A DNA stretch of 64,000 nucleotides, taken from NCBI GenBank assembly GCA_038150265.1, contig JAYOTF010000005.1, positions 59,595 to 123,594 of the forward strand. Reading direction: 5' to 3'. Shown one piece after another: positions 1 through 64,000 of this stretch. This DNA is from Deltaproteobacteria bacterium (GTDB taxonomy: Bacteria > SAR324 > NAC60-12). The position numbers and the translations under genes are program-made. A model generated the notes under the pieces. The model did no database searches. It saw only the letters and a program-made list of their open reading frames with translations, and was not told the origin of the DNA. Positions within the stretch are counted from its first letter, which is position 1; the number at the start of each line of letters is the position of its first letter.

Positions 1-390
1 ACGGGCCATGCCCAGTGAGAGGTCTCCGGGATACGCCTGTCGGTAGTCGAGCAGGCCCATGCGCTTCAGGTAGCGGAGCGGGCGGTCGCTGGACCGTTCT
101 TCCGGAGGCAGCACCAGCCGGAGGTTCTGCTCAATGGTCCGCCATGGCAGCAGCGTGGGCTCTTGAAAGACATACGCCAGCCGCTGCTCAGGCGCTTGGT
201 CAAAGCGGCCCTCGAAGTGCGGGTCAATGCCGGCGATGAGGTTCAAGAGGGTCGTCTTGCCACACCCGGAAGGGCCTGAGAGGGCAATGAACTCCCCTGG
301 TGCCACGGTGATGGAAACATTTTCCAAAACCACCCGGGGAGGCTCGCCTGCGCGTCCCGGAAAGGCCTTGCGTTCCAGATCAATCTGCAA
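1..390 (-). CDS. ABC transporter ATP-binding protein, NitT/TauT family (runs off window start)
   Basis: Hand translation from TTG at 390: MQIDLERKAFPG...GPSGCGKTTLLNLIAG (Walker A)...YVFQEPTLLPW...LSLGMAR (degenerate signature). Not in the ORF track because it is truncated. Confidence 0.88.
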   Translation of the reverse strand, partial: MQIDLERKAFPGRAGEPPRVVLENVSITVAPGEFIALSGPSGCGKTTLLNLIAGIDPHFEGRFDQAPEQRLAYVFQEPTLLPWRTIEQNLRLVLPPEERSSDRPLRYLKRMGLLDYRQAYPGDLSLGMAR

Positions 391-402
391 CTGCCCTCAC
401 TT

Positions 403-1155
403 TCATGCTGGAACCGCCTTCCAGCGATTGGACCAGCGCTCAAGGGGTTGCAGGATCTGCCACTCAATCAACTGGACAACGACAATAAAAGCCGCACTGT
501 AGGCCAGGATGCCGGCAACGTCAAATAGCTGGAAGTACGCGTGGAGCTGAAAGCCGACGCCGTTGCTGCGTCCGAGTAGCTCGACGACCAGGACGATCTT
601 CCAGATGAGCGCCAGTCCGGAACGCGCTGCTGCGGCAAGGTAGGGAGCCAGTTGGGGCAGCAGGATGTGCCAAAAGCGGTCGGCCCAGGAGAGGCGGTAG
701 CTGATGGCCAGCGCGTTGAACTGCGGGTTGAAGCTCCGGGCGCCTTCCCGCAGGATCACGGTGACGTTCGGGACCTTGTTCAGGATGACGGCCAGCAACG
801 CCGCTGCTTCCACCAGCCCCATGCTGAGGTAGCAGAGAATGATGGTCACCAATGCAGGGACGTTGAGCAGGATGACCAGCCAGAGGTCCAGAGTGGAGTT
901 GACTCGCTCGGAGCGCCCCATGGCAACCCCGATGAGGCTTCCGGTGAACATGGCAATCACAAAGCAGATCAGCACGCGCTTGAGGGTGATGCCGAGGTGC
1001 CACCAAAGCTCCCCGCTCTGGGCTTCTTCCCAGAGTACCTCAAGGGTCTTGCCTGGGGTGGGCAAAAACGGAATCCACTGTCCAGAGGCAGCCAGGTGCC
1101 ACGCTCCGACAATCAGCAGTAAGGATCCCCACGCACCCCAGCTATGCTGCTTCAT
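403..1155 (-). CDS. ABC transporter permease, NitT/TauT (SsuC-like)
   Basis: Multiple TM segments; ELLGRSNGVG motif; overlaps the upstream binding protein gene. Confidence 0.9.
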   Translation of the reverse strand: MKQHSWGAWGSLLLIVGAWHLAASGQWIPFLPTPGKTLEVLWEEAQSGELWWHLGITLKRVLICFVIAMFTGSLIGVAMGRSERVNSTLDLWLVILLNVPALVTIILCYLSMGLVEAAALLAVILNKVPNVTVILREGARSFNPQFNALAISYRLSWADRFWHILLPQLAPYLAAAARSGLALIWKIVLVVELLGRSNGVGFQLHAYFQLFDVAGILAYSAAFIVVVQLIEWQILQPLERWSNRWKAVPA

Positions 1156-2135
1156 GACTCGACGTCAGCCACTCCCCAGAAGGTGCCTTCGGCCAGCTGC
1201 GTGCTGTCGCCAATGAGCTTCTTGCCACCCAGTTTTCCCAAAATCCGGAAGAGCTTTTTGGCATCCCGGACCCCGGCTGCTGTGACGGGTTGGGGGGTGC
1301 CTTCGAGGTAACCCCGCTTGAGCTGCTCAAATTCCGCATCGTTCCTGGTTCCCATCTTGGGACGGAGCGAAGTCCAGGCGTCCGGATTGCGAGCGAGCAG
1401 GTCCTTGGCGCTGGTGGAGGCCTGAACCATCCCGGCGACTGCTTCAGGGTTGGCCTTGGCCCAGTCTTCCATGAAGATGTACCCCAGCATCGGCACCTGC
1501 TCCGTGATGCCAAGCTGAGGAGCAACGTCGGTCAGGTTCATCAGGCGCTTCATGCCGGCCGCCTCAAGCTTGGCGGCAAAGTGCCAGTAGGTGATCACGG
1601 CGTCGACGCGTCCAGCCTGCAGCTCCTTGCTCAGCAGCGGCGGTGCGCCAAAGACCTTCTCGATGGAATTGAGATCCAGGTTGTCCTGCTGCCCAAGGGC
1701 CTGCAGCATGAGCCAGCCCTTGGAGAGGGCGCCACCGACCACTCCGAGCTTCTTCCCTTCGAGGTCCTTGACGGAGGTGATGCCCGAGTCCGGACGGATC
1801 ATCAGGCCACCGACCGAGGACGAGTAGGGGACAAAGCTAAAGGCGTGGCCCTGGTCGCGCATCCGGGAAACCCACATCCAGTCGGCAACCGCAACATCGG
1901 CAGCGCCCTGCTGAACGGCCATCCGGGTGGCACCAATGTCGGCGAGTTCCAGAATCTCCAACTCAATGCCGGCCTGGCGGTCCAGTCCGTTTTCCACAAT
2001 GGCATTCAACTCCCAGTTGACCGTACCGGTTTTGGTACTGGCAACGCGAACCGTGGTTGCGGCGGCGGCAGAGCTCAGCAAGAGGCCTGAGACGGCAACC
2101 GCCAGAAATCGTTTAATCAGCATCGTTCTCCTCAT
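1152..2135 (-). CDS. ABC transporter substrate-binding protein (NMT1/SsuA-like)
   Basis: Signal peptide; DSGITSVKDLEGKKLGV motif; located in the PQQ-ADH cluster. Confidence 0.85.
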   Translation of the reverse strand: MRRTMLIKRFLAVAVSGLLLSSAAAATTVRVASTKTGTVNWELNAIVENGLDRQAGIELEILELADIGATRMAVQQGAADVAVADWMWVSRMRDQGHAFSFVPYSSSVGGLMIRPDSGITSVKDLEGKKLGVVGGALSKGWLMLQALGQQDNLDLNSIEKVFGAPPLLSKELQAGRVDAVITYWHFAAKLEAAGMKRLMNLTDVAPQLGITEQVPMLGYIFMEDWAKANPEAVAGMVQASTSAKDLLARNPDAWTSLRPKMGTRNDAEFEQLKRGYLEGTPQPVTAAGVRDAKKLFRILGKLGGKKLIGDSTQLAEGTFWGVADVES

Positions 2136-3076
2136 TCAGGGTTCAGGTACTCCGGAAGCCGGTAGGTCATGCCGTATTGGGCATAGATCTTCTCCATGGT
2201 GCCGTCATTCACCATTTGAGTTACCTGGTCTTCCAACGCATAGCCGAGGTCACGAGAGTCCTGCCGGACGGCCATTCCGATGTCCCATTCGGTCCGCGGT
2301 TCAGCCATTTCGTAGGTGCACTCCGCCTCAATTTCAACTTTTGAGGTCCAGTCTTTTTTGATGTCGGGGCAGCGGATCACGCGTTGAGGAGTGAGAAGCC
2401 CGGCGAGAGGGGGCTGGAACACGTTGATGTTCTCGGTCTCCGAGAGCATGCTTTCCACAGGGCCGGATAGGCCCATGACGGCGGCGACCTCTCCGGTGCG
2501 GAGCGCGTCCGTTGCTGCAGTCAGGTTGGGGTAGCGGACAATGCCGCGGTTGAGGCGTCCCCCAAACATGCCGGACAGGATGAAGTCCGGAATGCTGTCC
2601 AGTTCCACACCCACCTTCTCATACATGAAGATGGCGTAATTGGGGAACGACTCAATCTTGCGGACGTCGTGCGCCAGCAAGAAGGTTTCAGACTGGTAGG
2701 GGGCCGTGATGACGACGAGCTCGTTCCGGAGGGCAAACTCCAGATCAAAGGGGATGCGGAGCATGAAGTCCGCCACCTCCCAGTTCCGGATGGCGTTGCC
2801 TTTTCCAACAGCCACCCGCAGGTCGGCATCCACGTTTTCCCCGGCCTCATGCCAGTGCCAGCGGGGCTCCACCCCGAGCCGTCGGGCGATCTCTCGCCCA
2901 ATCTCGACATCAGAGCCTCGCGGTTCCCCATTCTCCTGATAGGAAAAGGGGGGGAAGTCGGTGTACACGGCAATGGAGATGTACCCCGACTCCATGACGT
3001 CATCCAGCAAGCGGGCACTGGCCGAACTGAGTGAGACCAGTAACGCCGCGAGGATGCAGAACGCTTTATTCCACAT
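2132..3076 (-). CDS. Family-3 solute-binding-fold protein associated with quinoprotein dehydrogenase (XoxJ/MxaJ/PedG-like)
   Basis: Signal peptide from ATG 3076; AVYTDFPPFSY and GSDVEIGREIARRLGV motifs; directly downstream of cytochrome c550. Confidence 0.75.
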   Translation of the reverse strand: MWNKAFCILAALLVSLSSASARLLDDVMESGYISIAVYTDFPPFSYQENGEPRGSDVEIGREIARRLGVEPRWHWHEAGENVDADLRVAVGKGNAIRNWEVADFMLRIPFDLEFALRNELVVITAPYQSETFLLAHDVRKIESFPNYAIFMYEKVGVELDSIPDFILSGMFGGRLNRGIVRYPNLTAATDALRTGEVAAVMGLSGPVESMLSETENINVFQPPLAGLLTPQRVIRCPDIKKDWTSKVEIEAECTYEMAEPRTEWDIGMAVRQDSRDLGYALEDQVTQMVNDGTMEKIYAQYGMTYRLPEYLNPE

Positions 3077-3485
3077 GGACCGTATCCAGCCAGCTGCGGA
3101 TCGCCCACATGGCTTCTTGGCTAAAGACCTCTTCAAAGGCCGGCATGTAGGTCATCCCGTTGCGGATGACCCCGTTGCGGATGCGCATCAGGAACCACTC
3201 GTCGCCTTCCATCCCCACCGGCAGCATGCGCAGGTCGGGGGCAATGCCGCCCGAGATGGCCTCAAGGCCGTGGCAGCGGGCGCAGTTTTGGTTGTAGGCC
3301 GAGGCGCCAATTTCAATGGCCCGCTCGTTTCCGCGGTAGGGGTTTTCATCCAGCCACTCGTCACCCAAAGGCTCCAGGCCACTGGTGTCGACCAACTGCG
3401 GAGTGACATCGCCATGGGAGAAAGCTGAGCCCGTCCATCCGACGAGGCCAATGAAGAGAGCAAATGCGCTAACAATGAGTCTCAT
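3066..3485 (-). CDS. pedF: Cytochrome c550, electron acceptor of PQQ-ADH (PedF/ExaB)
   Basis: Signal peptide, HGDVTPQ N-terminus, CARCH heme motif, GIAPDLR, YMPAF. Confidence 0.9.
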   Translation of the reverse strand: MRLIVSAFALFIGLVGWTGSAFSHGDVTPQLVDTSGLEPLGDEWLDENPYRGNERAIEIGASAYNQNCARCHGLEAISGGIAPDLRMLPVGMEGDEWFLMRIRNGVIRNGMTYMPAFEEVFSQEAMWAIRSWLDTVHVE

Positions 3486-3614
3486 GATCCATCCAAAAAT
3501 TGGGGGTTTGGAGTCTGGCAACGTGGAGGAGGCGGAGGCGGGACCGGTCATGAGCTTCCGCGTCTCCATGCTGACGAAGGTTCCGGTGTCTGGGAAGAAA
3601 ACCAGGGAATGAAA

Positions 3615-3636
3615 GGGAGGAGCCGAAGCTCCTCCC
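3615..3636 (-). terminator. Stem-loop after the ADH gene
   Basis: GGGAGGAGC-TTCG-GCTCCTCCC followed by TTTC on the minus strand, just after the stop. Confidence 0.7.
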
Positions 3637-3642
3637 GGGAAC

Positions 3643-5430
3643 TCAGTTGCTGCCGAGTTGCAGCGTGTCCTTCTGGTTGTTGTAGGTGCTCAGCTTCGGA
3701 AGCTTGAAGGTCCAGACCATGCCACCCTGGTTGAGGTAGTTGACGGTCTTGGCGACTTCACCGCCCCACAGCGGAACGGCTCCGCCCCATCCGGACACGA
3801 CGGTGACGTACTGCTCACCGTCCATGCGCCAGGTGACGGGGGATCCGACGATTCCGGAACCGGTCTGGAACTTCCAGAGGGTCTCACCGGTCTCATCATC
3901 AACCGCCATGAATTGGCCTTCCGGAGTTCCGTAGAACACCAGTCCTCCACCCGTGGTCAGCACGCCACCCCACAGCGGAGCGTTGTTGCGCTTTTCCCAC
4001 TTGATGTCACCCGTGCGGGGATCGATCGCCTTGAGGGCGCCGATGTAGTCCTCATGCAGCGGCTTGATGGTGAAGCCGGCTCCGAGGTAAGCCGCACCTT
4101 TTTTGTAGGTGACGGGCTCGTTCCAGAGGTCCATCGCCCAGGAGTTGGACGGCACGTAGAAGTTGCCGGTGCGCTGGCTGTAGGCCATCGGCATCCAGTT
4201 CTTTCCACCGAGGAAGGACGGGTAGACCACGATCGGCTCACCCTTGTCCTGGCCGGCCGGATTTCCGGGGCGCAGCTGGTTCGGAAGCGGACGGCAGTTT
4301 TCGTCCAGTCCCTCGGTCCAGTTCACTTCCACAAACGGAAGGGCGCGGATGCACTTGCCGTTCTCACGGTTGAGGACGTAGAAGTGTCCGTTTCGGTCGG
4401 CCTTGGCGCCGGCCTTGATGGTGCGACCGGTCTTGGGGTCGATGTAGTCAAAGGAGACGAACTCGTTGACGCCATCATAGTCCCAGTGGTCATTCGGAGT
4501 GCCCTGGAAGTGCCACTTGATGACGCCGGTGTTGACGTCGATGGCGAGGGTGGAGGTGCTGTAGAGGTTGTCCCCCTTGCGCAGGTACGCGTTCCAGGGA
4601 GCCGGGTTGCCGGTTCCGAAGAAGGCGAGGCCGGTGTCCGGGTCGTAGGTGCCGCCCAGCCAGGTGGCTGCGCCGCCGAACTTCCACATTTCACCCGGCC
4701 AGGTCTTGCCTGCGGCACCACCCGTGATGCCGTTGTCCTTGCCGTTCAGGGTGCCCATGTGGCCCTCAACGGTGGGGCGGGACCAGACCAGCTCACCGGT
4801 GTTGACGTCACGAGCCTCAACTTTTCCGACAATGCCGAATTCACCCCCGGACACTCCGGTGATGACCATGCTGTTGACGACCAGCGGAGCGGCGGTGTAG
4901 GAGTACCCGGCTTTGTAGTCTCCCAGCTTCTTGCTCCAGACGACCTTCCCGGTTTTCTTGTTCAGCGCCACGAGCTTGGCATCCAGGGTGCCGAAGATCA
5001 CCTTGTCTCCGCTCAGAGCGGCGCCACGGTTGACCACGTCACAGCACGGCATGATGCCGTCTGGGAGGCGAGCCTCGTACTGCCACAGCTCCTCTCCCGT
5101 CCGGGCATCGACCGCGAACAGGCGAGAGTAGGAAGCGGTGACGTACATCACGCCATCTTCGATGAGCGGCTGGGTTTCCTGTCCACGCTGCTTCTCACCG
5201 CCAAAGGAGAAGGCCCAGGCGGGGAGCAGGTTTTGGACGTTGTCCTTGTTGATGTCGGTCAGCGGACTGTAGCGCTGGCCTTGCGGTCCCAGTCCGGTCC
5301 CCAGAACGTCCTCAACGCTGTTTTGGTCATTGAGGATTTCGGCGTCCGTGGTGGCCAGAGCTGGCCCGGCTGGAAGCGCGAGGAGTGCTGCTGCGGCCAG
5401 GCCGAAGTAGCTCATGTTTCGTTTTTTCAT
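3643..5430 (-). CDS. pedH: PQQ-dependent alcohol dehydrogenase, lanthanide-dependent PedH/ExaF type
   Basis: [14 protein letters not shown], vicinal CC (PCCDVVNRG), [20 protein letters not shown] (extra Asp ligand), [11 protein letters not shown]. Confidence 0.9.
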
Positions 5431-5699
5431 CGGTTGTGCCCCCGTGAAAAGGTTTTGAGTCAGTCAAAAGTGGGCAAGGTGCCCCTTGGTTTCCCTGGGA
5501 GACGCCCAAGCACCGGTCGCTCCGGAACGTCTCACCACTACCCAGAAACCCGAACCCTCGGGCTTGCAGGTACATCCGTCCCTCCCGAAGCAGGGACTTT
5601 GACAGGGGGACAGATTAGCGCCCCCCAAGATAGAATGCTTGCTGCATTCTCCAAAAAAATAGAAGTATTGTACCGCTCCCGGTGAGCTCATTGGCGTTT

Positions 5700-6662
5700 T
5701 CAGGCAAGCGCACGCGCCTGCTGCCGCTGGGGGTCCAGGACCCGAAACGCCTGACGCTGGCGCGCCTGGAACTGCTTCGGGGTGACGCCCTTGATGCTCT
5801 TGAAGAGGTTGATGAAGTAGCTCACTGAGGTGAAGCCCATCATGAAGCAGACCTCTGTGACCGAGTGGTCCGGGTGCTGCAGCAACTGACAGGCGCGGTC
5901 GATGCGGAGCTGGTTGATGTACTGAACGGGCGTGAAGCCGAATTCATTCTTGAAGCACCGGAAGAGGTTGGTCTTGCTCATCCCTGCGTGCTTGGCCAGT
6001 TCCTCAATGGAAATGGCGCGGTGCAGGTTCTTCTTGATGAACTCAGCCGCCTCGGAGAGGCTGTGACAGGGTGCATGCTGGCTACTGTTCCAGAGCCACC
6101 TCGACGAGGCATCAAACTGCAGCATCCGGATCACCAGCTCCATGACCTTGACGTCAATGAGCTTGTCCCGAAGCGGGTGATTTTCGGTGAACACGGTCAC
6201 CAGGTTGGCCACAATGCCTTCAATCTGGACCGAGTTGCGAAAGTGGTACTGGTTGTTCGGGTCGTAGCGCCACTCTCCCGATTCCTCTGCCCGAGGCATC
6301 TGCTCATTCATCCGTCCCACAATCTGCTGGACCTTCTGGGTGTCGATCTCCACCGTCAGGCACTTGGTCGGTTGCTCCAGCTGAGCTTCCGGGAAATCGA
6401 TGTGGATTTCCTCACCGGGAGGCACCACCAGAGACTCTCCGGGCAAAAAGTCGAAGAGTGGATAGCTTTTGAAGTGGATGACCTTGCGGCCTGTGACCAT
6501 GCCGCAGTACAGAGGATTGGAAGAACTGAGCGCGACCCGCTCGGCACGCTGGTAGGTGTCATAGACCGAAAACTCCGTGTCTTCGCCTCCGAAGACGGTC
6601 CGGTTCTCGATCAACTTCAACGGTTTGTGGGTCCGCTGGATGCGCTGAAGTTGTTGTTCCAT
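5700..6662 (-). CDS. AraC family transcriptional regulator
   Basis: C-terminal double HTH (ISIEELAKHAGMS...GFTSVSYFINLFK); GGAGG upstream of ATG 6662. Confidence 0.9.
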   Translation of the reverse strand: MEQQLQRIQRTHKPLKLIENRTVFGGEDTEFSVYDTYQRAERVALSSSNPLYCGMVTGRKVIHFKSYPLFDFLPGESLVVPPGEEIHIDFPEAQLEQPTKCLTVEIDTQKVQQIVGRMNEQMPRAEESGEWRYDPNNQYHFRNSVQIEGIVANLVTVFTENHPLRDKLIDVKVMELVIRMLQFDASSRWLWNSSQHAPCHSLSEAAEFIKKNLHRAISIEELAKHAGMSKTNLFRCFKNEFGFTPVQYINQLRIDRACQLLQHPDHSVTEVCFMMGFTSVSYFINLFKSIKGVTPKQFQARQRQAFRVLDPQRQQARALA

Positions 6663-6927
6663 GTACACCTCCGTGACCTTCCCAAGTGCGGGCCCCATGC
6701 CACTCACTTGGCGTCGGACACACTAGTGACTCGCCCTCGTCATGTCAAGCCGAACCCCCACCAGAGTCCCTATATTTTTCCCAGCCGCCGTCGCCATTTC
6801 GCTTCCGCATTTTCCTCCTCTTTCCTACACTCTTTTTCCTGGTTCTCACGTAGGGAACCTCCTTCAGGCATTTCTGGTCGGAGCCTGGTGTTTGGAGGCC
6901 TTCCCCCATCCTCATCCTGGAGCCTGT

Positions 6928-7575
6928 GTGTCAACAACACTTGTGATTGGAAACAAAAACTACTCCTCCTGGTCTCTGCGCCCCTGGCTGTTCCTCCGGC
7001 ACTTTGAGGTCCCCTTTGCCGAAGTGCGGATTCCTCTGGATGAGCCGGAAACGGCGAGGCGCATCCGGGAGTACAGTGCCGCGGGGAAGGTTCCGGTGCT
7101 GCTGCATGACGGGCGGACGGTCTGGGAGTCGCTGGCGATTCTGGAGTACAGCAATGAGCAGTGGGACCTGAAGGGGCTGCCCGAGGCTCCGGAGGCTCGG
7201 GCGGTGTGCCGCTCGGTGTGTGCCGAAATGCACAGCGGCTTCTCAGCCCTCCGGAATGCGCTCCCCATGAATTGCCGCCGAAGAGTCCCCGATTTCGCGC
7301 TCCCTGAAGCCGTGCAGCAGGACGTGACGCGCATTCAGCAGGTCTGGCAGGAGTGTCGGGACGCCTTCGGGAGTGCTGGGCCGTGGCTGTTTGGCACCTT
7401 CAGCATGGCAGATGCGATGTTTGCGCCTGTGGCCTCACGCTTTCAGACGTATGGCGTCGCACTGGAAAATGAGGCAAGGCGGTACGTCGAGACGGTGCTG
7501 GGACACCCGGCGATGCAGGAGTGGGAGGCTGCCGCGCAGGCAGAGTCTGAGGTGGTTGAGGCAGAAGAGGTCTGA
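6928..7575 (+). CDS. Glutathione S-transferase family protein
   Basis: LVIGNKNYSSWSLRPW, KVPVL, WESLAILEY, EMHSGF, FSMADAMFAP; GTG start with GGAG RBS. Confidence 0.9.
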   Translation: MSTTLVIGNKNYSSWSLRPWLFLRHFEVPFAEVRIPLDEPETARRIREYSAAGKVPVLLHDGRTVWESLAILEYSNEQWDLKGLPEAPEARAVCRSVCAEMHSGFSALRNALPMNCRRRVPDFALPEAVQQDVTRIQQVWQECRDAFGSAGPWLFGTFSMADAMFAPVASRFQTYGVALENEARRYVETVLGHPAMQEWEAAAQAESEVVEAEEV

Positions 7576-7642
7576 GGGAGGAAACTGAAGAACCGCCACC
7601 GTCTGTGCCCACGGCGGAGGCTCCTCAGTTGAAGCGGCTCGG

Positions 7643-8266
7643 TTACTTGAACAGGTAGCCGAAACCAATGGAGGTTACCGAAAACTTCGCGTCGTAGGTA
7701 TCTCCAGGAGTTCCAGTAAAGATGTCGCTGGTCTCAACTTCGACGTCGAAGCTTCTCTGTCCCAGCATCAACTCCCAATTTTCCCCAACGACAATGCCGA
7801 GGTTCACGAAGTAGGACTGGTTGCGCTTGGACGTGCTCTCATAAAGGGCAGCATAGTCGGTACCGTTGATTTGGTAGGTATCGAGGGACGCATCGCCGAA
7901 CACGGTCATGCCCAGGGTGAGGTTGACGCTCTCTCCCAACGTGTAGGAAACATCCAACCCACCCCCAGAGACGGCGATTTCGCTCGTCGTCAACTCTTGG
8001 GTAATTCTGACCGTACCGGAGCCAACTCCGAGACCAATTCCATTGGCAAAGACAAAGGACAACTCTGCTCCACTCGTACTCGTGTCCCAACCGGTGACCT
8101 GGGTCAGGTCCGTGGTGTTGCCGGAAGTGTCTGTCTGATTGTACTCAGTGGCCGTTCCGGCTCCGAGCAGCAGCCGGAACCGTGAGTTGTCGACCGCAAA
8201 GGCGGTGCTGGCAAACAGTGTTGCCACACCCAAGGCCGCCAGTGCTTTCAGGCCTCTTGATTTCAT
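7643..8266 (-). CDS. Secreted, probably outer-membrane beta-barrel protein of unknown function
   Basis: Signal peptide, alternating beta-strand pattern, C-terminal IGFGYLFK barrel-like signal. Confidence 0.65.
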   Translation of the reverse strand: MKSRGLKALAALGVATLFASTAFAVDNSRFRLLLGAGTATEYNQTDTSGNTTDLTQVTGWDTSTSGAELSFVFANGIGLGVGSGTVRITQELTTSEIAVSGGGLDVSYTLGESVNLTLGMTVFGDASLDTYQINGTDYAALYESTSKRNQSYFVNLGIVVGENWELMLGQRSFDVEVETSDIFTGTPGDTYDAKFSVTSIGFGYLFK

Positions 8267-8463
8267 AAGCTTCTCCTGATTGAGAAATCTGTTGCAAACT
8301 CCGTAGAGCTGTCACTGGAATCCAGTTGATTGAAGGTGCGTCCATGCCCTTTGCGTATCGGCAGACTGTCAGAAAACTTGAGCGGATTTCGGGGGGAGAA
8401 GCGGGGAGTGCGCGAGGGGAAGGCAGGGAAGAGGAGCCGGGAGGGCTCCTCAGGAAAGGGGGA

Positions 8464-9489
8464 TTATTGTCCGGATGCCTCGCGGAGCCGGGCGGAGCGT
8501 TCGTCGATGTAGCGCTGGAATTCCGGCTGCGTCGTGTAGGCTTCGTTGAGGACGTACTCAAGAGCAGTTTGGACGTGGAAGCCGCGTAGGTAGCTGTCCA
8601 TCCGGAAGGTCTCTTCCTGCGAGCCCTGAGCGTAGAGCAAAATGGTGGGGAAGTAGTTCAGGCTGAGGGAATCCACCCATTTTCGGACGGTTGTTTTTTG
8701 TCCGTCAGGGAGCGTGATGGCGTCATCGGAGAGCGCGTCAAAGCGGACCGCGTGATAATTTTTCAGGAACTCGTGGGTGCCTTTTTGGCTGAAGGCCCCT
8801 TGCTGCATGCGCAAGCAGTCCTCACAGCTCCGGGTTTCCAGAAAGACCGCAAGGGGCTTGTCTCCAACCAGGGTGTCGAGCGCGGTAGTCTGTTCGAAAA
8901 AAGGCTGGGGGTAGAGTTCTCCCTCAGGGCGTCGGTACTCCGCCAGCGCGTCTTCCGAGACCCCTGCGGTCTGAGCGAGCAGGCGGAGGAAGGGCTTGGG
9001 CGGGCGGTAGCCGTTGATGCGCAGCTTGGGGTTTTCCAGGTCGGGCGTATCGAGGATGAGGATGGTCGGCGTGTACTGAACCTTGAGGTGAATCGCAAAG
9101 TCCTTCTCGCTCATGGTGCTTCCATCCGGAAGCGTCACCTCACGGTCGCCCCGCAGGTTGAAGGAGACCACGTCGAAGTGCTCCTGCACAAAGTCTCGAA
9201 TGTCCGGGGCCGACAGATTCTTCTGGGCCATGGCCATGCAGTACGGACACCCTTCCTGCCAGAAGTACAGCATCAGCTGCTTGTCGGATTCCACCGCCTC
9301 AGCGACGTCTTCATCGACAATCAAGAAGCTGTCTTTGAACCAGTAGGGGTTTTCAAAGGCGGAACCCACGCCTCCCTGGATGAACTCATCCTGGTTGCCC
9401 GATTGGGCACTGGAGAGAGCAGGCAGCCCGAGGAGGAACAGGCCCCCCAGAAGCCAATGAGGCCACTTGAGCGATGCTGAGAAGATCAT
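8464..9489 (-). CDS. Periplasmic tandem-thioredoxin protein (SoxW-like)
   Basis: Signal peptide; CPYC and CEDC motifs; YTPT/YFPT cis-Pro loops; two-domain repeat. Confidence 0.78.
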   Translation of the reverse strand: MIFSASLKWPHWLLGGLFLLGLPALSSAQSGNQDEFIQGGVGSAFENPYWFKDSFLIVDEDVAEAVESDKQLMLYFWQEGCPYCMAMAQKNLSAPDIRDFVQEHFDVVSFNLRGDREVTLPDGSTMSEKDFAIHLKVQYTPTILILDTPDLENPKLRINGYRPPKPFLRLLAQTAGVSEDALAEYRRPEGELYPQPFFEQTTALDTLVGDKPLAVFLETRSCEDCLRMQQGAFSQKGTHEFLKNYHAVRFDALSDDAITLPDGQKTTVRKWVDSLSLNYFPTILLYAQGSQEETFRMDSYLRGFHVQTALEYVLNEAYTTQPEFQRYIDERSARLREASGQ

Positions 9490-9631
9490 GATCGAAAACT
9501 CCAATCTCAGAGGAAAATCAGGCGGACGCACCGCCGACTAAACGGGAAGAGCCTCCAAGATTTCAAGGTTTTCGTGGGGTTGTCAATGAAAAAGCGCCAA
9601 GGGCGTCAGGAAGGATTCATGAGGAGGGAGG

Positions 9632-9663
9632 CTCCGGAAGGGAGCCAAGAGGGCCTTCCGGAG
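9632..9663. terminator. 10-bp inverted repeat downstream of the small ORF
   Basis: CTCCGGAAGG (9632-9641) and CCTTCCGGAG (9654-9663); no clear U tract. Confidence 0.4.
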
Positions 9664-9673
9664 GGGTGAGCGA

Positions 9674-9820
9674 TCAATGCTGCTCTTGGGTGCCGTGGGT
9701 CTGCTTCCACGCAAGGTAAGCCGCTTGTGCGTCATAGGCGTTGCGGTACTCGGTGCGGAAGTAGTTCTTCATCGCCAGTTCGTTGTTTCGGGTAGGGCTC
9801 AGCCAGTTCAGAATTTTCAT
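9674..9820 (-). CDS. Small hypothetical protein (48 aa)
   Basis: Hand translation MKILNWLSPTRNNELAMKNYFRTEYRNAYDAQAAYLAWKQTHGTQEQH*; fills an intergenic gap; AT-rich region upstream and hairpin downstream. Confidence 0.65.
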   Translation of the reverse strand: MKILNWLSPTRNNELAMKNYFRTEYRNAYDAQAAYLAWKQTHGTQEQH

Positions 9821-10032
9821 TGTGTGATCTCAGATTTGAGTGTCCCGACATCCCTCGGGAAGGAAGAGCCAAACCAATTGGCCCTTGTTACTAAATCAAT
9901 TTAGCGCTGGTTTTATACAAACTCAAACCTGTTTTTGTAACAATAGTTGCTTTTATTTGGAATGAAACGAATGGGAGGCGCCTTCTCCGGAGGCAGCTCT
10001 TCAAGGCGCCAAACGGTGGAAAGTGGCTCCCT

Positions 10033-10806
10033 TCAGGGCTCAATGCGTTGGCCGTCCCAGGCGAAGCAGGCGCCGCTGTCTTCAGGAGTCAGCCCAGCCA
10101 GAACCTGATACTGCTGCGCAACAGAAAATTCCGGGGTGAACAGCCCTCCTTCGGGAACCAGCGTCTGAAACGGCTGGGAAAGCGCGCTGTCCACGGTTCC
10201 GGGGTGAAGGCCGACGACGATCGCTTTCCTGGAGCGCCGTCGGATTTCAATGGAAGCCGTTCGGATGAGCATGTTGAGCGCGGCTTTGGACGCCCGGTAG
10301 GCATACCAGCCTCCAAGCCGGTTATCGGAGATGCTGCCGATGCGAGCAGACAGGGCGGCGACGAGGCTCCTTTCGTTTCGAGGCATCAGCGGAACAAAGT
10401 GCTTGAGCACCAGCAGGGGACCGATGGTGTTGACGCGAAAGACCTCCTCCAGCGCCGCTGGATTCACCTCCTTCAGGCTCCGTTCCGGATGCAATTCTGA
10501 CCCCTGGTGCAAGATGCCGGTGGCAATGATCAGGCAGTGAAGGGGGCCTTCGATCTGGGCAGCTGCGGCGGCGAGGCTGGCTTCGTCGGTCACCTTGAGG
10601 GAAACGGAGCGCACCTTGGGGTGCGTGAAGGCGGCGCCCGCTCGAGAACCGGCCCAGACCGCGGTGACCTGTTCATCCTGGGCCAGCCGTTCCACCCACG
10701 CCTGCCCAATGGCTCCGGAGGCTCCAATGACGGCGGCGTGGATTCCGCCAGTGGGCGCGTCTTCCTGCGGGAACAGGTCAGCAGGGGGATGTTCCGAAAC
10801 ACTCAT
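10033..10806 (-). CDS. Short-chain dehydrogenase/reductase (CsgA/C-factor-like)
   Basis: GASGAIG, SARIGSISDNRLGGWYAYRASKAALN (YxxxK), HPGTVDS. Confidence 0.9.
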   Translation of the reverse strand: MSVSEHPPADLFPQEDAPTGGIHAAVIGASGAIGQAWVERLAQDEQVTAVWAGSRAGAAFTHPKVRSVSLKVTDEASLAAAAAQIEGPLHCLIIATGILHQGSELHPERSLKEVNPAALEEVFRVNTIGPLLVLKHFVPLMPRNERSLVAALSARIGSISDNRLGGWYAYRASKAALNMLIRTASIEIRRRSRKAIVVGLHPGTVDSALSQPFQTLVPEGGLFTPEFSVAQQYQVLAGLTPEDSGACFAWDGQRIEP

Positions 10807-11002
10807 GGTTGTCTCCGTTGGAAGATGAGGAAAAAAGAGCGACATGCTCAGCGGACCGAGTGGGAGCGTCTGCTGAAGCAACTCCAGGTCGTGCTTTCGT
10901 GGCCAGGAAGGCGCTGCGGAAAGCCCGAAGGAAGCACACCGCGACACGTGATTGGGGGAAAGAATCGGGGGGCTTTTTCATGTTTCTTGAAGATATGTCT
11001 TG

Positions 11003-11027
11003 AAACGCGATTTATTAAATCACATTT
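11003..11027. promoter_or_regulatory. Imperfect palindromic operator candidate upstream of phnD-like gene
   Basis: AAACGCGATTTA-T-TAAATCACATTT; core GATTTA-T-TAAATC is perfect. Confidence 0.45.
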
Positions 11028-11085
11028 TATAGCCCTTCTTGCTTCCTGAAGAAGGAGGCTCAATTTTTCAGACTTGAGGAGAAAC

Positions 11086-12078
11086 ATGATCAAGCTCAAC
11101 AAATGGCTTCGCGCTTTCCTGTTCGCCTCGGCTTCTTTGATTTGGGCCGGCACCGGAATGGCACAAGACTGCCCTCGGGGCGATCTTGACAGTCGTTTTT
11201 GTGACCGGAACGGCGACTTGGTGGCTGATGCTCCGGCAGATTCAGGAGACTGGGTCAATCCGAACACCCTGATCTTTGCGTACACTCCGGTGGAGGACCC
11301 TGCGGTCTACAAAACGGCTTGGTCGGACTTTCTCACCCACATGGAGGAGGTGACGGGCAAGAAGGTCATCTTCTTCCCGGTTCAATCGAATGCCGCTCAG
11401 ATCGAGGCGATGCGTTCCGGACGGTTGCACATTGCGGGCTTCAACACGGGCTCCAACCCCTTGGCGGTCAACTGCGCGGGCTTTGTCCCGTTCACGATCA
11501 TGGCCAGCCTGGACGGGCACTTTGGTTACGAGATGGAGATCATCACGTATCCCGGAAGCGGAATCAAGGAGGTGGCCGACCTCAAGGGCCGTCAATTGGC
11601 GTTCACCTCACCGACTTCGAACTCGGGCTTCAAGGCCCCGTCTGCGATCCTCAAGGCCGAGTTTGACCTGCTTCCGGACCGCGACTTTGACACGGCCTTC
11701 TCGGGAAAGCATGATAACTCAATCCTCGGGGTTGCCAACAAGGACTATGACGCCGCGTCGATTGCCAACTCCGTCAAGTCTCGCATGATCCTCCGGGAGG
11801 TCATTCAGGAAGATGACGTCATCACGATCTACAAGTCCCAGACGTTCCCGACGACCGGGTTTGGTCACGTTTACAACCTGGATCCGACGCTGGCCGCCAA
11901 GGTGCGCGATGCCTTCTTCAGCTTTGAGTGGGACCGTCCGGATGGCACCCCAACCACACTGAAGGAAGAGTTTTCCAAGTCCAACGAGGGGCAATTCATT
12001 CCGATTACCTACCAGGAGCACTGGGCGGTCATCCGGACCATTGACAAAGCCAATGGGGTCTCCTACGCCTGCAAGTAA
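11086..12078 (+). CDS. phnD: Phosphate/phosphite/phosphonate ABC substrate-binding protein (PhnD family)
   Basis: Signal peptide, QIEAMRSG, TSPTSNSG, SGKHD motifs; followed by phnC/phnE-like genes. Confidence 0.85.
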   Translation: MIKLNKWLRAFLFASASLIWAGTGMAQDCPRGDLDSRFCDRNGDLVADAPADSGDWVNPNTLIFAYTPVEDPAVYKTAWSDFLTHMEEVTGKKVIFFPVQSNAAQIEAMRSGRLHIAGFNTGSNPLAVNCAGFVPFTIMASLDGHFGYEMEIITYPGSGIKEVADLKGRQLAFTSPTSNSGFKAPSAILKAEFDLLPDRDFDTAFSGKHDNSILGVANKDYDAASIANSVKSRMILREVIQEDDVITIYKSQTFPTTGFGHVYNLDPTLAAKVRDAFFSFEWDRPDGTPTTLKEEFSKSNEGQFIPITYQEHWAVIRTIDKANGVSYACK

Positions 12079-12090
12079 CCTCTAAAACGA

Positions 12091-12108
12091 GTCCGCCTTC
12101 GGGCGGAC
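12091..12108 (+). terminator. Intercistronic UUCG hairpin after phnD-like gene
   Basis: GTCCGCC-TTCG-GGCGGAC; no U tract, so probably an mRNA stabiliser. Confidence 0.5.
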
Positions 12109-12123
12109 GGCCTCCAATGCTTC

Positions 12124-12933
12124 ATGCTTGAACTGAAACAACTGGTCAAACGGTACCGAACCGGAGACCAGGCCCTCAAAGGGGTCGACCTGGTGGTGCC
12201 GGCGGGCCAGGTTCTGGCCCTCATTGGCCCCTCGGGTGCCGGAAAGTCCACCCTGATCCGCTGCATCAATCGACTGGTGGAACCCACTTCTGGCGCCGTG
12301 CTGCTCCATGGAGAGAACCTCACCCGGTTGCGTGGCAACAGCCTCCGGAAGGCCCGGCGACGCATCGGGATGATCTTCCAGGAGTATGCGCTGGTGGAGC
12401 GCCTCAGTGTGATGGAAAACGTGCTCTCCGGGCGACTGGGGTACGTTGGGTTCTGGAACAGCTACTTCCGTCGCTTTCCTCAAACGGATGTGGACACCGC
12501 GTTTTCGCTGCTGGAACGCGTGGGGCTGGACCACATGGCAGACAAACGGGCCGACGAACTCTCCGGCGGGCAACGGCAACGGGTGGGCATCGCCCGAGCG
12601 CTGATCCAGAATCCGGAGCTGCTCCTGGTGGATGAGCCGACGGCGAGCCTGGACCCCAAGACGTCTCGGCAGATCATGCGCCTGATCACGGAGCTGTGTA
12701 CCGAGCGGAAGCTGGCGGCGATCATCAACATCCATGACGTGGCGCTGGCACAGATGTTTTCGGAACGCATCGTCGGGCTTCAGGCCGGAGCCGTGGTGTA
12801 CGATGGCTCGCCCGATGGACTGGTTCCGGAGGTGCTGACCCAGATCTATGGAGAAGAGGACTGGACCGCCGTCCGGAAGAAGAAGGCCGCAGCGGCTGCC
12901 GCGGATCCCAATGAGCTGGAGGATCAACTGTGA
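12124..12933 (+). CDS. phnC: Phosphonate-type ABC ATP-binding protein
   Basis: [42 protein letters not shown]. Confidence 0.9.
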
Positions 12934-13724
12934 CCGCCTCACGTACGTGGAAGCGCAAGCCCCTGATTGAGAATCCGACGCTGCGGTGGAGCCTGCTGCT
13001 GGGCACAGCGCTTTACCTGGTCCTGGCCGTGGGCTCGGTGGAGGTCAACTGGACCCGTGTTTACGAAGGCCTGGACCGTGGGGCGAAGTTTCTGACCGCA
13101 TTTGCCCAGCCCAACTTCTCGGGACGCTGGCAGGACATTTCGGAGGGGCTGCTGGAGAGTCTGGTCATGACGGTGGTCTCCACCGGAATTGGCATTGTGA
13201 TCTCGCTGCCCATTGCCTTGGGAGCATCCCGGAACCTGGCGCCGTTGCCCATTTACCTGCTGTGCCGGTCGATCATCACGCTGTCCCGGACCTTTCAGGA
13301 GGTGATCATTGCGATCCTCTTTGTGGCCATCTTCGGGTTTGGGCCCTTTGCGGGGGTGCTGACGATTTCGTTTGCGACCATTGGCTTCCTGGCCAAGTTG
13401 CTGGCGGAGGCAATTGAGAACATTGAGGCGAGTCAGGCCGAGGCCATCCGTTCAACGGGGGCCCGCTGGTGGCAGTGGCTGAATTATGGCATCCAGCCAC
13501 AGGTGATGCCGCGCTTCATTGGCCTGTCTCTCTACCGTCTGGACATCAACTTCCGCGAGTCGGCCGTGGTCGGGCTCGTGGGGGCCGGAGGCATTGGAGC
13601 CACGCTCAACACCGCCTTTGACCGCTACGAGTTTGACACCGCAGCGGCGATTCTGATTCTGATCATTGGCATTGTGATGTTCGCCGAGTACTCGTCCAGT
13701 GCCATTCGCAAGCGGGTGCAGTGA
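12930..13724 (+). CDS. phnE: Phosphonate-type ABC permease
   Basis: [22 protein letters not shown] motif. Confidence 0.9.
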
Positions 13725-14539
13725 TGCCAGTTGAACTCAAGGGAACTACCCAGGTCTGGAAGTACCGGAACCGCAAGGAGCAGCTCACCAGCTGGGCGCT
13801 CTGGTTCTTCGGCACGCTGCTGTTTCTCTGGTGCTGGCAGCTCGTCTCTGAAAAAACGGAGTGGTTCTTTGTCCTGGATGCTCCGAACATTGCGGCAGAC
13901 ATTGGGTCGCGGATGCTGCCTCCGCGCTGGAGCTACCTGGATCAGCTCTGGGAGCCGCTTTGGGACACCCTGAACATCGCCACGCTGGGAACGCTGCTGT
14001 CGCTCGTCCTGGCGGTTCCGGTGGCGTTTCTGGCCGCTCGGAACACGTCTCCGAGTCCCACGCTGCTGCGTCCGGTGGCCTTGCTGATCATTGTCTCCTC
14101 GCGTTCCATCAACTCCCTGATCTGGTCGCTGCTGCTGGTCTCCATTCTGGGGCCGGGTGTGCTGGCAGGGATCATTGCGATTGCCCTGCGCTCCATTGGC
14201 TTTGTCGCCAAGCTGCTGTACGAGGCGATTGAGGAGATTGATGAGTCGCAGGTGGAAGCGATCACCTCAACCGGAGCCGGCCGTTCGCAGGTCATTGCCT
14301 TCGGAATTGTGCCCCAGATCCTTCCGACCTTCGTGGGCGTGTCGGTGTTCCGCTGGGACATCAACATTCGTGAGTCCACGGTGCTGGGGCTGGTTGGAGC
14401 CGGAGGCATCGGCTTGCAGCTTCAGGCGTCCCTGAACGTGCTGGCGTGGCCTCAGGTGACCCTGATCCTCTTGAGCATTCTCCTGACTGTGGTGCTCAGC
14501 GAATGGCTTTCGGCAAAAGCCCGCCACGCGATCATCTGA
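13724..14539 (+). CDS. phnE: Phosphonate-type ABC permease (second copy)
   Basis: [22 protein letters not shown] motif. Confidence 0.9.
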   Translation: MPVELKGTTQVWKYRNRKEQLTSWALWFFGTLLFLWCWQLVSEKTEWFFVLDAPNIAADIGSRMLPPRWSYLDQLWEPLWDTLNIATLGTLLSLVLAVPVAFLAARNTSPSPTLLRPVALLIIVSSRSINSLIWSLLLVSILGPGVLAGIIAIALRSIGFVAKLLYEAIEEIDESQVEAITSTGAGRSQVIAFGIVPQILPTFVGVSVFRWDINIRESTVLGLVGAGGIGLQLQASLNVLAWPQVTLILLSILLTVVLSEWLSAKARHAII

Positions 14540-14542
14540 CCC

Positions 14543-15196
14543 ATGCAGGCCTTCTCCCTCTTCCGGAAGCAGCGACACGTTGAGGACCTGCTGCAGCACC
14601 TGCTCCGCAGCCTCGAAGACCTCGCCCTGAACTTTCGGGAGGCGATGGCGGACTACCTCAACGTCCAGCTGGACTCGTGTCAGCAGCGCGCCCAAGAGGT
14701 GGATCGGCTGGAGTCGGAGCTGGATGAACTGCACCGCAAGATTCAGCTGCTGCTGCTCCGGGAGGCGCTGATGCCCGACTCCCGGGACGACGTGTTGCGG
14801 CTGCTGACGAAGCTGGATCGCATTCCCGGGCAGTGTCGGCATTCCCTGAAGGAGGTCCTGCTGGAACGCCCCCCCCTGCCTCCGGACTTTCAAGTGCCGT
14901 TGCTCCGGCTACTTGACAAGACGCACGCCAGCATCCGGGCCCTCAGCGCAACCATTGATGCCCTTTTTTCGGACTTGCGGTCGGTCCGCCGGAATGCCGA
15001 GGAGGTGGCCCGTCAGGAAAGTGAAGTGGACCGGGTGGAGCAGGAGCTGCTGCAGCGCGTCTTTCAGGATGAGACCCTGGAGCTGGCCCGGCAGTTTCAG
15101 TACAAGTCCTTCTTGCAGCGGCTGGGGGGCATTTCGGATCTGGCGGAAGACGTTGCCGATGAGGCGCTGCTGGTTGCCACCAAGCGACTCGCCTGA
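14543..15196 (+). CDS. DUF47 / PhoU-like phosphate transport accessory protein
   Basis: Helical protein with repeated (L/Q)ESExD motifs, MPDSRDD, ISDLAEDVAD; next to PiT. Confidence 0.8.
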   Translation: MQAFSLFRKQRHVEDLLQHLLRSLEDLALNFREAMADYLNVQLDSCQQRAQEVDRLESELDELHRKIQLLLLREALMPDSRDDVLRLLTKLDRIPGQCRHSLKEVLLERPPLPPDFQVPLLRLLDKTHASIRALSATIDALFSDLRSVRRNAEEVARQESEVDRVEQELLQRVFQDETLELARQFQYKSFLQRLGGISDLAEDVADEALLVATKRLA

Positions 15197-15198
15197 GG

Positions 15199-16251
15199 CT
15201 AGGGCGCGACGACCGGAATCGCAAAGACGTTTTGCAGGAAGTGCAGCCCCAGAAAGCACAGGAGCCCGGCCGCCACAGGAGTCAGGAACCAGCCCATCAC
15301 CACACGCCCCACCGTTCCCCAGTTCACCTCTCGTCCTCCTCGCAGCAGCCCCACCCCCAAAATGGCTCCCAGAATGGCCTGAGAGCTGGAAACGGGGACC
15401 AGCGGAAGCGAAGGCAGCCCGTGTGCGACCAGCCACTGCTTGAGGCTGGTGGAAGCAAACAGCAGCAGGACCAGCGAGTGGGCACTCACGCAGACCCACG
15501 CGGCCAGAGGCGAGAGGGGCGCCACGCCGCTGCCAATGAGTTTCATCGTCTGCTTGGAGTAGGTGAGGACCCCGGAAGCAATCGCGCCTCCTCCGACGAG
15601 GAGCAAGAGGTCCAGGGCGGTCATGGTCGTGTTCCCCCAGGTGACTTCGGAAAAGGGCTGGGTGGGCAGAAAGACACCGACGACGTTGGCGATGTTGTTG
15701 GCCCCCAGGCTGTAGGCGCCAACGGCTCCGGAGAGGAGCAGCGCGACGCGGGTGTAGGCGTCGAGCCGGATGAGTCCAATGGGGTAGTGCCGGACCCAGA
15801 GCCGGGCAAGGAGCATCATTCCGGCGGCAAAGCCGGCAGCAAGGAGCGGGCTGATGCCCCATGTGGCCACAATCTTGAGGAGGACTCCGGAATCGGTCTC
15901 GATCCCGGCAAAGACATTCCACCCCACAATGGCGCCAATCAGCGCCTGCGTGGTGGAAACCTGAATGCCGGTCCGGATCATGGAAAACACCGTCAGGGCC
16001 GACGCAAGCGCAACCATGAAGGCGCCTCCAAGCGCATCGACGCTTCCCAGGGCGCCGAGGTTCCGGACCACGCCTTCTCCACTGAAGACCGCGCCCAGGA
16101 CGACAAACACGCTACAGATCACAGCGGCCGTGCCAAAGCGGATCATGCGACTGCCAACGGCCGTGCCAAAGACGTTGGCTGCGTCGTTTGCCCCCAGGGA
16201 CCACCCGAGGAAGAGCCCGCTGCTCAGCAGAATGAGGGATTCCAGCGCCAT
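15199..16251 (-). CDS. pit: Inorganic phosphate transporter, PiT family
   Basis: GANDAAN and GANNIAN signature motifs; PVSSSQ. Confidence 0.92.
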   Translation of the reverse strand: MALESLILLSSGLFLGWSLGANDAANVFGTAVGSRMIRFGTAAVICSVFVVLGAVFSGEGVVRNLGALGSVDALGGAFMVALASALTVFSMIRTGIQVSTTQALIGAIVGWNVFAGIETDSGVLLKIVATWGISPLLAAGFAAGMMLLARLWVRHYPIGLIRLDAYTRVALLLSGAVGAYSLGANNIANVVGVFLPTQPFSEVTWGNTTMTALDLLLLVGGGAIASGVLTYSKQTMKLIGSGVAPLSPLAAWVCVSAHSLVLLLFASTSLKQWLVAHGLPSLPLVPVSSSQAILGAILGVGLLRGGREVNWGTVGRVVMGWFLTPVAAGLLCFLGLHFLQNVFAIPVVAP

Positions 16252-16257
16252 GGGGCC

Positions 16258-17316
16258 TCAGTCGCGGACCAGGCTGACCCCGCGACGCTTGAGCTGAAGG
16301 TGCACCTCCGTTCCGGCTTCATGCACCGCCTCCATGAGTGGATCCATCACAAAAAGCTCGCCCAACGGGGTCTCAACGGTGTAGTCCATGTGCCCACCCA
16401 GGTAGGTGGCCTTGCGCACGGTTCCGGGAATGCCCGGCTCGGTGGGAGGCTGCAGCCGGATTGCTTCTGGGCGGATGGCCACCGTCACGGAGCCCGACAA
16501 GAGGCCCTGATGCGGAAGCACCAGGGAGAGGTCGGCGAGCTGAACGGTTCCGGTGTCTCCCACGGCCACTTCGAGCTGCCCGGTCACCAGGTTGGAGTCT
16601 CCAATGAAGTCGGCCACAAAGCGGCTTTGCGGGGTCTCGTAAAGCTGATGCGGTGTGCCTTCCTGCGCAATGACGGCTTCCTTCATGACAATGATCCGGT
16701 CTGAGACGGCGAGGGCCTCTTCCTGGTCGTGAGTGACGTACACAACCGTGAGGTTGAGTTCCTGCTGCAGGTCCCGGATCTCTTCACGGACGTGGCGCCG
16801 GAGCTTGGCATCGAGGTTGGAGAGGGGCTCATCAAAGAGCAAAACCTCGGGCTCCAGTACCAGCGCCCGGGCCACAGCGACGCGTTGCTGCTGCCCTCCG
16901 GAGAGTTCGCTGGGAAGTCGCTGCTCGTATCCGGAAAGTCCAACCAGCTTGAGCCCCGCCTGCGCGCGCTCCTCCACCTCTGGTTTCGGCAGCTTGGACA
17001 TGGTGAGGCCGTACCCCACATTCTGCATCACCGACATGTGGGGGAAGAGGGCGTAGGACTGGAACACCATGCTGACGTCCCGGTCGGTCGCAGGAAGCCG
17101 AGTCACGTCTCGTCCGCCAATGAGGATCTTTCCGGAGGTGGCCATTTCGAGCCCGGCGATCATCCGGAGCGTGGTCGTTTTGCCACATCCGGATGGCCCA
17201 AGCAGGGTCACGAGTTCGCCACTCTGGATCTGAAAGCTCACGTCTCGGACCGCCTTCACGGTTCCGAAGGCCTTGGTCACGTTTTGAAACTCAACGGCAG
17301 TGCCCGATGAGGTCAT
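16258..17316 (-). CDS. ABC ATP-binding protein (AfuC/FbpC-like)
   Basis: GPSGCGKTT, FQSYALFPH, LSGGQQQR, TOBE-like C-terminus. Confidence 0.9.
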   Translation of the reverse strand: MTSSGTAVEFQNVTKAFGTVKAVRDVSFQIQSGELVTLLGPSGCGKTTTLRMIAGLEMATSGKILIGGRDVTRLPATDRDVSMVFQSYALFPHMSVMQNVGYGLTMSKLPKPEVEERAQAGLKLVGLSGYEQRLPSELSGGQQQRVAVARALVLEPEVLLFDEPLSNLDAKLRRHVREEIRDLQQELNLTVVYVTHDQEEALAVSDRIIVMKEAVIAQEGTPHQLYETPQSRFVADFIGDSNLVTGQLEVAVGDTGTVQLADLSLVLPHQGLLSGSVTVAIRPEAIRLQPPTEPGIPGTVRKATYLGGHMDYTVETPLGELFVMDPLMEAVHEAGTEVHLQLKRRGVSLVRD

Positions 17317-19577
17317 CCTGCTCCTCCTAAATTGACGGTTTCTGAGTGGCGTCGCCCCAATTGACGCTTGCCGACAGCGGCCTGAATCAGTCCAATCACG
17401 AGGAGCATGACCACGATCAGGACAGACGAGTAGGCGATGGCGAGTCCGTAGTCGGCATTTTCCACACGACCCAGGATGTATGAGGTGGCCATGTCGTAGT
17501 CAGCGCTGACAAGAAAGATGACGGCACTGATGGCGGTCATGGCGCGGACAAAGCTGAAGACGAGCGCGGCAATCAAGGCTGGGCGCAGCAGCGGCAGCAG
17601 AATCTTGCGCAAGGTGGTTCCGGAAGGAGCCCCCAGGGTGAGCGAGGCTTCATCCAGGCTGGGGTCCAGCTGGGCCATGGACGCCACACCGGCCCGGATG
17701 CCTGTGGGCATGTTCCGAAAGATGAAGCACACCACGAGGATGACTCCGGTTCCAGTGATTTCGACCGGAGGCACATTGAAGGCGAGGATGTAACCGATGC
17801 CGATGATGGTGCCGGGAATGGCAAAGCTGAGCATGGTCACAAACTCAAAGACGTCTTTGCCGGCAAAGCGCTGGCGGGTCAGCAGCCATGCCGTCAGCAG
17901 CCCCAGCCCAGCAGTGAGGGGCGCCGAGATTCCGGAGATCTGGAGGGTGGTCCAGAACGAGTTCCAGGCCGCCCCCTGCCACATGAGCCCGAATTCGTCA
18001 GACCACCCCAGCGCAAAGGCATCCGCGTAGTGCTTGAGGGTGAAGTTGTGCTTGTAGCCCCACGATTCGACAAAGCCTCCAAAGAGGATCATTCCATACA
18101 GCGTGACACTCAGCACAACAAACGGAGCGGCGATGGAGCCAATGCCCCAGAGCACCCGCCGTGGCAACTGGACCGGAACCCCCGCGTCTCCCTTGCCGGT
18201 GACGCTGACGTAAGACTTCTGACCCAGCCAGCGGCGCTGAATCCAGAAGGTCGTCAGGGTGAAGCCAAGGAGCACCAGCGCCAGCACGGCTGCCATGCCC
18301 TGATCGCTTTGAGCACCGGCAATGGCAAAAAAGATCTGGGTGGAAAGCACCTCGTAACTGCCTCCGAGCACCAGTGGGTTTCCAAAGTCGGCCAGGCTTT
18401 CAATGAACCCCAGCAAAAAGGCGTTGGCGATGCCGGGACGCATCAGGGGCAGGGACACGGTCCGGAAGGTCTCCCACTTGCTCGCCCGGAGCGTCTGGGC
18501 GGCTTCTTCCATTGAGGGGCTGACTCCTTCCACCACACCAATGAGCACCATGAAGGCGATGGGGGTGAAGGCCATGGTTTGGGCAAACCAGACGCCTGGG
18601 AGGCCGTACACCCAACGGCTGGGAGGAATGTCGAAGGCCCAATGCAGAAAGCTGTTGAAGGCTCCGGCTCGTCCGAAGAGGAGAATGATGGCCAGGCCAA
18701 TCACGAATGGTGGCGTGATGATGGGCAACAGGGTCACTGCCCGGATGGCCTTCTTGCCCTGAACCCCTGTCCGGGTGACCAGCAGCGCAAAGGCCAGGCC
18801 CAGCACCGTTGTGGTGGCTCCCACCAGGACCGCCAGCCAGAGCGAGTTCCAGGCGACGCCGCAGCTCAGCTCCGAGTACAGGCACCGCAGCTGCCAGATG
18901 CGTGGTGACGTGAGCTTTTCGGCAAACAGTGCCAGAGAAAGCTGGTCGTCTTCATTGAGAAGCGCACTGAAGAGGATGCGGGAGACGGGGTAGAAGATGA
19001 ACAGGGCCACCAGCACGAGGTTGAGCCCAATGGTTCCGGTGACAAAACCGTCTCCCTGAACACCGCCTCTGAGCGACCACCCCTGGGTAAACAGGAACAG
19101 GAAGCACGCGGCAACCAGCAAGGCTCCGTAGCCCATGCCCTCTTGAGCCGGTCCGGGGCTGCCCAGCCAGGCCAGCAGCCACTCGCCGTTCCAGCCCCGT
19201 AACCCGATGGCGAAGCCCTGCAGGAAGAGCCAGAAGAGCCCGGCGCCTCCACAGAAACGGAGCATCCGGGAAACCGAGGGATGCGTGCGCGGACGCCAGA
19301 CCACGCTGAAGGGCAACGCGAGCAGCACCAGCAGCGGCACCAGCCACACCCGGTCAAACCAGAGGATCTGGAGCACTCCGGGAGCGTACTCGTCATCCCA
19401 GGGCCAGCCATCGCTGACCCAGATGAAGCTCCAGAAGCCGTCATACGCGTGGTACCAGGGCAGGATCAGGATTCCGAACCAGCCCAGGCCCAGCCAGAAG
19501 AGAAGGGTGTGGCGGAAAAGAGAGGCGCCTCCGGCTCCACGAATGCGGAGGGAGGCGCTTGCACTGGAAGAGGTCAC
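17313..19577 (-). CDS. Fused double ABC permease (AfuB/FbpB-like)
   Basis: Two EAA loops (MEEAAQTL, LDEASLTLGA), LPIITPPFV, ADFGNP; extended N-terminal membrane region. Confidence 0.88.
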   Translation of the reverse strand: MTSSSASASLRIRGAGGASLFRHTLLFWLGLGWFGILILPWYHAYDGFWSFIWVSDGWPWDDEYAPGVLQILWFDRVWLVPLLVLLALPFSVVWRPRTHPSVSRMLRFCGGAGLFWLFLQGFAIGLRGWNGEWLLAWLGSPGPAQEGMGYGALLVAACFLFLFTQGWSLRGGVQGDGFVTGTIGLNLVLVALFIFYPVSRILFSALLNEDDQLSLALFAEKLTSPRIWQLRCLYSELSCGVAWNSLWLAVLVGATTTVLGLAFALLVTRTGVQGKKAIRAVTLLPIITPPFVIGLAIILLFGRAGAFNSFLHWAFDIPPSRWVYGLPGVWFAQTMAFTPIAFMVLIGVVEGVSPSMEEAAQTLRASKWETFRTVSLPLMRPGIANAFLLGFIESLADFGNPLVLGGSYEVLSTQIFFAIAGAQSDQGMAAVLALVLLGFTLTTFWIQRRWLGQKSYVSVTGKGDAGVPVQLPRRVLWGIGSIAAPFVVLSVTLYGMILFGGFVESWGYKHNFTLKHYADAFALGWSDEFGLMWQGAAWNSFWTTLQISGISAPLTAGLGLLTAWLLTRQRFAGKDVFEFVTMLSFAIPGTIIGIGYILAFNVPPVEITGTGVILVVCFIFRNMPTGIRAGVASMAQLDPSLDEASLTLGAPSGTTLRKILLPLLRPALIAALVFSFVRAMTAISAVIFLVSADYDMATSYILGRVENADYGLAIAYSSVLIVVMLLVIGLIQAAVGKRQLGRRHSETVNLGGAG

Positions 19578-20599
19578 CGGGGCAGTGTGGAGACCTCGTT
19601 ATCCCACTTGGCCAACAGGCGGGAGCGCTCATCTTTGGAACCGTACTTGGCGTGGTCATAGTCAATGACCTTCACCGAGTCCAAATCAGGTGCTTCGCTG
19701 GGGACGGTGGCGTTCTTGTTGGAGGGCACCTGGTAGGCTCCGACAGATGCTGCCAGGCTCTGGGCTTCAGCCGAGAGGGCAAAGTCGTAGAACTTCCTGG
19801 CGCTTTCCTGGTTCCGGGCCCCCTTGATGATGCTCATGGACCCAATCTCGTAGCCGGTTCCTTCACAAGGGGCAACCGTTGCGATCGGCATGCCCTTGAC
19901 CGCTTGGGTAACGGCGTCATGCATGAAAACGATTCCCACCGTGGTCTCGCCCTTTGCTGCCGCCTTGATCGGTGCAGAGCCGGACTTGGTGTACTGGCTC
20001 ACGTTTCGGTGAAGCTGCTTCATGAAGTTGAAGCCCTCTTCTTCCCCAAAGAGCTGGACCATGGTGGCCAGAGTCGTGTAGGAGGTTCCGGAGGTGTTAG
20101 GGTTCGCAATCTGAACTTCTCCCTTCAGCGCTGGGCTGAGGAGGTCCTTCCAGCACTTCGGAGCCGGGACGTTCTTTTGGGCCAGCAATTCCTTGTTGTA
20201 GCCAAAGCCAAGACCGCCCATGTAGATGCCGACGGTTTTGCCCCCGGTTGCCTGATGCGGGGTGACCGCCCAGCCATTGAGCTGCGACATCATCGGAGAG
20301 GTGTAGGCCTCAGTGAGCCCCTCTTCGGCAGCTTGCAGGTGTGGGTCACCGGTTCCTCCCCACCACACGTCTCCCTTCGGATTCGAGCGCTCGGCCTTGA
20401 TCTTCGCCAATGTTTCTCCAGAACTCATCCGCGTCATTGACACCTTGATCCCGGTTTGCTGCTCAAAGGTGTTCACCATCAATTCACACCACTCAATCTG
20501 AGGGCTGCAGTAGAGGGTGAGGCGGTCAGCAGCCTGGGCCGATGCTCCCAGCAACAAGGCTCCCGCGAGGGCACCGAAACTCTTGGTCCATTGCTTCAT
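19574..20599 (-). CDS. ABC substrate-binding protein (AfuA-like, probable sugar-phosphate)
   Basis: SSGET, WWGGTGDPH, NPNTSGT, KSGSAP, FMHD, PCEGTGYEIG motifs as recalled for AfuA. Confidence 0.82.
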   Translation of the reverse strand: MKQWTKSFGALAGALLLGASAQAADRLTLYCSPQIEWCELMVNTFEQQTGIKVSMTRMSSGETLAKIKAERSNPKGDVWWGGTGDPHLQAAEEGLTEAYTSPMMSQLNGWAVTPHQATGGKTVGIYMGGLGFGYNKELLAQKNVPAPKCWKDLLSPALKGEVQIANPNTSGTSYTTLATMVQLFGEEEGFNFMKQLHRNVSQYTKSGSAPIKAAAKGETTVGIVFMHDAVTQAVKGMPIATVAPCEGTGYEIGSMSIIKGARNQESARKFYDFALSAEAQSLAASVGAYQVPSNKNATVPSEAPDLDSVKVIDYDHAKYGSKDERSRLLAKWDNEVSTLPR

Positions 20600-20773
20600 C
20601 ACGTTTTTCTCCCTTTCTAAAAGTGAGGTTGGGGGGATCCCCGAAAAACCAGAAAGGAGAGAATTTGATTTCAATTGAGTCACATTTCAAGGCCTATTTT
20701 TGTTGCACGTGCGAACAAAACGCCGGACCTTGAGGCAAAATGAGGGAAGAGGGCAGGGAAAAAAAGTGGGGAT

Positions 20774-21082
20774 TCAGTAGGCGAGAACCGACTCGCGCAC
20801 CAGTCCGGTGCGCATCCGGAAGCGGCGTCCCTTGCGTCCTGGTGCTCCCTGGCCGTTGATGCGTTCCAGGATGCCTTTGGCTTCCAGGTCGCTGAGAACG
20901 CGGGAGACGTGTTCTCGTGCGCAGCCCAGCATTTCAGCGGTCTGGGACACGTGCAGCTGCACCTCACCGTTGTCTTGCAGGGACTTCATGCAGAAGAGCA
21001 GCACCTGCAGCTTCTTGGTGGCCCCCAACTCTTCGGAGAGCGCCAGAAGTTCGGACAGGTTGATTTCAATGTACTGAGACAC
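20774..21082 (-). CDS. Small winged-helix DNA-binding protein
   Basis: VSQTAEMLGCAREHVSRVLSDLEAKGILER (Crp/RepL-like HTH); GTG start. Confidence 0.7.
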   Translation of the reverse strand: MSQYIEINLSELLALSEELGATKKLQVLLFCMKSLQDNGEVQLHVSQTAEMLGCAREHVSRVLSDLEAKGILERINGQGAPGRKGRRFRMRTGLVRESVLAY

Positions 21083-21332
21083 AGGCGGAGTTCGGACAGA
21101 AGTAAAATCAAACAGGTCCTACCTTAAGCCGCCTCTGTTAGCTTATGATTAAGAGATCTGTGAAGTTGCATTTATTTTCGGAGCTCTGCTCTTCTTGCCT
21201 GGGGGCTCTGCCACGGCTCCCGTTTCACCCGGGTCCCATGGTGAAGCTCAGGCTGCTTTTGAACTTGGCCCTCCACGCCAGAGTTCTTATGCTGGCCCGG
21301 ACTTTTTGATGAACCCTTGTTGGCAAAGAAAC

Positions 21333-22094
21333 ATGACAGCAGCAGAGAAGCGAGTGGCCCTGGTGACCGGAGCCGGATCAGGAATTGGACGAGCCGCCGC
21401 CCTGGCTCTTCAGGGAGAAGGCTACCACGTCTTCCTCACGGGGCGGCGGGAGGACGCGCTGCAGGCGACCGCAGCGGAAGCTCAGGCCTCCGGAGGCGCT
21501 GTGCATTGTGTTCCGGCTGATGTCGCGTCACCAGAGGAGGTGAGCCGCCTGTTTCAGCAAATTCAGGAAACGTACGGACGCCTGGATGTCCTCTTCAACA
21601 ACGCAGGAGTGGGAGCGCCACCGGTGGGGTTTGACGAGCTGACATTTGAGGACTGGAAGCGGGTGGTGGACATCAACCTCAACGGCGCCTTTCTCTGCGC
21701 CCAGGCGGCCTTCCGGATGATGCGGGAGCAGACGCCGCAGGGTGGGCGCATCATCAACAATGGCTCCATTTCGGCACAGGTTCCGCGTCCGAATTCGGCT
21801 CCCTACACGGCGACCAAGCACGCCATCACCGGCCTCACCCGGAGCCTTTCGCTGGATGGGCGCCCCTACCGGATTGCCTGCAGTCAGTTGGATATCGGAA
21901 ACGCGGAGACGCCGATGACGGCACGGATGAAGGACGGGGTGCCTCAGGCCAACGGAACCCGGCAACCCGAGCCGGTGATGGGGGTGCAGCATGTGGCCGA
22001 CAGCGTGGTGCTGATGGCCAACCTGCCGCTGGAGGCGAATGTGCAGTTCATGACCCTGATGGCCACGAATATGCCCTTCATTGGGCGGGGTTAA
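21333..22094 (+). CDS. Short-chain dehydrogenase/reductase
   Basis: [22 protein letters not shown]. Confidence 0.92.
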
Positions 22095-22108
22095 CGCTGG
22101 GCCGGACG

Positions 22109-23119
22109 CTAGGGAAGGACCGGAAGGCGGGTGGTCACCATCTTGATGTACTGAGAGCGCTCAAATGCCGCCGGATTGTCCCCATGGAGGTGGCTGAGGC
22201 TTCCTTGCATCTGCTTGACCGACTCATACTCGTGGCGCTCCATCCACTCCACCAGGTCGCTTTTGATTTGTTCCAGGTGGGCCATGCCGTTCCAGAACAG
22301 CGCGGAGGCCATCATGGTCACCTTCGCCCCAACCATCAACAGCTTCAGGACGTCCTCGTGGCTGTGAATGCCACTGGTGGCAGCAAAGTCGACCCCAATC
22401 TTTCCATACAGCAGCCCGATCCAGGTCAGCGGAAGCCGATGCTCTTCTGAGGACGAGAGCACCACCTTGGGCTTCAGGGTCAGCTCATCCAGGTCCACAT
22501 CTGGCTGGTAGAAGCGGTTGAAGAGCACGAGCGCGTTGGCCCCGGCGCCTTCCAGTCGGCGGGCGACGTTGCCGAAGTTGGTGTAAAACGGGCTCAGCTT
22601 CACAGCAAGGGGAATCCGGGTTTGATCCCGGACGGTCCAGACGATGTTTTGCAGGGCCTGCTCCATCCCCTCGGCGCTCCGGTCCAGGTCGGTGGGCACC
22701 GAGTACACATTCAGCTCCAGCGCATCGGCGCCGGCCTGCTCAATTTCCTGGGCCAGTCGGGTCCACCCGCCGTTGGTTTCCCCATTGAGGCTGGCAATGA
22801 CTGGAATGCCAAGGCGTTGCTTGGCGCGCATGATCAGCTCCAGGTACTCCTCAGGTCCCACCTGCAACTCTGGGTGCTCCGGAAAGTAACTGGTGGCCTC
22901 GGCATGACTCTCAGCGGTGTGGCTGAGGTGGAGGTCCAGAAAGCGCCCCTCATGAGCGAGTTGCTCCTCAAACAGCGAGGGCAGGACGATTGCTCCGGCT
23001 CCGGCATCTTCAAGCCTCAGCAGGTTGTCCAGCTTCTCCGTCAGAGGAGACGCTGAAGGCACAAGCGGGGAGCTGAGTTCCATCCCCAGGTAGTGGGTGC
23101 TCAAGTCCATGATGCTCAC
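22109..23119 (-). CDS. Dihydroorotate dehydrogenase-like flavoprotein (PFOR-associated)
   Basis: SASPL, SLFEEQ, VKLSP, LFNRFYQPD, SGIH; overlaps the PFOR stop. Confidence 0.85.
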   Translation of the reverse strand: MSIMDLSTHYLGMELSSPLVPSASPLTEKLDNLLRLEDAGAGAIVLPSLFEEQLAHEGRFLDLHLSHTAESHAEATSYFPEHPELQVGPEEYLELIMRAKQRLGIPVIASLNGETNGGWTRLAQEIEQAGADALELNVYSVPTDLDRSAEGMEQALQNIVWTVRDQTRIPLAVKLSPFYTNFGNVARRLEGAGANALVLFNRFYQPDVDLDELTLKPKVVLSSSEEHRLPLTWIGLLYGKIGVDFAATSGIHSHEDVLKLLMVGAKVTMMASALFWNGMAHLEQIKSDLVEWMERHEYESVKQMQGSLSHLHGDNPAAFERSQYIKMVTTRLPVLP

Positions 23120-26100
23120 TCCTGTTCAGGTTGTTGCGGAGCTGGCTCGGGAATCCAGCCAGCGAGGTGCTCATAGAAGCGTTGCCGTTCGTTGAGGCCC
23201 ACCTCTGCGACCTGTTGCAGGTGTTTGGCGGTGTCCGGATCCGTCTGTCGGAGCATGCGGTAGCGGTTTTCCAAATCCTGGAACTGGCTGAGGTGAACGC
23301 CTGAGGGCTTGGAGTCCAGCTGCAGCGGTGGCTGGTGCAGGGCAATGCGCCGAGGATCAAAGCGGTACAGGGGCCAGCTTCCAGACTGCACCAGAGCCTT
23401 TTGGTGCTGCATCCCGGTGGTCATGTCAATGCCGTGGGCAATGCAGTGGCTGTAGGCAATGATCAGCGACGGTCCCGGATACGACTCGGCCTCAAGGAAG
23501 GCCCGGAGCGTGTGAGTATCCTTCGCGCCCATGGCCACGCTGGCGACATAGACGCTGCCGTAGCTCATTGCCATCATGCCCAGGTCCTTCTTCGCCTGCA
23601 CCTTTCCTCCCATGGCAAACTTGGCCACGGCGCCCATCGGGGTGGATTTCGACTTCTGGCCACCAGTGTTGGAATACACCTCGGTGTCGAGCACCAGCAC
23701 ATTGACGTCTCGGCCACTGGCAAGCACATGATCGAGTCCCCCAAAGCCAATGTCGTAAGCCCAGCCGTCTCCGCCGATGATCCACACACTCCGGCGGACC
23801 AGCGTCTCGGCAAGGGATTCAAGCCGGCGGGCCTGAGGCGTTTGCAGGGCCTGCAGCTTCTGCCGGAGTTGCGTCACGCGTTCTCGCTGCTCATGGATGC
23901 CGGCTTCGGTGCTCTGATCGGCTTCCAGGAGGGCCTGGACCCAGGTGTCTCCGAGCTCCGGAGCGAGTTGCTTCACCAGGGTGGTGGCCGTCTGCTGCTG
24001 CTGATCAAGGGTGACCCGGAAGCCCAGGCCAAATTCGGCGTTGTCTTCAAAGAGGGAGTTGGACCACGCGGGTCCGCGTCCTTCCGGAGTCTGTGCCCAC
24101 GGCGTGGTGGGCAGGTTTCCGCCGTAAATGGAGGAGCACCCGGTGGCATTTGCCACAACCATGCGGTCTCCAAATAACTGAGACGCCAGCTTGACGTACG
24201 GGGTTTCTCCACATCCTGAACAGGCTCCGGAGAACTCGAACAGCGGCTGCTGAAACTGCTGCTGCGGAATCTTTCCGGCATCAATTCGGAGGCGGTCGGT
24301 CTCCGGAAGCGCGGTGAAGAACTTCCAATGGGCCGCCGAGGCTTCCCGTAGTGGCGCCTGTGGCTTCATGTTGATGGCCTTGAACTTGGTCTGCGACTTG
24401 TTCTTCGCGGGGCAGACATCGACACAGAGGCCGCAGCCGGTGCAGTCTTCTGGAGCAACAGCGAGCACATACTGCGCTCCTTCCCAAGTGCGGTCACGTG
24501 CTGGAACAGAGAGGAAGCCTGCTGGTGCCGCGTCCAGCGCTTGGGGCTCCACGACCTTGGCGCGGATGACCGCGTGCGGACAGACCATCAGGCACTTGTT
24601 GCACTGAATGCAGGTCTTCGGGTCCCAGACCGGGATCTCGGCCGCAAGGTTGCGCTTTTCCCACTGGGCGGTTGCGGTTGGGAAGGTGCCGTCTTCCGGA
24701 AGCGCGCTGACTGGAAGCTGGTTTCCGCCATCGGCAATGATGCACCCCAGCACGTTTTTGACAAAATCCGGAGCCTCTTCCGGAACGGCAGGCTTGAACG
24801 CCAGACGACTGCTGACCGTCTCCGGAAGCGGCACCTCGTGCACGGCCTGCATGGCTGCTTCGAGGGCCTTCAGGTTTTGCTCAACAACCGCAGTTCCCTT
24901 CGAGGCATAGGTCTTCTTGACGGCGTTCTGAATGGCTTCGCGGGCCTGTTCTTCCGGAAGCACGCCACTGACCTTGAAGAAGGCCGCCTGCATGACCGTG
25001 TTGATGCGACGTCCCATGCCCACCTCCCGGGCAATGCGCTCCGCGTCAATGACGGTGAAGCGCATCCGCTTTTCCAACAGCTGCTCCTGAAGGGGACGCG
25101 GCAGGTGGTTCCAGGCGGCTTCCGGAGCATCTGGCGTGTTCAGCAGGAAGGTGGCTCCCGGAAGGGCCGAGGCAAGGACGTTGTGACGCTCCAGGAAGAC
25201 GGGCTGGTGACAGCCAATGAAGTTGGCCTGCTCAATCAGGTACGGCGCTCGGATGGGCTCGGGTCCGAAGCGCAGGTGCGAGATGGTCATGGCTCCGGAT
25301 TTCTTGGAGTCGTAGACGAAGTAGGCCTGAGCAAAGTGTCCGTCAAGGTCGCCGATGATCTTGATGCTGTTTTTGTTGGCCCCAACGGTTCCATCCGAGC
25401 CGAGGCCGTAGAAGATGGCCCGGAAGGTGTCTGGAGACTCAATGCGGAAGGACTCGTCCACGCTCAGGCTCAGGTGGGTGAGGTCGTCATCAATGCCCAC
25501 GGTGAAGGGGTGCCGAGGTGAGTCGTCATGGAGGTGGTCGAGGGTGGCCTTGACCATCGCCGGGGTAAACTCCTTGGACGAAAGCCCGTAGCGTCCGCCC
25601 ACCACCTGAGGTGCGTGCTCCCGCCAGCCCTGGCGGACGGCCTCGGGAAGCGCGGCGGCGACATCCAGAAACAGGGGCTCTCCCAACGCCCCCGGCTCCT
25701 TTGTTCGGTCGAGGACCGCCAGCTTCTGGACCGTCTTGGGAAGAACGGCAGCAAACCGCTGGACGTCGAAGGGGCGGTAGAGACGCACAGTGACCACTCC
25801 GACACGATCTCCCTGTGCCTGGAGGTACCGGACGGTTTCCCGCGCCGTTTCCGCCCCTGATCCCATGAGCACCAGGACGCGCTCGGCTTCCGGGTGCCCG
25901 GTGTACTCAAAGACCTGGTAGGCGCGGCCCGTTAGCTCAGCAAAGCGGTCCATGACCTGCTGGACGGTTTCCGGAACCTGTTGGTAGAAACGATTGGAGG
26001 CTTCCCGGGCCTGAAAGAAGACATCCGGGTTCTGGGCGGTTCCGCGCAGTACCGGGTGTTCCGGAGAAAGAGCGCGCTCGCGATGGGCCTGAATGGCCGA

Positions 26101-26688
26101 CTCGGAGACCAGCTGCTCAAGAACCTCGTTGGGAAGGCGTTCGGAGGAGTTGAGCTCGTGCGAGGTCCGGAAGCCATCAAAGAAGTGCAGCACCGGCACT
26201 CGGGAAAGCAGCGTGGCCGCATGAGCAAGGGCGGCATGGTCTGCCGCTTCCTGGACGCTTCCGGAGGCCAGCATGGTCCAGCCAGCAGGACGCATGGCCA
26301 TCACGTCGGAGTGGTCTCCGAAGATCGAGAGGGCATGTGTGGCAACCGAGCGGGCGGCCACGTGGATGACGGCTGGAGTGAGTTCGCCTGCAATCTTGTA
26401 CAGGTTGGGAAGCATCAGGAGCAGGCCCTGCGACGCCGTAAACGTCGTGGCGAGTGCCCCGGTTTGCAGGGCGCCATGAAGCGCTCCGGCAGCTCCTCCT
26501 TCGCTTTGCATTTCCACAACATCCGGACGTCCGCCCCAGATGTTGTCGCGTTGACCGGCGCTCCAGGTGTCTGCCCACTCTCCCATCGGCGAAGATGGGG
26601 TAATGGGGTAGATGCAGACCACCTCACTCAGCCGGTAGGCGACATCAGCGACTGCTTCGTTGCCATCAAGAATGTGATGTGTGCCCAT
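23116..26688 (-). CDS. nifJ: Pyruvate:ferredoxin (flavodoxin) oxidoreductase
   Basis: YPITP, MQSEGGA, GGRYGL, two CxxCxxCxxxC, GACSGCGE, GDGWAYDIG. Confidence 0.97.
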   Translation of the reverse strand: MGTHHILDGNEAVADVAYRLSEVVCIYPITPSSPMGEWADTWSAGQRDNIWGGRPDVVEMQSEGGAAGALHGALQTGALATTFTASQGLLLMLPNLYKIAGELTPAVIHVAARSVATHALSIFGDHSDVMAMRPAGWTMLASGSVQEAADHAALAHAATLLSRVPVLHFFDGFRTSHELNSSERLPNEVLEQLVSESAIQAHRERALSPEHPVLRGTAQNPDVFFQAREASNRFYQQVPETVQQVMDRFAELTGRAYQVFEYTGHPEAERVLVLMGSGAETARETVRYLQAQGDRVGVVTVRLYRPFDVQRFAAVLPKTVQKLAVLDRTKEPGALGEPLFLDVAAALPEAVRQGWREHAPQVVGGRYGLSSKEFTPAMVKATLDHLHDDSPRHPFTVGIDDDLTHLSLSVDESFRIESPDTFRAIFYGLGSDGTVGANKNSIKIIGDLDGHFAQAYFVYDSKKSGAMTISHLRFGPEPIRAPYLIEQANFIGCHQPVFLERHNVLASALPGATFLLNTPDAPEAAWNHLPRPLQEQLLEKRMRFTVIDAERIAREVGMGRRINTVMQAAFFKVSGVLPEEQAREAIQNAVKKTYASKGTAVVEQNLKALEAAMQAVHEVPLPETVSSRLAFKPAVPEEAPDFVKNVLGCIIADGGNQLPVSALPEDGTFPTATAQWEKRNLAAEIPVWDPKTCIQCNKCLMVCPHAVIRAKVVEPQALDAAPAGFLSVPARDRTWEGAQYVLAVAPEDCTGCGLCVDVCPAKNKSQTKFKAINMKPQAPLREASAAHWKFFTALPETDRLRIDAGKIPQQQFQQPLFEFSGACSGCGETPYVKLASQLFGDRMVVANATGCSSIYGGNLPTTPWAQTPEGRGPAWSNSLFEDNAEFGLGFRVTLDQQQQTATTLVKQLAPELGDTWVQALLEADQSTEAGIHEQRERVTQLRQKLQALQTPQARRLESLAETLVRRSVWIIGGDGWAYDIGFGGLDHVLASGRDVNVLVLDTEVYSNTGGQKSKSTPMGAVAKFAMGGKVQAKKDLGMMAMSYGSVYVASVAMGAKDTHTLRAFLEAESYPGPSLIIAYSHCIAHGIDMTTGMQHQKALVQSGSWPLYRFDPRRIALHQPPLQLDSKPSGVHLSQFQDLENRYRMLRQTDPDTAKHLQQVAEVGLNERQRFYEHLAGWIPEPAPQQPEQE

Positions 26689-27156
26689 GAATTTTCTCCG
26701 AAACGGGTGTGGGTCAGCCTCGTTTCAAAGTATTCAAAAACTCAAACATTCCAGCCATTCGTAAATAGACGTAAGGTTGGCTGGAATGAAACGGGGCGCG
26801 TTCAGCAGGTGGGCTGCTGGGAGAAGGACAGAGCGGGGGAGGCTGGAACGGAGGTGGACTTGCGGAATTTTTCCGAGTGCGAAGGTTCTCCTCCATGCCG
26901 GGACGGAATCCCAGAGGCCAGGGAACGTCCCGCCAACTGAAGCAGTGAGCGGCGACTGAAGTTCAACATGTGTGTGATACCTATTTCAAGTATGAGTAAT
27001 CGAATCTGACGACACCTAATTATGACGGTCAAATGTTTAGATTGATTGAGCGCTCCGTTGCATCCCTGCAAAAAGGGGCAACCGCAGGAGCCAGAGGATG
27101 TTGGATGCTCTAGCAGAGGGCGTGCCAAATGAGGCGGAGGCGAGGGAACCGAAGGG

Positions 27157-28713
27157 TCAGGTCATCCCGGTCATCATGCGGCCGATTTGCTCGACACTGG
27201 CGTCAGACCGGGGCAGGACGCCCACGATGCGTCCGTCAAAAAGAACGGCAATGCGATCGGAGAGGAGCATGAGCTCATCCAGATCTTCCGAGATCCACAA
27301 CACCGCCAATCCTTCCTCCCGTCCGGCTCCGATGGATTCTCGAATGAAGCGGGTGGCATGAATATCCAGTCCGCGTGTGGGCTGACAGGCCAGCAGCACC
27401 TTGAGGGGGCGAGAGGTCTCTCTCGCGAGGATGACCTTCTGCATGTTTCCCCCAGAGAGCAGGCCCACCCGGGTCTTTTCAGAGGGAGCCCGGACATCGA
27501 ACTCTCCCATTTTTTCATGACCATACTGCTGAATGGCTCTGTGCTGCAGCAGGGCATTTTGGAAAAATTGGGAATTTTGAAAATCCCGGAGCAGGAAGTT
27601 TTCGGCAATGGACATTCCGGAAGCCACTCCAAATTTTTTCCGGTCTTCAGGAATGTAGCCCACGCCCCGCTGAATGAGGTCGTTGACCTCTGGAGGCGCC
27701 AGCGTTTCGCCTTCAAACTGGAAGCGTCCGGAGGTGAGGGGGCGCAGGCCACAGAGGACCTCTGCCAACTCGCGCTGTCCATTTCCTGAAACTCCAGCCA
27801 TGCCCAGCACCTCGCCGGCACGAAGCTCAAGGGAGACCCCCTTTAGCGCCGGGTGTCCCAAGTCGTTGACCGCATGAACCGCCTCAAGGGAGACAACGAT
27901 GCGGCCCTGCTCGGATTCGGTGGGCTGCTGGGCCACTTGCTCCGCCTGAGCCTCTTGAAGGACCACGGCTTCATCGGCATCAAGCTGTGCCTTGGGGGCG
28001 TTGCCCATCATCCAGGAGGCCAGGGCCTCCGGCGTGGTGTCTTCGCGCTGCAGCGTGGTCATCAGGCGCCCATGGTGAATGACGGTGATCCGGTGCGAAA
28101 GCGCCATCACCTCCTTCATCTTGTGGGAAATGAAGAGCAGGGACTGCCCCTCCTGACTCATCCGCTGCATGATGCGGTAGAGCGCTTCAGACTCCTGAGG
28201 CGTCAAGACAGCGGTCGGCTCGTCCAGGATCAGGACCTGGGCTCCTCGGTACAGCACCTTGATGATTTCCACACGCTGCTGCTCGCCCACGGAGAGGTCT
28301 CGGACGCGGCGAGTTGGGTCGACCTCAAGGTTGTAGCGCTCGCTGATTTCCCGGATCTCCTGGTTGACCTTCCGGAAGTCGAGGGCCTGGGCGCCGGGCT
28401 GGCCGAGAATGATGTTTTCAGCGACCGTGTGGTTCCGGACCAGCATGAAGTGCTGAAAGACCATGCCGATGCCGTGCTCAATGGCCTGCCGGGGATTCCG
28501 GAAGAGAACGGGCTTGCCATGGATGCGGATCTCTCCCTCGTCGGGAGCATAGAGCCCGGCAATGATGCTCATCAGCGTGGACTTGCCGGCACCGTTTTCT
28601 CCAAGGATCGTGTGGATTTCTCCGGCTCGCAGATCCAGGTCGATGTGATCGTTGGCAAGAACTCCGGGAAAGGCTTTGGTGATCCCCTGAAGTTCCAACA
28701 CAGGAGGCGTCAT
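27157..28713 (-). CDS. Double-domain sugar/nucleoside ABC ATP-binding protein
   Basis: GENGAGKST, FQHFML, DEPTAVLTP, LSGGNMQK, QPTRGLD. Confidence 0.9.
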   Translation of the reverse strand: MTPPVLELQGITKAFPGVLANDHIDLDLRAGEIHTILGENGAGKSTLMSIIAGLYAPDEGEIRIHGKPVLFRNPRQAIEHGIGMVFQHFMLVRNHTVAENIILGQPGAQALDFRKVNQEIREISERYNLEVDPTRRVRDLSVGEQQRVEIIKVLYRGAQVLILDEPTAVLTPQESEALYRIMQRMSQEGQSLLFISHKMKEVMALSHRITVIHHGRLMTTLQREDTTPEALASWMMGNAPKAQLDADEAVVLQEAQAEQVAQQPTESEQGRIVVSLEAVHAVNDLGHPALKGVSLELRAGEVLGMAGVSGNGQRELAEVLCGLRPLTSGRFQFEGETLAPPEVNDLIQRGVGYIPEDRKKFGVASGMSIAENFLLRDFQNSQFFQNALLQHRAIQQYGHEKMGEFDVRAPSEKTRVGLLSGGNMQKVILARETSRPLKVLLACQPTRGLDIHATRFIRESIGAGREEGLAVLWISEDLDELMLLSDRIAVLFDGRIVGVLPRSDASVEQIGRMMTGMT

Positions 28714-28719
28714 GGATGC

Positions 28720-29076
28720 TTAGCTGCCGCGATAGGTCGTGAATCCAAAAGGACTGAGCAGGAGGGGGATGTGGTAGTGCTGATCGGGGTGTTCCAGGTG
28801 GAAGCGGATGTCGACTTCAGGATAGAAGCTGGACTGGCCCAGTTGCTCGAAGTAGGGGGCCACCGCAAAGCGCATGCGGTAGATGCCCGGGGGCAATTCA
28901 GTCTCCGGAGGCAGCAGGTCAGTGACCCGGCCATCGGCGTTGGTGAGGCCTTCTGCAAGAACCTCCCAGTGCTTCTGATCGCTCTTGAGGCGACTGAGGG
29001 AGACGGACACTCCTGCAGCCGGACGGCCCAGGGCGGTATCCAGAATGTGCGTGGTGATCGGACTGATCGCGCTCAT
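28720..29076 (-). CDS. uraH: 5-hydroxyisourate hydrolase
   Basis: HILDTALGRPA, TNADGR, HYHIPLLLSP, C-terminal YRGS. Confidence 0.95.
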   Translation of the reverse strand: MSAISPITTHILDTALGRPAAGVSVSLSRLKSDQKHWEVLAEGLTNADGRVTDLLPPETELPPGIYRMRFAVAPYFEQLGQSSFYPEVDIRFHLEHPDQHYHIPLLLSPFGFTTYRGS

Positions 29077-29238
29077 GAGGAACTCCAGAAGGTTTCAGGG
29101 GCACAGCCAAAACAGCTCTATACCTTGCGCCTCTTGTCCTCAATCCTCAAGCGGATTCCATGGCATCCCTGAGATCGTCGTCCCCCCACTCCTCAAAGAG
29201 AAGCAGGGGGAACTGGCGATGACTCATGGAAGTCTGTC

Positions 29239-30846
29239 TTAGCCCGCGGAGCCCTGGACGAGTCCGAGGACCGAGCGAGGCACCTGGTTGGCCTGAGCCA
29301 CCATGGCCGTGCTGGCTTGCAGCATGATTTGGTCACTGGTGAGCTTCGACATCGTCTCGGCCACATCAGCATCCCGAATCATGGATTCCGCGTTGGTCAG
29401 GTTTTCCTCGGCAATCTTGAGGCTCTCCAGGTTGGCCTCCAGTGCGTTTTTCTGGAAACCGCCCAACTGGGCCCGGAATTGCGACACCTCGTCAATGACG
29501 CTTTCCACGATCCGACCGGCATCCAGGGCACCCTGGGTGGAGGTCACATCCACGTCGGCCAGGCTTTCAAACCCACTCTTGTTGGGAATGCCCTGACCCA
29601 GTCGACGGGACCGAACGTCAATGAAGGAGAACGACGGGGTGAACTCGTTGTTCGGGTGCACCGGGAACTCCTTGGACTGCTGGGAGATGTGCAGGTACCC
29701 TTCGACGGGGCCGCCAACGACTTCCTCGTTGCTTTCTTCCACAAACTCCACACCCACCTGGGCTCCCTTCTCGTCAAAGACCGGAACCTCCTTGAGGCCG
29801 ATTTCGCGAGTGTAGGCCACGGTGGCGCCACTGGCAGCGGTGCCTTCCAGAGCCGTCAGCAGCTGACCACGTCCCAGGGCGACTTCACCGTTGATGGTGC
29901 CCTCGACGTTTTTGCCGGGAGAGGCCAGTTCCGCGACGTTGGCTTCTTGCGAAAGCACCCCGGCGATGGAGCTGGTGACCGAGAAGGACGGCTCATCTCC
30001 AAACTGGTTGTGCCGGACCATCAACTCGCCGTTGGGGGTCTCAAACACGTAGGTGTCGGTTCCAGCCGCATCCATCTCCTTTTGCAGAGCAAAGGTGATG
30101 ATGCCCCGGATCTGAGAGCTCGCTTCCTGAGCCGTGAAGCGGTCGGGCGCAGCATCGTGATTCTTCAGAATCTGGGCAATGTCCTTGGCAATCTGCCCCT
30201 CACGCGTGTCCAGAGTGGCGTTCTTGCCGCCCTCGCTGATCACAATGAAGAGGCCGTTCCGGATGTTGTCCGTATTGATGACGGTGGTGCCCCGGACCTG
30301 AGCCTGGGTGCCGACTTGGGTGATGTCGATGTTCCAGCCCGACTCCGGAGAGTTCGGAGTGGAGGACTCGGCCGACACAAAGCGCAGGTGGTCACCGACG
30401 GTGACGCCGTTGGCGCCCATGCTGCCGTCCAGCAGACGCTTGCCGTTGAATTCCGTGTTGCGGGCAATCCGGTCCATGGTGCTCAACAGGTGCTCAATTT
30501 CCATTTGGTCAGCCTGGAGCATGTCCGGATCATTGACGGCCTCGTTGGCCGCGTGAACCGTCAGCTGCTTCAACCGAACGAGGATGCCACTGACTTCATT
30601 CAGGGCTCCTTCTGCGGTTTGAACCAGCGAAACCGAAGTGGAGGCGTTATTGTAGGCTTGCTGCAAGCCCACAATGTGCCCGCGCAATCGCTCGGAGGCA
30701 ATGAGCGACGCAGGGCCGTCCGCTCCGCGGTTGATTTTTGTTCCCGAGCTCAGTTGCTCGATTCCACCCTTCACTCGATCGAAATTGCTGCTGGCATGCC
30801 GCAACGTCGTGAGGGAGGTGGGGTTTTGTCGAATTGTCATCGCCAT
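29239..30846 (-). CDS. fliC: Flagellin
   Basis: LSSGTKIN, QTAEGALNEV, TEFNGKRLLDG, RAQLGGFQ, AESMIRDADVA, AQANQ. Confidence 0.92.
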   Translation of the reverse strand: MAMTIRQNPTSLTTLRHASSNFDRVKGGIEQLSSGTKINRGADGPASLIASERLRGHIVGLQQAYNNASTSVSLVQTAEGALNEVSGILVRLKQLTVHAANEAVNDPDMLQADQMEIEHLLSTMDRIARNTEFNGKRLLDGSMGANGVTVGDHLRFVSAESSTPNSPESGWNIDITQVGTQAQVRGTTVINTDNIRNGLFIVISEGGKNATLDTREGQIAKDIAQILKNHDAAPDRFTAQEASSQIRGIITFALQKEMDAAGTDTYVFETPNGELMVRHNQFGDEPSFSVTSSIAGVLSQEANVAELASPGKNVEGTINGEVALGRGQLLTALEGTAASGATVAYTREIGLKEVPVFDEKGAQVGVEFVEESNEEVVGGPVEGYLHISQQSKEFPVHPNNEFTPSFSFIDVRSRRLGQGIPNKSGFESLADVDVTSTQGALDAGRIVESVIDEVSQFRAQLGGFQKNALEANLESLKIAEENLTNAESMIRDADVAETMSKLTSDQIMLQASTAMVAQANQVPRSVLGLVQGSAG

Positions 30847-30916
30847 GATGGACTCCTTGGTGGTACAAGTGAAAAACACTCTTCGGCAACGCTACCGTCG
30901 AGCGCTCTTGGGTCCA

Positions 30917-30943
30917 ACATCGGCAGTCGGGGGGAAAACTTTA
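30917..30943 (-). promoter_or_regulatory. Sigma-28 (FliA) promoter of flagellin
   Basis: TAAAGTTT-N11-GCCGATGT, matching the TAAAGTTT-N11-GCCGATAA consensus, about 70 bp upstream of the start. Confidence 0.85.
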
Positions 30944-31032
30944 GCGCAGAAACCGATTCGGGTGAAAAAACTTCAGAATCCGGAGGTCCGGTGAGGAAAG
31001 CGGGAAAACCAGAGGGGGGCTTCCCCGGAAGC

Positions 31033-31779
31033 TCAGAAGAAGAGGCTCTTGCCGAGGCCGAGCACACAGAGGCTGAGGAGGAGGATCAGGGTCAGGCGTC
31101 GGAAGGATTCCGGAGGGGCGGAGACAAAGCGCCGGTTCCCCAGCCACACCCCGATCACCAGCGCCGGAAGGAAGGCCAGCACCCGCAAGGCGATGTCCCA
31201 GGAAAGCAGCTGCTGGGTACCGAGCCAGGAAACGGCATAAAGCTCTCCGGCAAACAGGTAGGCCACCAGCGTCGCACGAGACGTGGCCACCCCGGCCGGA
31301 GTCGCCAGGAAGAGCAGGACCACCGGAAGCCCTCCGACCGCCGCAAGGCCATTGGTGAAGCCCGAGACCATGCCGGTGCCAACGGTAAAGGCCCGTCCGC
31401 CGCCTTTTTCGAGGCGGATGCCCTTGAGCAGGAGGAGCGCGCAGATGAGGATCACCCCATAAACAAGGGGGCGGACCGAGGCGTCATCCAGCACCGCCAG
31501 CGCCAGGATGCCCAGTGGCATGGCCAAGGCGGCTCCCACGCCCAGCTCGCCCACCCGGCGCCAGTCCACCTCTCGCCACACCAGCGGAAGGAGGTGGAGG
31601 CTGGCGACAATCTCCATGAGGAAGGCCGAGGGCACCACCTCCGCCGGAGGCAGCACCAGCGAATGCGTGGCCACCACAAGCGCGGAGAAGCCAAAGCCCG
31701 TGTAGCCCCGGACGACCCCGGCTCCCAACACCACGAGCCAGCATCCGGCCAATGCTTCCCACGAAAGTCCGGCCCACAT
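31033..31779 (-). CDS. TauE/SafE (TSUP) family membrane transporter
   Basis: GVVRGYTGFGFS, GxxxGGLP repeat, about 8 TM helices. Confidence 0.85.
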   Translation of the reverse strand: MWAGLSWEALAGCWLVVLGAGVVRGYTGFGFSALVVATHSLVLPPAEVVPSAFLMEIVASLHLLPLVWREVDWRRVGELGVGAALAMPLGILALAVLDDASVRPLVYGVILICALLLLKGIRLEKGGGRAFTVGTGMVSGFTNGLAAVGGLPVVLLFLATPAGVATSRATLVAYLFAGELYAVSWLGTQQLLSWDIALRVLAFLPALVIGVWLGNRRFVSAPPESFRRLTLILLLSLCVLGLGKSLFF

Positions 31780-31803
31780 GAGATTCCTTTTTTCAGTAAG
31801 AGG

Positions 31804-32070
31804 TCAGGAAGAAGGCGGGTCTTCCGCATCCCGCAGCTCAAGGTAGCGACGCTGCAGGAGGAGTTTCTGTTGCTGGTAGTCCTTCTTTCCGAGGCGTCCG
31901 AGCTGGTAGTCGTCTTCCAACTCGCTGAGTGCTGCCAGGAGGGACTCGGCTTCGTTGAACTCGGTCTGCTCCTGGCGGAGCAGGTAGTTCTGCAGTCCAG
32001 AAAAGAACAGGGGGTACGCGATGATCGCAATGGTCACCACACTCAGCACAAGGGCTGCGAGCAACGTCAT
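31804..32070 (-). CDS. Small membrane-anchored protein resembling the CcmI/CycH N-terminal domain
   Basis: TM helix ending YPL, then LSELEDDYQLGRLGKKDY. Confidence 0.55.
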   Translation of the reverse strand: MTLLAALVLSVVTIAIIAYPLFFSGLQNYLLRQEQTEFNEAESLLAALSELEDDYQLGRLGKKDYQQQKLLLQRRYLELRDAEDPPSS

Positions 32071-32492
32071 GACGCTTTGGAGAGAGAGGTCGGCGTGAGG
32101 AAAGGAGCCAGCACTTCCTGAGCTTCCGGAAGCGCCAGCAGTTCAGTCAGGCGAGTGCGGTGCGCCTCCAGGTGCCAGAATCCCACCAGGCACTCGAATC
32201 CGGTGGCGGCTCGGTATTCCTTGACCGTGGCATGCTTGGGAACGGAAGCCGGGCGCAGGTTCCGTCCGCGTCGAAACACGGCCAGCTCCGCTTCAGAGAG
32301 CTGGGGCAACAGGGTCTGAACCAGTTGAGACTGCGTCTGGCACCGAACCAGACCAATCACTCGGCGTGAAACCTCGGCGGGCGTCTGGAAGCGCGCGAGG
32401 ACTTGCTCCCGGCACCAGGTTTCATAAAGCGCATCGCCGAGGTAGGAGAGGGCAAAAACGGAAGCCGAATCCGTGGTCAGAGCGCGCGCCAT
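32067..32492 (-). CDS. mrnC: Mini-ribonuclease III
   Basis: LSYLGDALYE, FRRGRN, EYRAATGFECLVG; no dsRNA-binding domain. Confidence 0.85.
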   Translation of the reverse strand: MARALTTDSASVFALSYLGDALYETWCREQVLARFQTPAEVSRRVIGLVRCQTQSQLVQTLLPQLSEAELAVFRRGRNLRPASVPKHATVKEYRAATGFECLVGFWHLEAHRTRLTELLALPEAQEVLAPFLTPTSLSKAS

Positions 32493-33043
32493 TCCGGATC
32501 CGAGGCGCAGATGATGCGGCTTTGACGAACCCGGAACATGCCGTTCGGGACCACGCGCTCATGCACAATCTCTGTTTCAGCATCATCCTGACGCCGCACG
32601 CCGAAGCTGCCGTCTGTCCGGAGGATGATTTCTGCTCCCGGAAGGGCATAGAAGGTCTGGCTGCCTCGGTCAATCACGGCCGGACGTGGAATCTCAGGAC
32701 GAGGCTCACGAGGAGGACGGGCCTCGCGAGGGGGGCGCTCACGCTCCGGATCCTCTGCAGGCTGGACCTGCTGGATCGGCAGCTCGTTCCAGTTGTCCGG
32801 AAGCTCGGAGCCCGCTCGAAGCAGGCAGACCGCCCGATCCGGACCTTCTCCCACGGAGTGGCTCTCCAGTCCATAGTCGGTGCCGAGCTTGTGGAGCAGG
32901 CGCCGCCGGTACGAGTTCATCGGCTCAAAGCGCAAAACGGTCTCTTCCGTCTCCAGAAAACGATTGATGCTCTGATCGGCTTGTTCAATCAGCGTCTGTT
33001 CCACTTCGCTGATTTCCGTGTCTTGAAAAAGGTGAGCCTTCAT
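32477..33043 (-). CDS. R3H domain nucleic-acid-binding protein
   Basis: EPMNSYRRRLLH...LESHSVGEGPDRAV; Pro/Arg linker; unknown C-terminal domain. Confidence 0.8.
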   Translation of the reverse strand: MKAHLFQDTEISEVEQTLIEQADQSINRFLETEETVLRFEPMNSYRRRLLHKLGTDYGLESHSVGEGPDRAVCLLRAGSELPDNWNELPIQQVQPAEDPERERPPREARPPREPRPEIPRPAVIDRGSQTFYALPGAEIILRTDGSFGVRRQDDAETEIVHERVVPNGMFRVRQSRIICASDPEWRAL

Positions 33044-33055
33044 GAATTTGAATTC

Positions 33056-35500
33056 TTATGAGGGAATCGAGGTCCCGGAGGGGACGTCAAAGTTTTGTTG
33101 AGGAATAAGGGAGGTGTCGGGCTCAGCCGCCGCTTCCTCCTTGGGATCCACCACGGGGCTGGGGAAATGCTCCAGCGCGTGGTGAAGGACTTCATCCAGG
33201 GTCTGGACCGGAATGATCTCCAGCGCGTCCTTGATCTCGTTGGGGATTTCCTGAAGGTCCTTCCGGTTCTTTTCAGGAATGAGCACCTTCTGACTCAGGC
33301 CACGCTTGGCGGCCAGGAGCTTTTCCTTGAGGCCACCGATTGGGAGGACCTTGCCCCGGAGGGTGACTTCTCCGGTCATGGCCACTTCTCGGCAAACCGG
33401 AATGCCGGTGAAGGCGCTGACGAGCGAGGTGCTGATGGTGACGCCTGCAGAGGGGCCGTCCTTGGGAACCGCCCCTTCGGGAACGTGGACGTGGATGTCG
33501 CACTCCTTGAACGCAGACGAGTAAATGCCAAGACGGTTGCCGTTGGTCCGGACGTAAGTCAGGGCCGCCTGCGCAGACTCCTTCATCACGTCTCCGAGCT
33601 TTCCGGTCAACTGGAGCTTGCCCACGCCTTTCATGAGGCTGACCTCGGTGATGAGCATTTCGCCTCCGGCCTGCGTCCAGGCGAGTCCGGCGGTGGTGCC
33701 CACCTCGTTCTTCTCTTCTGCCCGATGGTGCTTGTACTTGGGCACCCCCAGCAGGTCGTTGACCCGCTTCGGTGTGACCACGTACTTCTTCTTTTCCTTG
33801 GACCGGACGAGCTGGGTGGCCACCTTGCGGCAAGCCTTGGCGATCTCGCGCTCCAGGTTCCGGACGCCTGCTTCGCGCGTGTAGCGCTGAATGATTTCGG
33901 TGAGGGCGGCAGACTGAAACTGGATCTGCTTGCCGGTCAGGCCGTTTTCTTCCATCTGCTTGGGAAGCAGGTGCTGCTGGGCAATGTGTTCCTTTTCCAG
34001 CTCGGTGTAGCCCGAAAGCTGGATGACTTCCATCCGGTCCTTCAGGGCGCGGGGAATGTTTTGCGCGACGTTGGCGGTGCAGAAGAAGAGGACGTCTGAC
34101 AGGTCGAACTCCACCTCCAGGTAGTGATCCATGAAGGTGCTGTTCTGTTCCGGATCCAGGACCTCCAGCAGGGCGGCCGCAGGATCGCCCATCACCCCGC
34201 GGGTCATCTTGTCGATCTCGTCAAGCAGCAGCAGCGGGTTCCGGCTCTTGCTCTTGCGCAACGACTGCACGATTTTTCCCGGAAGGGCCCCGACGTAAGT
34301 CCGGCGGTGTCCGCGGATTTCGGCTTCGTCCCGGACGCCTCCGAGGCTGATGCGGGAGAACTTGCGGCCCAGGGCTTCAGCGACGGAGCGGGCCAGGGAC
34401 GTCTTCCCGACCCCAGGCGGGCCGACGAGGCAGATGATGGGGCCCTTCATCTTGCCGACCTGCTTGGCGACAGCAAGGTACTCGATGATGCGCTCCTTGA
34501 TCTTTTCCAGGCCGTAGTGCCGGTCGTTGAGCACCTGCTCGGCGTGGTTGAGGTCGAAGCAATCCTCGGTACGCTCCTCCCAGGGCATGGACACCAGCCA
34601 GTCCAGGTAGTTCCGGACCACGTTGGCTTCTGCCGACATGGGGGGCATCATCCGGAGCTTCTTCAGCTCCTTCTCTGCGGTCTCCTTGGCTTCCTTGCTG
34701 AGGGGGACGTCTTCAATCTTCTGGGTGTACTCCTCAATCTCCGCCTTCCCGTCGTCTCCCTGTCCGAGTTCCTTCTGGATGGCCTTGATCTGTTCATTGA
34801 GGTAGTACTCCTTCTGCGTTCGTCCAATCTGTCCCTGAACGCGTTCCTTGAGCTTGCGCTCCACCTTCTTGAACTCGCTTTCCTCCAGCATGCGTTCAAA
34901 GACGATCTGGAGCCGCTCTGCCGGGTCGGCATTTTCCAGCAGGGCCTGCTTCTTGTCGAGGTTCATGTTCAGGAGCGGGGCAATGCGGTCGGCGAGCCGG
35001 TGCGGGGGCTCGGCATCAATCCCCAGCTTCTCCACGCCTTCGGTGTGCCGCTTGACCTCCTTGAGGTAGCGCTTGAACTCGCTCCGGACGTTCTTGCTCA
35101 GGGCAATGATCGCTGGCGTTTGCACCGGCGCCTCGTGGATGGGCTCCACCGTGGCGGCGTAGTGCGGCCCATCGAGGCGGACATCCAGGAGCTTTCCACG
35201 CATCTGAGCCTCAAACAGGGCCTTGATGGTGCCGTTATGGAGCCGCATGATCTGCAGCACCTTGCCGATGGTTCCCACCTTGAACAGGTTTTCCGGCTGG
35301 GGGTCTTCCACCAGCGGATCTTCCTGGGCGACCACGAAGATCTGACGGTCTCCGTTGAGGGCTTTTTCCAGCGCGGCAATGGACAGGGGGCGCCCAATGA
35401 AGAACGGGGCCGTCATGTGCGGAAACACCACAATGTCCCGCATGGGCAGCATGGGCAAAAACAGCTGAGGGGGCAGTGAGGAGTTAGGATCAGAGGTCAT
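33056..35500 (-). CDS. lon: ATP-dependent protease La
   Basis: [39 protein letters not shown]. Confidence 0.98.
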
Positions 35501-35620
35501 CCGAGTCTCCGTAAATCTTGGGGTCGCAAGGAGTGATGTGTTTGGAACGGATCGCTGGCAGAAATGTTATTCAAACGAAAAGAGTAACGTTCCGGTTAGG
35601 AAAGAGCAAGGCTCGGGCAA

Positions 35621-35935
35621 TCAAGGCACCTGCGGGGTGGCCAGAACCTCCACACAGGTTTGCCCTCCGGAGGAGCTGCGGCCAATTTCCTTGAAGCGGG
35701 GGAGGTACCGCTCATTGCCGACGACACTCCGCAGGTGGAAGGCGGCCGTGTTTTCGGCCGCTCGCCGTGCTTCCTGAGGATCCAGCGCACAGGCGCGTCC
35801 CCGGACGGTGGCATCAAGGCCTCCCTTGTCGGCAACTTCGTAGCGGGGGTCGAAGGTGCTGCGGAACAAATCACTGGAGTTGCTGCTGCAGGCTCCGAGC
35901 AAGCCGACGCTGAGGAAGATCACAATCAATCGCAT
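35621..35935 (-). CDS. Hypothetical lipoprotein
   Basis: Lipobox LLGAC; two further Cys. Confidence 0.65.
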   Translation of the reverse strand: MRLIVIFLSVGLLGACSSNSSDLFRSTFDPRYEVADKGGLDATVRGRACALDPQEARRAAENTAAFHLRSVVGNERYLPRFKEIGRSSSGGQTCVEVLATPQVP

Positions 35936-36051
35936 GGTTTTGCCATTCCGCCGAGGGTAAGTTAACGTAACACGTCTGGAGCATCCTGGCGGATGCCCCC
36001 TTCAGGACTTCCACAAATGTTCAACAACCCTGCCACCACGAGAGACGTCGC

Positions 36052-37332
36052 ATGCAGATGAAGCACTCTTCTGAACTTTTCCTCCGCGCCCAGCAACGCA
36101 TTCCCGGCGGAGTCAACAGCCCGGTCCGCGCCTTCCGAGCGGTCGGCGGGAAGCCTCTGTTCATTCAGCGGGCCTCGGGGTCCAAGCTGTTTGATGTGGA
36201 CGGGAACGAGTACATCGACTACATCGGTTCGTGGGGGCCCATGCTCCTGGGGCATTGCAACCCCGAGGTCACTCAGGCGGTGCAGGACGCGCTTCAGTTC
36301 GGAACCTCCTTTGGCGCGCCCACGCCCGGAGAGATCACCATTGCCGAGCAGATCTGTGACGCCGTTCCCAGCGTGGAAATGGTCCGGCTGGTGAACTCCG
36401 GAACCGAGGCCACCATGGGAGCCCTGCGGGTGGCCCGAGGGTACACGGGGCGCGACAAGGTCCTGAAGTTTGAGGGCTGCTACCATGGCAGCGTCGATTC
36501 GTTGCTGGTCAAGGCCGGCTCCGGCGCCATGACCCTGGGGCTCCCGGATTCTCCAGGGGTGCCCAGCTCGTACACGGAGCACACCCTGCTGGCCGAGTTC
36601 AACAACCTCGAGTCTGTGGCCGATGCGGTGGACGCCCATCCGGGAGAAGTGGCGGCCATCATCCTGGAGCCGGTTCCGGGGAATATGGGGATGCTGCAGC
36701 CGGAACACGGCTTCCTCCAGGGCCTGCGGGAACTCTGTGACCGGGAAGGCATCGTGCTGATCTTTGATGAGGTCATGAGTGGCTTCCGGGTCGACTTTGG
36801 TGGGGCTCAAGCGCTTTTGGGAATCATGCCCGACCTGACCACCTTTGGGAAGGTGATTGGAGGAGGGCTTCCAGTGGGCGCGTATGGAGGACGTCAGGAC
36901 ATCATGGCGGTTGTGGCGCCGTCGGGTCCGGTGTACCAGGCCGGCACGCTCTCTGGGAATCCCCTTGCGGTGGCAGCGGGGAGCGCCATGTTGCGGCAAC
37001 TCAAGGAGCTCAATCCGTATTCGGATCTTGCCCGCAAGACCAACTGGCTCCTCAGTGAGCTTCAGGACGCGTGTCAGAAGGTGGGAGTGCCGGTGCAAAC
37101 CTGTGCCATGGGGGGCATGTTTGGGTTCTTCTTCTCCGAAAAACCGGTCCGGAACTACCAGGATGCGCTGCAGACCGATACTCAACGCTTCTCCACCTTC
37201 TTCCGGAAGATGCTGGAGCAGGGCGTTTACCTGGCACCCTCTGCGTTTGAGTCGCTCTTCCTGTCAACCACCCACAGCGAGGAGGATCTGGAAAAAACGG
37301 CTGCCGCGTTCCGGGTGGCGTTGCAGGCTTAA
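36052..37332 (+). CDS. hemL: Glutamate-1-semialdehyde 2,1-aminomutase
   Basis: PGGVNSPVRAF, NSGTEA, FDEVMSGFR, FGKVIGGG, YQAGTLSGNP. Confidence 0.98.
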   Translation: MQMKHSSELFLRAQQRIPGGVNSPVRAFRAVGGKPLFIQRASGSKLFDVDGNEYIDYIGSWGPMLLGHCNPEVTQAVQDALQFGTSFGAPTPGEITIAEQICDAVPSVEMVRLVNSGTEATMGALRVARGYTGRDKVLKFEGCYHGSVDSLLVKAGSGAMTLGLPDSPGVPSSYTEHTLLAEFNNLESVADAVDAHPGEVAAIILEPVPGNMGMLQPEHGFLQGLRELCDREGIVLIFDEVMSGFRVDFGGAQALLGIMPDLTTFGKVIGGGLPVGAYGGRQDIMAVVAPSGPVYQAGTLSGNPLAVAAGSAMLRQLKELNPYSDLARKTNWLLSELQDACQKVGVPVQTCAMGGMFGFFFSEKPVRNYQDALQTDTQRFSTFFRKMLEQGVYLAPSAFESLFLSTTHSEEDLEKTAAAFRVALQA

Positions 37333-37628
37333 CGCTTGCGCTCATCGGGGTGAGTGATTTCGGTAATCCTCACGCCAAAGTGATCATTCACGACCACGAC
37401 CTCGCCCCGGGCAATGAGACGGTCGCCGGCCAGGACCTCAACGGGCTCCCCTGCGACCTTTTCCAAATCCACCAGGCTTCCGGTTTTCCAGGACATGACT
37501 TCCCGGAGCGGGACCTGGGCACGTCCAATTTCAACCTCAAGGGTCTGGGGCACGTCCATCACAAAACGGAGGCGCTCCACCAGGTTTTCGGCATCCGAAT
37601 CGGTTTTTTGTGGGACTAAATCATTCAT
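37329..37628 (-). CDS. fliN: Flagellar motor switch protein FliN
   Basis: LEVEIGR, AGEPV, IARGEVVVVNDHFGVRIT. Confidence 0.88.
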   Translation of the reverse strand: MNDLVPQKTDSDAENLVERLRFVMDVPQTLEVEIGRAQVPLREVMSWKTGSLVDLEKVAGEPVEVLAGDRLIARGEVVVVNDHFGVRITEITHPDERKR

Positions 37629-37740
37629 GGGCGTGTTCCTCTTTCAGAGACCGGTTCGTTTCCCCCTTGCAACTCGGGCTGAAACTGGATTTAATTGCTG
37701 CTTTCGAATTCACCGTTGACCCTGTCATTTTTGGAGAATC

Positions 37741-37932
37741 ATGTTTGGTCTTGGACTGCCGGAATTACTTGTCATCCTTGGAATTGTCGTCCTGCTTTTT
37801 GGGGCAAAGCGTCTCCCGATGATCGGAGATGGCCTCGGTTCCATGATCACCAACTTTAAGAAGGCTCGGGCCAAGGAGCAAATTGATGGTCCGGCTGAAG
37901 AGAAGCCTGCGACGGAGCGCGAAGCAAGTTAA
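37741..37932 (+). CDS. tatA: Twin-arginine translocase subunit
   Basis: MFGLGLPEL...LLFGAKRLP...NFKK. Confidence 0.93.
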
Positions 37933-37938
37933 GTCCGC

Positions 37939-38379
37939 TTAACGCTTGGCTTGGGGCTGAATGACGAGGTTGAGGCTCACGCCCAGCTCCTTCAGCCTCG
38001 CAATGACGGGGACCAGCGCCCCGTACCGCGCGTTTTCGTCGGCTTCCAGGTCGACCTGCCACGGCTCCTTCTCCTTCTCGGTCCACGTCCGGACCCGCTC
38101 CTGGAAGATCCGCTGACTCTCCTCGTCGCTGCTGAGTCCAATCCTCGCATCGTCCACATACAGCACCCCCTCCTTGTCCACGACCACCCGCAGAGGCTCC
38201 TCCATGGGTTTGATCTTGTCCTGACTGAACTGGTCCTGAGGCAGGTCCACCTGAATGGCGTGATTGATGATCGGGGCGGTCACCATGAAAATGACCAGCA
38301 GCACCAGCAGCACGTCCACAAAGGGCGTGACGTTGATTTCACTGAGAGACTCGTTCTCTTGAAACGGTGAGCTGCTCAT
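37939..38379 (-). CDS. tolR: TolR/ExbD family protein
   Basis: EINVTPFVDVLLVLLVIFMVTAP. Confidence 0.88.
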   Translation of the reverse strand: MSSSPFQENESLSEINVTPFVDVLLVLLVIFMVTAPIINHAIQVDLPQDQFSQDKIKPMEEPLRVVVDKEGVLYVDDARIGLSSDEESQRIFQERVRTWTEKEKEPWQVDLEADENARYGALVPVIARLKELGVSLNLVIQPQAKR

Positions 38380-39067
38380 GAAGGATCCACTCCAGGCGGT
38401 TGGAAAGCTCCGAGCCAAAGTCTCGCATGGCGTTGCCCTGGAGGCGGACTCGGTTGCGGTAATGATTGTATCCCATCAGGGCCGGAATCGCGGCCAGCAG
38501 TCCCGCTGCGGTGGCAATCAGGGCTTCGGAAATTCCGGGAGCGACGGCTGCCAGGCTGGTGACGCCTGAGACACCGATGCTCTGGAAGGAGTCGATGATG
38601 CCCAAGACGGTGCCAAAGAGGCCAATGAAGGGGGAGGCGCTGGAGATGGTGGCCAGCAGGTTCAGTTGCTGCTCCAGTGTGGAGAGCTGCTCCAGGATGC
38701 CTCGGTCCGTGAGACGCTGCAGGCGGACCGTGATGTGAGGAAGCATCGTGGGGCCAATGCCCTTGTCCCGCGCCCGACGCGAGGACTCAACCGCTTCCTG
38801 GTAGGTGCTTTCAAAGATGGAACGGAAGGGAGACTCCGGAAGCTCCTTGACCTGGTGGATGATCTCTTTCATCCGGATGTCTTCCTCAAACGCCTCCCAG
38901 AACAGCAGGTTCCCCTGCTGAACCTTCTTCAGCTGACGAGACTTGCGGATGATGATGGCCCAGGAAAGGCAGGAGAGGAGCAGCAGGAGCAGCAGAATGA
39001 GCTGCCCCATGATGCTGCCACCCAGCACCATCCCCACAAGACCGTGATCTTCAATTAACTCAGGCAT
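38339..39067 (-). CDS. tolQ: TolQ/ExbB proton-channel protein
   Basis: SPFIGLFGTVLGI, VAPGISEALIATAAGL. Confidence 0.88.
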   Translation of the reverse strand: MPELIEDHGLVGMVLGGSIMGQLILLLLLLLSCLSWAIIIRKSRQLKKVQQGNLLFWEAFEEDIRMKEIIHQVKELPESPFRSIFESTYQEAVESSRRARDKGIGPTMLPHITVRLQRLTDRGILEQLSTLEQQLNLLATISSASPFIGLFGTVLGIIDSFQSIGVSGVTSLAAVAPGISEALIATAAGLLAAIPALMGYNHYRNRVRLQGNAMRDFGSELSNRLEWILHEQLTVSRERVSQ

Positions 39068-39102
39068 TGTGTGTCGGGAGGTGCTGAGGCGTCAGGGAAG
39101 GA

Positions 39103-39891
39103 TTAGAGGCGAGTGAACTCAACTCGGCGGTTCTGGGACCAGGCCGACTCATTGCTTCCGGAAGCGACCGGACGCTCTTCGCCGAAGCTGATCATGGTCA
39201 GCTGCTGAGGGGTGGCCCCCAGGCGCACCAGGTAGTCGTAAACGGTACGGGCGCGGCGCTCTCCCAACGCGAGGTTGTATTCATTGGTGCCTCGCTCGTC
39301 ACAGTGGCCTTCCAGCTGAATCCGCACTCCCGGATTTTCCTGCATCCACGCGAAGTTTCGGCGAATGGTGGCCTCAAACTCCGGTCGCAGCTCGCTCTTG
39401 TCGTAGTCGAAGTACACAATTTCCAAGTCTGCCATGGCCATGGAGGGCTCTTCCACAGGAGCAGCGAGGATCACCGCCGGCTCACGAGGAGGAAGAACTT
39501 CTGCCGGGGCATCATCGACACGAGCCATCAACTGCTCGGCCTCTTCCTGAGCTTCTGCCGTCGGAGCTGTTTCAATCAGGTTCTGGACGGTCTCTTTGAC
39601 CGCAGTTTGTGTCTGCTCGACCGATCGGGTCGGAGGCTCAGGCTGCGGTGCCGGTTGGGGCTCAGGCTTCGGAGCAGGTGCTGGTTTCGGAGCAGGTGCT
39701 GGTTTCGGAGCAGGTGCCTTGACCGCTTCCTCTACTTGCGCAACAACTTTTTCTGCCTCGGTTTTGGCTTCTGCTGCGACTTCTTCTGTTTGCTCAGGTT
39801 CGGGAGCAACTTCAGCAGACTTCTTGGCACAGCCGGTGACGACCAGGCTGATTGCCATGAGAAGGTAAATCAAAATAAGCGATTTTCGCAT
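39103..39891 (-). CDS. pal: Peptidoglycan-associated lipoprotein with long Pro/Ala/Glu linker
   Basis: Lipobox VTGC; YFDYDKS, EGHCDERGTNEYNLALGERRA, NRRVE. Confidence 0.9.
   Translation of the reverse strand: MRKSLILIYLLMAISLVVTGCAKKSAEVAPEPEQTEEVAAEAKTEAEKVVAQVEEAVKAPAPKPAPAPKPAPAPKPEPQPAPQPEPPTRSVEQTQTAVKETVQNLIETAPTAEAQEEAEQLMARVDDAPAEVLPPREPAVILAAPVEEPSMAMADLEIVYFDYDKSELRPEFEATIRRNFAWMQENPGVRIQLEGHCDERGTNEYNLALGERRARTVYDYLVRLGATPQQLTMISFGEERPVASGSNESAWSQNRRVEFTRL
39668..39717 (-). repeat. 18-bp coding tandem repeat (about 2.8 copies) encoding APAPKP
   Basis: TTCGGAGCAGGTGCTGGT units start at 39668 and 39686; a partial unit starts at 39704. Confidence 0.9.
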
Positions 39892-40062
39892 GATTTTTGA
39901 GTCGAGTGAGCGGTTGAGGAAATTTGGGGAAGCCTGGACCGAAGACCTGGGAGACACTTTCGGATTTGGCCAAAGCATCCTTTTTACCGGTTTAACCACC
40001 GATTGTCAATGCAAACTCCTTTTTCCGGTAAAGTGTTTTTGCGTTGAGTCCCCCAGACACTC

Positions 40063-40085
40063 ATTGTACAAAATTTTTGTACAAT
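40063..40085. promoter_or_regulatory. Perfect palindromic operator candidate upstream of acyl-CoA dehydrogenase
   Basis: ATTGTACAAAA-T-TTTTGTACAAT, 26 bp before ATG 40112. Confidence 0.7.
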
Positions 40086-40111
40086 TTTGCCACCTTAGCG
40101 AAGGATTTCTC

Positions 40112-41311
40112 ATGCCTGATTTTTCGGTCGATCCCTCCACCGCCGCCTTTGTCCACCGGCTCCGTGAGTTTGTGGACACGCACTTGATTCCGTTGGAGGA
40201 CCAGCCGGATGCGTATGATGAAGGCGAGAATTTAGCTGAACCTCACCTGTCCCGCCTCCGGAGCCTGGCCCGGGAATCAGGGCTTTGGGCCCTGCAGATG
40301 CCCACGGCTCGGGGCGGGCAAGGCTTTTCGGTTTCTGCGATGGCGGTGTGTTATGAGGCAATGAACCGCAGCCTCTTCGGACCCGTGGTGTTCAACTGTG
40401 CGGCTCCGGATGACGGAAACATGATCCTGCTGGAACGCGTGGGGACCGAAGCTCAAAAGGAGCGCTGGCTCCAGCCGATTATTGACGGGAAGGTGCGGTC
40501 TGCCTTTGCCATGACGGAACCGGCCCCCGGAGCCGGCTCCGATCCTGCGGGGGCGATGAAGACCACGGCCACCCGTGAAGGAGACGAATGGGTCATTCAG
40601 GGACGGAAGTGGTACATCACCGGGGCCGGAGTGGCCCAGCACTTCATTCTCATTGCCCGGACTTCAGATCATCCGCGCAAGGGCCTGACGGCGTTTCTGT
40701 TTGATCGGGACGATCCCGGATGGGAGATCGTGCGGCGGATTCCGATACTGGGGCCCGAGGAGCATGGCGGACACTGTGAGCTTCAGTTTGACGGCCTCCG
40801 GATTCCAGATGCCAACCGACTGATGGAGGTGGGGGATGGGCTCAAGGCCACCCAGATCCGCTTGGGCACCGCCCGTCTGACTCACTGCATGCGCTGGTTG
40901 GGGCTGGCGAAACGCTCCCTGGAAATTGCCCGGGGGTACATTCAGGAACGGCAGGCCTTTGGGCAGACGCTGGCAGAACATGAAGGCGTGCAGTGGATGC
41001 TGGGAGAAGCCGCCATGCAGATCCAGGTGGGACGCCTGCTCACCCGTCAGGCGGCCTGGAAGCTCGACCAGGGGGACTTTGCCCGCAAGGAGGTTTCCAT
41101 GGCCAAGATCGCGGTGGCCGACACCCTCCACCACGCGGTGGACACCGCCATTCAGCTCTGTGGCGCCCGCGGGTATTCCAAAGATACGGTGCTGGAGTGG
41201 ATCTACCGCTACGCACGGCAGGCTCGGCTTGTGGATGGGGCGTCCGAGGTGCACAAGATGGTGCTGGCGCGGAACTACCTTCAGGAAGGCGACGACTTCT
41301 GGGGGATCTGA
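40112..41311 (+). CDS. Acyl-CoA dehydrogenase (FadE2/ACAD10-like)
   Basis: FNCAAPDDGNM, FAMTEP, GSD, GRKWY, RQAFG, RLVDGASEVH. Confidence 0.93.
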   Translation: MPDFSVDPSTAAFVHRLREFVDTHLIPLEDQPDAYDEGENLAEPHLSRLRSLARESGLWALQMPTARGGQGFSVSAMAVCYEAMNRSLFGPVVFNCAAPDDGNMILLERVGTEAQKERWLQPIIDGKVRSAFAMTEPAPGAGSDPAGAMKTTATREGDEWVIQGRKWYITGAGVAQHFILIARTSDHPRKGLTAFLFDRDDPGWEIVRRIPILGPEEHGGHCELQFDGLRIPDANRLMEVGDGLKATQIRLGTARLTHCMRWLGLAKRSLEIARGYIQERQAFGQTLAEHEGVQWMLGEAAMQIQVGRLLTRQAAWKLDQGDFARKEVSMAKIAVADTLHHAVDTAIQLCGARGYSKDTVLEWIYRYARQARLVDGASEVHKMVLARNYLQEGDDFWGI

Positions 41312-42300
41312 GGGCCCGGAAACCGACACCGGACCGAGTGATGCTCAGAGCCCTCCAGCGGAGGAAGGGCCGCTTGGCAGACCGGCTGGGCCCGGGGGCA
41401 TCGGTCCTGAAACCGGCACCCCAGGGGAAGCTCCAGCAGCGTCGGGACCGTTCCGGGGATGTTGTACAGGCGCTCCTCCTGCCCAAGGTGGTGCTGAGCA
41501 GAGGGGATGGCCTGCATCAGCCCCTGCGTGTAGGGGTGCTGCGGGTCATCAAACAGCGCCTCGACCTCTGCCTCTTCCACCACATCACCTGCATACATGA
41601 CGGCCACCCGGTCAGCCATCTCGGCAATCACGCCCAGGTCATGAGTGATCATCAAAATCGCAGTCCCGTACTTTTGCTGCAGCTCGCGCATCAGGTCCAG
41701 GATCTGCGCCTGAATCGTCACATCCAGCGCGGTGGTGGGCTCGTCGGCAATGAGCAGATCCGGCTCGCAGGCGAGGGCCATGGCGATCATCACCCGCTGT
41801 CGCATGCCGCCACTGAGCTCGTGCGGAAACCGGCGGAGCTGATCTGCCGGATTGGGGAGGCCCACTTCCTGAAGCCAGTGGATGGCCTGCTGCTCGGCTG
41901 CCGCAGGACTCAGCTTCTGATGAAGCCGGAGGGGCTCCATCATCTGAGTGCCAATGGACAGCACCGGGTTGAGCCCCGTCATCGGATCCTGAAAGATCAT
42001 GGCGATCCGGTTGCCGCGAACCTGGCGGATCCGGCGTGCGCCTGCCTGAAGCAGGTCCTCTCCTTCCAGACGGACCTGCCCACCCAGAATGCGTCCGGGC
42101 TCTTCGATCAGCTGCATGATCGCCAGAGACGTCACACTCTTGCCACATCCGGACTCCCCCACCAGGCCCAGCACCTCGCCGCGATGGAGCGTCAGGTTGA
42201 GCCCGTTGATGGCGCGCGCCACGCCTTGCCGGAGGAAGAACGCGACTTCCAGGCCCCGGACTTCCAGGAGGGGAGAGGGAGAATCAGCAACAGGGGTCAT
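41281..42300 (-). CDS. Oligo/dipeptide ABC ATP-binding protein (OppD/DppD)
   Basis: [31 protein letters not shown]. Confidence 0.92.
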
Positions 42301-42419
42301 AGGTACTTTTCACAGATTCGGGGGAAGTCCCGCTTATCGCACCAATCGTAAAAGCGACCGCTCCCGCTGCATCCGGACAGGAACAGCAGCAGCAGGCTCA
42401 GGCCGATCCAGCGCCTCAT
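42297..42419 (-). CDS. Small lipoprotein (40 aa)
   Basis: [40 protein letters not shown]; lipobox LSGC; ATGA overlaps with both neighbours. Confidence 0.72.
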   Translation of the reverse strand: MRRWIGLSLLLLFLSGCSGSGRFYDWCDKRDFPRICEKYL

Positions 42420-43477
42420 CGGGCACACTCCTGCACCAGGTGCGCAAAGGCTTCCAGGCCTCCCGGCGGAAGCAGGTCCGCCAGCCGGTTGCCACAGGCG
42501 CCGGGAGTGCGTTCGGCAAGGAAGGCCTCCCACCAGTCGCCTCCGGAAGTTGCGAGCTGTTGCTGCTCCAGCAGCACCCCGGCCTCGTGTTCTGCGACCC
42601 ATGCGGCATTTTCCAGCTGATGAGAGTGAGGGAGGGGAACGAGAACCGTGTCCTTGCGCAAAGCCGCCAGCTCCCCGAGGATTCCCATGCCGGCGCGGGT
42701 CATCACCACATCGGCACAAGCGAGCAGGTCCCCCATCCCGGTGTGCACAAACTCCAGCGCCTGGTAGCCCGGAAGCGTGAGGTCGGTGGCCCGTCCGCTG
42801 CCCGTCAGGTGCACCACCTCATGGGTCTGGGTCCAGCGCTCCACCCAGGGGCGGATGGCTTCGTTGAGGCCCACGGCGCCCTGACCGCCTCCGGTGATCA
42901 CCAGCACAGGACGATCGGGCGGCAACCGAAATCGCTCCCTTCCTGCCTGAGCGGAGGCACGAAGGACTTCTGGACGAACCACCGGGCCAATGCGAACCCT
43001 GCGGGCCGGACGTGAGAAGCCGTGGAGGGGATCGGGGTAGTGAGCCAGCGCTGTCGCGGCAGGGGCCATCAGGCGGTTGGCGAGTCCGGGGCGAACGTCC
43101 ATCTGCAGCAGCACCTGTGGAATGCCCAGCCCCCTGGCCGCCCAGGCGACGGGGACGCTGACGAAGCTTCCGGCAGAAACGAGGACGTTGGGGCGGAACT
43201 CCCGGAGCCACTGTGCCCCTTGCCAGGCGCCTTTGAGGATGCGTCCGAGGTCGGTGACGTTCTGCCAGCTCCAGTAGCGCCGGAGCTTGCCTGAGGGAAT
43301 GGGGTGAAAGGGAAGGCCTGCCTGTTCGACCATGGAGCGTTCCGGACCCGTCTCGCTTCCGAGGAAGAGGACCTCAGGCGGTTCCGGAAGGGTTTCCTGG
43401 AGGTGACGAGCGAGAGCAAGGAGGGGGGCGGTGGGCCCTCCGGAGCCTCCGCCGGTGAGCAGCAGCCGCAACGGCAT
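42416..43477 (-). CDS. murG: MurG-family glycosyltransferase (GT28)
   Basis: TGGGSGG, GKLRRY, GSFVSVP, PGLAN, GGGQGA, RAG, HQLENA. Confidence 0.8.
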   Translation of the reverse strand: MPLRLLLTGGGSGGPTAPLLALARHLQETLPEPPEVLFLGSETGPERSMVEQAGLPFHPIPSGKLRRYWSWQNVTDLGRILKGAWQGAQWLREFRPNVLVSAGSFVSVPVAWAARGLGIPQVLLQMDVRPGLANRLMAPAATALAHYPDPLHGFSRPARRVRIGPVVRPEVLRASAQAGRERFRLPPDRPVLVITGGGQGAVGLNEAIRPWVERWTQTHEVVHLTGSGRATDLTLPGYQALEFVHTGMGDLLACADVVMTRAGMGILGELAALRKDTVLVPLPHSHQLENAAWVAEHEAGVLLEQQQLATSGGDWWEAFLAERTPGACGNRLADLLPPGGLEAFAHLVQECAR

Positions 43478-43482
43478 GAGGA

Positions 43483-43980
43483 TTAGCTGCGGCTGAGTGT
43501 GATCCTGGGCTCACGGATGACGGTTTTCTGGACCTCCCGAGGGGTGCCTTCGCGCAAGATCTTCACCGAGCGCAACTCGGATCCGACCTTCAGCTGGGGA
43601 AGCAGCTCTTCGCCTGAGACGACCCGCCCCACCACGGGGCAGGTGCCGTCCAGGTGCGGAAGGGCTTCCAGGGCAATGAAAAACTCGCCACCGTTGTCCT
43701 GGGCTTCCGGGCTCAGGCCCACCATGCCGGCAGTGTCGAAGTGACGCCGGGGAGAGGGCTCTTGCTCCACACGGTACCCACAGCCTTCTCCAGCAGCCGT
43801 CTGACCAAAGTGCAGGCGCATCTGGGGAGCACCGCTGAAGAACTTCTGGCTGGTGTAAAATCCCTGCTCAGCCAACTCCAGGAGGCTTGCCACTGCGTTG
43901 GGAGCATCGGCCTCATACAGCACGACCTCCAGGCGTCCGTGCTCAGTGTCCAGGGCGATTTTGGGCAAAGTGTTCGACAT
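43483..43980 (-). CDS. Cyclophilin-fold protein (degenerate PPIase)
   Basis: APNAV..L.L...GFY, GGEFFI, PHLDG...VVGRVVSG. Confidence 0.72.
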   Translation of the reverse strand: MSNTLPKIALDTEHGRLEVVLYEADAPNAVASLLELAEQGFYTSQKFFSGAPQMRLHFGQTAAGEGCGYRVEQEPSPRRHFDTAGMVGLSPEAQDNGGEFFIALEALPHLDGTCPVVGRVVSGEELLPQLKVGSELRSVKILREGTPREVQKTVIREPRITLSRS

Positions 43981-44168
43981 GGTTGTTTCTTCAGAGGAGA
44001 GGGCGTTGCGGAGCCAGGAGTTGGGGAAAACGGTTCTTGTGTCGATCTGGAATTGCAGACCGACCCGGAATCTGCTGAAATCAGCGCACAGGTATCGGAA
44101 CCTAATGACCTTACCAAACCTGTTATACAGGCTGGAAGCAGAAAATCAATCTATTGCAGGAGATTCCC

Positions 44169-44537
44169 ATGTCAATCCTTTATGTGGACCACAACCTGGA
44201 ACGCATGCAGGCCCTCAAGGAAAAACTGGAAGGGTGCTGTGAGGTGGAGTATGCGCCCAACGGCTGGGAAGGACTGGGGGCAGCGATGATGTACAAGCCG
44301 CAGCTGGTGGTCCTGAACCTGATGGCAGAGGTGATGACGGGGCTGGAGATGCTCCGCTTGCTCCGGACGGAAGACGCGCTGACCTCGCTGCCAGTGCTGG
44401 TGTTTACCGATCCGGAAAATGAGGAAGCGCACCGCTTGGCGCAGGAGCTGGGCTGCACGGCCCTGCTGGACTCTGCCGAACTCGACACCCTGGTGGGCGG
44501 AGTTCAGCAGTACCTTCCGGCACCGGCAGCAACCTGA
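44169..44537 (+). CDS. Single-domain receiver protein (atypical)
   Basis: CheY-like pattern ILYVD, ANG-type APNGWEGL, PQLVVL, GLEML, LPVLVFT. Confidence 0.75.
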   Translation: MSILYVDHNLERMQALKEKLEGCCEVEYAPNGWEGLGAAMMYKPQLVVLNLMAEVMTGLEMLRLLRTEDALTSLPVLVFTDPENEEAHRLAQELGCTALLDSAELDTLVGGVQQYLPAPAAT

Positions 44538-44592
44538 ATCACAGGGCCTTGCTCAATGGACCTCAGGTCTCGGGGCAAGGCACCCAGCAGGG

Positions 44593-44859
44593 TCAGGCCG
44601 AGGCCTGGTTGGCAGCCACAGTCAGGCGGGACTTGTAGCGTGCCGCAGTGCGGTGGTGGAGGATGCCCTTGGTGACCATCTTGTCGATCACCTTGTGCGT
44701 TTGGGGCAGCTCGCTCTGAATCTGCTCAGCGGCTCCGTTGTCCATGGTGCTCCGGAACTTCTTGAGGGAGGTGCGCAGGGTCGAGCGCAGGGAGCGGTTC
44801 CGGGCGGTGCGCTTGGCCGTTTGGCGGATGCGCTTTTTTGCTGACTTATGATGGGCCAT
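44593..44859 (-). CDS. rpsT: 30S ribosomal protein S20
   Basis: MAHHKSAKKRIRQ, KGILH..TAARYKSRL. Confidence 0.97.
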   Translation of the reverse strand: MAHHKSAKKRIRQTAKRTARNRSLRSTLRTSLKKFRSTMDNGAAEQIQSELPQTHKVIDKMVTKGILHHRTAARYKSRLTVAANQASA

Positions 44860-44877
44860 GCGTCTCTTTTTCTCAGG

Positions 44878-45231
44878 TTAGAACGCGTTGACGATGTGCT
44901 CCAGAACCGGTTGGGGCTCTGTGAGCTGCACAGAAATAACATCAAACCGGGGCTGACGGTGGGTCAGGCCCTGTTGATCAAGGTACAGCAGCCCCAGTTG
45001 ACGGAGCTTGCGGATCTTGCGGGGGTTCACCGAAAGCGACGGGTGAACCTGACTGCCGGAGCGGGTCTTCACTTCACAGAAGACGAGATACTCGCCTGCT
45101 TCCGCGACGATGTCAATCTCTCCCAGCCGGCACCGAAAGTTTCGGGCGCGGATGCGGTACCCCTGCTGCTGCAGAAACGCGGCAGCGTAGTCCTCTCCTG
45201 CTTTTCCCAGACGCTGACGCGCTTCGGTCAT
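44878..45231 (-). CDS. yraN: YraN family endonuclease-like protein
   Basis: LGKAGE, RNFR, GEIDIV, EVKTR, RFDV. Confidence 0.92.
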   Translation of the reverse strand: MTEARQRLGKAGEDYAAAFLQQQGYRIRARNFRCRLGEIDIVAEAGEYLVFCEVKTRSGSQVHPSLSVNPRKIRKLRQLGLLYLDQQGLTHRQPRFDVISVQLTEPQPVLEHIVNAF

Positions 45232-45866
45232 AGCAGACTCAGTTGCTCCGGTCGCGGGCGACTCCGGAAGGTCTTCCGATGAATCGGGCTCAGGCCATGG
45301 GCCTGAATGGCCTGTCGGTGCTCACGGGTCGGGTACCCGAGGTGTCGGTCAAAGCCCCACTGCGGGTAACGGCGGGCGTAAACGCGCATCAGCCGGTCGT
45401 GCACCACCTTGGCCAGAATGGAAGCGGCCGCAATGCTGAGGGAGCGGGCATCTCCCTTGACCACCGTCTCGCCCGGAAGCTCAGTGGGCGGGTACCGGTT
45501 GCCGTCAATCAAGGCGTAGTCCGGACGAGGCGTGAGCCCATCGAGGCTGGCGGCCATGGCCTGCAGCGTGGCTGCAAGGATGTTGCTCTCATCAATGGCC
45601 TGCGCGGAGACCACGATGATCTTGTGTCCCTGAGCTTCCTTCCGGATGATGGAAAACAACCGCTCCCGTTCTTCCGGGGTCAGCTGCTTGGAGTCGTTCA
45701 GGGGGTGCGTGAGGTCCCACTGAGAACCGAGCACCACGGCGCTGACGACCAACGGTCCTGCCAGGGGTCCGCGTCCGGCCTCATCGACCCCCGCAACCTG
45801 AAGGAAGCCCCGCTGCTGAGCCTGGGCCTCCAGTTCCAGCGTGGGCTTACTTGCCAGCTTGGGCAA
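45228..45866 (-). CDS. rnhB: Ribonuclease HII
   Basis: [36 protein letters not shown] start overlapping rplS (start uncertain). Confidence 0.95.
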
Positions 45867-46233
45867 GGCGCGCGATGCGGCTGTTCATGCGCTCCTTGAT
45901 GCGAGCCGCCTTGCCCTTGCGATCGCGCAGGTAGTACAGCTTGGCCCGGCGGACCCGGCCTTCGCGCATCACCACGATGCTTTCAATGCGCGGAGAGTGC
46001 AGCGGGAAGATCCGTTCCACTCCGTAACCCTGGGTGACCTTGCGGACGGTGAAGGTGGCCTTGGCGTTGTTCGGACCGCAGTGCCGACCGATGACAATGC
46101 CCTCGTAGGCCTGGATGCGCTCTTTGTTTCCCTCGGTCACGCGATAATTGACGCGCACGGTGCAGCCCACCCGGAAGTCCGGAAGGTTGTCGCGAAGCTG
46201 GGATTGCTCCACAATTTCCATCAACGTAGCCAT
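45847..46233 (-). CDS. rplS: 50S ribosomal protein L19
   Basis: [30 protein letters not shown]. Confidence 0.98.
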
Positions 46234-46245
46234 TTTCGTTTTCAG

Positions 46246-46938
46246 CTAGGGTTTGAGTAGATCCGGGCGTCGCTGCGCGGTACGTTGCTTCGCCTGATCT
46301 CGCCGCCATGCGGCGATGCGTTGGTGATTGCCTGAAAGCAGCACTTCTGGAACCTTCAGGCCTCGAAATTCGGGGGGACGCGTGTATTGAGGAAACTCAA
46401 GCAACGCCTCCGAAAAGGATTCTTGTACGCTGGAGTCGGCATTTCCCAACACCCCGGGAACCAACCGCCCCACTGCCTCCAGGAGGGTCAGGGCAATGAC
46501 TTCTCCACCCAGGCAGATGAAGTCGCCTCCTGAAATTTCTTCATCCACAAAGGTCCGGATCCGCTCATCGAATCCCTCGTACCGTCCGCAGATGAGGACC
46601 AGCGTTTCGTCGCGCTGACTCAACTCCCGGGCCTTGGCCTGGTGAAAGGGCTCGCCCTGAGGAGTCAGCAAAATCTTGTGAACCGCACGTCCGTGCTGGG
46701 CGTTGCGCTCTTCGCAGTCCTGAAGCGCCTCCCAGATGGGCTCGGTCCGCAGCACCATTCCGGGGCCGCCCCCGTAGGGCTCGTCATCCACCTGCTGGTG
46801 CTTGCCCCGTCCAAAACGTCGGAAGGGGTTGAGCGTCACCTCCAGGTGCTCGTTCGCCAGGGCCCGACTCAGCAATCCTTCCTGAAGAAAGGGCTGAAAG
46901 AACTCCGGAAACAGGGTCAGGACTTCAAACCGCAGCAT
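46246..46938 (-). CDS. trmD: tRNA (guanine-N1)-methyltransferase
   Basis: TLFPE, VDDEPYGGGPGMV, CGRYEGFDER, YTRP, SGNH. Confidence 0.98.
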   Translation of the reverse strand: MLRFEVLTLFPEFFQPFLQEGLLSRALANEHLEVTLNPFRRFGRGKHQQVDDEPYGGGPGMVLRTEPIWEALQDCEERNAQHGRAVHKILLTPQGEPFHQAKARELSQRDETLVLICGRYEGFDERIRTFVDEEISGGDFICLGGEVIALTLLEAVGRLVPGVLGNADSSVQESFSEALLEFPQYTRPPEFRGLKVPEVLLSGNHQRIAAWRRDQAKQRTAQRRPDLLKP

Positions 46939-47477
46939 CAGGTGTCCTCTTCCCCCAGCAGGCCGGGGATGGGGTCAATGACGACACGGCGTTCGTGAAC
47001 ATTGACCTCCTTGACGATTTCCGGAATGGCCGGGACCAGGAATTCGCCGGTTTCGGTCTGGACCTCATACACGTCGTTGGCGCCGGTTTCGAGGATGCCC
47101 TTGAGGACCCCGAGCTTGGCACCCGTGAGGTCGAAGACGTCACAGCCGTAGAGCTGATACTGGAAGAATTCCCCTTCTGCCAGCGGCTTGAGGGCGTCAT
47201 CTGGAATCAGCAACCGGGCCCGTTTGAAGGACTCGGCGGCGGTGCGGTCTTCCAGGCCTTGCAGCGCGAGCAACCAGTGGTGGTGCCGCCACACAAAGCT
47301 TTCGATCTCATGGTAGTGAAGGGTCTCCTCCTTTTCGAGGAAGACGCCTTCCAGATCAAGGTAGTACTCCGGATCGTCTGTGAGAGGAGCCACCTTCAGT
47401 TCCCCCCGGAGCCCATGGGCGCCGATGACGGTTCCGAGCCAGGTCAGCTCGTCATAATCCCGCAGGCGTTCCGGCAC
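46938..47477 (-). CDS. rimM: Ribosome maturation factor RimM
   Basis: GAHGLRGELKV, TGANDVY; conserved rpsP-rimM-trmD order. Confidence 0.95.
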   Translation of the reverse strand: MPERLRDYDELTWLGTVIGAHGLRGELKVAPLTDDPEYYLDLEGVFLEKEETLHYHEIESFVWRHHHWLLALQGLEDRTAAESFKRARLLIPDDALKPLAEGEFFQYQLYGCDVFDLTGAKLGVLKGILETGANDVYEVQTETGEFLVPAIPEIVKEVNVHERRVVIDPIPGLLGEEDT

Positions 47478-47483
47478 CGGAGG

Positions 47484-47723
47484 TCAGCCCTGCTCAGCCT
47501 GCTTCATGAGGCGCTGAACCCGGTCCGTCGGCTGTGCGCCCACGGAGACCCAGTACTTGGCGCGCTCCATGTCGATGTCAAAGCGGTTCTCGTCCACCAT
47601 CGGGTTGTAGAAGCCAATGCGCTCAATGAAGCGGCCTTCACGCTTGTTGCGCGAGTCGATCACCACAATGCGGTAGTAGGGGCGTTTTTTGGCTCCGCCC
47701 CGAGCCAGTCGGATTTTGACCAT
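47484..47723 (-). CDS. rpsP: 30S ribosomal protein S16
   Basis: [25 protein letters not shown]. Confidence 0.98.
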
Positions 47724-47778
47724 TTAACTCAGTCAGGTAACAAGGGTTGAGACTTCCAGGAAGCCGTTGCATGCGCCC

Positions 47779-49119
47779 TTAGCGGGGCATCATGTTCTGC
47801 ATCATCCGCATCGCCTTGCCGGGATCGGACGTACGGGAAAGCTTGGACATCATCTTGCGCATCTGCGCAAACTGCTTGAGCAGGCGGTTGATCTCACTCA
47901 CCTGCACCCCGCTTCCCTTGGCAATGCGCGCCCGTCGGGAGCCGTTGATGATGTTCGGGTGCTGACGCTCCTTCATGGTCATGGAGGAGATGATGGCCTC
48001 AATCCGGACCAGTTGCTTGTCGTCGACATTCGCATTCTTCAGAGCGCCGGCGTTCATGCCGGGGAGCATGCCCAGGAGGTCCTTGATCGACCCCATCTTC
48101 CGCATCGTCCGCAGCTGATCCCGGAAGTCGTCTAGCGAAAACTCATTCTTCTTGAGCTTCTGCTGAACCTGCAGCGCCGATTTTTCGTCATAGGCCGTCC
48201 CGACTTTCTCAATCAGCGAAAGCATGTCGCCCATGCCAAGGATGCGGGAGGCAATCCGTCCGGGGTGGAAGGGCTCCAGCGCATCCAGCTTCTCACCCGT
48301 GGTGATGTACTTGATGGGCTTTTGCGTGATCGCCCGGATGGACAGCGCGGCCCCGCCTCGGGCGTCTCCGTCCATCTTGGTCAGCACAATGCCCGAGACA
48401 TTGAGCCGCTCGTCAAACCCGCGGGCCACGTTCACGGCTTCCTGACCGGTCATCGCGTCAGCGACAAAGAGGATCTCCTGAGGCTTCACGGCGGCTTTGA
48501 CCCGCTCCAGCTCGGCCATCAGGGCTTCGTCGATCTGCAGGCGTCCGGCGGTGTCAATGAGGACCACGTTCGCGCCCTGCGCCTGCGCCTCCGCAAGGCC
48601 GGACCGGACAATGTCCACCGGGTCCATATCGGTCCGCGAAGCAAAGACCGGCACCTGAAGCGTCCGGGCCAGCACATGCAGCTGCTCAATGGCCGCAGGC
48701 CGGTAGATGTCAGCCGGGATCAGGTACGGCTTGCGTCCCTGAGACTGCGCCAGCTTGGCCAGCTTCCCCGTGGTGGTGGTCTTTCCGGAGCCCTGCAGGC
48801 CCACCATCATCGTCAGGAGGAGGTCGTGCTCCTTGAAGTCGAGCCCCACGCCTTCGCCGCCCATCATGTCCGTCAGTTCTTCGTTGACGATCTTGATGAA
48901 CTGCTGTCCGGGGCTGAGGCTGCCTTGCACCTCTTCGCCAATGGCCCGGGACTGAACGGAGCGCAGAAACGCCTTCACCACCCGGAAGTTGACGTCGGCT
49001 TCCAGCAGCGCCATTTTGACTTCATTGAGGGTGCCCTTGATGTTGTCTTCCGTCAACCGACCCTGCCCCCGAACCTTGCGGAGTGAGCCTGTTAATTTGG
49101 TGGAAAGTGTTTCAAACAT
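47779..49119 (-). CDS. ffh: Signal recognition particle protein
   Basis: ALLEADV, GLQGSGKTT, DTAGR, TKMDGDARGG, RILGMGD, Met-rich C-terminal domain. Confidence 0.98.
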   Translation of the reverse strand: MFETLSTKLTGSLRKVRGQGRLTEDNIKGTLNEVKMALLEADVNFRVVKAFLRSVQSRAIGEEVQGSLSPGQQFIKIVNEELTDMMGGEGVGLDFKEHDLLLTMMVGLQGSGKTTTTGKLAKLAQSQGRKPYLIPADIYRPAAIEQLHVLARTLQVPVFASRTDMDPVDIVRSGLAEAQAQGANVVLIDTAGRLQIDEALMAELERVKAAVKPQEILFVADAMTGQEAVNVARGFDERLNVSGIVLTKMDGDARGGAALSIRAITQKPIKYITTGEKLDALEPFHPGRIASRILGMGDMLSLIEKVGTAYDEKSALQVQQKLKKNEFSLDDFRDQLRTMRKMGSIKDLLGMLPGMNAGALKNANVDDKQLVRIEAIISSMTMKERQHPNIINGSRRARIAKGSGVQVSEINRLLKQFAQMRKMMSKLSRTSDPGKAMRMMQNMMPR

Positions 49120-49189
49120 CGTCTTTAGCGTCCCCTAGTGGAGTCAAACTGACTATTAACTAGGATTTGAGGCGATCTGTCAAGGTTTT

Positions 49190-51937
49190 TCAGGAAACGC
49201 TCAGGGGAGGAGCCGTTGCCTGGAGGCGGACGGCACAAAACTTAAACTCCGGGATCTTTCCAAAGGGGTCGAGCGCATCGGTGGTCAGGAGGTTGGCGGC
49301 CGCTTCATGGTAGGAAAACGCCATGTACACGCTCCCGCGTGGGACCCCCGCATCCGGACGGACCTGCGCCGTCAATTCCCCTCGGCGAGACTGCACCCGG
49401 AGCTGCGCGTCGTCATCCGGATTCAGCTGAGCCCAGTCTTCAGGGTGGATGCTGATCACGGGAACCGGCTCCACCGCGTCCAGCACCCGCGCCCGGCGGG
49501 TCATGCTTCCGGTGTGCCAGTGCTCCAGCTGCCGTCCGGTGACAAAGACAAAGGGGTAGGTGGCATCCGGAAGCTCATGTGCGGGCGTGAAGGTCGCCGG
49601 AACAAACTGGGCGCGCTGCGAAGGTCGGGGAAAGTGCTCCTGGAAGAGGATCGGAGCCCCCGGGTCGCCTTCCTGTTCGCAGGGGTAGGTGACGCTGTGT
49701 TCGCGCTCCAGGCGTTCCCAGGTGATGCCGGCCATGCTGGGGGTGGCCTGCCGGACTTCCGCAAAGATTGCCTCGGGTCCGGAATAGTTCCACGGCAGCC
49801 CCAGGCGCTGGGCCAGTTGCTGGAGGATCCACCAGTCCTGGCGCGCCTCTCCGGGCGGATCCAGGGCCTGACGCCCAAGCTGAACCTGCCGGTTGGTGTT
49901 GGTGAAGGTTCCGGTTTTTTCCGGAAACGCCGAGGCCGGAAGCAGGACATCGGCAAAACCGGCGGTCTCGGTGGGAAAGATGTCCTGCACCACCAGGTGC
50001 TGCAGCCGGGCCAGGGCCTCACGGGTGTGGTTCAGGTTCGGGTCCGACATGGCCGGATTCTCCCCCATGATGTAAATGCCCTGAATCGTCCCCTGGTGCA
50101 CCGCCTCGGTGATCTCCACCACCGTCAATCCCGGGTTCGGATCCAGCGGGGTGTTCCAGAGGGCTTCAAAGAACGCCCGGGCTTCTGGAGCATCCACGCG
50201 CTGGTAGTCCGGAAACACCATCGGGATGAGGCCCATGTCGGAGGCTCCCTGCACGTTGTTTTGGCCGCGCAGGGGGTGGAGCCCGGTTCCGGGACGTCCG
50301 ATCTGGCCCGTCATCAGCGCCAGCGCAATCAGGCAGCGGGCGTTGTCGGTGCCATGCGTGTGCTGCGAGACCCCCATGCCCCAGAAGATGATGGAGCGCT
50401 CAGCGGTGGCGTAGCAGCGTGCCACCTCCCGGAGCGTCTCCGCAGGGATGCCACAGATCGGCGCCATGCGTTCCGGAGCATACGCCTCCAGGTTGGCGCG
50501 GAAGGCCTCAAAGTTTTCGGTACGCTCGGCGATGAAGGCTTCATCGCACCAGCCCTCGGACACAATGACATGCATCAGGGCATTGAACAGCGCCACATCC
50601 GTTCCGGGATGAAAGTGCAGGCCATGGGTGGCATGCCGGGCCAGCTCGGTTCGACGCGGGTCAATCATCACCAGCGTCTTCCCGGCCTTGGCGGCATTCT
50701 TGAAGAAGGTCGCCGCAACTGGGTGGTTCGCCGTGGTGTTGGAGCCCACCACCACAATGACCTCAGCGTCTTCTGCGTCGGTGAACGGATTGGAAACGGC
50801 GCCGGAGCCGATTCCTTCCAACAGGGCGGCCACCGAAGAGGCATGACACAACCGGGTGCAGTGATCCACGTTGTTGCTGCCAAATCCGGTCCGGATCAGC
50901 TTCTGGACGAGGTAGGCCTCCTCGTTGCTGCCCTTGGCACACCCGAAGCCGGCCAGGGCCTGAGGTCCATTTTGTGCCCGAATCGTCCGGAAGCCTGCCG
51001 CTGCTCGGTCAAGGGCTTCTTCCCACGAAGCCTCCCGGAAGACCTTCGGGAAGTCTTCAGGAGCCAGCAGGTCCGGAGTCTTCGGGACGCCGTCGCGCCG
51101 GATGAGGGGCCGGGTCAGGCGATCCGGGTGGTGAACGTAGTCGAAGCCGTACCGTCCCTTGACACACAGGCGCCCCTGGTTGGCGGGTCCGGGACGTCCG
51201 GACACCTGCAGGATGCGGTTGTTCGTGACCTGGTACTCGAGCTGGCAGCCCACGCCGCAGTAGGGGCACACGGAAGGAACCCGCTTCTCCGGAACCTCCA
51301 GCCCCACCTGCTGGGCAGGCATCAGGGCGCCGGTGGGGCAGGCCTGCACGCACTCGCCACAGGCCACGCACGAGCTGCTCCCCAGCGGGTCACCGAGGTC
51401 AAAGACGATGGACGCCTGAGCGCCCCGGAAGGCAAAACCGATGACGTCGTTGACCTGCTCCTCACGGCAGGCCCGGACGCAGCGTCCGCATTGAATGCAG
51501 GCGTCCAGCTGCACCGCAATCGCCGGGTGCGAGGCATCCGCCTGCGGCTGGTCACGTTCCGGAAAGCGGGAAGTCGCGACCTCCAGGCGTTCACACCAGG
51601 TGTCCAGCTCCGAGTGCCGGGTGTAGGGCGAAGGCCCCTGCTGGGGCATGTCCGCCAGCAGCAACTCGAGGACCAGTTTCTGCGAATGCCGGGCGCGCTC
51701 GTTTTGGCTCCAGACCTTCATGCCGGGGGTGGGGGTGCGCAGGCACGAAGGCGCTAACGCGCGCTCGCCTTCGATTTCCACAACACAGGCCCGGCAGTTT
51801 CCATCCGGACGGTACCCCGGGTGGTAGCAGAGGAAGGGGATCTCGACCTGAACCCGCTGGGCCACCTGCAGGATCGTCTCGCCCGGATGTGCTTCCACGG
51901 GCAGGCCATTCAGCTCAAAGGCAATGGGCTCATTCAT
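49190..51937 (-). CDS. fdhA: Formate dehydrogenase alpha subunit (Mo/W-bis-PGD, Cys ligand)
   Basis: N-terminal Fe-S motifs, CPYCGVGC, TRLCHASS, RGQNNVQG, HWHTGSMTRR. Confidence 0.93.
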   Translation of the reverse strand: MNEPIAFELNGLPVEAHPGETILQVAQRVQVEIPFLCYHPGYRPDGNCRACVVEIEGERALAPSCLRTPTPGMKVWSQNERARHSQKLVLELLLADMPQQGPSPYTRHSELDTWCERLEVATSRFPERDQPQADASHPAIAVQLDACIQCGRCVRACREEQVNDVIGFAFRGAQASIVFDLGDPLGSSSCVACGECVQACPTGALMPAQQVGLEVPEKRVPSVCPYCGVGCQLEYQVTNNRILQVSGRPGPANQGRLCVKGRYGFDYVHHPDRLTRPLIRRDGVPKTPDLLAPEDFPKVFREASWEEALDRAAAGFRTIRAQNGPQALAGFGCAKGSNEEAYLVQKLIRTGFGSNNVDHCTRLCHASSVAALLEGIGSGAVSNPFTDAEDAEVIVVVGSNTTANHPVAATFFKNAAKAGKTLVMIDPRRTELARHATHGLHFHPGTDVALFNALMHVIVSEGWCDEAFIAERTENFEAFRANLEAYAPERMAPICGIPAETLREVARCYATAERSIIFWGMGVSQHTHGTDNARCLIALALMTGQIGRPGTGLHPLRGQNNVQGASDMGLIPMVFPDYQRVDAPEARAFFEALWNTPLDPNPGLTVVEITEAVHQGTIQGIYIMGENPAMSDPNLNHTREALARLQHLVVQDIFPTETAGFADVLLPASAFPEKTGTFTNTNRQVQLGRQALDPPGEARQDWWILQQLAQRLGLPWNYSGPEAIFAEVRQATPSMAGITWERLEREHSVTYPCEQEGDPGAPILFQEHFPRPSQRAQFVPATFTPAHELPDATYPFVFVTGRQLEHWHTGSMTRRARVLDAVEPVPVISIHPEDWAQLNPDDDAQLRVQSRRGELTAQVRPDAGVPRGSVYMAFSYHEAAANLLTTDALDPFGKIPEFKFCAVRLQATAPPLSVS

Positions 51938-53616
51938 GACTGGACTTCCTCGGGAAAGTACTTCAGCACGCACCGGATGGGGTTCGGAGCCGCCTGACCG
52001 AGCCCGCAGATGGAGGCGTCTTCCATCACCTGTGCCAACTCTTCGAGCAGCGGGCGGTCCCAGGTGGGAGCCTGCATCAGCGCAACGGCCTTGCTGGTGC
52101 CCACGCGGCAGGGCGTGCACTGGCCACAGGATTCGTGGTGAAAGAACCGGAGGGCGTTGAGCGCCAGGTCGCGGGCCCGGTCCTGCCGGGAAAAGACCAC
52201 CACGGCCGCTGAGCCAATGAAGCAGCCGTGCGCCTGCAGGGTCCCGAAGTCGAGCGGCACCTGAGCCAGGGACGCGGGGAGGAGGCCTCCCGACGCGCCT
52301 CCGGGGAAGTAGCCATAGAGCTCGTGTCCGGGCGCCATGCCGCCGCCGTATTCATCGAGCAATTCCTGGAGGGTGATGCCTGCAGGCGCGAGGTAGACAC
52401 CGGGGCGAGCGACCCGCCCACTGAGCGAGAAGGCCCGCAGGCCCTGACGTCCGTGCCGACCCGCCTGTGGGAACGCCGAGCCGTCTGGCGCGAGCAACGG
52501 GGGCACCCAGTGCAGGGTCTCGAGGTTGTGCTCCAGCGTGGGACGTCCAAACAGCCCCACTTCCGCAACGTAGGGGGGACGCTGTCGTGGCAGGCCCCGT
52601 TTGCCTTCGAGCGACTCAATCAGCGCCGACTCCTCGCCACAGACGTAAGCCCCTGCGCCTCGGCGGAGGTGGAGCTTCGGGAGCGGTCCTGGCGGGTGGG
52701 CCTCCAGCGCACGAAGCTCGCGTTGCAGCAGCGTGTGGCACGCCGCGTATTCGTCCCGGAGGTACAGGTAGGCGGCATCGATGCCCACCGCCCAGCAGGC
52801 GATCAGGACGCCTTCCAGAAATTGATGCGGCTGCGTCTCCAGGCAGTAGCGGTCCTTGAAGGTGCCGGGCTCGCCTTCGTCAATGTTGACGGCCAGCAGC
52901 CGAGGGCCAGGTTGGTCCCGGACGATGCGCCACTTGCGTCCCGTTGGAAACCCGGCCCCGCCGAGTCCCCGCAGGCCGGAAGCCTCCAGCGCCTCCAGGA
53001 CCGATTCCACGCTGCGGGCGCCGGAAAGGCAGTCTCGGTACACCTGGTACCCTCCGGAGGCCTGGTACTGCTCCAGCGTTGGCGCCTCCGGAAGCACCGG
53101 AGTCACCTGACCGGACTGCACCACGGCAGCGACTCCTTCCGGAGTGGCCTGCTCCACAGGGTTCTTGCCCACGACGGCCACCGGAGCCCTGGCGCAGCGT
53201 CCCACGCACGGAACCCGCTGGATCCGGACGTTGGGGCCCAGGCGGGCTTCGAGGCTGGAGGCCAGGGCCTCGGCCCCGAACAGCGAGCAGGTCAGGGAGT
53301 CGCACACCCGAACCGTCAGGGGCGCCGGAGCAGGCTCGCCTTCCTTGACGACGTCAAAGTGGTGGTAGAAGGTGGCGACCTCATAGACCTCCGCTGGTGC
53401 GAGCCGGAACTCTTCAGCAAGCGCGACCAGGTGCGGCGCCGAGAGGTACCCCTGGGCATCCTGCAGGAGGTGAAGGGCTTCCAGAAGCTGATCCCGCTCT
53501 CGAGGAAGCGCCCCAAGCCACTCCTGGACCTGAGCCTGGGCCTGGGGGTCGACGACGCGACCCCGCCGGCGCTTCCGGCGTTTGCGAGGCGGTTCAGAGG
53601 AAACAGGCTGCTGCAT
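51934..53616 (-). CDS. fdhB: Formate dehydrogenase beta subunit (NuoE-NuoF fused diaphorase)
   Basis: VATFY, CDSLTC, GLGGAGFPTG, DEGEPGTFKD, CGEES, ESCGQCTPCR, SICGLG. Confidence 0.92.
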   Translation of the reverse strand: MQQPVSSEPPRKRRKRRRGRVVDPQAQAQVQEWLGALPRERDQLLEALHLLQDAQGYLSAPHLVALAEEFRLAPAEVYEVATFYHHFDVVKEGEPAPAPLTVRVCDSLTCSLFGAEALASSLEARLGPNVRIQRVPCVGRCARAPVAVVGKNPVEQATPEGVAAVVQSGQVTPVLPEAPTLEQYQASGGYQVYRDCLSGARSVESVLEALEASGLRGLGGAGFPTGRKWRIVRDQPGPRLLAVNIDEGEPGTFKDRYCLETQPHQFLEGVLIACWAVGIDAAYLYLRDEYAACHTLLQRELRALEAHPPGPLPKLHLRRGAGAYVCGEESALIESLEGKRGLPRQRPPYVAEVGLFGRPTLEHNLETLHWVPPLLAPDGSAFPQAGRHGRQGLRAFSLSGRVARPGVYLAPAGITLQELLDEYGGGMAPGHELYGYFPGGASGGLLPASLAQVPLDFGTLQAHGCFIGSAAVVVFSRQDRARDLALNALRFFHHESCGQCTPCRVGTSKAVALMQAPTWDRPLLEELAQVMEDASICGLGQAAPNPIRCVLKYFPEEVQS

Positions 53617-53629
53617 GGGACAGGTCGGG

Positions 53630-54433
53630 TCAGGGGCCGCTTTTTCGGGCCAGGGTGCCTCGAGCCGGGTCGTATCCCCAGATCGCAAGCGTCATGAAGA
53701 GGGCTCCGGAGGCCAGCACATAGAGCAAGGACTCCAGGTTGAGTTGCCCATAGAGCGCAAAGCGAATCAGCTCCACGGCATGGGTGAACGGATTGTAGGC
53801 CGCGATGTCTCGAAGAACAAGGCTGGATTCCTCCAAACGCCACAGCGGGTAGAGGGCCGAGGACGCAAAGAACATGGGGAAGATGACGAAGTTCATCACG
53901 CCAGCGAAGTTTTCCAGCTGCTTGATCATCGACGAAATGAACAGCCCGAGCGCTCCAAGCATCAGGCCGCTGAGGAGCAGAGCCGGAATGAGGAAGAGGT
54001 AGCCCGCCCAGGGGGCTTCCACCTCCCAGAACCACGCGATGAGGAGGTACACGAAGGCCTGGAGGATGGAGATCAGCGACCCTGCGCAGAGCTTGCTGGT
54101 CAGCAAAAACCAGCGGGGGAGGGGGCTGATCAGGAGCGTTTTCATGCTCCCCATCTCCCGGTCGTACACCATGGAAAGCGAGGTCTGCATGCCGTTGAAG
54201 AGGAGGATCATCCCAAGCAACCCGGGGGTGATGTACACCTCATACAGCACATACGTCTCATAAGGGGGGAGGATGGAGATGCCCAGGGTGGACCGGAAGC
54301 CGGCGGCAAAGATGAAGAGCCAGACCAGCGGGCGGACGAGGGCGGCAAAGAACCGACCCTGTTGCTGCAGGAAGCGCAGGGCCTCCCGTCCCATGATGCC
54401 CTGAAAGCAGCGGACGTACTGAATCAGACTCAT
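53630..54433 (-). CDS. ABC-2 permease of the PQQ-ADH-associated family (PedC-like)
   Basis: GRFFAALVRPLVWL, PPYETY..YEVYITPGL, MVYDREMGSM, QLENFAGVMNFVIFP. Confidence 0.82.
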   Translation of the reverse strand: MSLIQYVRCFQGIMGREALRFLQQQGRFFAALVRPLVWLFIFAAGFRSTLGISILPPYETYVLYEVYITPGLLGMILLFNGMQTSLSMVYDREMGSMKTLLISPLPRWFLLTSKLCAGSLISILQAFVYLLIAWFWEVEAPWAGYLFLIPALLLSGLMLGALGLFISSMIKQLENFAGVMNFVIFPMFFASSALYPLWRLEESSLVLRDIAAYNPFTHAVELIRFALYGQLNLESLLYVLASGALFMTLAIWGYDPARGTLARKSGP

Positions 54434-55182
54434 GAGGGGCTCCGTTGAGGCGTCATTCCGGTCAGCTGCTGAAAGGCGTCCCGGATGGTGTCGGTTTGGG
54501 TGGTGGCGAGCACCTCGGGCACGGGCCCAAAGGCGTGGCGCTGGCCCTGATGCAGCACGAGCACCTGGTCGTCATCGGCCACCTCGTCAATCAGGTGGGT
54601 CGCCCAGAGCAGGGTCAGCTGCTCGTCTCGGCAGAGGGTCCGGGCGTGGTCGAGGATCGCCTGACGGCTGGCCAGGTCCAGGCCGACGGTGGGCTCATCA
54701 AGCAGCAGCAGCCTGGGGCGGTGCAGGAGGGACCGGGCGATCTCCACGCGCCGGAGCTGTCCGCCACTGAGCTTGCGGACCTTGTCGTGGCGTCGGTCGG
54801 CCAGGCCGATCCGTTCCAGCTCCTGCGAGATGCGCTCCTGGGCCTCTGAGCGCTTCATGCCGTGCAGAGCGGTGAAGTACAGCAGGTTCTGCTGGATCGT
54901 CAGGTCCATGTCCAGGGTCCGTTGCTGAAACACGACGCCAAGGCGCTTGAGGGCTTCTGCCGAGGCGCGGCGGACGTCGTGCCCAAAGATCCGGACCTGT
55001 CCGGACTGGGTGTTGTAGAGGTGCGTGATCAGAGAAAACAGGGTGGTCTTGCCCGCTCCGTTTTGTCCGAGCAAGACGGCGAAGCGTCCGGGCTCCAGCG
55101 CAAAGGAAACGGAGTCGAGGGCCACACGGGTGCCGTAGCGAAACGACAGGGCGTCAACTTCCAGGGCAGGGGATTCAGGCAT
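54430..55182 (-). CDS. ABC ATP-binding protein of the PQQ-ADH-associated family (PedB-like)
   Basis: GQNGAGKTTLFSLIT, VVFQQRTLD, RRVEIAR, DEPTVGLD, LWATHL. Confidence 0.82.
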   Translation of the reverse strand: MPESPALEVDALSFRYGTRVALDSVSFALEPGRFAVLLGQNGAGKTTLFSLITHLYNTQSGQVRIFGHDVRRASAEALKRLGVVFQQRTLDMDLTIQQNLLYFTALHGMKRSEAQERISQELERIGLADRRHDKVRKLSGGQLRRVEIARSLLHRPRLLLLDEPTVGLDLASRQAILDHARTLCRDEQLTLLWATHLIDEVADDDQVLVLHQGQRHAFGPVPEVLATTQTDTIRDAFQQLTGMTPQRSPS

Positions 55183-55355
55183 CAGATGGTTGGGTTCCGG
55201 GAGTCGTGGATTACAATTTGATAAGTCCCTCTGCTTTCACCTTTCAGCAGAGGTGTGAAGATGTCAAGAATCCTGGTGAAAGACAAGGGCTCCTGTGGGA
55301 CTGCGGCAATTCGGCCTCAGCGCTGCGCCTGCCCTTTCTCAATGGAGTCGATTGG

Positions 55356-56174
55356 ATGGAAGTCATGGAGTTTTCAGCATTCTGGAGTGCGTGGTGGCCG
55401 GCGCTTCCGGTGGTGGTGGCCGCGGTCACGCTGCTTTGGTTGGCGAGCCTGCCCATCCGGAACGTGAGCATCATCGACAGCTTCTGGGGCATGGGCTTTG
55501 TCCTGGCCGCCGTGGTGTACTGGGCGACCACGTCCGGAGACGCCCCGCGGCGCTTCCTCATCCTGGCGCTGGTGACGATCTGGGGGCTCCGGCTTTCGCT
55601 GTACATCTACTGGCGCAACGCTGGCCACGGGGAGGACTTCCGGTATGCGAAATTCCGGGAGGACTTTGGTCCCGGATACTGGTGGTACAGCTTCTTCTCG
55701 GTGTTCCTGCTCCAGGGGGTGCTGGTGTGGCTGATTTCGCCGCCGATCCTCGGGGCGATGCTCACCGCCAGTGTTCCGGAGACGGCGGCACTGGGGGGCT
55801 GGGACTACCTGGGGGTGGCCGTGTGGCTGGTTGGGTTTGCCTTTGAAGCCGGAGGCGACTATCAGATGGCGCGCTTCAAGGCCAATCCGGCCAACAGGGG
55901 GAAGGTCTGCGCCGTTGGATTCTGGCGGTACACGCGGCACCCCAACTACTTTGGCGACTCGGCAATGTGGGTGGGGTACAGCCTGATCTGCTTTGGCGGC
56001 GGACTGTTCTGGCCCGCCTATGGAGCCGTGGTGATGATTGCCCTCATCATCCGCGTGTCCGGAGTCTTTCTGCTGGAGCAAACGCTGGTGGACACGAAGC
56101 CTCAGTACCGGGATTATGTGGCCACCACCTCCGCCTTCCTGCCCTGGTTTCCGAAAAAATCCACGGGCTCCTGA
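55356..56174 (+). CDS. DUF1295 / steroid 5-alpha-reductase-like membrane protein
   Basis: SIIDSFWG, WGLRL, EDFRY, RHPNYFG, TSAFLPW. Confidence 0.88.
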   Translation: MEVMEFSAFWSAWWPALPVVVAAVTLLWLASLPIRNVSIIDSFWGMGFVLAAVVYWATTSGDAPRRFLILALVTIWGLRLSLYIYWRNAGHGEDFRYAKFREDFGPGYWWYSFFSVFLLQGVLVWLISPPILGAMLTASVPETAALGGWDYLGVAVWLVGFAFEAGGDYQMARFKANPANRGKVCAVGFWRYTRHPNYFGDSAMWVGYSLICFGGGLFWPAYGAVVMIALIIRVSGVFLLEQTLVDTKPQYRDYVATTSAFLPWFPKKSTGS

Positions 56175-56373
56175 GCCGGCCAGCACGGGGGAAGCGCCCA
56201 CCGGGCTCCTGCTGGAGGAGGAGCCCTCCGGGTGCCCGGTTCGCGCACCCGGGCAAACCTGAGGCGGGACGAGGCCGGGTCAAATTTCTGGGGAATGCCT
56301 TGAGTTTATGGAGATCCTTGCGAAACTGATCTGTTTTGGTGATGAATGATCCCCCTGAAATTGACTCGCTCTC

Positions 56374-57333
56374 ATGATTGAATACGACCCCTCCAACCGC
56401 TTTCAGGTCATCTTTTCCATCCACGGGACGGTGATGCCCTCGGTGCTCGCCTATGTGGCCACGCTGTCCGTTTGGACCATCAGCCTGATGCTCATTTATG
56501 ATCACTTCGGCACCTTCGGTTTTGAGATTGGACCGCAGGCTCACGCGACCGTTGGGGTGGCGCTGGGCTTGATGCTGGTGTTCCGGACCAACACGTCCTA
56601 CGACCGCTTCTGGGAGGGACGCAAGCAGCTCGGGAGCCTGGGCATTGCCGCCCGGAATCTGGCGATCAAGGCCAACGCCGTCATCCCCGGAAGTGAAGCG
56701 GGCATCCGGGCTGACATTGCCGCGCTGCTCAATACCTTCGTGATGGATGTCAAGGACCACCTTCGTGAGGAGGAAGACCCACAGAAGGCGCCTCTGACAG
56801 GTGAGCTGCAGCAGCTGGTGGCTCAGCACCGCAACCCCATCAACGGGGTCCTCTGTACCCTCAGCGACAAGCTGCACGACTGCATTGCCCGGAAGTGGAT
56901 GCACCCACCGGAAATGGGAAGCTTCAACGCGTCCCTTGACGAGCTGCAGGGGGTGTTGCGGGCGCTGGACCGGATTCGCTTCACGCCGATGCCGTTTGCC
57001 TACGTCAATCAGCTCAAGGTGTTCATGCTGATCTACTTCCTGACGCTGCCGTTTGTGCTGATTCCGTCCTTTGGTTGGGGAACCGTGTTTGCGATGATCT
57101 TTACGATGTACGCGATGGTCGGCATTGAGGAAATTGGCATTGAGATCGAGGATCCGTTTGGCGACGATCCCAACGACCTGCCGATTGTGAAGATCTGCAA
57201 CGGCATCAAGCAGGACGTGGACGATTGCCTGCTCCGGGCCAAGCAGGGCGCTTGGGAGGCCGGAGAGTCGGCCTCCACCGTCTTGGTGAAGCCTCAGCCC
57301 CTCAAGCCCGGACTCGCTGGCGACTGCCCCTGA
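56374..57333 (+). CDS. Bacterial bestrophin family channel
   Basis: LVFRTNTSYDRFWEGR, TPMPFAY, IEDPFGDDPNDLP. Confidence 0.92.
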   Translation: MIEYDPSNRFQVIFSIHGTVMPSVLAYVATLSVWTISLMLIYDHFGTFGFEIGPQAHATVGVALGLMLVFRTNTSYDRFWEGRKQLGSLGIAARNLAIKANAVIPGSEAGIRADIAALLNTFVMDVKDHLREEEDPQKAPLTGELQQLVAQHRNPINGVLCTLSDKLHDCIARKWMHPPEMGSFNASLDELQGVLRALDRIRFTPMPFAYVNQLKVFMLIYFLTLPFVLIPSFGWGTVFAMIFTMYAMVGIEEIGIEIEDPFGDDPNDLPIVKICNGIKQDVDDCLLRAKQGAWEAGESASTVLVKPQPLKPGLAGDCP

Positions 57334-57431
57334 CCCTCAGGCCAAGACGAGCGCGTTGGCTCCCCTTCCTGCGAACGCGCGGCCTGCCCGTTTCCCCCTT
57401 CCTTCCGTTTTCAAAAACTTCAAAGACGCCC

Positions 57432-58736
57432 TCAGGCCGCTTGCGAGGTGGCCAGGGGGGCTTCCGGAGAAGCCTTCAGGAACTCCAGGACCATGGCTGC
57501 TGTCCACGTGAAGCGCGTCCCGCCGCACGGGGCGCCGTCGAGGGGGTCGTAGTACTCCGCAAAGCCACTGTTCCGGATGAGGGCAAGGCTGTCTTGCACC
57601 ACCTGCTGCGCCTCTGCAGTGAAGCCATGCCGCGCCAGGCCATCCCAGACCATGTAGTTCATGATCAGCCAGACCGGCCCCCGCCAGTAACGTCGGGCAT
57701 CAAAGCGCGCGTCAGCCGGATCGTGGCTGGGGACCCCGAACTGCACCTGCTTCCGGAGGTGAGCCACCCGTGCCGCCATGGCCTGCTGCTGCTCCGGACT
57801 CCCGACGCCGGCAAAGAGCGGCAGCACGCCTGCAATCGAGAAGGACTCAATGAGCTGGTTCCGGCAGCGGTCGTAAGGCTGGTACTGCCCCTGCTCGGCG
57901 TTCCAGAGCGAGGCAAAGGCCTGCTGCGTCCGATCCATGCGAGCGTGGAGGGTCGCGGCCAGTTCGGCTTGCCCCAGGCGCTCTGCCAGCCAGGCAAGGT
58001 CCATCTCGGAGCGCAGCAGAATGGCATTGAAGCCCGGATCAACCACCCGGAAGGGTGAGGCCTCATGGAGGCGCGTGTTGTCCCAGCCCAGGTTCCGGAA
58101 GTGCTGCACGAGCCAGAGGAAGCGATCGTACTCCTGTTGGGTGGGACGTTCGGCGGCATTGACGTGCTGGGTGTCTCGTCGGACGTAAGGCTGAATGCCC
58201 TCGGTCGGCACCTGCCGGAAGGCGTCGTCCCAGTCCACCGAGTTGTCGCGTCCGGCCTCCCACGGGTGCAGGAGGGCGACGAGTCCGGTGTGTTGCGGGT
58301 CGCGGCAGGAGAAGAACCACTGGTGCCACCTGGCGGCTTTGGGGAGCAACGCCCGGACCTGCTGTTCGGCCAACTCGCGGTTCTGAGCCTGTTCAAACAG
58401 GCGGCGCAGCACGAATCCCAGCACCGGCGGCTGCGTGATGCCAGAGGTGGGGGTGGGGCGTTGGGTGTCCCAGACCTGAGGGCCCGGGAAGTAGCCGTCG
58501 TCTTCCTGGTGAAAGATGATGTGCGGCACCATGCCGTCGGGCCACTGGTGTTCCAGCAGCGTGGCAATCTCGAGCCAGGCCCGGGCCTCATCCAGGTGAC
58601 GCTGTCCGAGCGCCGTCAGGCAGGAGTCCCAGTTCCACTGAAAGGGGTAGAGGCCCTTGGTGGGCACGGTGTAGGTTCCGCGGTCGTTCTCCTGCAGGAT
58701 TTCACAGGCGGCGGTGTAGAGAGCAGATGGGGGCAT
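57432..58736 (-). CDS. GH63-like mannosylglycerate/glucosylglycerate hydrolase family protein
   Basis: LYPFQWNWDS, GMVPHI, TQPP, HPWEAGRDNS, YWRGPVW, FAEYY, FTWTAA. Confidence 0.85.
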   Translation of the reverse strand: MPPSALYTAACEILQENDRGTYTVPTKGLYPFQWNWDSCLTALGQRHLDEARAWLEIATLLEHQWPDGMVPHIIFHQEDDGYFPGPQVWDTQRPTPTSGITQPPVLGFVLRRLFEQAQNRELAEQQVRALLPKAARWHQWFFSCRDPQHTGLVALLHPWEAGRDNSVDWDDAFRQVPTEGIQPYVRRDTQHVNAAERPTQQEYDRFLWLVQHFRNLGWDNTRLHEASPFRVVDPGFNAILLRSEMDLAWLAERLGQAELAATLHARMDRTQQAFASLWNAEQGQYQPYDRCRNQLIESFSIAGVLPLFAGVGSPEQQQAMAARVAHLRKQVQFGVPSHDPADARFDARRYWRGPVWLIMNYMVWDGLARHGFTAEAQQVVQDSLALIRNSGFAEYYDPLDGAPCGGTRFTWTAAMVLEFLKASPEAPLATSQAA

Positions 58737-58742
58737 TCGTTG

Positions 58743-59975
58743 TCATCCCTTGACGCTTCCGGCGGTGAGTCCGGAAACGAGGTACTTTTCAAACCAGAAA
58801 AACAGCACCATCACCGGAACGGTCACCATGACGGCGCCGGCCATGAGGTACTGACGGGGAACCTCGGAACTGTTGAGCGACACCATGCCCCGTGGGAGCG
58901 TGAAGATGCTGGGGTCGTCCAGGAACATGAAGGCGAAGAGGAACTCGTTCCAGGCAATCATGAAAACATACAGGCCCACCGAGGCAATGGCGGGCAGGCT
59001 CAGGGGCAGGGTGATGCGCCAGATGACGCCGAGGCGGCTGCAGCCGTCCATCAGTCCCGCTTCCTCCAGCTCGGCAGGCAGGTTGGTGAAGTAGCCCTTG
59101 AGCATGTACAGCGCCACCGGAAGCGTGGAGGCCGGGTAGACGATCAGCAGCCCCACCAGGCTGTCACGGAGTCCGAGCTGGCTGAAGACGCTGTACAGCG
59201 GAATCACCAGGACAATGGCGGGAAACATGTAGATCAGCAAGATGGATCGTGCCATCCAGGCCCGTCCGGGAAAGCGCAGCCGCGCCACGGCATAGGCCCC
59301 GAGGATGGAGAGCGTGAGGGTGATCACCACGGTGGTCAGCGACACAAAGGTGCTGATCCAGACAAACTGCCTGAACTTGAACGTGGTCCAGACTTCGGAA
59401 TACGCCCGGAAGAGCTCCCCCCATCCGGCTTCCAGGCTCAGGCTGAGGTCGATCGGGTTGGCCAGCAGGCTCATCTGCGACTTCAGGCTGGTCACAACCA
59501 TGAAGTAGAAGGGAAAGGCGACAATCGTGGTGAAGAAGAGCAGCCCCACTGCCCGGAGGGTGCGGATGAGCAGGGTTTCCAGCAGGTTCCGGTCCAGCAC
59601 CTGAAGCGGAAGCCCCCGGAGCCCAAGCCGGGCCATCAGCGCAGCGGTTCCCGGAACCAGCAGGGTGCCGAGTCCGAGCCACAGCGGTTGCTGCTCCGGA
59701 GAGAAGGCCCAGGGCACAAAACCCGTCAGGATCAGGAACAGCCCGGCGCCGGCGAGCCAGGCGGGCAGAAGCCCCTGAGGCCACGGAACCGAGACGCCTC
59801 GGAAGACGCTCAGGGCTCCGGCAAAGCCTCCGGCCAAGGCGGCGGCGGTGAGGGGCAGCGGCACCGAGTCCATGCCACTGAAGAGCGCGGCAAGCCCCCA
59901 GATCAGGGCCGCAATGCTGGCAGCAAAGCCTCCCATGAGGCCACCGAGGGCCGGGACCCAGCGGGCTTCACGCAT
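58743..59975 (-). CDS. Carbohydrate ABC permease (MalG-like) with N-terminal membrane extension
   Basis: ELEEAGLMDG, AWNEFLFA, GLTAGSVKG. Confidence 0.9.
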   Translation of the reverse strand: MREARWVPALGGLMGGFAASIAALIWGLAALFSGMDSVPLPLTAAALAGGFAGALSVFRGVSVPWPQGLLPAWLAGAGLFLILTGFVPWAFSPEQQPLWLGLGTLLVPGTAALMARLGLRGLPLQVLDRNLLETLLIRTLRAVGLLFFTTIVAFPFYFMVVTSLKSQMSLLANPIDLSLSLEAGWGELFRAYSEVWTTFKFRQFVWISTFVSLTTVVITLTLSILGAYAVARLRFPGRAWMARSILLIYMFPAIVLVIPLYSVFSQLGLRDSLVGLLIVYPASTLPVALYMLKGYFTNLPAELEEAGLMDGCSRLGVIWRITLPLSLPAIASVGLYVFMIAWNEFLFAFMFLDDPSIFTLPRGMVSLNSSEVPRQYLMAGAVMVTVPVMVLFFWFEKYLVSGLTAGSVKG

Positions 59976-61236
59976 GGTCGTCTCCCTGAGGCGCATAACG
60001 GAAGTAGACGAGCAGAAAGAGCGCGAGCACGGCAAAGATGACCACCGAGACAGCGGATCCTGCCCCGAGGTTCGCCAGGGCAAAGCCCTGCTCATAGACA
60101 TTCACGGTCAGGGTCCGGGTGCCCGCATTTCCGCCGGTGAGCAGGAAGATGTCGTCAAACTTGTTGAAGGTCCAGATGAACCGCAGCAGGAACATCACCG
60201 AGAGGATGCCCACCAGTTGCGGGAGCGTGATGTAGTAAAACTGCTGAAGGGGCGATGCGCCATCCACTCGGGCGGCCTCGTACATCTCCTGAGGAATGGC
60301 CTGAAAGCGTGCGAGAATGAAGAGAAAGGCCAGGGGAAAGTAGCGCCAGGATTCAAAGACAATGACGGTCGTCAGCGCCACCGGAAAGTCCAGGGACAGG
60401 CCCAGGAGGTCCACCTGGGCCACACGCTGGCCAAAGAGGTTCAGGGGCTCCGAGAGCAGACCGAGCTTCAGGCCCAGGGCATTCAGGGTTCCGGAGAAGG
60501 GGTTGAGCAGGAACACCCAGGCGAAGGAAACGGCAATCACCGGAGACACATACGGAAAGAGGAACAGGCCCCGCAGGAAGCCCCGGCCCCTGAAGTTCTG
60601 GTGCATCAGCTGGGCGGCAAACAGCCCAAGGAAGAGGGATCCGAGGGTTCCGAAGAGGGTGTAGAGAAAGGTCACCCGGAGGACTGGCCAGAAGTCCGGG
60701 TCGTTGAAAATCCGGCGGTAGTTGTCCAGGGTGAAGGTGAAGCTGGTGAGGATGTTTTCCGCGTCTCCCTGGAGCTGAACCGGCGTCTCCGTCGGCTCGA
60801 TCCCCGCATCCAGGTAGGAGGCATCGGCCACAAAGCGGAGCGTCAGGCGTTCCCGGAAACCCGGCTCCCAGTCTCCGAGATCGCAGGTCAGGTTCGGGCC
60901 CTCGACCGAGCAGCGGGCGTCCAGGTTCTGAGGCGTCAGGCCGGCCGGAAGCTGATCGTGAAGGCGGACTCCGGCAATGGCCTTGGTGGGGTTGGAGCCC
61001 CGGAGGTTGTAGCGCAGCACCAGCTCCTCTCCGGGCTGCTGCGGACGCTTGCGGATCTGCTCCCGGGCGACAGGCTCCGGAGGCCGGAGGTCGCCCAACT
61101 CCACGGGCTTGAAGCTGATCCAGAAGTTGGCCAGCACCGGCACCACCACAATGGAGAGCACGATCAGCAGCGTGGGCAGCAGCAACGCCAGGGCCAGTCG
61201 GGCTTCCCGGCGTGCCAGGGGAGAGAGGTGTCGCAT
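59968..61236 (-). CDS. Carbohydrate ABC permease (MalF-like) with inserted Ig/DUF11-like domain
   Basis: MYEAARVDGA, WTFNKFDD; soluble insert after the first TM helix. Confidence 0.88.
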   Translation of the reverse strand: MRHLSPLARREARLALALLLPTLLIVLSIVVVPVLANFWISFKPVELGDLRPPEPVAREQIRKRPQQPGEELVLRYNLRGSNPTKAIAGVRLHDQLPAGLTPQNLDARCSVEGPNLTCDLGDWEPGFRERLTLRFVADASYLDAGIEPTETPVQLQGDAENILTSFTFTLDNYRRIFNDPDFWPVLRVTFLYTLFGTLGSLFLGLFAAQLMHQNFRGRGFLRGLFLFPYVSPVIAVSFAWVFLLNPFSGTLNALGLKLGLLSEPLNLFGQRVAQVDLLGLSLDFPVALTTVIVFESWRYFPLAFLFILARFQAIPQEMYEAARVDGASPLQQFYYITLPQLVGILSVMFLLRFIWTFNKFDDIFLLTGGNAGTRTLTVNVYEQGFALANLGAGSAVSVVIFAVLALFLLVYFRYAPQGDDHA

Positions 61237-61278
61237 GAAACCGTTGAGGGAGGGCGGGCCCTCCCTGCTTGTGAAGGG

Positions 61279-62619
61279 TTAGAGGCGCTCGAGGTCCTGA
61301 CGGATCAGGGCCACGGTGGCCTGAGCGTCGCGCTCGCCATCAATGAACTCCCGGACCCGCCGGTTGATCACCTGGCTGTTGATGACCTTGGAGGCGGCGG
61401 AGAGCTGCCCTTCCTTGACGCCCCAGCGAGACGCGGTCTCCAGTCCAGCGACAATGCTGTTGATGACGGTCGTTGGGTAGAGGTCCTGCAGCGGCGCCTT
61501 GCGGTCCACGCCCACGGGCAGCTCGGCCCACCCCCGGACAAACTTGTTGGGATCTTCCGGGGTGCCTCGGCGGACCGGGAACTTCCCTTCCGGAGCAATG
61601 GCGAGGGTGTTCATGTAGCCCTCATCCATGCAGTACTTGACGAAGGCCATGGCCTTTTCGGTGTCGGCATCCGAGGTGATGCCGAAGTAGCGCATGTCGG
61701 CCCAGGCGGCTCCTTCCGGATTGCTGGGGCCAGCAAAGGTGGTGACCACGCCGGTCTTCTGAGCGAGCTCACGGGTGGTGGGGTCGCTGTTGATGGTCGG
61801 TGGTGCCGAGTCCCGGAGGCCGGCCAGCTCGTCGAGAATGAAGGGGGACCAGATGATCATGGCCGCTTTGCCGGCGAAGTAGAGCTCGCGGGACTGCTGC
61901 CAGTAGAGGTCACCCGCGGGGCTGGCATCGGCAAGCACCTTGTAGAACTCAAGGGCCTCGACCATCTTCTGGTCGTCAATGCGGATGTTGCCATTCGCAT
62001 CCACCGGATGGATGCCGTTGGCGAGCAGAACGTGTTCCAGCACCTGGCTCATGAAGTTCTCATCCACCTTGGTCGCTGCCACAAAGCCGTACATGTTCGG
62101 CGGCTCATGCAGCTTCTGGATGGCGGCTTCAATGGCGGCATACGTGGTCGGGGGCTGCAGGCCGTTGCGCTCAAAGAGGTCCTGGCGGTAGACGATCATC
62201 TGGGTCCAGCCATCGACCGGCACCGCGGCATAGCCACCTCCGAAAGACGCCATGCCCAGCGCGCCTGGCGCAAAGGTCTGCTTCTTGAGGTCGTAGACGA
62301 CATCGGTTGCCGCTTCTCCGTCCAGAATGCCCGCTTCTGCCCAGGGCAGGACGTACTGCAGCGTGTGGTAGATCACATCCGGAAGGTCTCCAGCGGCAAA
62401 GGCGGCAGTGGTTCGGGTGCCCAGGTCCTTCTCCGTGATCGGAATCACCTCGACCTCAATGCCGGTTTTGCTCTTGAAGCTCTCGGCCATGGCCTCCTGA
62501 CGGGCGAGGCGTTCGGGTTGCTCTTCCGTGGTCCAGAAACGAATGTCTGCCGCCTGAGCAGACACGGCAGACAGAGCCGCAAGGGCTCCGGCGAGCATCC
62601 AGTGCTGTAGTGATTTCAT
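61279..62619 (-). CDS. Carbohydrate ABC substrate-binding protein
   Basis: Signal peptide, AAGDLPDV, YRQDLF, GKAAM. Confidence 0.9.
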   Translation of the reverse strand: MKSLQHWMLAGALAALSAVSAQAADIRFWTTEEQPERLARQEAMAESFKSKTGIEVEVIPITEKDLGTRTTAAFAAGDLPDVIYHTLQYVLPWAEAGILDGEAATDVVYDLKKQTFAPGALGMASFGGGYAAVPVDGWTQMIVYRQDLFERNGLQPPTTYAAIEAAIQKLHEPPNMYGFVAATKVDENFMSQVLEHVLLANGIHPVDANGNIRIDDQKMVEALEFYKVLADASPAGDLYWQQSRELYFAGKAAMIIWSPFILDELAGLRDSAPPTINSDPTTRELAQKTGVVTTFAGPSNPEGAAWADMRYFGITSDADTEKAMAFVKYCMDEGYMNTLAIAPEGKFPVRRGTPEDPNKFVRGWAELPVGVDRKAPLQDLYPTTVINSIVAGLETASRWGVKEGQLSAASKVINSQVINRRVREFIDGERDAQATVALIRQDLERL

Positions 62620-62678
62620 TGTTCTCTCCCTTTTGGAGTGAGTAGGGCTTCTTGATCAGAAGCGGGGCAAAACAAGCC

Positions 62679-63704
62679 TCAAGGAGCGCAACCGCTGGAA
62701 GCGCGCTGAAGCAGTTCGGCTTGCTGAAGAGACTGATGCTCTCGAGGGTTGGCGCCCCGGATCAGACTCAGCAAGGCCTGAGCAACCACCCGTCCCGACT
62801 CGTCAATCGAGCGCGTCATGGTGGTGAGTGGAGGATCAAAGAGGTCCCCAAGGGCCACACCGTCATAGCCGATGACGGAGACCTCCTGAGGCACCCGCAA
62901 GCCATGGTGCCGGGCCGCCTTGATGACCCCGAAGGCGGTGGCATCATTCACACAGACCACTGCGGTGGGACGTTCCGGCCCCTGGAACAGCTGCTGGCCC
63001 TGAGTGAAGCCACAGTGTCCGCTGAGGTCTCCTTCGCGCACCCAGTCTTCCGGAACCGGCAGACCGGCGGCATTCATGGCCTGGCGGAAGCCGATTTCCC
63101 GGAGTGCCGACGAATAGAGCAGGTCGCCGCCGGTGATCATGGCAATGCGTCGGTGTCCCAGGGCGATCAGGTGTTCGGTCGCCACCCGGAAGGCGGCTTC
63201 TCCATCGATGTCGAACCAGGCATGCTCCGCGGCCCGGGCGGTTCGTCCGTGGGCCACAAACGGGATGTGCTGCTCCAGCAACCAGTCCACGCGTGCGTCT
63301 TGCTCGCGGGTCCGGATGACCACAAATCCATCCACCTTCCGGGCTTCGACGAGGCGCTGGTACCCTGCCAACGGGTTGGGGTCGGAGAGGCTGCTGTGGA
63401 TGAGCAGGTCAAATCCCTGGGGCGAAAGCGCATCAGCGAGCGCGGCGGTGAATTCGGTCAAAAAAATTCCAGACACCTCTCCCGCATCCGGAGGCAGGAC
63501 CAGACCAATGGTTTCAGTCTGCCGCAGGGCCAGGCGCCGGGCGGAAGTCGACGGACGGTAGCCCAGCTGCTCCGCTGCCGCCGCAACTCGGGCCTTGGTT
63601 CGCTCGGAAATGTCCTCGTATCCGTTCAGGGCTCGGGACACCGTTGCTTTCGACAGCCCCAGGTGCAGGGCCAAATCGTTGATGCTGACGCTCTCTTTCC
63701 TCAT
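62679..63704 (-). CDS. LacI family transcriptional regulator
   Basis: SINDLALHLGLSKATVSRALNG, LGYRP, VSVIGYD, PPLTT. Confidence 0.95.
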   Translation of the reverse strand: MRKESVSINDLALHLGLSKATVSRALNGYEDISERTKARVAAAAEQLGYRPSTSARRLALRQTETIGLVLPPDAGEVSGIFLTEFTAALADALSPQGFDLLIHSSLSDPNPLAGYQRLVEARKVDGFVVIRTREQDARVDWLLEQHIPFVAHGRTARAAEHAWFDIDGEAAFRVATEHLIALGHRRIAMITGGDLLYSSALREIGFRQAMNAAGLPVPEDWVREGDLSGHCGFTQGQQLFQGPERPTAVVCVNDATAFGVIKAARHHGLRVPQEVSVIGYDGVALGDLFDPPLTTMTRSIDESGRVVAQALLSLIRGANPREHQSLQQAELLQRASSGCAP

Positions 63705-63738
63705 GCCTCCTTCCCTCATGATGCGAAGTCACCCTGAA

Positions 63739-63783
63739 CGAAACCGGTTTCGCTGTCAACACAAAAAACGAAACCGGTTTCGT
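63739..63783 (-). promoter_or_regulatory. Two LacI-type operators flanking a TTGACA -35 box
   Basis: CGAAACCGGTTTCG at 63739-63752 and ACGAAACCGGTTTCGT at 63768-63783; minus-strand TTGACA at 63754-63759. Confidence 0.85.
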
Positions 63784-64000
63784 AAGCCCAGAATTTTGGA
63801 GAAGCTCCAGGAGAGCGGAGAGTGGGGGGCGAGGTTGAGGGAGAGGGCTGGTTGAGGAGGAGGGGATTAGAAAAAATGGCGGTGCCCTTTTTTGTCCTTT
63901 TTTGTCCCTGCCCTCCTCAAAAATCCAGCCAGCCCTGATGAGTTCAGGGATTGTGCTTTTTGCATTTTGTCCCACCTCTCTGGGGGCGAATCAGAGAACA

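Follow-up and report, generated by a model that had tools for sequence, protein, structure and literature searches.

Cyanobacterial highly iterated palindromes have been known for three decades, and to our knowledge their function is still without agreement. The uptake sequences of the Pasteurellaceae (USS) and the Neisseriaceae (DUS) are oriented words of 9–12 bp that occur about once or more per kb. In E. coli, Dcm methylation together with very-short-patch repair by Vsr causes an over-representation of CCWGG. Genomes normally avoid restriction targets, and TCCGGA, the word described here, is the site of BspEI, Kpn2I and AccIII. Dependence on helical phase is known for cooperating operators and DNA loops, as with LacI, AraC and lambda CI, and helical-phase-dependent contacts between DNA-bound proteins fade over a few hundred bp.

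HIP1, which is GCGATCGC, and the 'alternate HIPs' of cyanobacteria are the subject of two earlier papers (Elhai 2015, PMC4390886; Xu et al. 2018, PMC5861425). As far as the available text of these papers goes, a word-specific methyltransferase is present wherever a HIP is frequent (Elhai 2015, PMC4390886), and HIP sites show greater conservation across genomes than do palindromes or hexamers used as controls (Xu et al. 2018, PMC5861425).

Abundance of TCCGGA in the window and the genome

The window, the whole stretch of 64,000 nucleotides that was analysed, contains 162 TCCGGA. Dinucleotide-preserving shuffles of the window give an expectation of 24.3 ± 5.1, and none of the 100 shuffles reached 162, the best having 41. 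The first-pass annotation had described the word as highly iterated across the window on the basis of hand tallies, and the site list agrees with these exactly (14 copies in 1–6200, 15 in 24000–26550 and 14 in 49190–51937). A total of 56 genes were called in the window, with Pfam names that include ABC transporters, PQQ dehydrogenase, PFOR, flagellin, Lon, Ffh and ribosomal proteins. As a guide to lineage, PFOR matched only relatives of 53–67% identity, spread over many phyla, and for Lon the most frequent group was Pseudomonadota. The features are as follows.

1..64000, no strand: field of 162 TCCGGA sites, 1/395 bp, over ordinary housekeeping genes and spacers (site count)
9633..9991, no strand: non-coding trio at 9633, 9657 and 9986 in a spacer (no gene called in 9531–10033)
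23116..26688, minus strand: pyruvate:ferredoxin oxidoreductase gene with 17 TCCGGA (POR_N, POR, EKR and TPP_enzyme_C domains)
28371..28502, no strand: phased trio at 28371, 28434 and 28497 in an ABC-ATPase gene (spacings 63 + 63 bp, each 6.03 turns of 10.45 bp)
32745..32843, no strand: phased trio at 32745, 32796 and 32838 (spacings 51 + 42 bp, 4.9 + 4.0 turns)
49190..52120, minus strand: molybdopterin oxidoreductase gene, 976 aa, with 14 TCCGGA (site list and Pfam names)

This field is a sample of a genome-wide feature. The genome analysed (3,393,712 bp in 87 contigs, 61.2% GC, 97.8% complete) contains 9,711 TCCGGA, or 1/350 bp. Counted per strand this is the commonest of all hexamers, and the runner-up, CCGGAG with about 5,468, overlaps it. 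The ratio of observed to expected copies (O/E) is 8.7 under base composition, 7.6 under an order-1 Markov model, 3.95 under order 2, 2.39 under order 3 and 1.22 under order 4, the last being near 1 because the order-4 model is made of the pentamers of TCCGGA itself; 54% of the TCCGG/CCGGA occurrences in the genome fall within TCCGGA. The palindromes that had been named as controls are ordinary, with 745 ACCGGT (O/E 1.09), 2,111 TGGCCA (1.38) and 1,639 AGGCCT (1.27). The one-mismatch variant CCCGGA/TCCGGG, which had seemed common by eye, is moderately enriched (O/E 2.28) and is the most enriched neighbour of the word. No extension of TCCGGA to an 8-mer was found, with NTCCGGAN at O/E 0.84–1.21 against an order-6 model. 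In 557 windows of 10 kb the mean is 29.1 copies with a standard deviation of 5.7 (Poisson 5.4) and a minimum of 10; these counts are near Poisson and there are therefore no TCCGGA-free islands. TCCGGA is a highly iterated palindrome, genome-wide.

Synonymous choice and turnover of sites

All three codon phases are used by the coding copies (1,993, 2,334 and 4,193), and 1,194 copies are non-coding; the first-pass annotation had seen the three phases in PFOR and had also noted intergenic copies. The density is 2.38 per kb in non-coding DNA versus 2.94 per kb in coding DNA, this division resting on the authors' own gene caller, which can miss genes. The non-coding O/E is 6.2, and here too TCCGGA outranks all other hexamers. 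Shuffling of synonymous codons with the proteins and the codon usage of each gene fixed gives 2,041 ± 39 copies, at most 2,122 in 20 shuffles, versus 8,520 observed (O/E 4.17). Bias for one dipeptide is not sufficient, as the earlier view held, and neither is any one codon bias. Shuffling of codon order gives 1,244 copies versus the 2,041 of the synonymous shuffle, a contribution from protein sequence of about 1.6-fold. TCC-GGA is the most over-represented dicodon of all, at 1,993 versus 339 expected. The claim had also been set against a dicodon-preserving expectation and the hexamer ranking: that expectation holds solely for the two phases in which the word covers three codons, where it gives O/E of 1.34 and 1.60, and TCCGGA ranks first.

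Of the 20,564 coding positions that permit TCCGGA, 8,518 (41%) are occupied, versus 1,842 (9%) expected. The pressure per site is weak, with an odds ratio of about 7, which under mutation-selection balance would mean a scaled advantage near 2. Occupancy per gene is binomial (standard deviation of z 0.98 over 1,177 genes), and the pressure for TCCGGA is equal on every gene. Genes of low occupancy, a possible marker of foreign DNA, were not found beyond chance among these 1,177. There is no enrichment upstream of genes, just a dip at start codons.

Sites are retained above controls between genomes G000 and G002, where 424 of 751 TCCGGA (56.5%) are kept versus 41% of control hexamers, at 49.8% four-fold divergence. 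In the same comparison CCG and CGG codons are kept more within TCCGGA than elsewhere (p 2e-8 and 2e-4). The top variant at orthologous sites is CCCGGA/TCCGGG. At genus distance the probability of a site in G001 given a site in G000 is 0.44 versus 0.30, and at phase-2 positions 0.47 versus 0.43. Individual positions are barely conserved at this distance, as would also be expected from a mutational or conversion drive.

Spacing in register with the helix

The spacings between copies have a spectrum that peaks at 10.45 bp with a power of 59 and a phase of about 0 (11,127 pairs). Similarly abundant hexamers reach a power of at most 6.4. Positions that merely permit TCCGGA have a power of 1.6 (48,263 pairs); when they are thinned at random, the power stays at or below 4.7 over 50 trials. 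The phasing is written through synonymous codon choice. The sequences spanning the pairs are unique in 8,319 of 8,320 cases, and the peak is present in each half of the genome. Of the 46 pairs in the window itself that lie 12–110 bp apart, 25 deviate by no more than 0.2 turn from whole multiples of 10.45 bp, and 12 deviate by more than 0.3 turn.

Copies keep register with the 10.45-bp repeat up to about 300 bp, the amplitude decaying from 0.33 below 100 bp to 0.14 and 0.10, with none past about 400 bp in spacings followed to 3 kb. At distances under about 30 bp there is mutual repulsion of copies. Their spacing is more even than random, and no run of 5 TCCGGA in 130 bp is present, versus 4.9 such runs under random placement. 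CCCGGA/TCCGGG is phased with TCCGGA (power 14.2); the remaining one-off variants are unphased. No periodic base composition was seen in the flanks of TCCGGA. The same period of 10.45 bp is found in G018, a relative of 43% GC, with an amplitude of 0.83.

Enrichment varies within one family of 45 genomes from about 1× a control word (all 9 of 9 genomes of genus g2) to about 32×, in keeping with the earlier suggestion that the signal is lineage-specific. Genera g1, g4, g11 and g12 are rich in the word, and g2, g5, g8 and g9 are poor. Enrichment is 14-fold over the control word in G018, and two small genomes of the same order are depleted in TCCGGA (40 versus 182 and 37 versus 151 for the control word). 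The phase of the spacing varies as well. Whole helical turns are preferred in G000, G002, genus g11 and genus g4, whereas G001 and genus g12 avoid whole turns in favour of half turns. Counts of pairs at 3.0, 3.5, 4.0 and 4.5 turns are 101, 64, 129 and 52 in G000, 59, 44, 67 and 39 in G002, 130, 14, 79 and 14 in G018 and 27, 10, 36 and 7 in G005, versus 21, 63, 22 and 57 in G001 and 7, 75, 10 and 68 in G013. Whole-genome pair counts are used for G001 and G002 because samples of 400 kb were too small to give clean spectra. Among the g11 genomes that have 10 or more pairs, 13 of 13 favour whole turns; in g12, 3 of 3 genomes favour half turns. The spacing phase is a clade trait, inherited by the clade. 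At pairs of permissible positions shared between genomes, joint occupancy is more frequent for in-phase pairs in G000 and G002 (odds ratios 1.85–2.1, p 0.0008–0.009), and G001 (0.72) and G013 (0.55) lean the opposite way, not significantly.

Explanations and comparison with known systems

The chances are about even that TCCGGA is a chromosome-wide recognition word, read by a putative protein through an interaction between sites that depends on torsion. An abundant, probably dimeric protein would bind the palindrome and tolerate CCCGGA. The bound copies would interact with one another, or through a common partner, depending on the twist of the intervening DNA, so that weak selection would favour sites in the register that fits the geometry of each lineage's protein. 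Of the possibilities raised in the first-pass annotation, that of a chromosome-organising system fits best because the spacing of copies follows the helical register, a feature that had gone unseen there. In its full form, with an abundant dimer at about 10,000 sites and fibre architectures of one face or of alternating faces that switched at least 2 times in the family, this proposal is tentative. The lack of dense arrays is unlike typical cooperative binding sites and counts against a reader protein. Retention between G000 and G002 does not depend on phase (84 of 159 in-phase versus 48 of 90 out-of-phase sites); a selection model expects a difference of about 0.15, so that the equal retention speaks mildly against such a model, in a comparison of limited power. 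A search of the genome for a reader protein yielded none; it has one ordinary ParB, no extra ParB and no histone fold. A search for the Cfr10I/Bse634I-type fold (PF07832) gave no match in the genome and is uninformative because no control genome was positive either. An autoregulated reader gene marked by a dense TCCGGA array was considered and set aside, there being no such arrays in the genome.

An unlikely alternative is a repair ratchet linked to a methyltransferase, HIP1-like or very-short-patch, in which TCCGGA or its core is marked and methylation-guided repair converts near-sites to it. The first-pass annotation had named methylation/repair among its possibilities and had suggested a search for a Vsr-like nuclease; gene content does not support this branch. 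Neither the C5 methyltransferase (PF00145) nor Vsr (PF03852) has any match in the 97.8% complete genome, in searches that were positive in 9 and 3 known genomes, respectively. The depletion of the deamination neighbours, which it had suggested as a test, is absent, with O/E of 1.00 for TTCGGA/TCCGAA and 1.51 for TCTGGA/TCCAGA. Stop-to-stop frames of at least 120 aa were screened for (D/N/S)PP(Y/F/W), giving 99 motif matches, and 20 of the 99 frames (Y-type motifs and long ORFs) were chosen for Pfam. Two of these 20 are DNA methyltransferase-like, of the N4/N6 type with SPPY, which favours the ratchet; the other 18 are RlmL, PrmC, RsmD or unrelated proteins. One putative enzyme is linked to an RT; of 31 genomes, only G000 and G001 have it in full length, and G002 has just a fragment. 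The second is conserved across the order and adjoins housekeeping genes, like an orphan enzyme. This conserved candidate is also present in the TCCGGA-poor G003, G014, G010 and G023, was not found in the TCCGGA-rich G018 (87% complete), and shows even conservation over its whole length between rich and poor genomes. Neither putative methyltransferase therefore tracks the enrichment. The commonest one-off variants do differ at the outer positions, as the available text reports for HIP1 (Elhai 2015, PMC4390886). Against this, a density of 1/350 bp is three times the saturation of about 1/1000 nt that the ratchet model predicts in the text available, and a context-free ratchet accounts for neither the helical phasing nor its inversion between clades.

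Equally improbable is a drive linked to DNA uptake or recombination, as in Haemophilus and Neisseria, by which DNA bearing the word is preferentially taken up or recombined and the word spreads. Such a drive would give binomial occupancy, use of all frames, even spacing, turnover of sites and a weak bias per site, going by the known properties of uptake sequences. ComEC and DprA are present, and HIP1 has lately been tied to transformation and gene transfer, according to the part of that literature available. ComEC does not discriminate, however, because it is present in 31 of 31 genomes, both TCCGGA-rich and -poor. A 6-bp palindrome with no conserved extension would carry little specificity, and uptake bias predicts neither the 10.45-bp register nor its clade-specific inversion.

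There is little probability that the pattern is a code of DNA mechanics with no dedicated reader, in which a flexible or bent TCCGGA curves the DNA when in phase and keeps it straight when in anti-phase, the preference depending on lineage. The period is that of the helical repeat and is identical at 43% and 61% GC, and a selected genome-wide dinucleotide periodicity of about 10–11 bp is known, as far as the accessible text describes it (Atzinger and Lawrence 2020, PMC7537859). However, the composition flanking TCCGGA is not periodic, the phasing is absent from every other abundant hexamer, including others that contain CCGG, and mechanics alone leaves the seven-fold rise of one word unexplained. 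A last reading, that codon usage, amino-acid content, base composition or repeated DNA produces the pattern as an artefact, could cite the order-4 O/E of only 1.22 and the 1.6-fold added by protein sequences. It is already refuted by the O/E of 4.17 with proteins and per-gene codon usage fixed, the like enrichment of non-coding DNA, the 14-fold excess in the 43% GC relative and the uniqueness of pair-spanning sequences.

TCCGGA is an iterated palindrome outside the cyanobacteria, and its helical spacing is a physical clue that HIP1 lacks. No account of TCCGGA hyper-abundance, or of bp-scale phasing of an iterated palindrome, was found in the literature covered, subscription journals and supplements lying outside it. 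The pattern leads to a testable prediction, namely that a TCCGGA-binding protein should exist and would differ between the named lineages in preferring whole- versus half-turn arrays. Of the synonymous choices that are eligible, a weak architectural constraint can set about four in ten, a point relevant to models of codon usage and to the binning and annotation of such genomes.

With HIP1, in so far as the available parts of its literature describe it, TCCGGA shares a short GC-rich palindrome far above expectation that is genic in all frames and intergenic and is variable between lineages, as well as retention above control words, one-off variants at the outer positions and a function without explanation. 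It differs from the HIP1 of those sources in having 6 letters rather than 8, in its non-cyanobacterial lineage, in a density about three times higher, and in the lack of any cognate methyltransferase found to follow its enrichment. The periodicity reported for HIP1 is 18–94 kb; TCCGGA has a period of 10.45 bp, and its phase is specific to the clade. HIP1 is reported to be scarce where transcription is high, in contrast to the binomial occupancy of genes by TCCGGA. Like USS and DUS, TCCGGA is found in all frames with an even spread, as a weak genome-wide bias rather than as conserved sites, but it is a 6-bp palindrome with no extension and is helically phased. Like CCWGG under Dcm and Vsr it is a short word raised by a sequence-specific genome-wide process, yet here the C5 methyltransferase and Vsr were not found in the genome and the T:G deamination neighbours are not depleted. 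Unlike the target of a restriction-modification system it is not avoided, being the commonest hexamer. The preference for helical-repeat spacings that fades over a few hundred bp resembles that of LacI, AraC and lambda CI; these, however, involve a few pairs of promoter operators, and TCCGGA has nearly ten thousand sites with no tie to promoters. The periodicity described in the accessible text of Atzinger and Lawrence (2020, PMC7537859) is one of anonymous dinucleotides, whereas here it belongs to one hexamer, with lineages of whole and of half turns.

Abundance and synonymous placement of TCCGGA

TCCGGA is a real, genome-wide and lineage-variable iterated palindrome, largely written through synonymous choices. 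The window holds 162 copies, where 100 dinucleotide-preserving shuffles give 24.3 ± 5.1 and at most 41, and the local hand tallies of the first-pass annotation (14, 15 and 14) match the computed coordinate list exactly. The source genome, G000 (3,393,712 bp in 87 contigs, 61.2% GC, 97.8% complete), in which the window is C5:59595-123594, contains 9,711 copies at a density of one per 350 bp. TCCGGA is its commonest single-strand hexamer, followed by CCGGAG, CCGGAA and their complements, which overlap it. The ratio of observed to expected sites (O/E) in G000 is 8.7 on base composition and 7.6, 3.95, 2.39 and 1.22 against models of order 1, 2, 3 and 4. The order-4 value does not refute the excess claimed by the annotation, because that model is made from TCCGG and CCGGA, 54% of which lie within TCCGGA. 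No longer word lies behind the motif in G000, where NTCCGGAN 8-mers have an O/E of 0.84–1.21 against order 6, with a slight preference for TTCCGGAA. The runner-up of the 64 palindromic hexamers by order-1 O/E is AGTACT (3.65, 415 sites), and the palindromes that the annotation had named for comparison, ACCGGT, TGGCCA and AGGCCT, are all ordinary.

Genes were called with a simple codon-model caller trained on G000 (2,621 genes, 85% of bases). Coding sequence carries 8,520 sites (2.94 per kb; 1,993, 2,334 and 4,193 in phases 0, 1 and 2). The remaining 501 kb, a 'non-coding' fraction that also takes in genes the caller missed, carries 1,194 (2.38 per kb), and TCCGGA is the top hexamer there (order-1 O/E 6.2). 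Synonymous shuffling within genes, keeping all proteins and the codon usage of each gene, gives 2,041 ± 39 sites (largest 2,122, n = 20), an O/E of 4.17 overall and 3.2–5.1 per phase; shuffling of codon order gives 1,244. Of the 20,564 permissible positions, those where the amino acid sequence allows TCCGGA, 8,518 (41.4%) have it, where codon usage predicts 1,842 (9.0%). No dicodon is more strongly over-represented than TCC-GGA (1,993 against 339 expected), and the NNT-CCG dicodons, themselves parts of TCCGGA, come next. Codons before CCG end in T in 67% of cases with GAN after and 33% without it, against 14% of all codons. An excess also remains under the dicodon-preserving null for which the annotation had called. 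This null, a first-order codon chain, fixes the phase 0 count by construction and is informative only for the two phases spanning three codons, where 1,738 and 2,613 sites are expected against 2,334 and 4,193 observed (O/E 1.34 and 1.60).

Per-gene occupancy is binomial (z-score sd 0.98 over 1,177 genes, minimum −3.0), and the site count of 10-kb windows (n = 557) is 29.1 ± 5.7, with a minimum of 10 and a Poisson sd of 5.4. Dense arrays are absent from G000: five sites never fall within 130 bp, where random placement would give 4.9 such runs. Adjacent gaps shorter than 30 bp are rarer (5.3%) than after redistribution over the permissible positions of each gene (8.6%, z −10.7). Density is flat along genes except for a dip from −50 to +25 at start codons. 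Spacers have 1.97 (divergent), 2.26 (tandem) and 2.83 (convergent) sites per kb, promoter-holding spacers being slightly lower. TCCGGA is therefore not a promoter or operator motif. The start-codon dip in G000 reaches 0.9–2.0 TCCGGA per kb, against 2.5–3 elsewhere.

Helical register between neighbouring sites

The spectrum of distances between TCCGGA sites in G000 (12–400 bp, 11,127 pairs) peaks sharply at 10.45 bp, one helical turn, with a power of 59 where noise is about 1. The phase is about 0, placing the peaks at whole multiples. The peak recurs in odd contigs (10.45 bp, power 44.9) and in even contigs (10.5 bp, power 22.9), and 8,319 of 8,320 sequences spanning TCCGGA pairs are unique. 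Of seven further palindromes and nine abundant hexamers that are not palindromic, none exceeds 6.4 unless it overlaps TCCGGA; overlapping words reach about 10. CCCGGA/TCCGGG alone among the one-off variants keeps register with TCCGGA, at a power of 14.2 and in the same phase. No periodic A/T, AA/TT, GC, CG or GG/CC signal was found around the sites in G000. With distance the amplitude declines, from about 0.33 below 100 bp to 0.14 at 100–200 bp and 0.10 at 200–300 bp, and past about 400 bp no phasing is left.

The permissible positions of G000 alone have no peak (power 1.6, 48,263 pairs), and their random thinning to the observed occupancy gives a power of at most 4.7 in 50 trials, against 46.7 for the realised coding sites. 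It is therefore the choice among synonymous codons, and not a periodicity of the proteins, that sets the helical register. There is also a spike at exactly d = 9 (TCCGGA-NNN-TCCGGA), with 45 pairs in G000 against about 4–22 at adjacent distances and 7 pairs in 400 kb of the relative G013, in a range otherwise depleted at short distance.

Enrichment and register among relatives

Enrichment was measured against the backwards-read word AGGCCT, an imperfect control, in kin that are not independent; across 30 relatives it runs from about 30x down to below 1x. A family survey covered 45 genomes in 12 genera (g1–g12). Enrichment by genus is 4–6x in g1 (3/3), 14–30x in g12 (3/3) and mostly 6–32x in g11, three g11 genomes near 1.6x each being just 51–57% complete. 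It is 3–8x in g4, about 4.6x in g6, 3.8x in g3, 2.6x in g10 and about 2x in g7, and about 1x in g9, g8, g5 and g2 (9/9 g2 genomes). TCCGGA is the third commonest hexamer of G018 (43.3% GC), behind the A and T homopolymers, and enrichment is therefore independent of base composition. In G021 and G026, single contigs of 1.6–1.7 Mb from the same order, TCCGGA is about 4-fold below the control word (40 against 182; 37 against 151) and the N4/N6 methyltransferase query finds 9–11 matches. These two genomes thus follow an opposite regime of many modification enzymes and site avoidance.

The register has opposite sign between clades. Pairs were counted in spacing windows three wide, with one multiple of 3 in each.

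Table. TCCGGA pairs at d = 30–32, 36–38, 41–43 and 46–48 (3.0, 3.5, 4.0 and 4.5 turns), with random placement per window
G000, whole-turn: 101, 64, 129, 52; random about 83
G002, whole-turn: 59, 44, 67, 39; random about 51
G018, whole-turn: 130, 14, 79, 14; random about 22
G005, whole-turn: 27, 10, 36, 7; random about 13
G001, half-turn: 21, 63, 22, 57; random about 57
G013, half-turn: 7, 75, 10, 68; random about 52

The first four genomes exceed random placement at whole turns, up to six-fold; G001 and G013 avoid whole turns (0.13–0.4x random), and their half turns match random placement or slightly exceed it. Whole turns are favoured in all 13 g11 genomes that have 10 or more pairs (e.g. 135/27, 113/23 and 52/3 whole/half), five further g11 genomes having too few pairs, and g4 leans the same way in 3/3 (19/7, 27/10, 11/10). 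Half turns are favoured in 3/3 g12 genomes (5/58, 7/75, 1/26). G011 of g10 has 2/13 in the 30–32 and 36–38 windows and 7/7 in the other pair. The spectrum of G018 peaks at 10.45 bp with a phase of 0.17 rad (amplitude 0.83 below 100 bp), and that of a 400-kb sample of G013 at 10.55 bp with a phase of −2.8 rad.

Co-occupancy was compared at those pairs of positions where both orthologs permit the site. In-phase pairs are occupied more often than anti-phase pairs in G000 (40/199 vs 24/225, p 0.009; 92/433 vs 56/440, p 0.0008) and G002 (59/433 vs 34/440, p 0.006). G001 (24/199 vs 36/225) and G013 (7/120 vs 11/108) lean the opposite way, not significantly in these samples.

Site turnover and candidate machinery

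Where G000 has a site, the frequency of TCCGGA at the corresponding permissible position rises only from 0.30 to 0.44 in G001 (OR 1.83; n = 275 orthologs, median 72.5% amino acid identity) and from 0.31 to 0.41 in G013 (OR 1.55; n = 273, 61%). In phase 2, the sites of the two genomes compared are nearly independent. Between G000 and G002 (n = 324, 90% identity, 49.8% of four-fold sites differing), 424/751 TCCGGA whose amino acids have not changed are kept intact, compared with 41% of control hexamers. Codon retention inside and outside TCCGGA is 65 vs 51% for CCG, 68 vs 57% for CGG and 57 vs 48% for GGA. Sites in phase and out of phase with their nearest neighbour are retained alike between these two genomes (84/159 vs 48/90). 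Weak continuing pressure therefore keeps the density, while single sites are gained and lost. With an odds ratio of about 7, and a scaled advantage of about 2 by the standard mutation-selection balance formula, the strength per site would be comparable to that of codon-usage selection or biased conversion.

An uptake-type drive would account for the uniformity and turnover of the sites; it leaves the phasing without explanation, and we consider it unlikely. ComEC is present in 31/31 genomes, both TCCGGA-enriched (rich) and not enriched (poor), and DprA is present in G000. The ComEC match of the poor genome G014 (G014:C146:5513-6151) has an in-frame TAG and a short 224-aa open frame, and may represent either a disrupted gene or an error of assembly.

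A methylation ratchet, as proposed (Elhai 2015, PMC4390886) for HIP1, the cyanobacterial palindrome to which the annotation had likened TCCGGA, does not predict phasing and is equally improbable. It draws no support from the gene content of G000. The annotation had proposed to look for a methyltransferase and a Vsr-like nuclease; no C5 methyltransferase or Vsr family match came up in G000, in searches that detected their controls. A (D/N/S)PP(Y/F/W) motif search of frames of at least 120 aa (99 hits), followed by a Pfam scan of 20 chosen frames, left two DNA methyltransferase-like genes in G000, the others being RlmL, PrmC, RsmD or unrelated proteins:

C45:2844-3620, first methyltransferase-like gene, 258 aa, after a 948-aa reverse-transcriptase gene and before two ORFs without known family
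C51:2-1387, second methyltransferase-like gene, cut by the contig end, orthologs in 26/31 genomes

Both have SPPY, which we take to be typical of N4-cytosine enzymes, and their nearest solved structures include such enzymes. The C45 gene is full-length in G000 and G001 only (71% identity) among 31 genomes and is therefore accessory. The C51 gene is also found in poor genomes (G003 and G014 47%, G010 46%, G023 40%), and no ortholog was found in the rich G018 (87% complete). The putative target-recognition part in the middle of the protein scores 0.41–0.46 in poor genomes against 0.50 in the rich G012; its divergence in poor genomes is no greater than that of the remaining sequence. G000 has one ParB and no histone fold; a Bse634I-type search gave no match in G000 and none in any control genome.

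Several features of these loci may be recorded. C45:1-6228, outside the window, is an apparent operon in which the reverse-transcriptase gene is followed by the overlapping 258-aa SPPY N4/N6 methyltransferase gene and ORFs of 311 and 546 aa, neither with a Pfam family. The reverse transcriptase has RVT_1 at residues 685–876 and a long front part without assignment, and is cut by the contig start. The locus resembles a mobile defence island. The C51 protein, which is conserved across the order as a whole, has the motifs DPFMGGGT ... TSPPYPGTYDY and N-terminal extensions of varying length (730-aa frame in G002); a TerB-like protein comes next in G000 and G002 (C51:2-2727 in G000). In the window, positions 3643–5430 hold a PQQ-dependent dehydrogenase with adjacent solute-binding and ABC genes, by Pfam domains.

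A register of this kind, fading with distance over some 300 bp, would require something that senses twist between two TCCGGA copies. DNA looping and cooperativity are phase-dependent over such a range. The simplest candidate reader would be a protein bound to every copy and in contact with adjacent ones or with a common partner, and whole-turn and half-turn lineages may differ in the geometry of this assembly. The main weaknesses of this favoured protein model are that retention showed no phase dependence and that no reader protein was found.

No description of TCCGGA hyper-abundance, of an iterated palindrome phased at base-pair scale or of a SAR324 palindrome was found in the literature outside subscription journals and supplements, and the word TCCGGA is absent from the available text of Elhai 2015 (PMC4390886) and from Huang and Mrazek 2014. 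The periodicity of HIP1 given by Xu et al. 2018 (PMC5861425) is 18–94 kb, a different phenomenon from the 10.45-bp register of TCCGGA.
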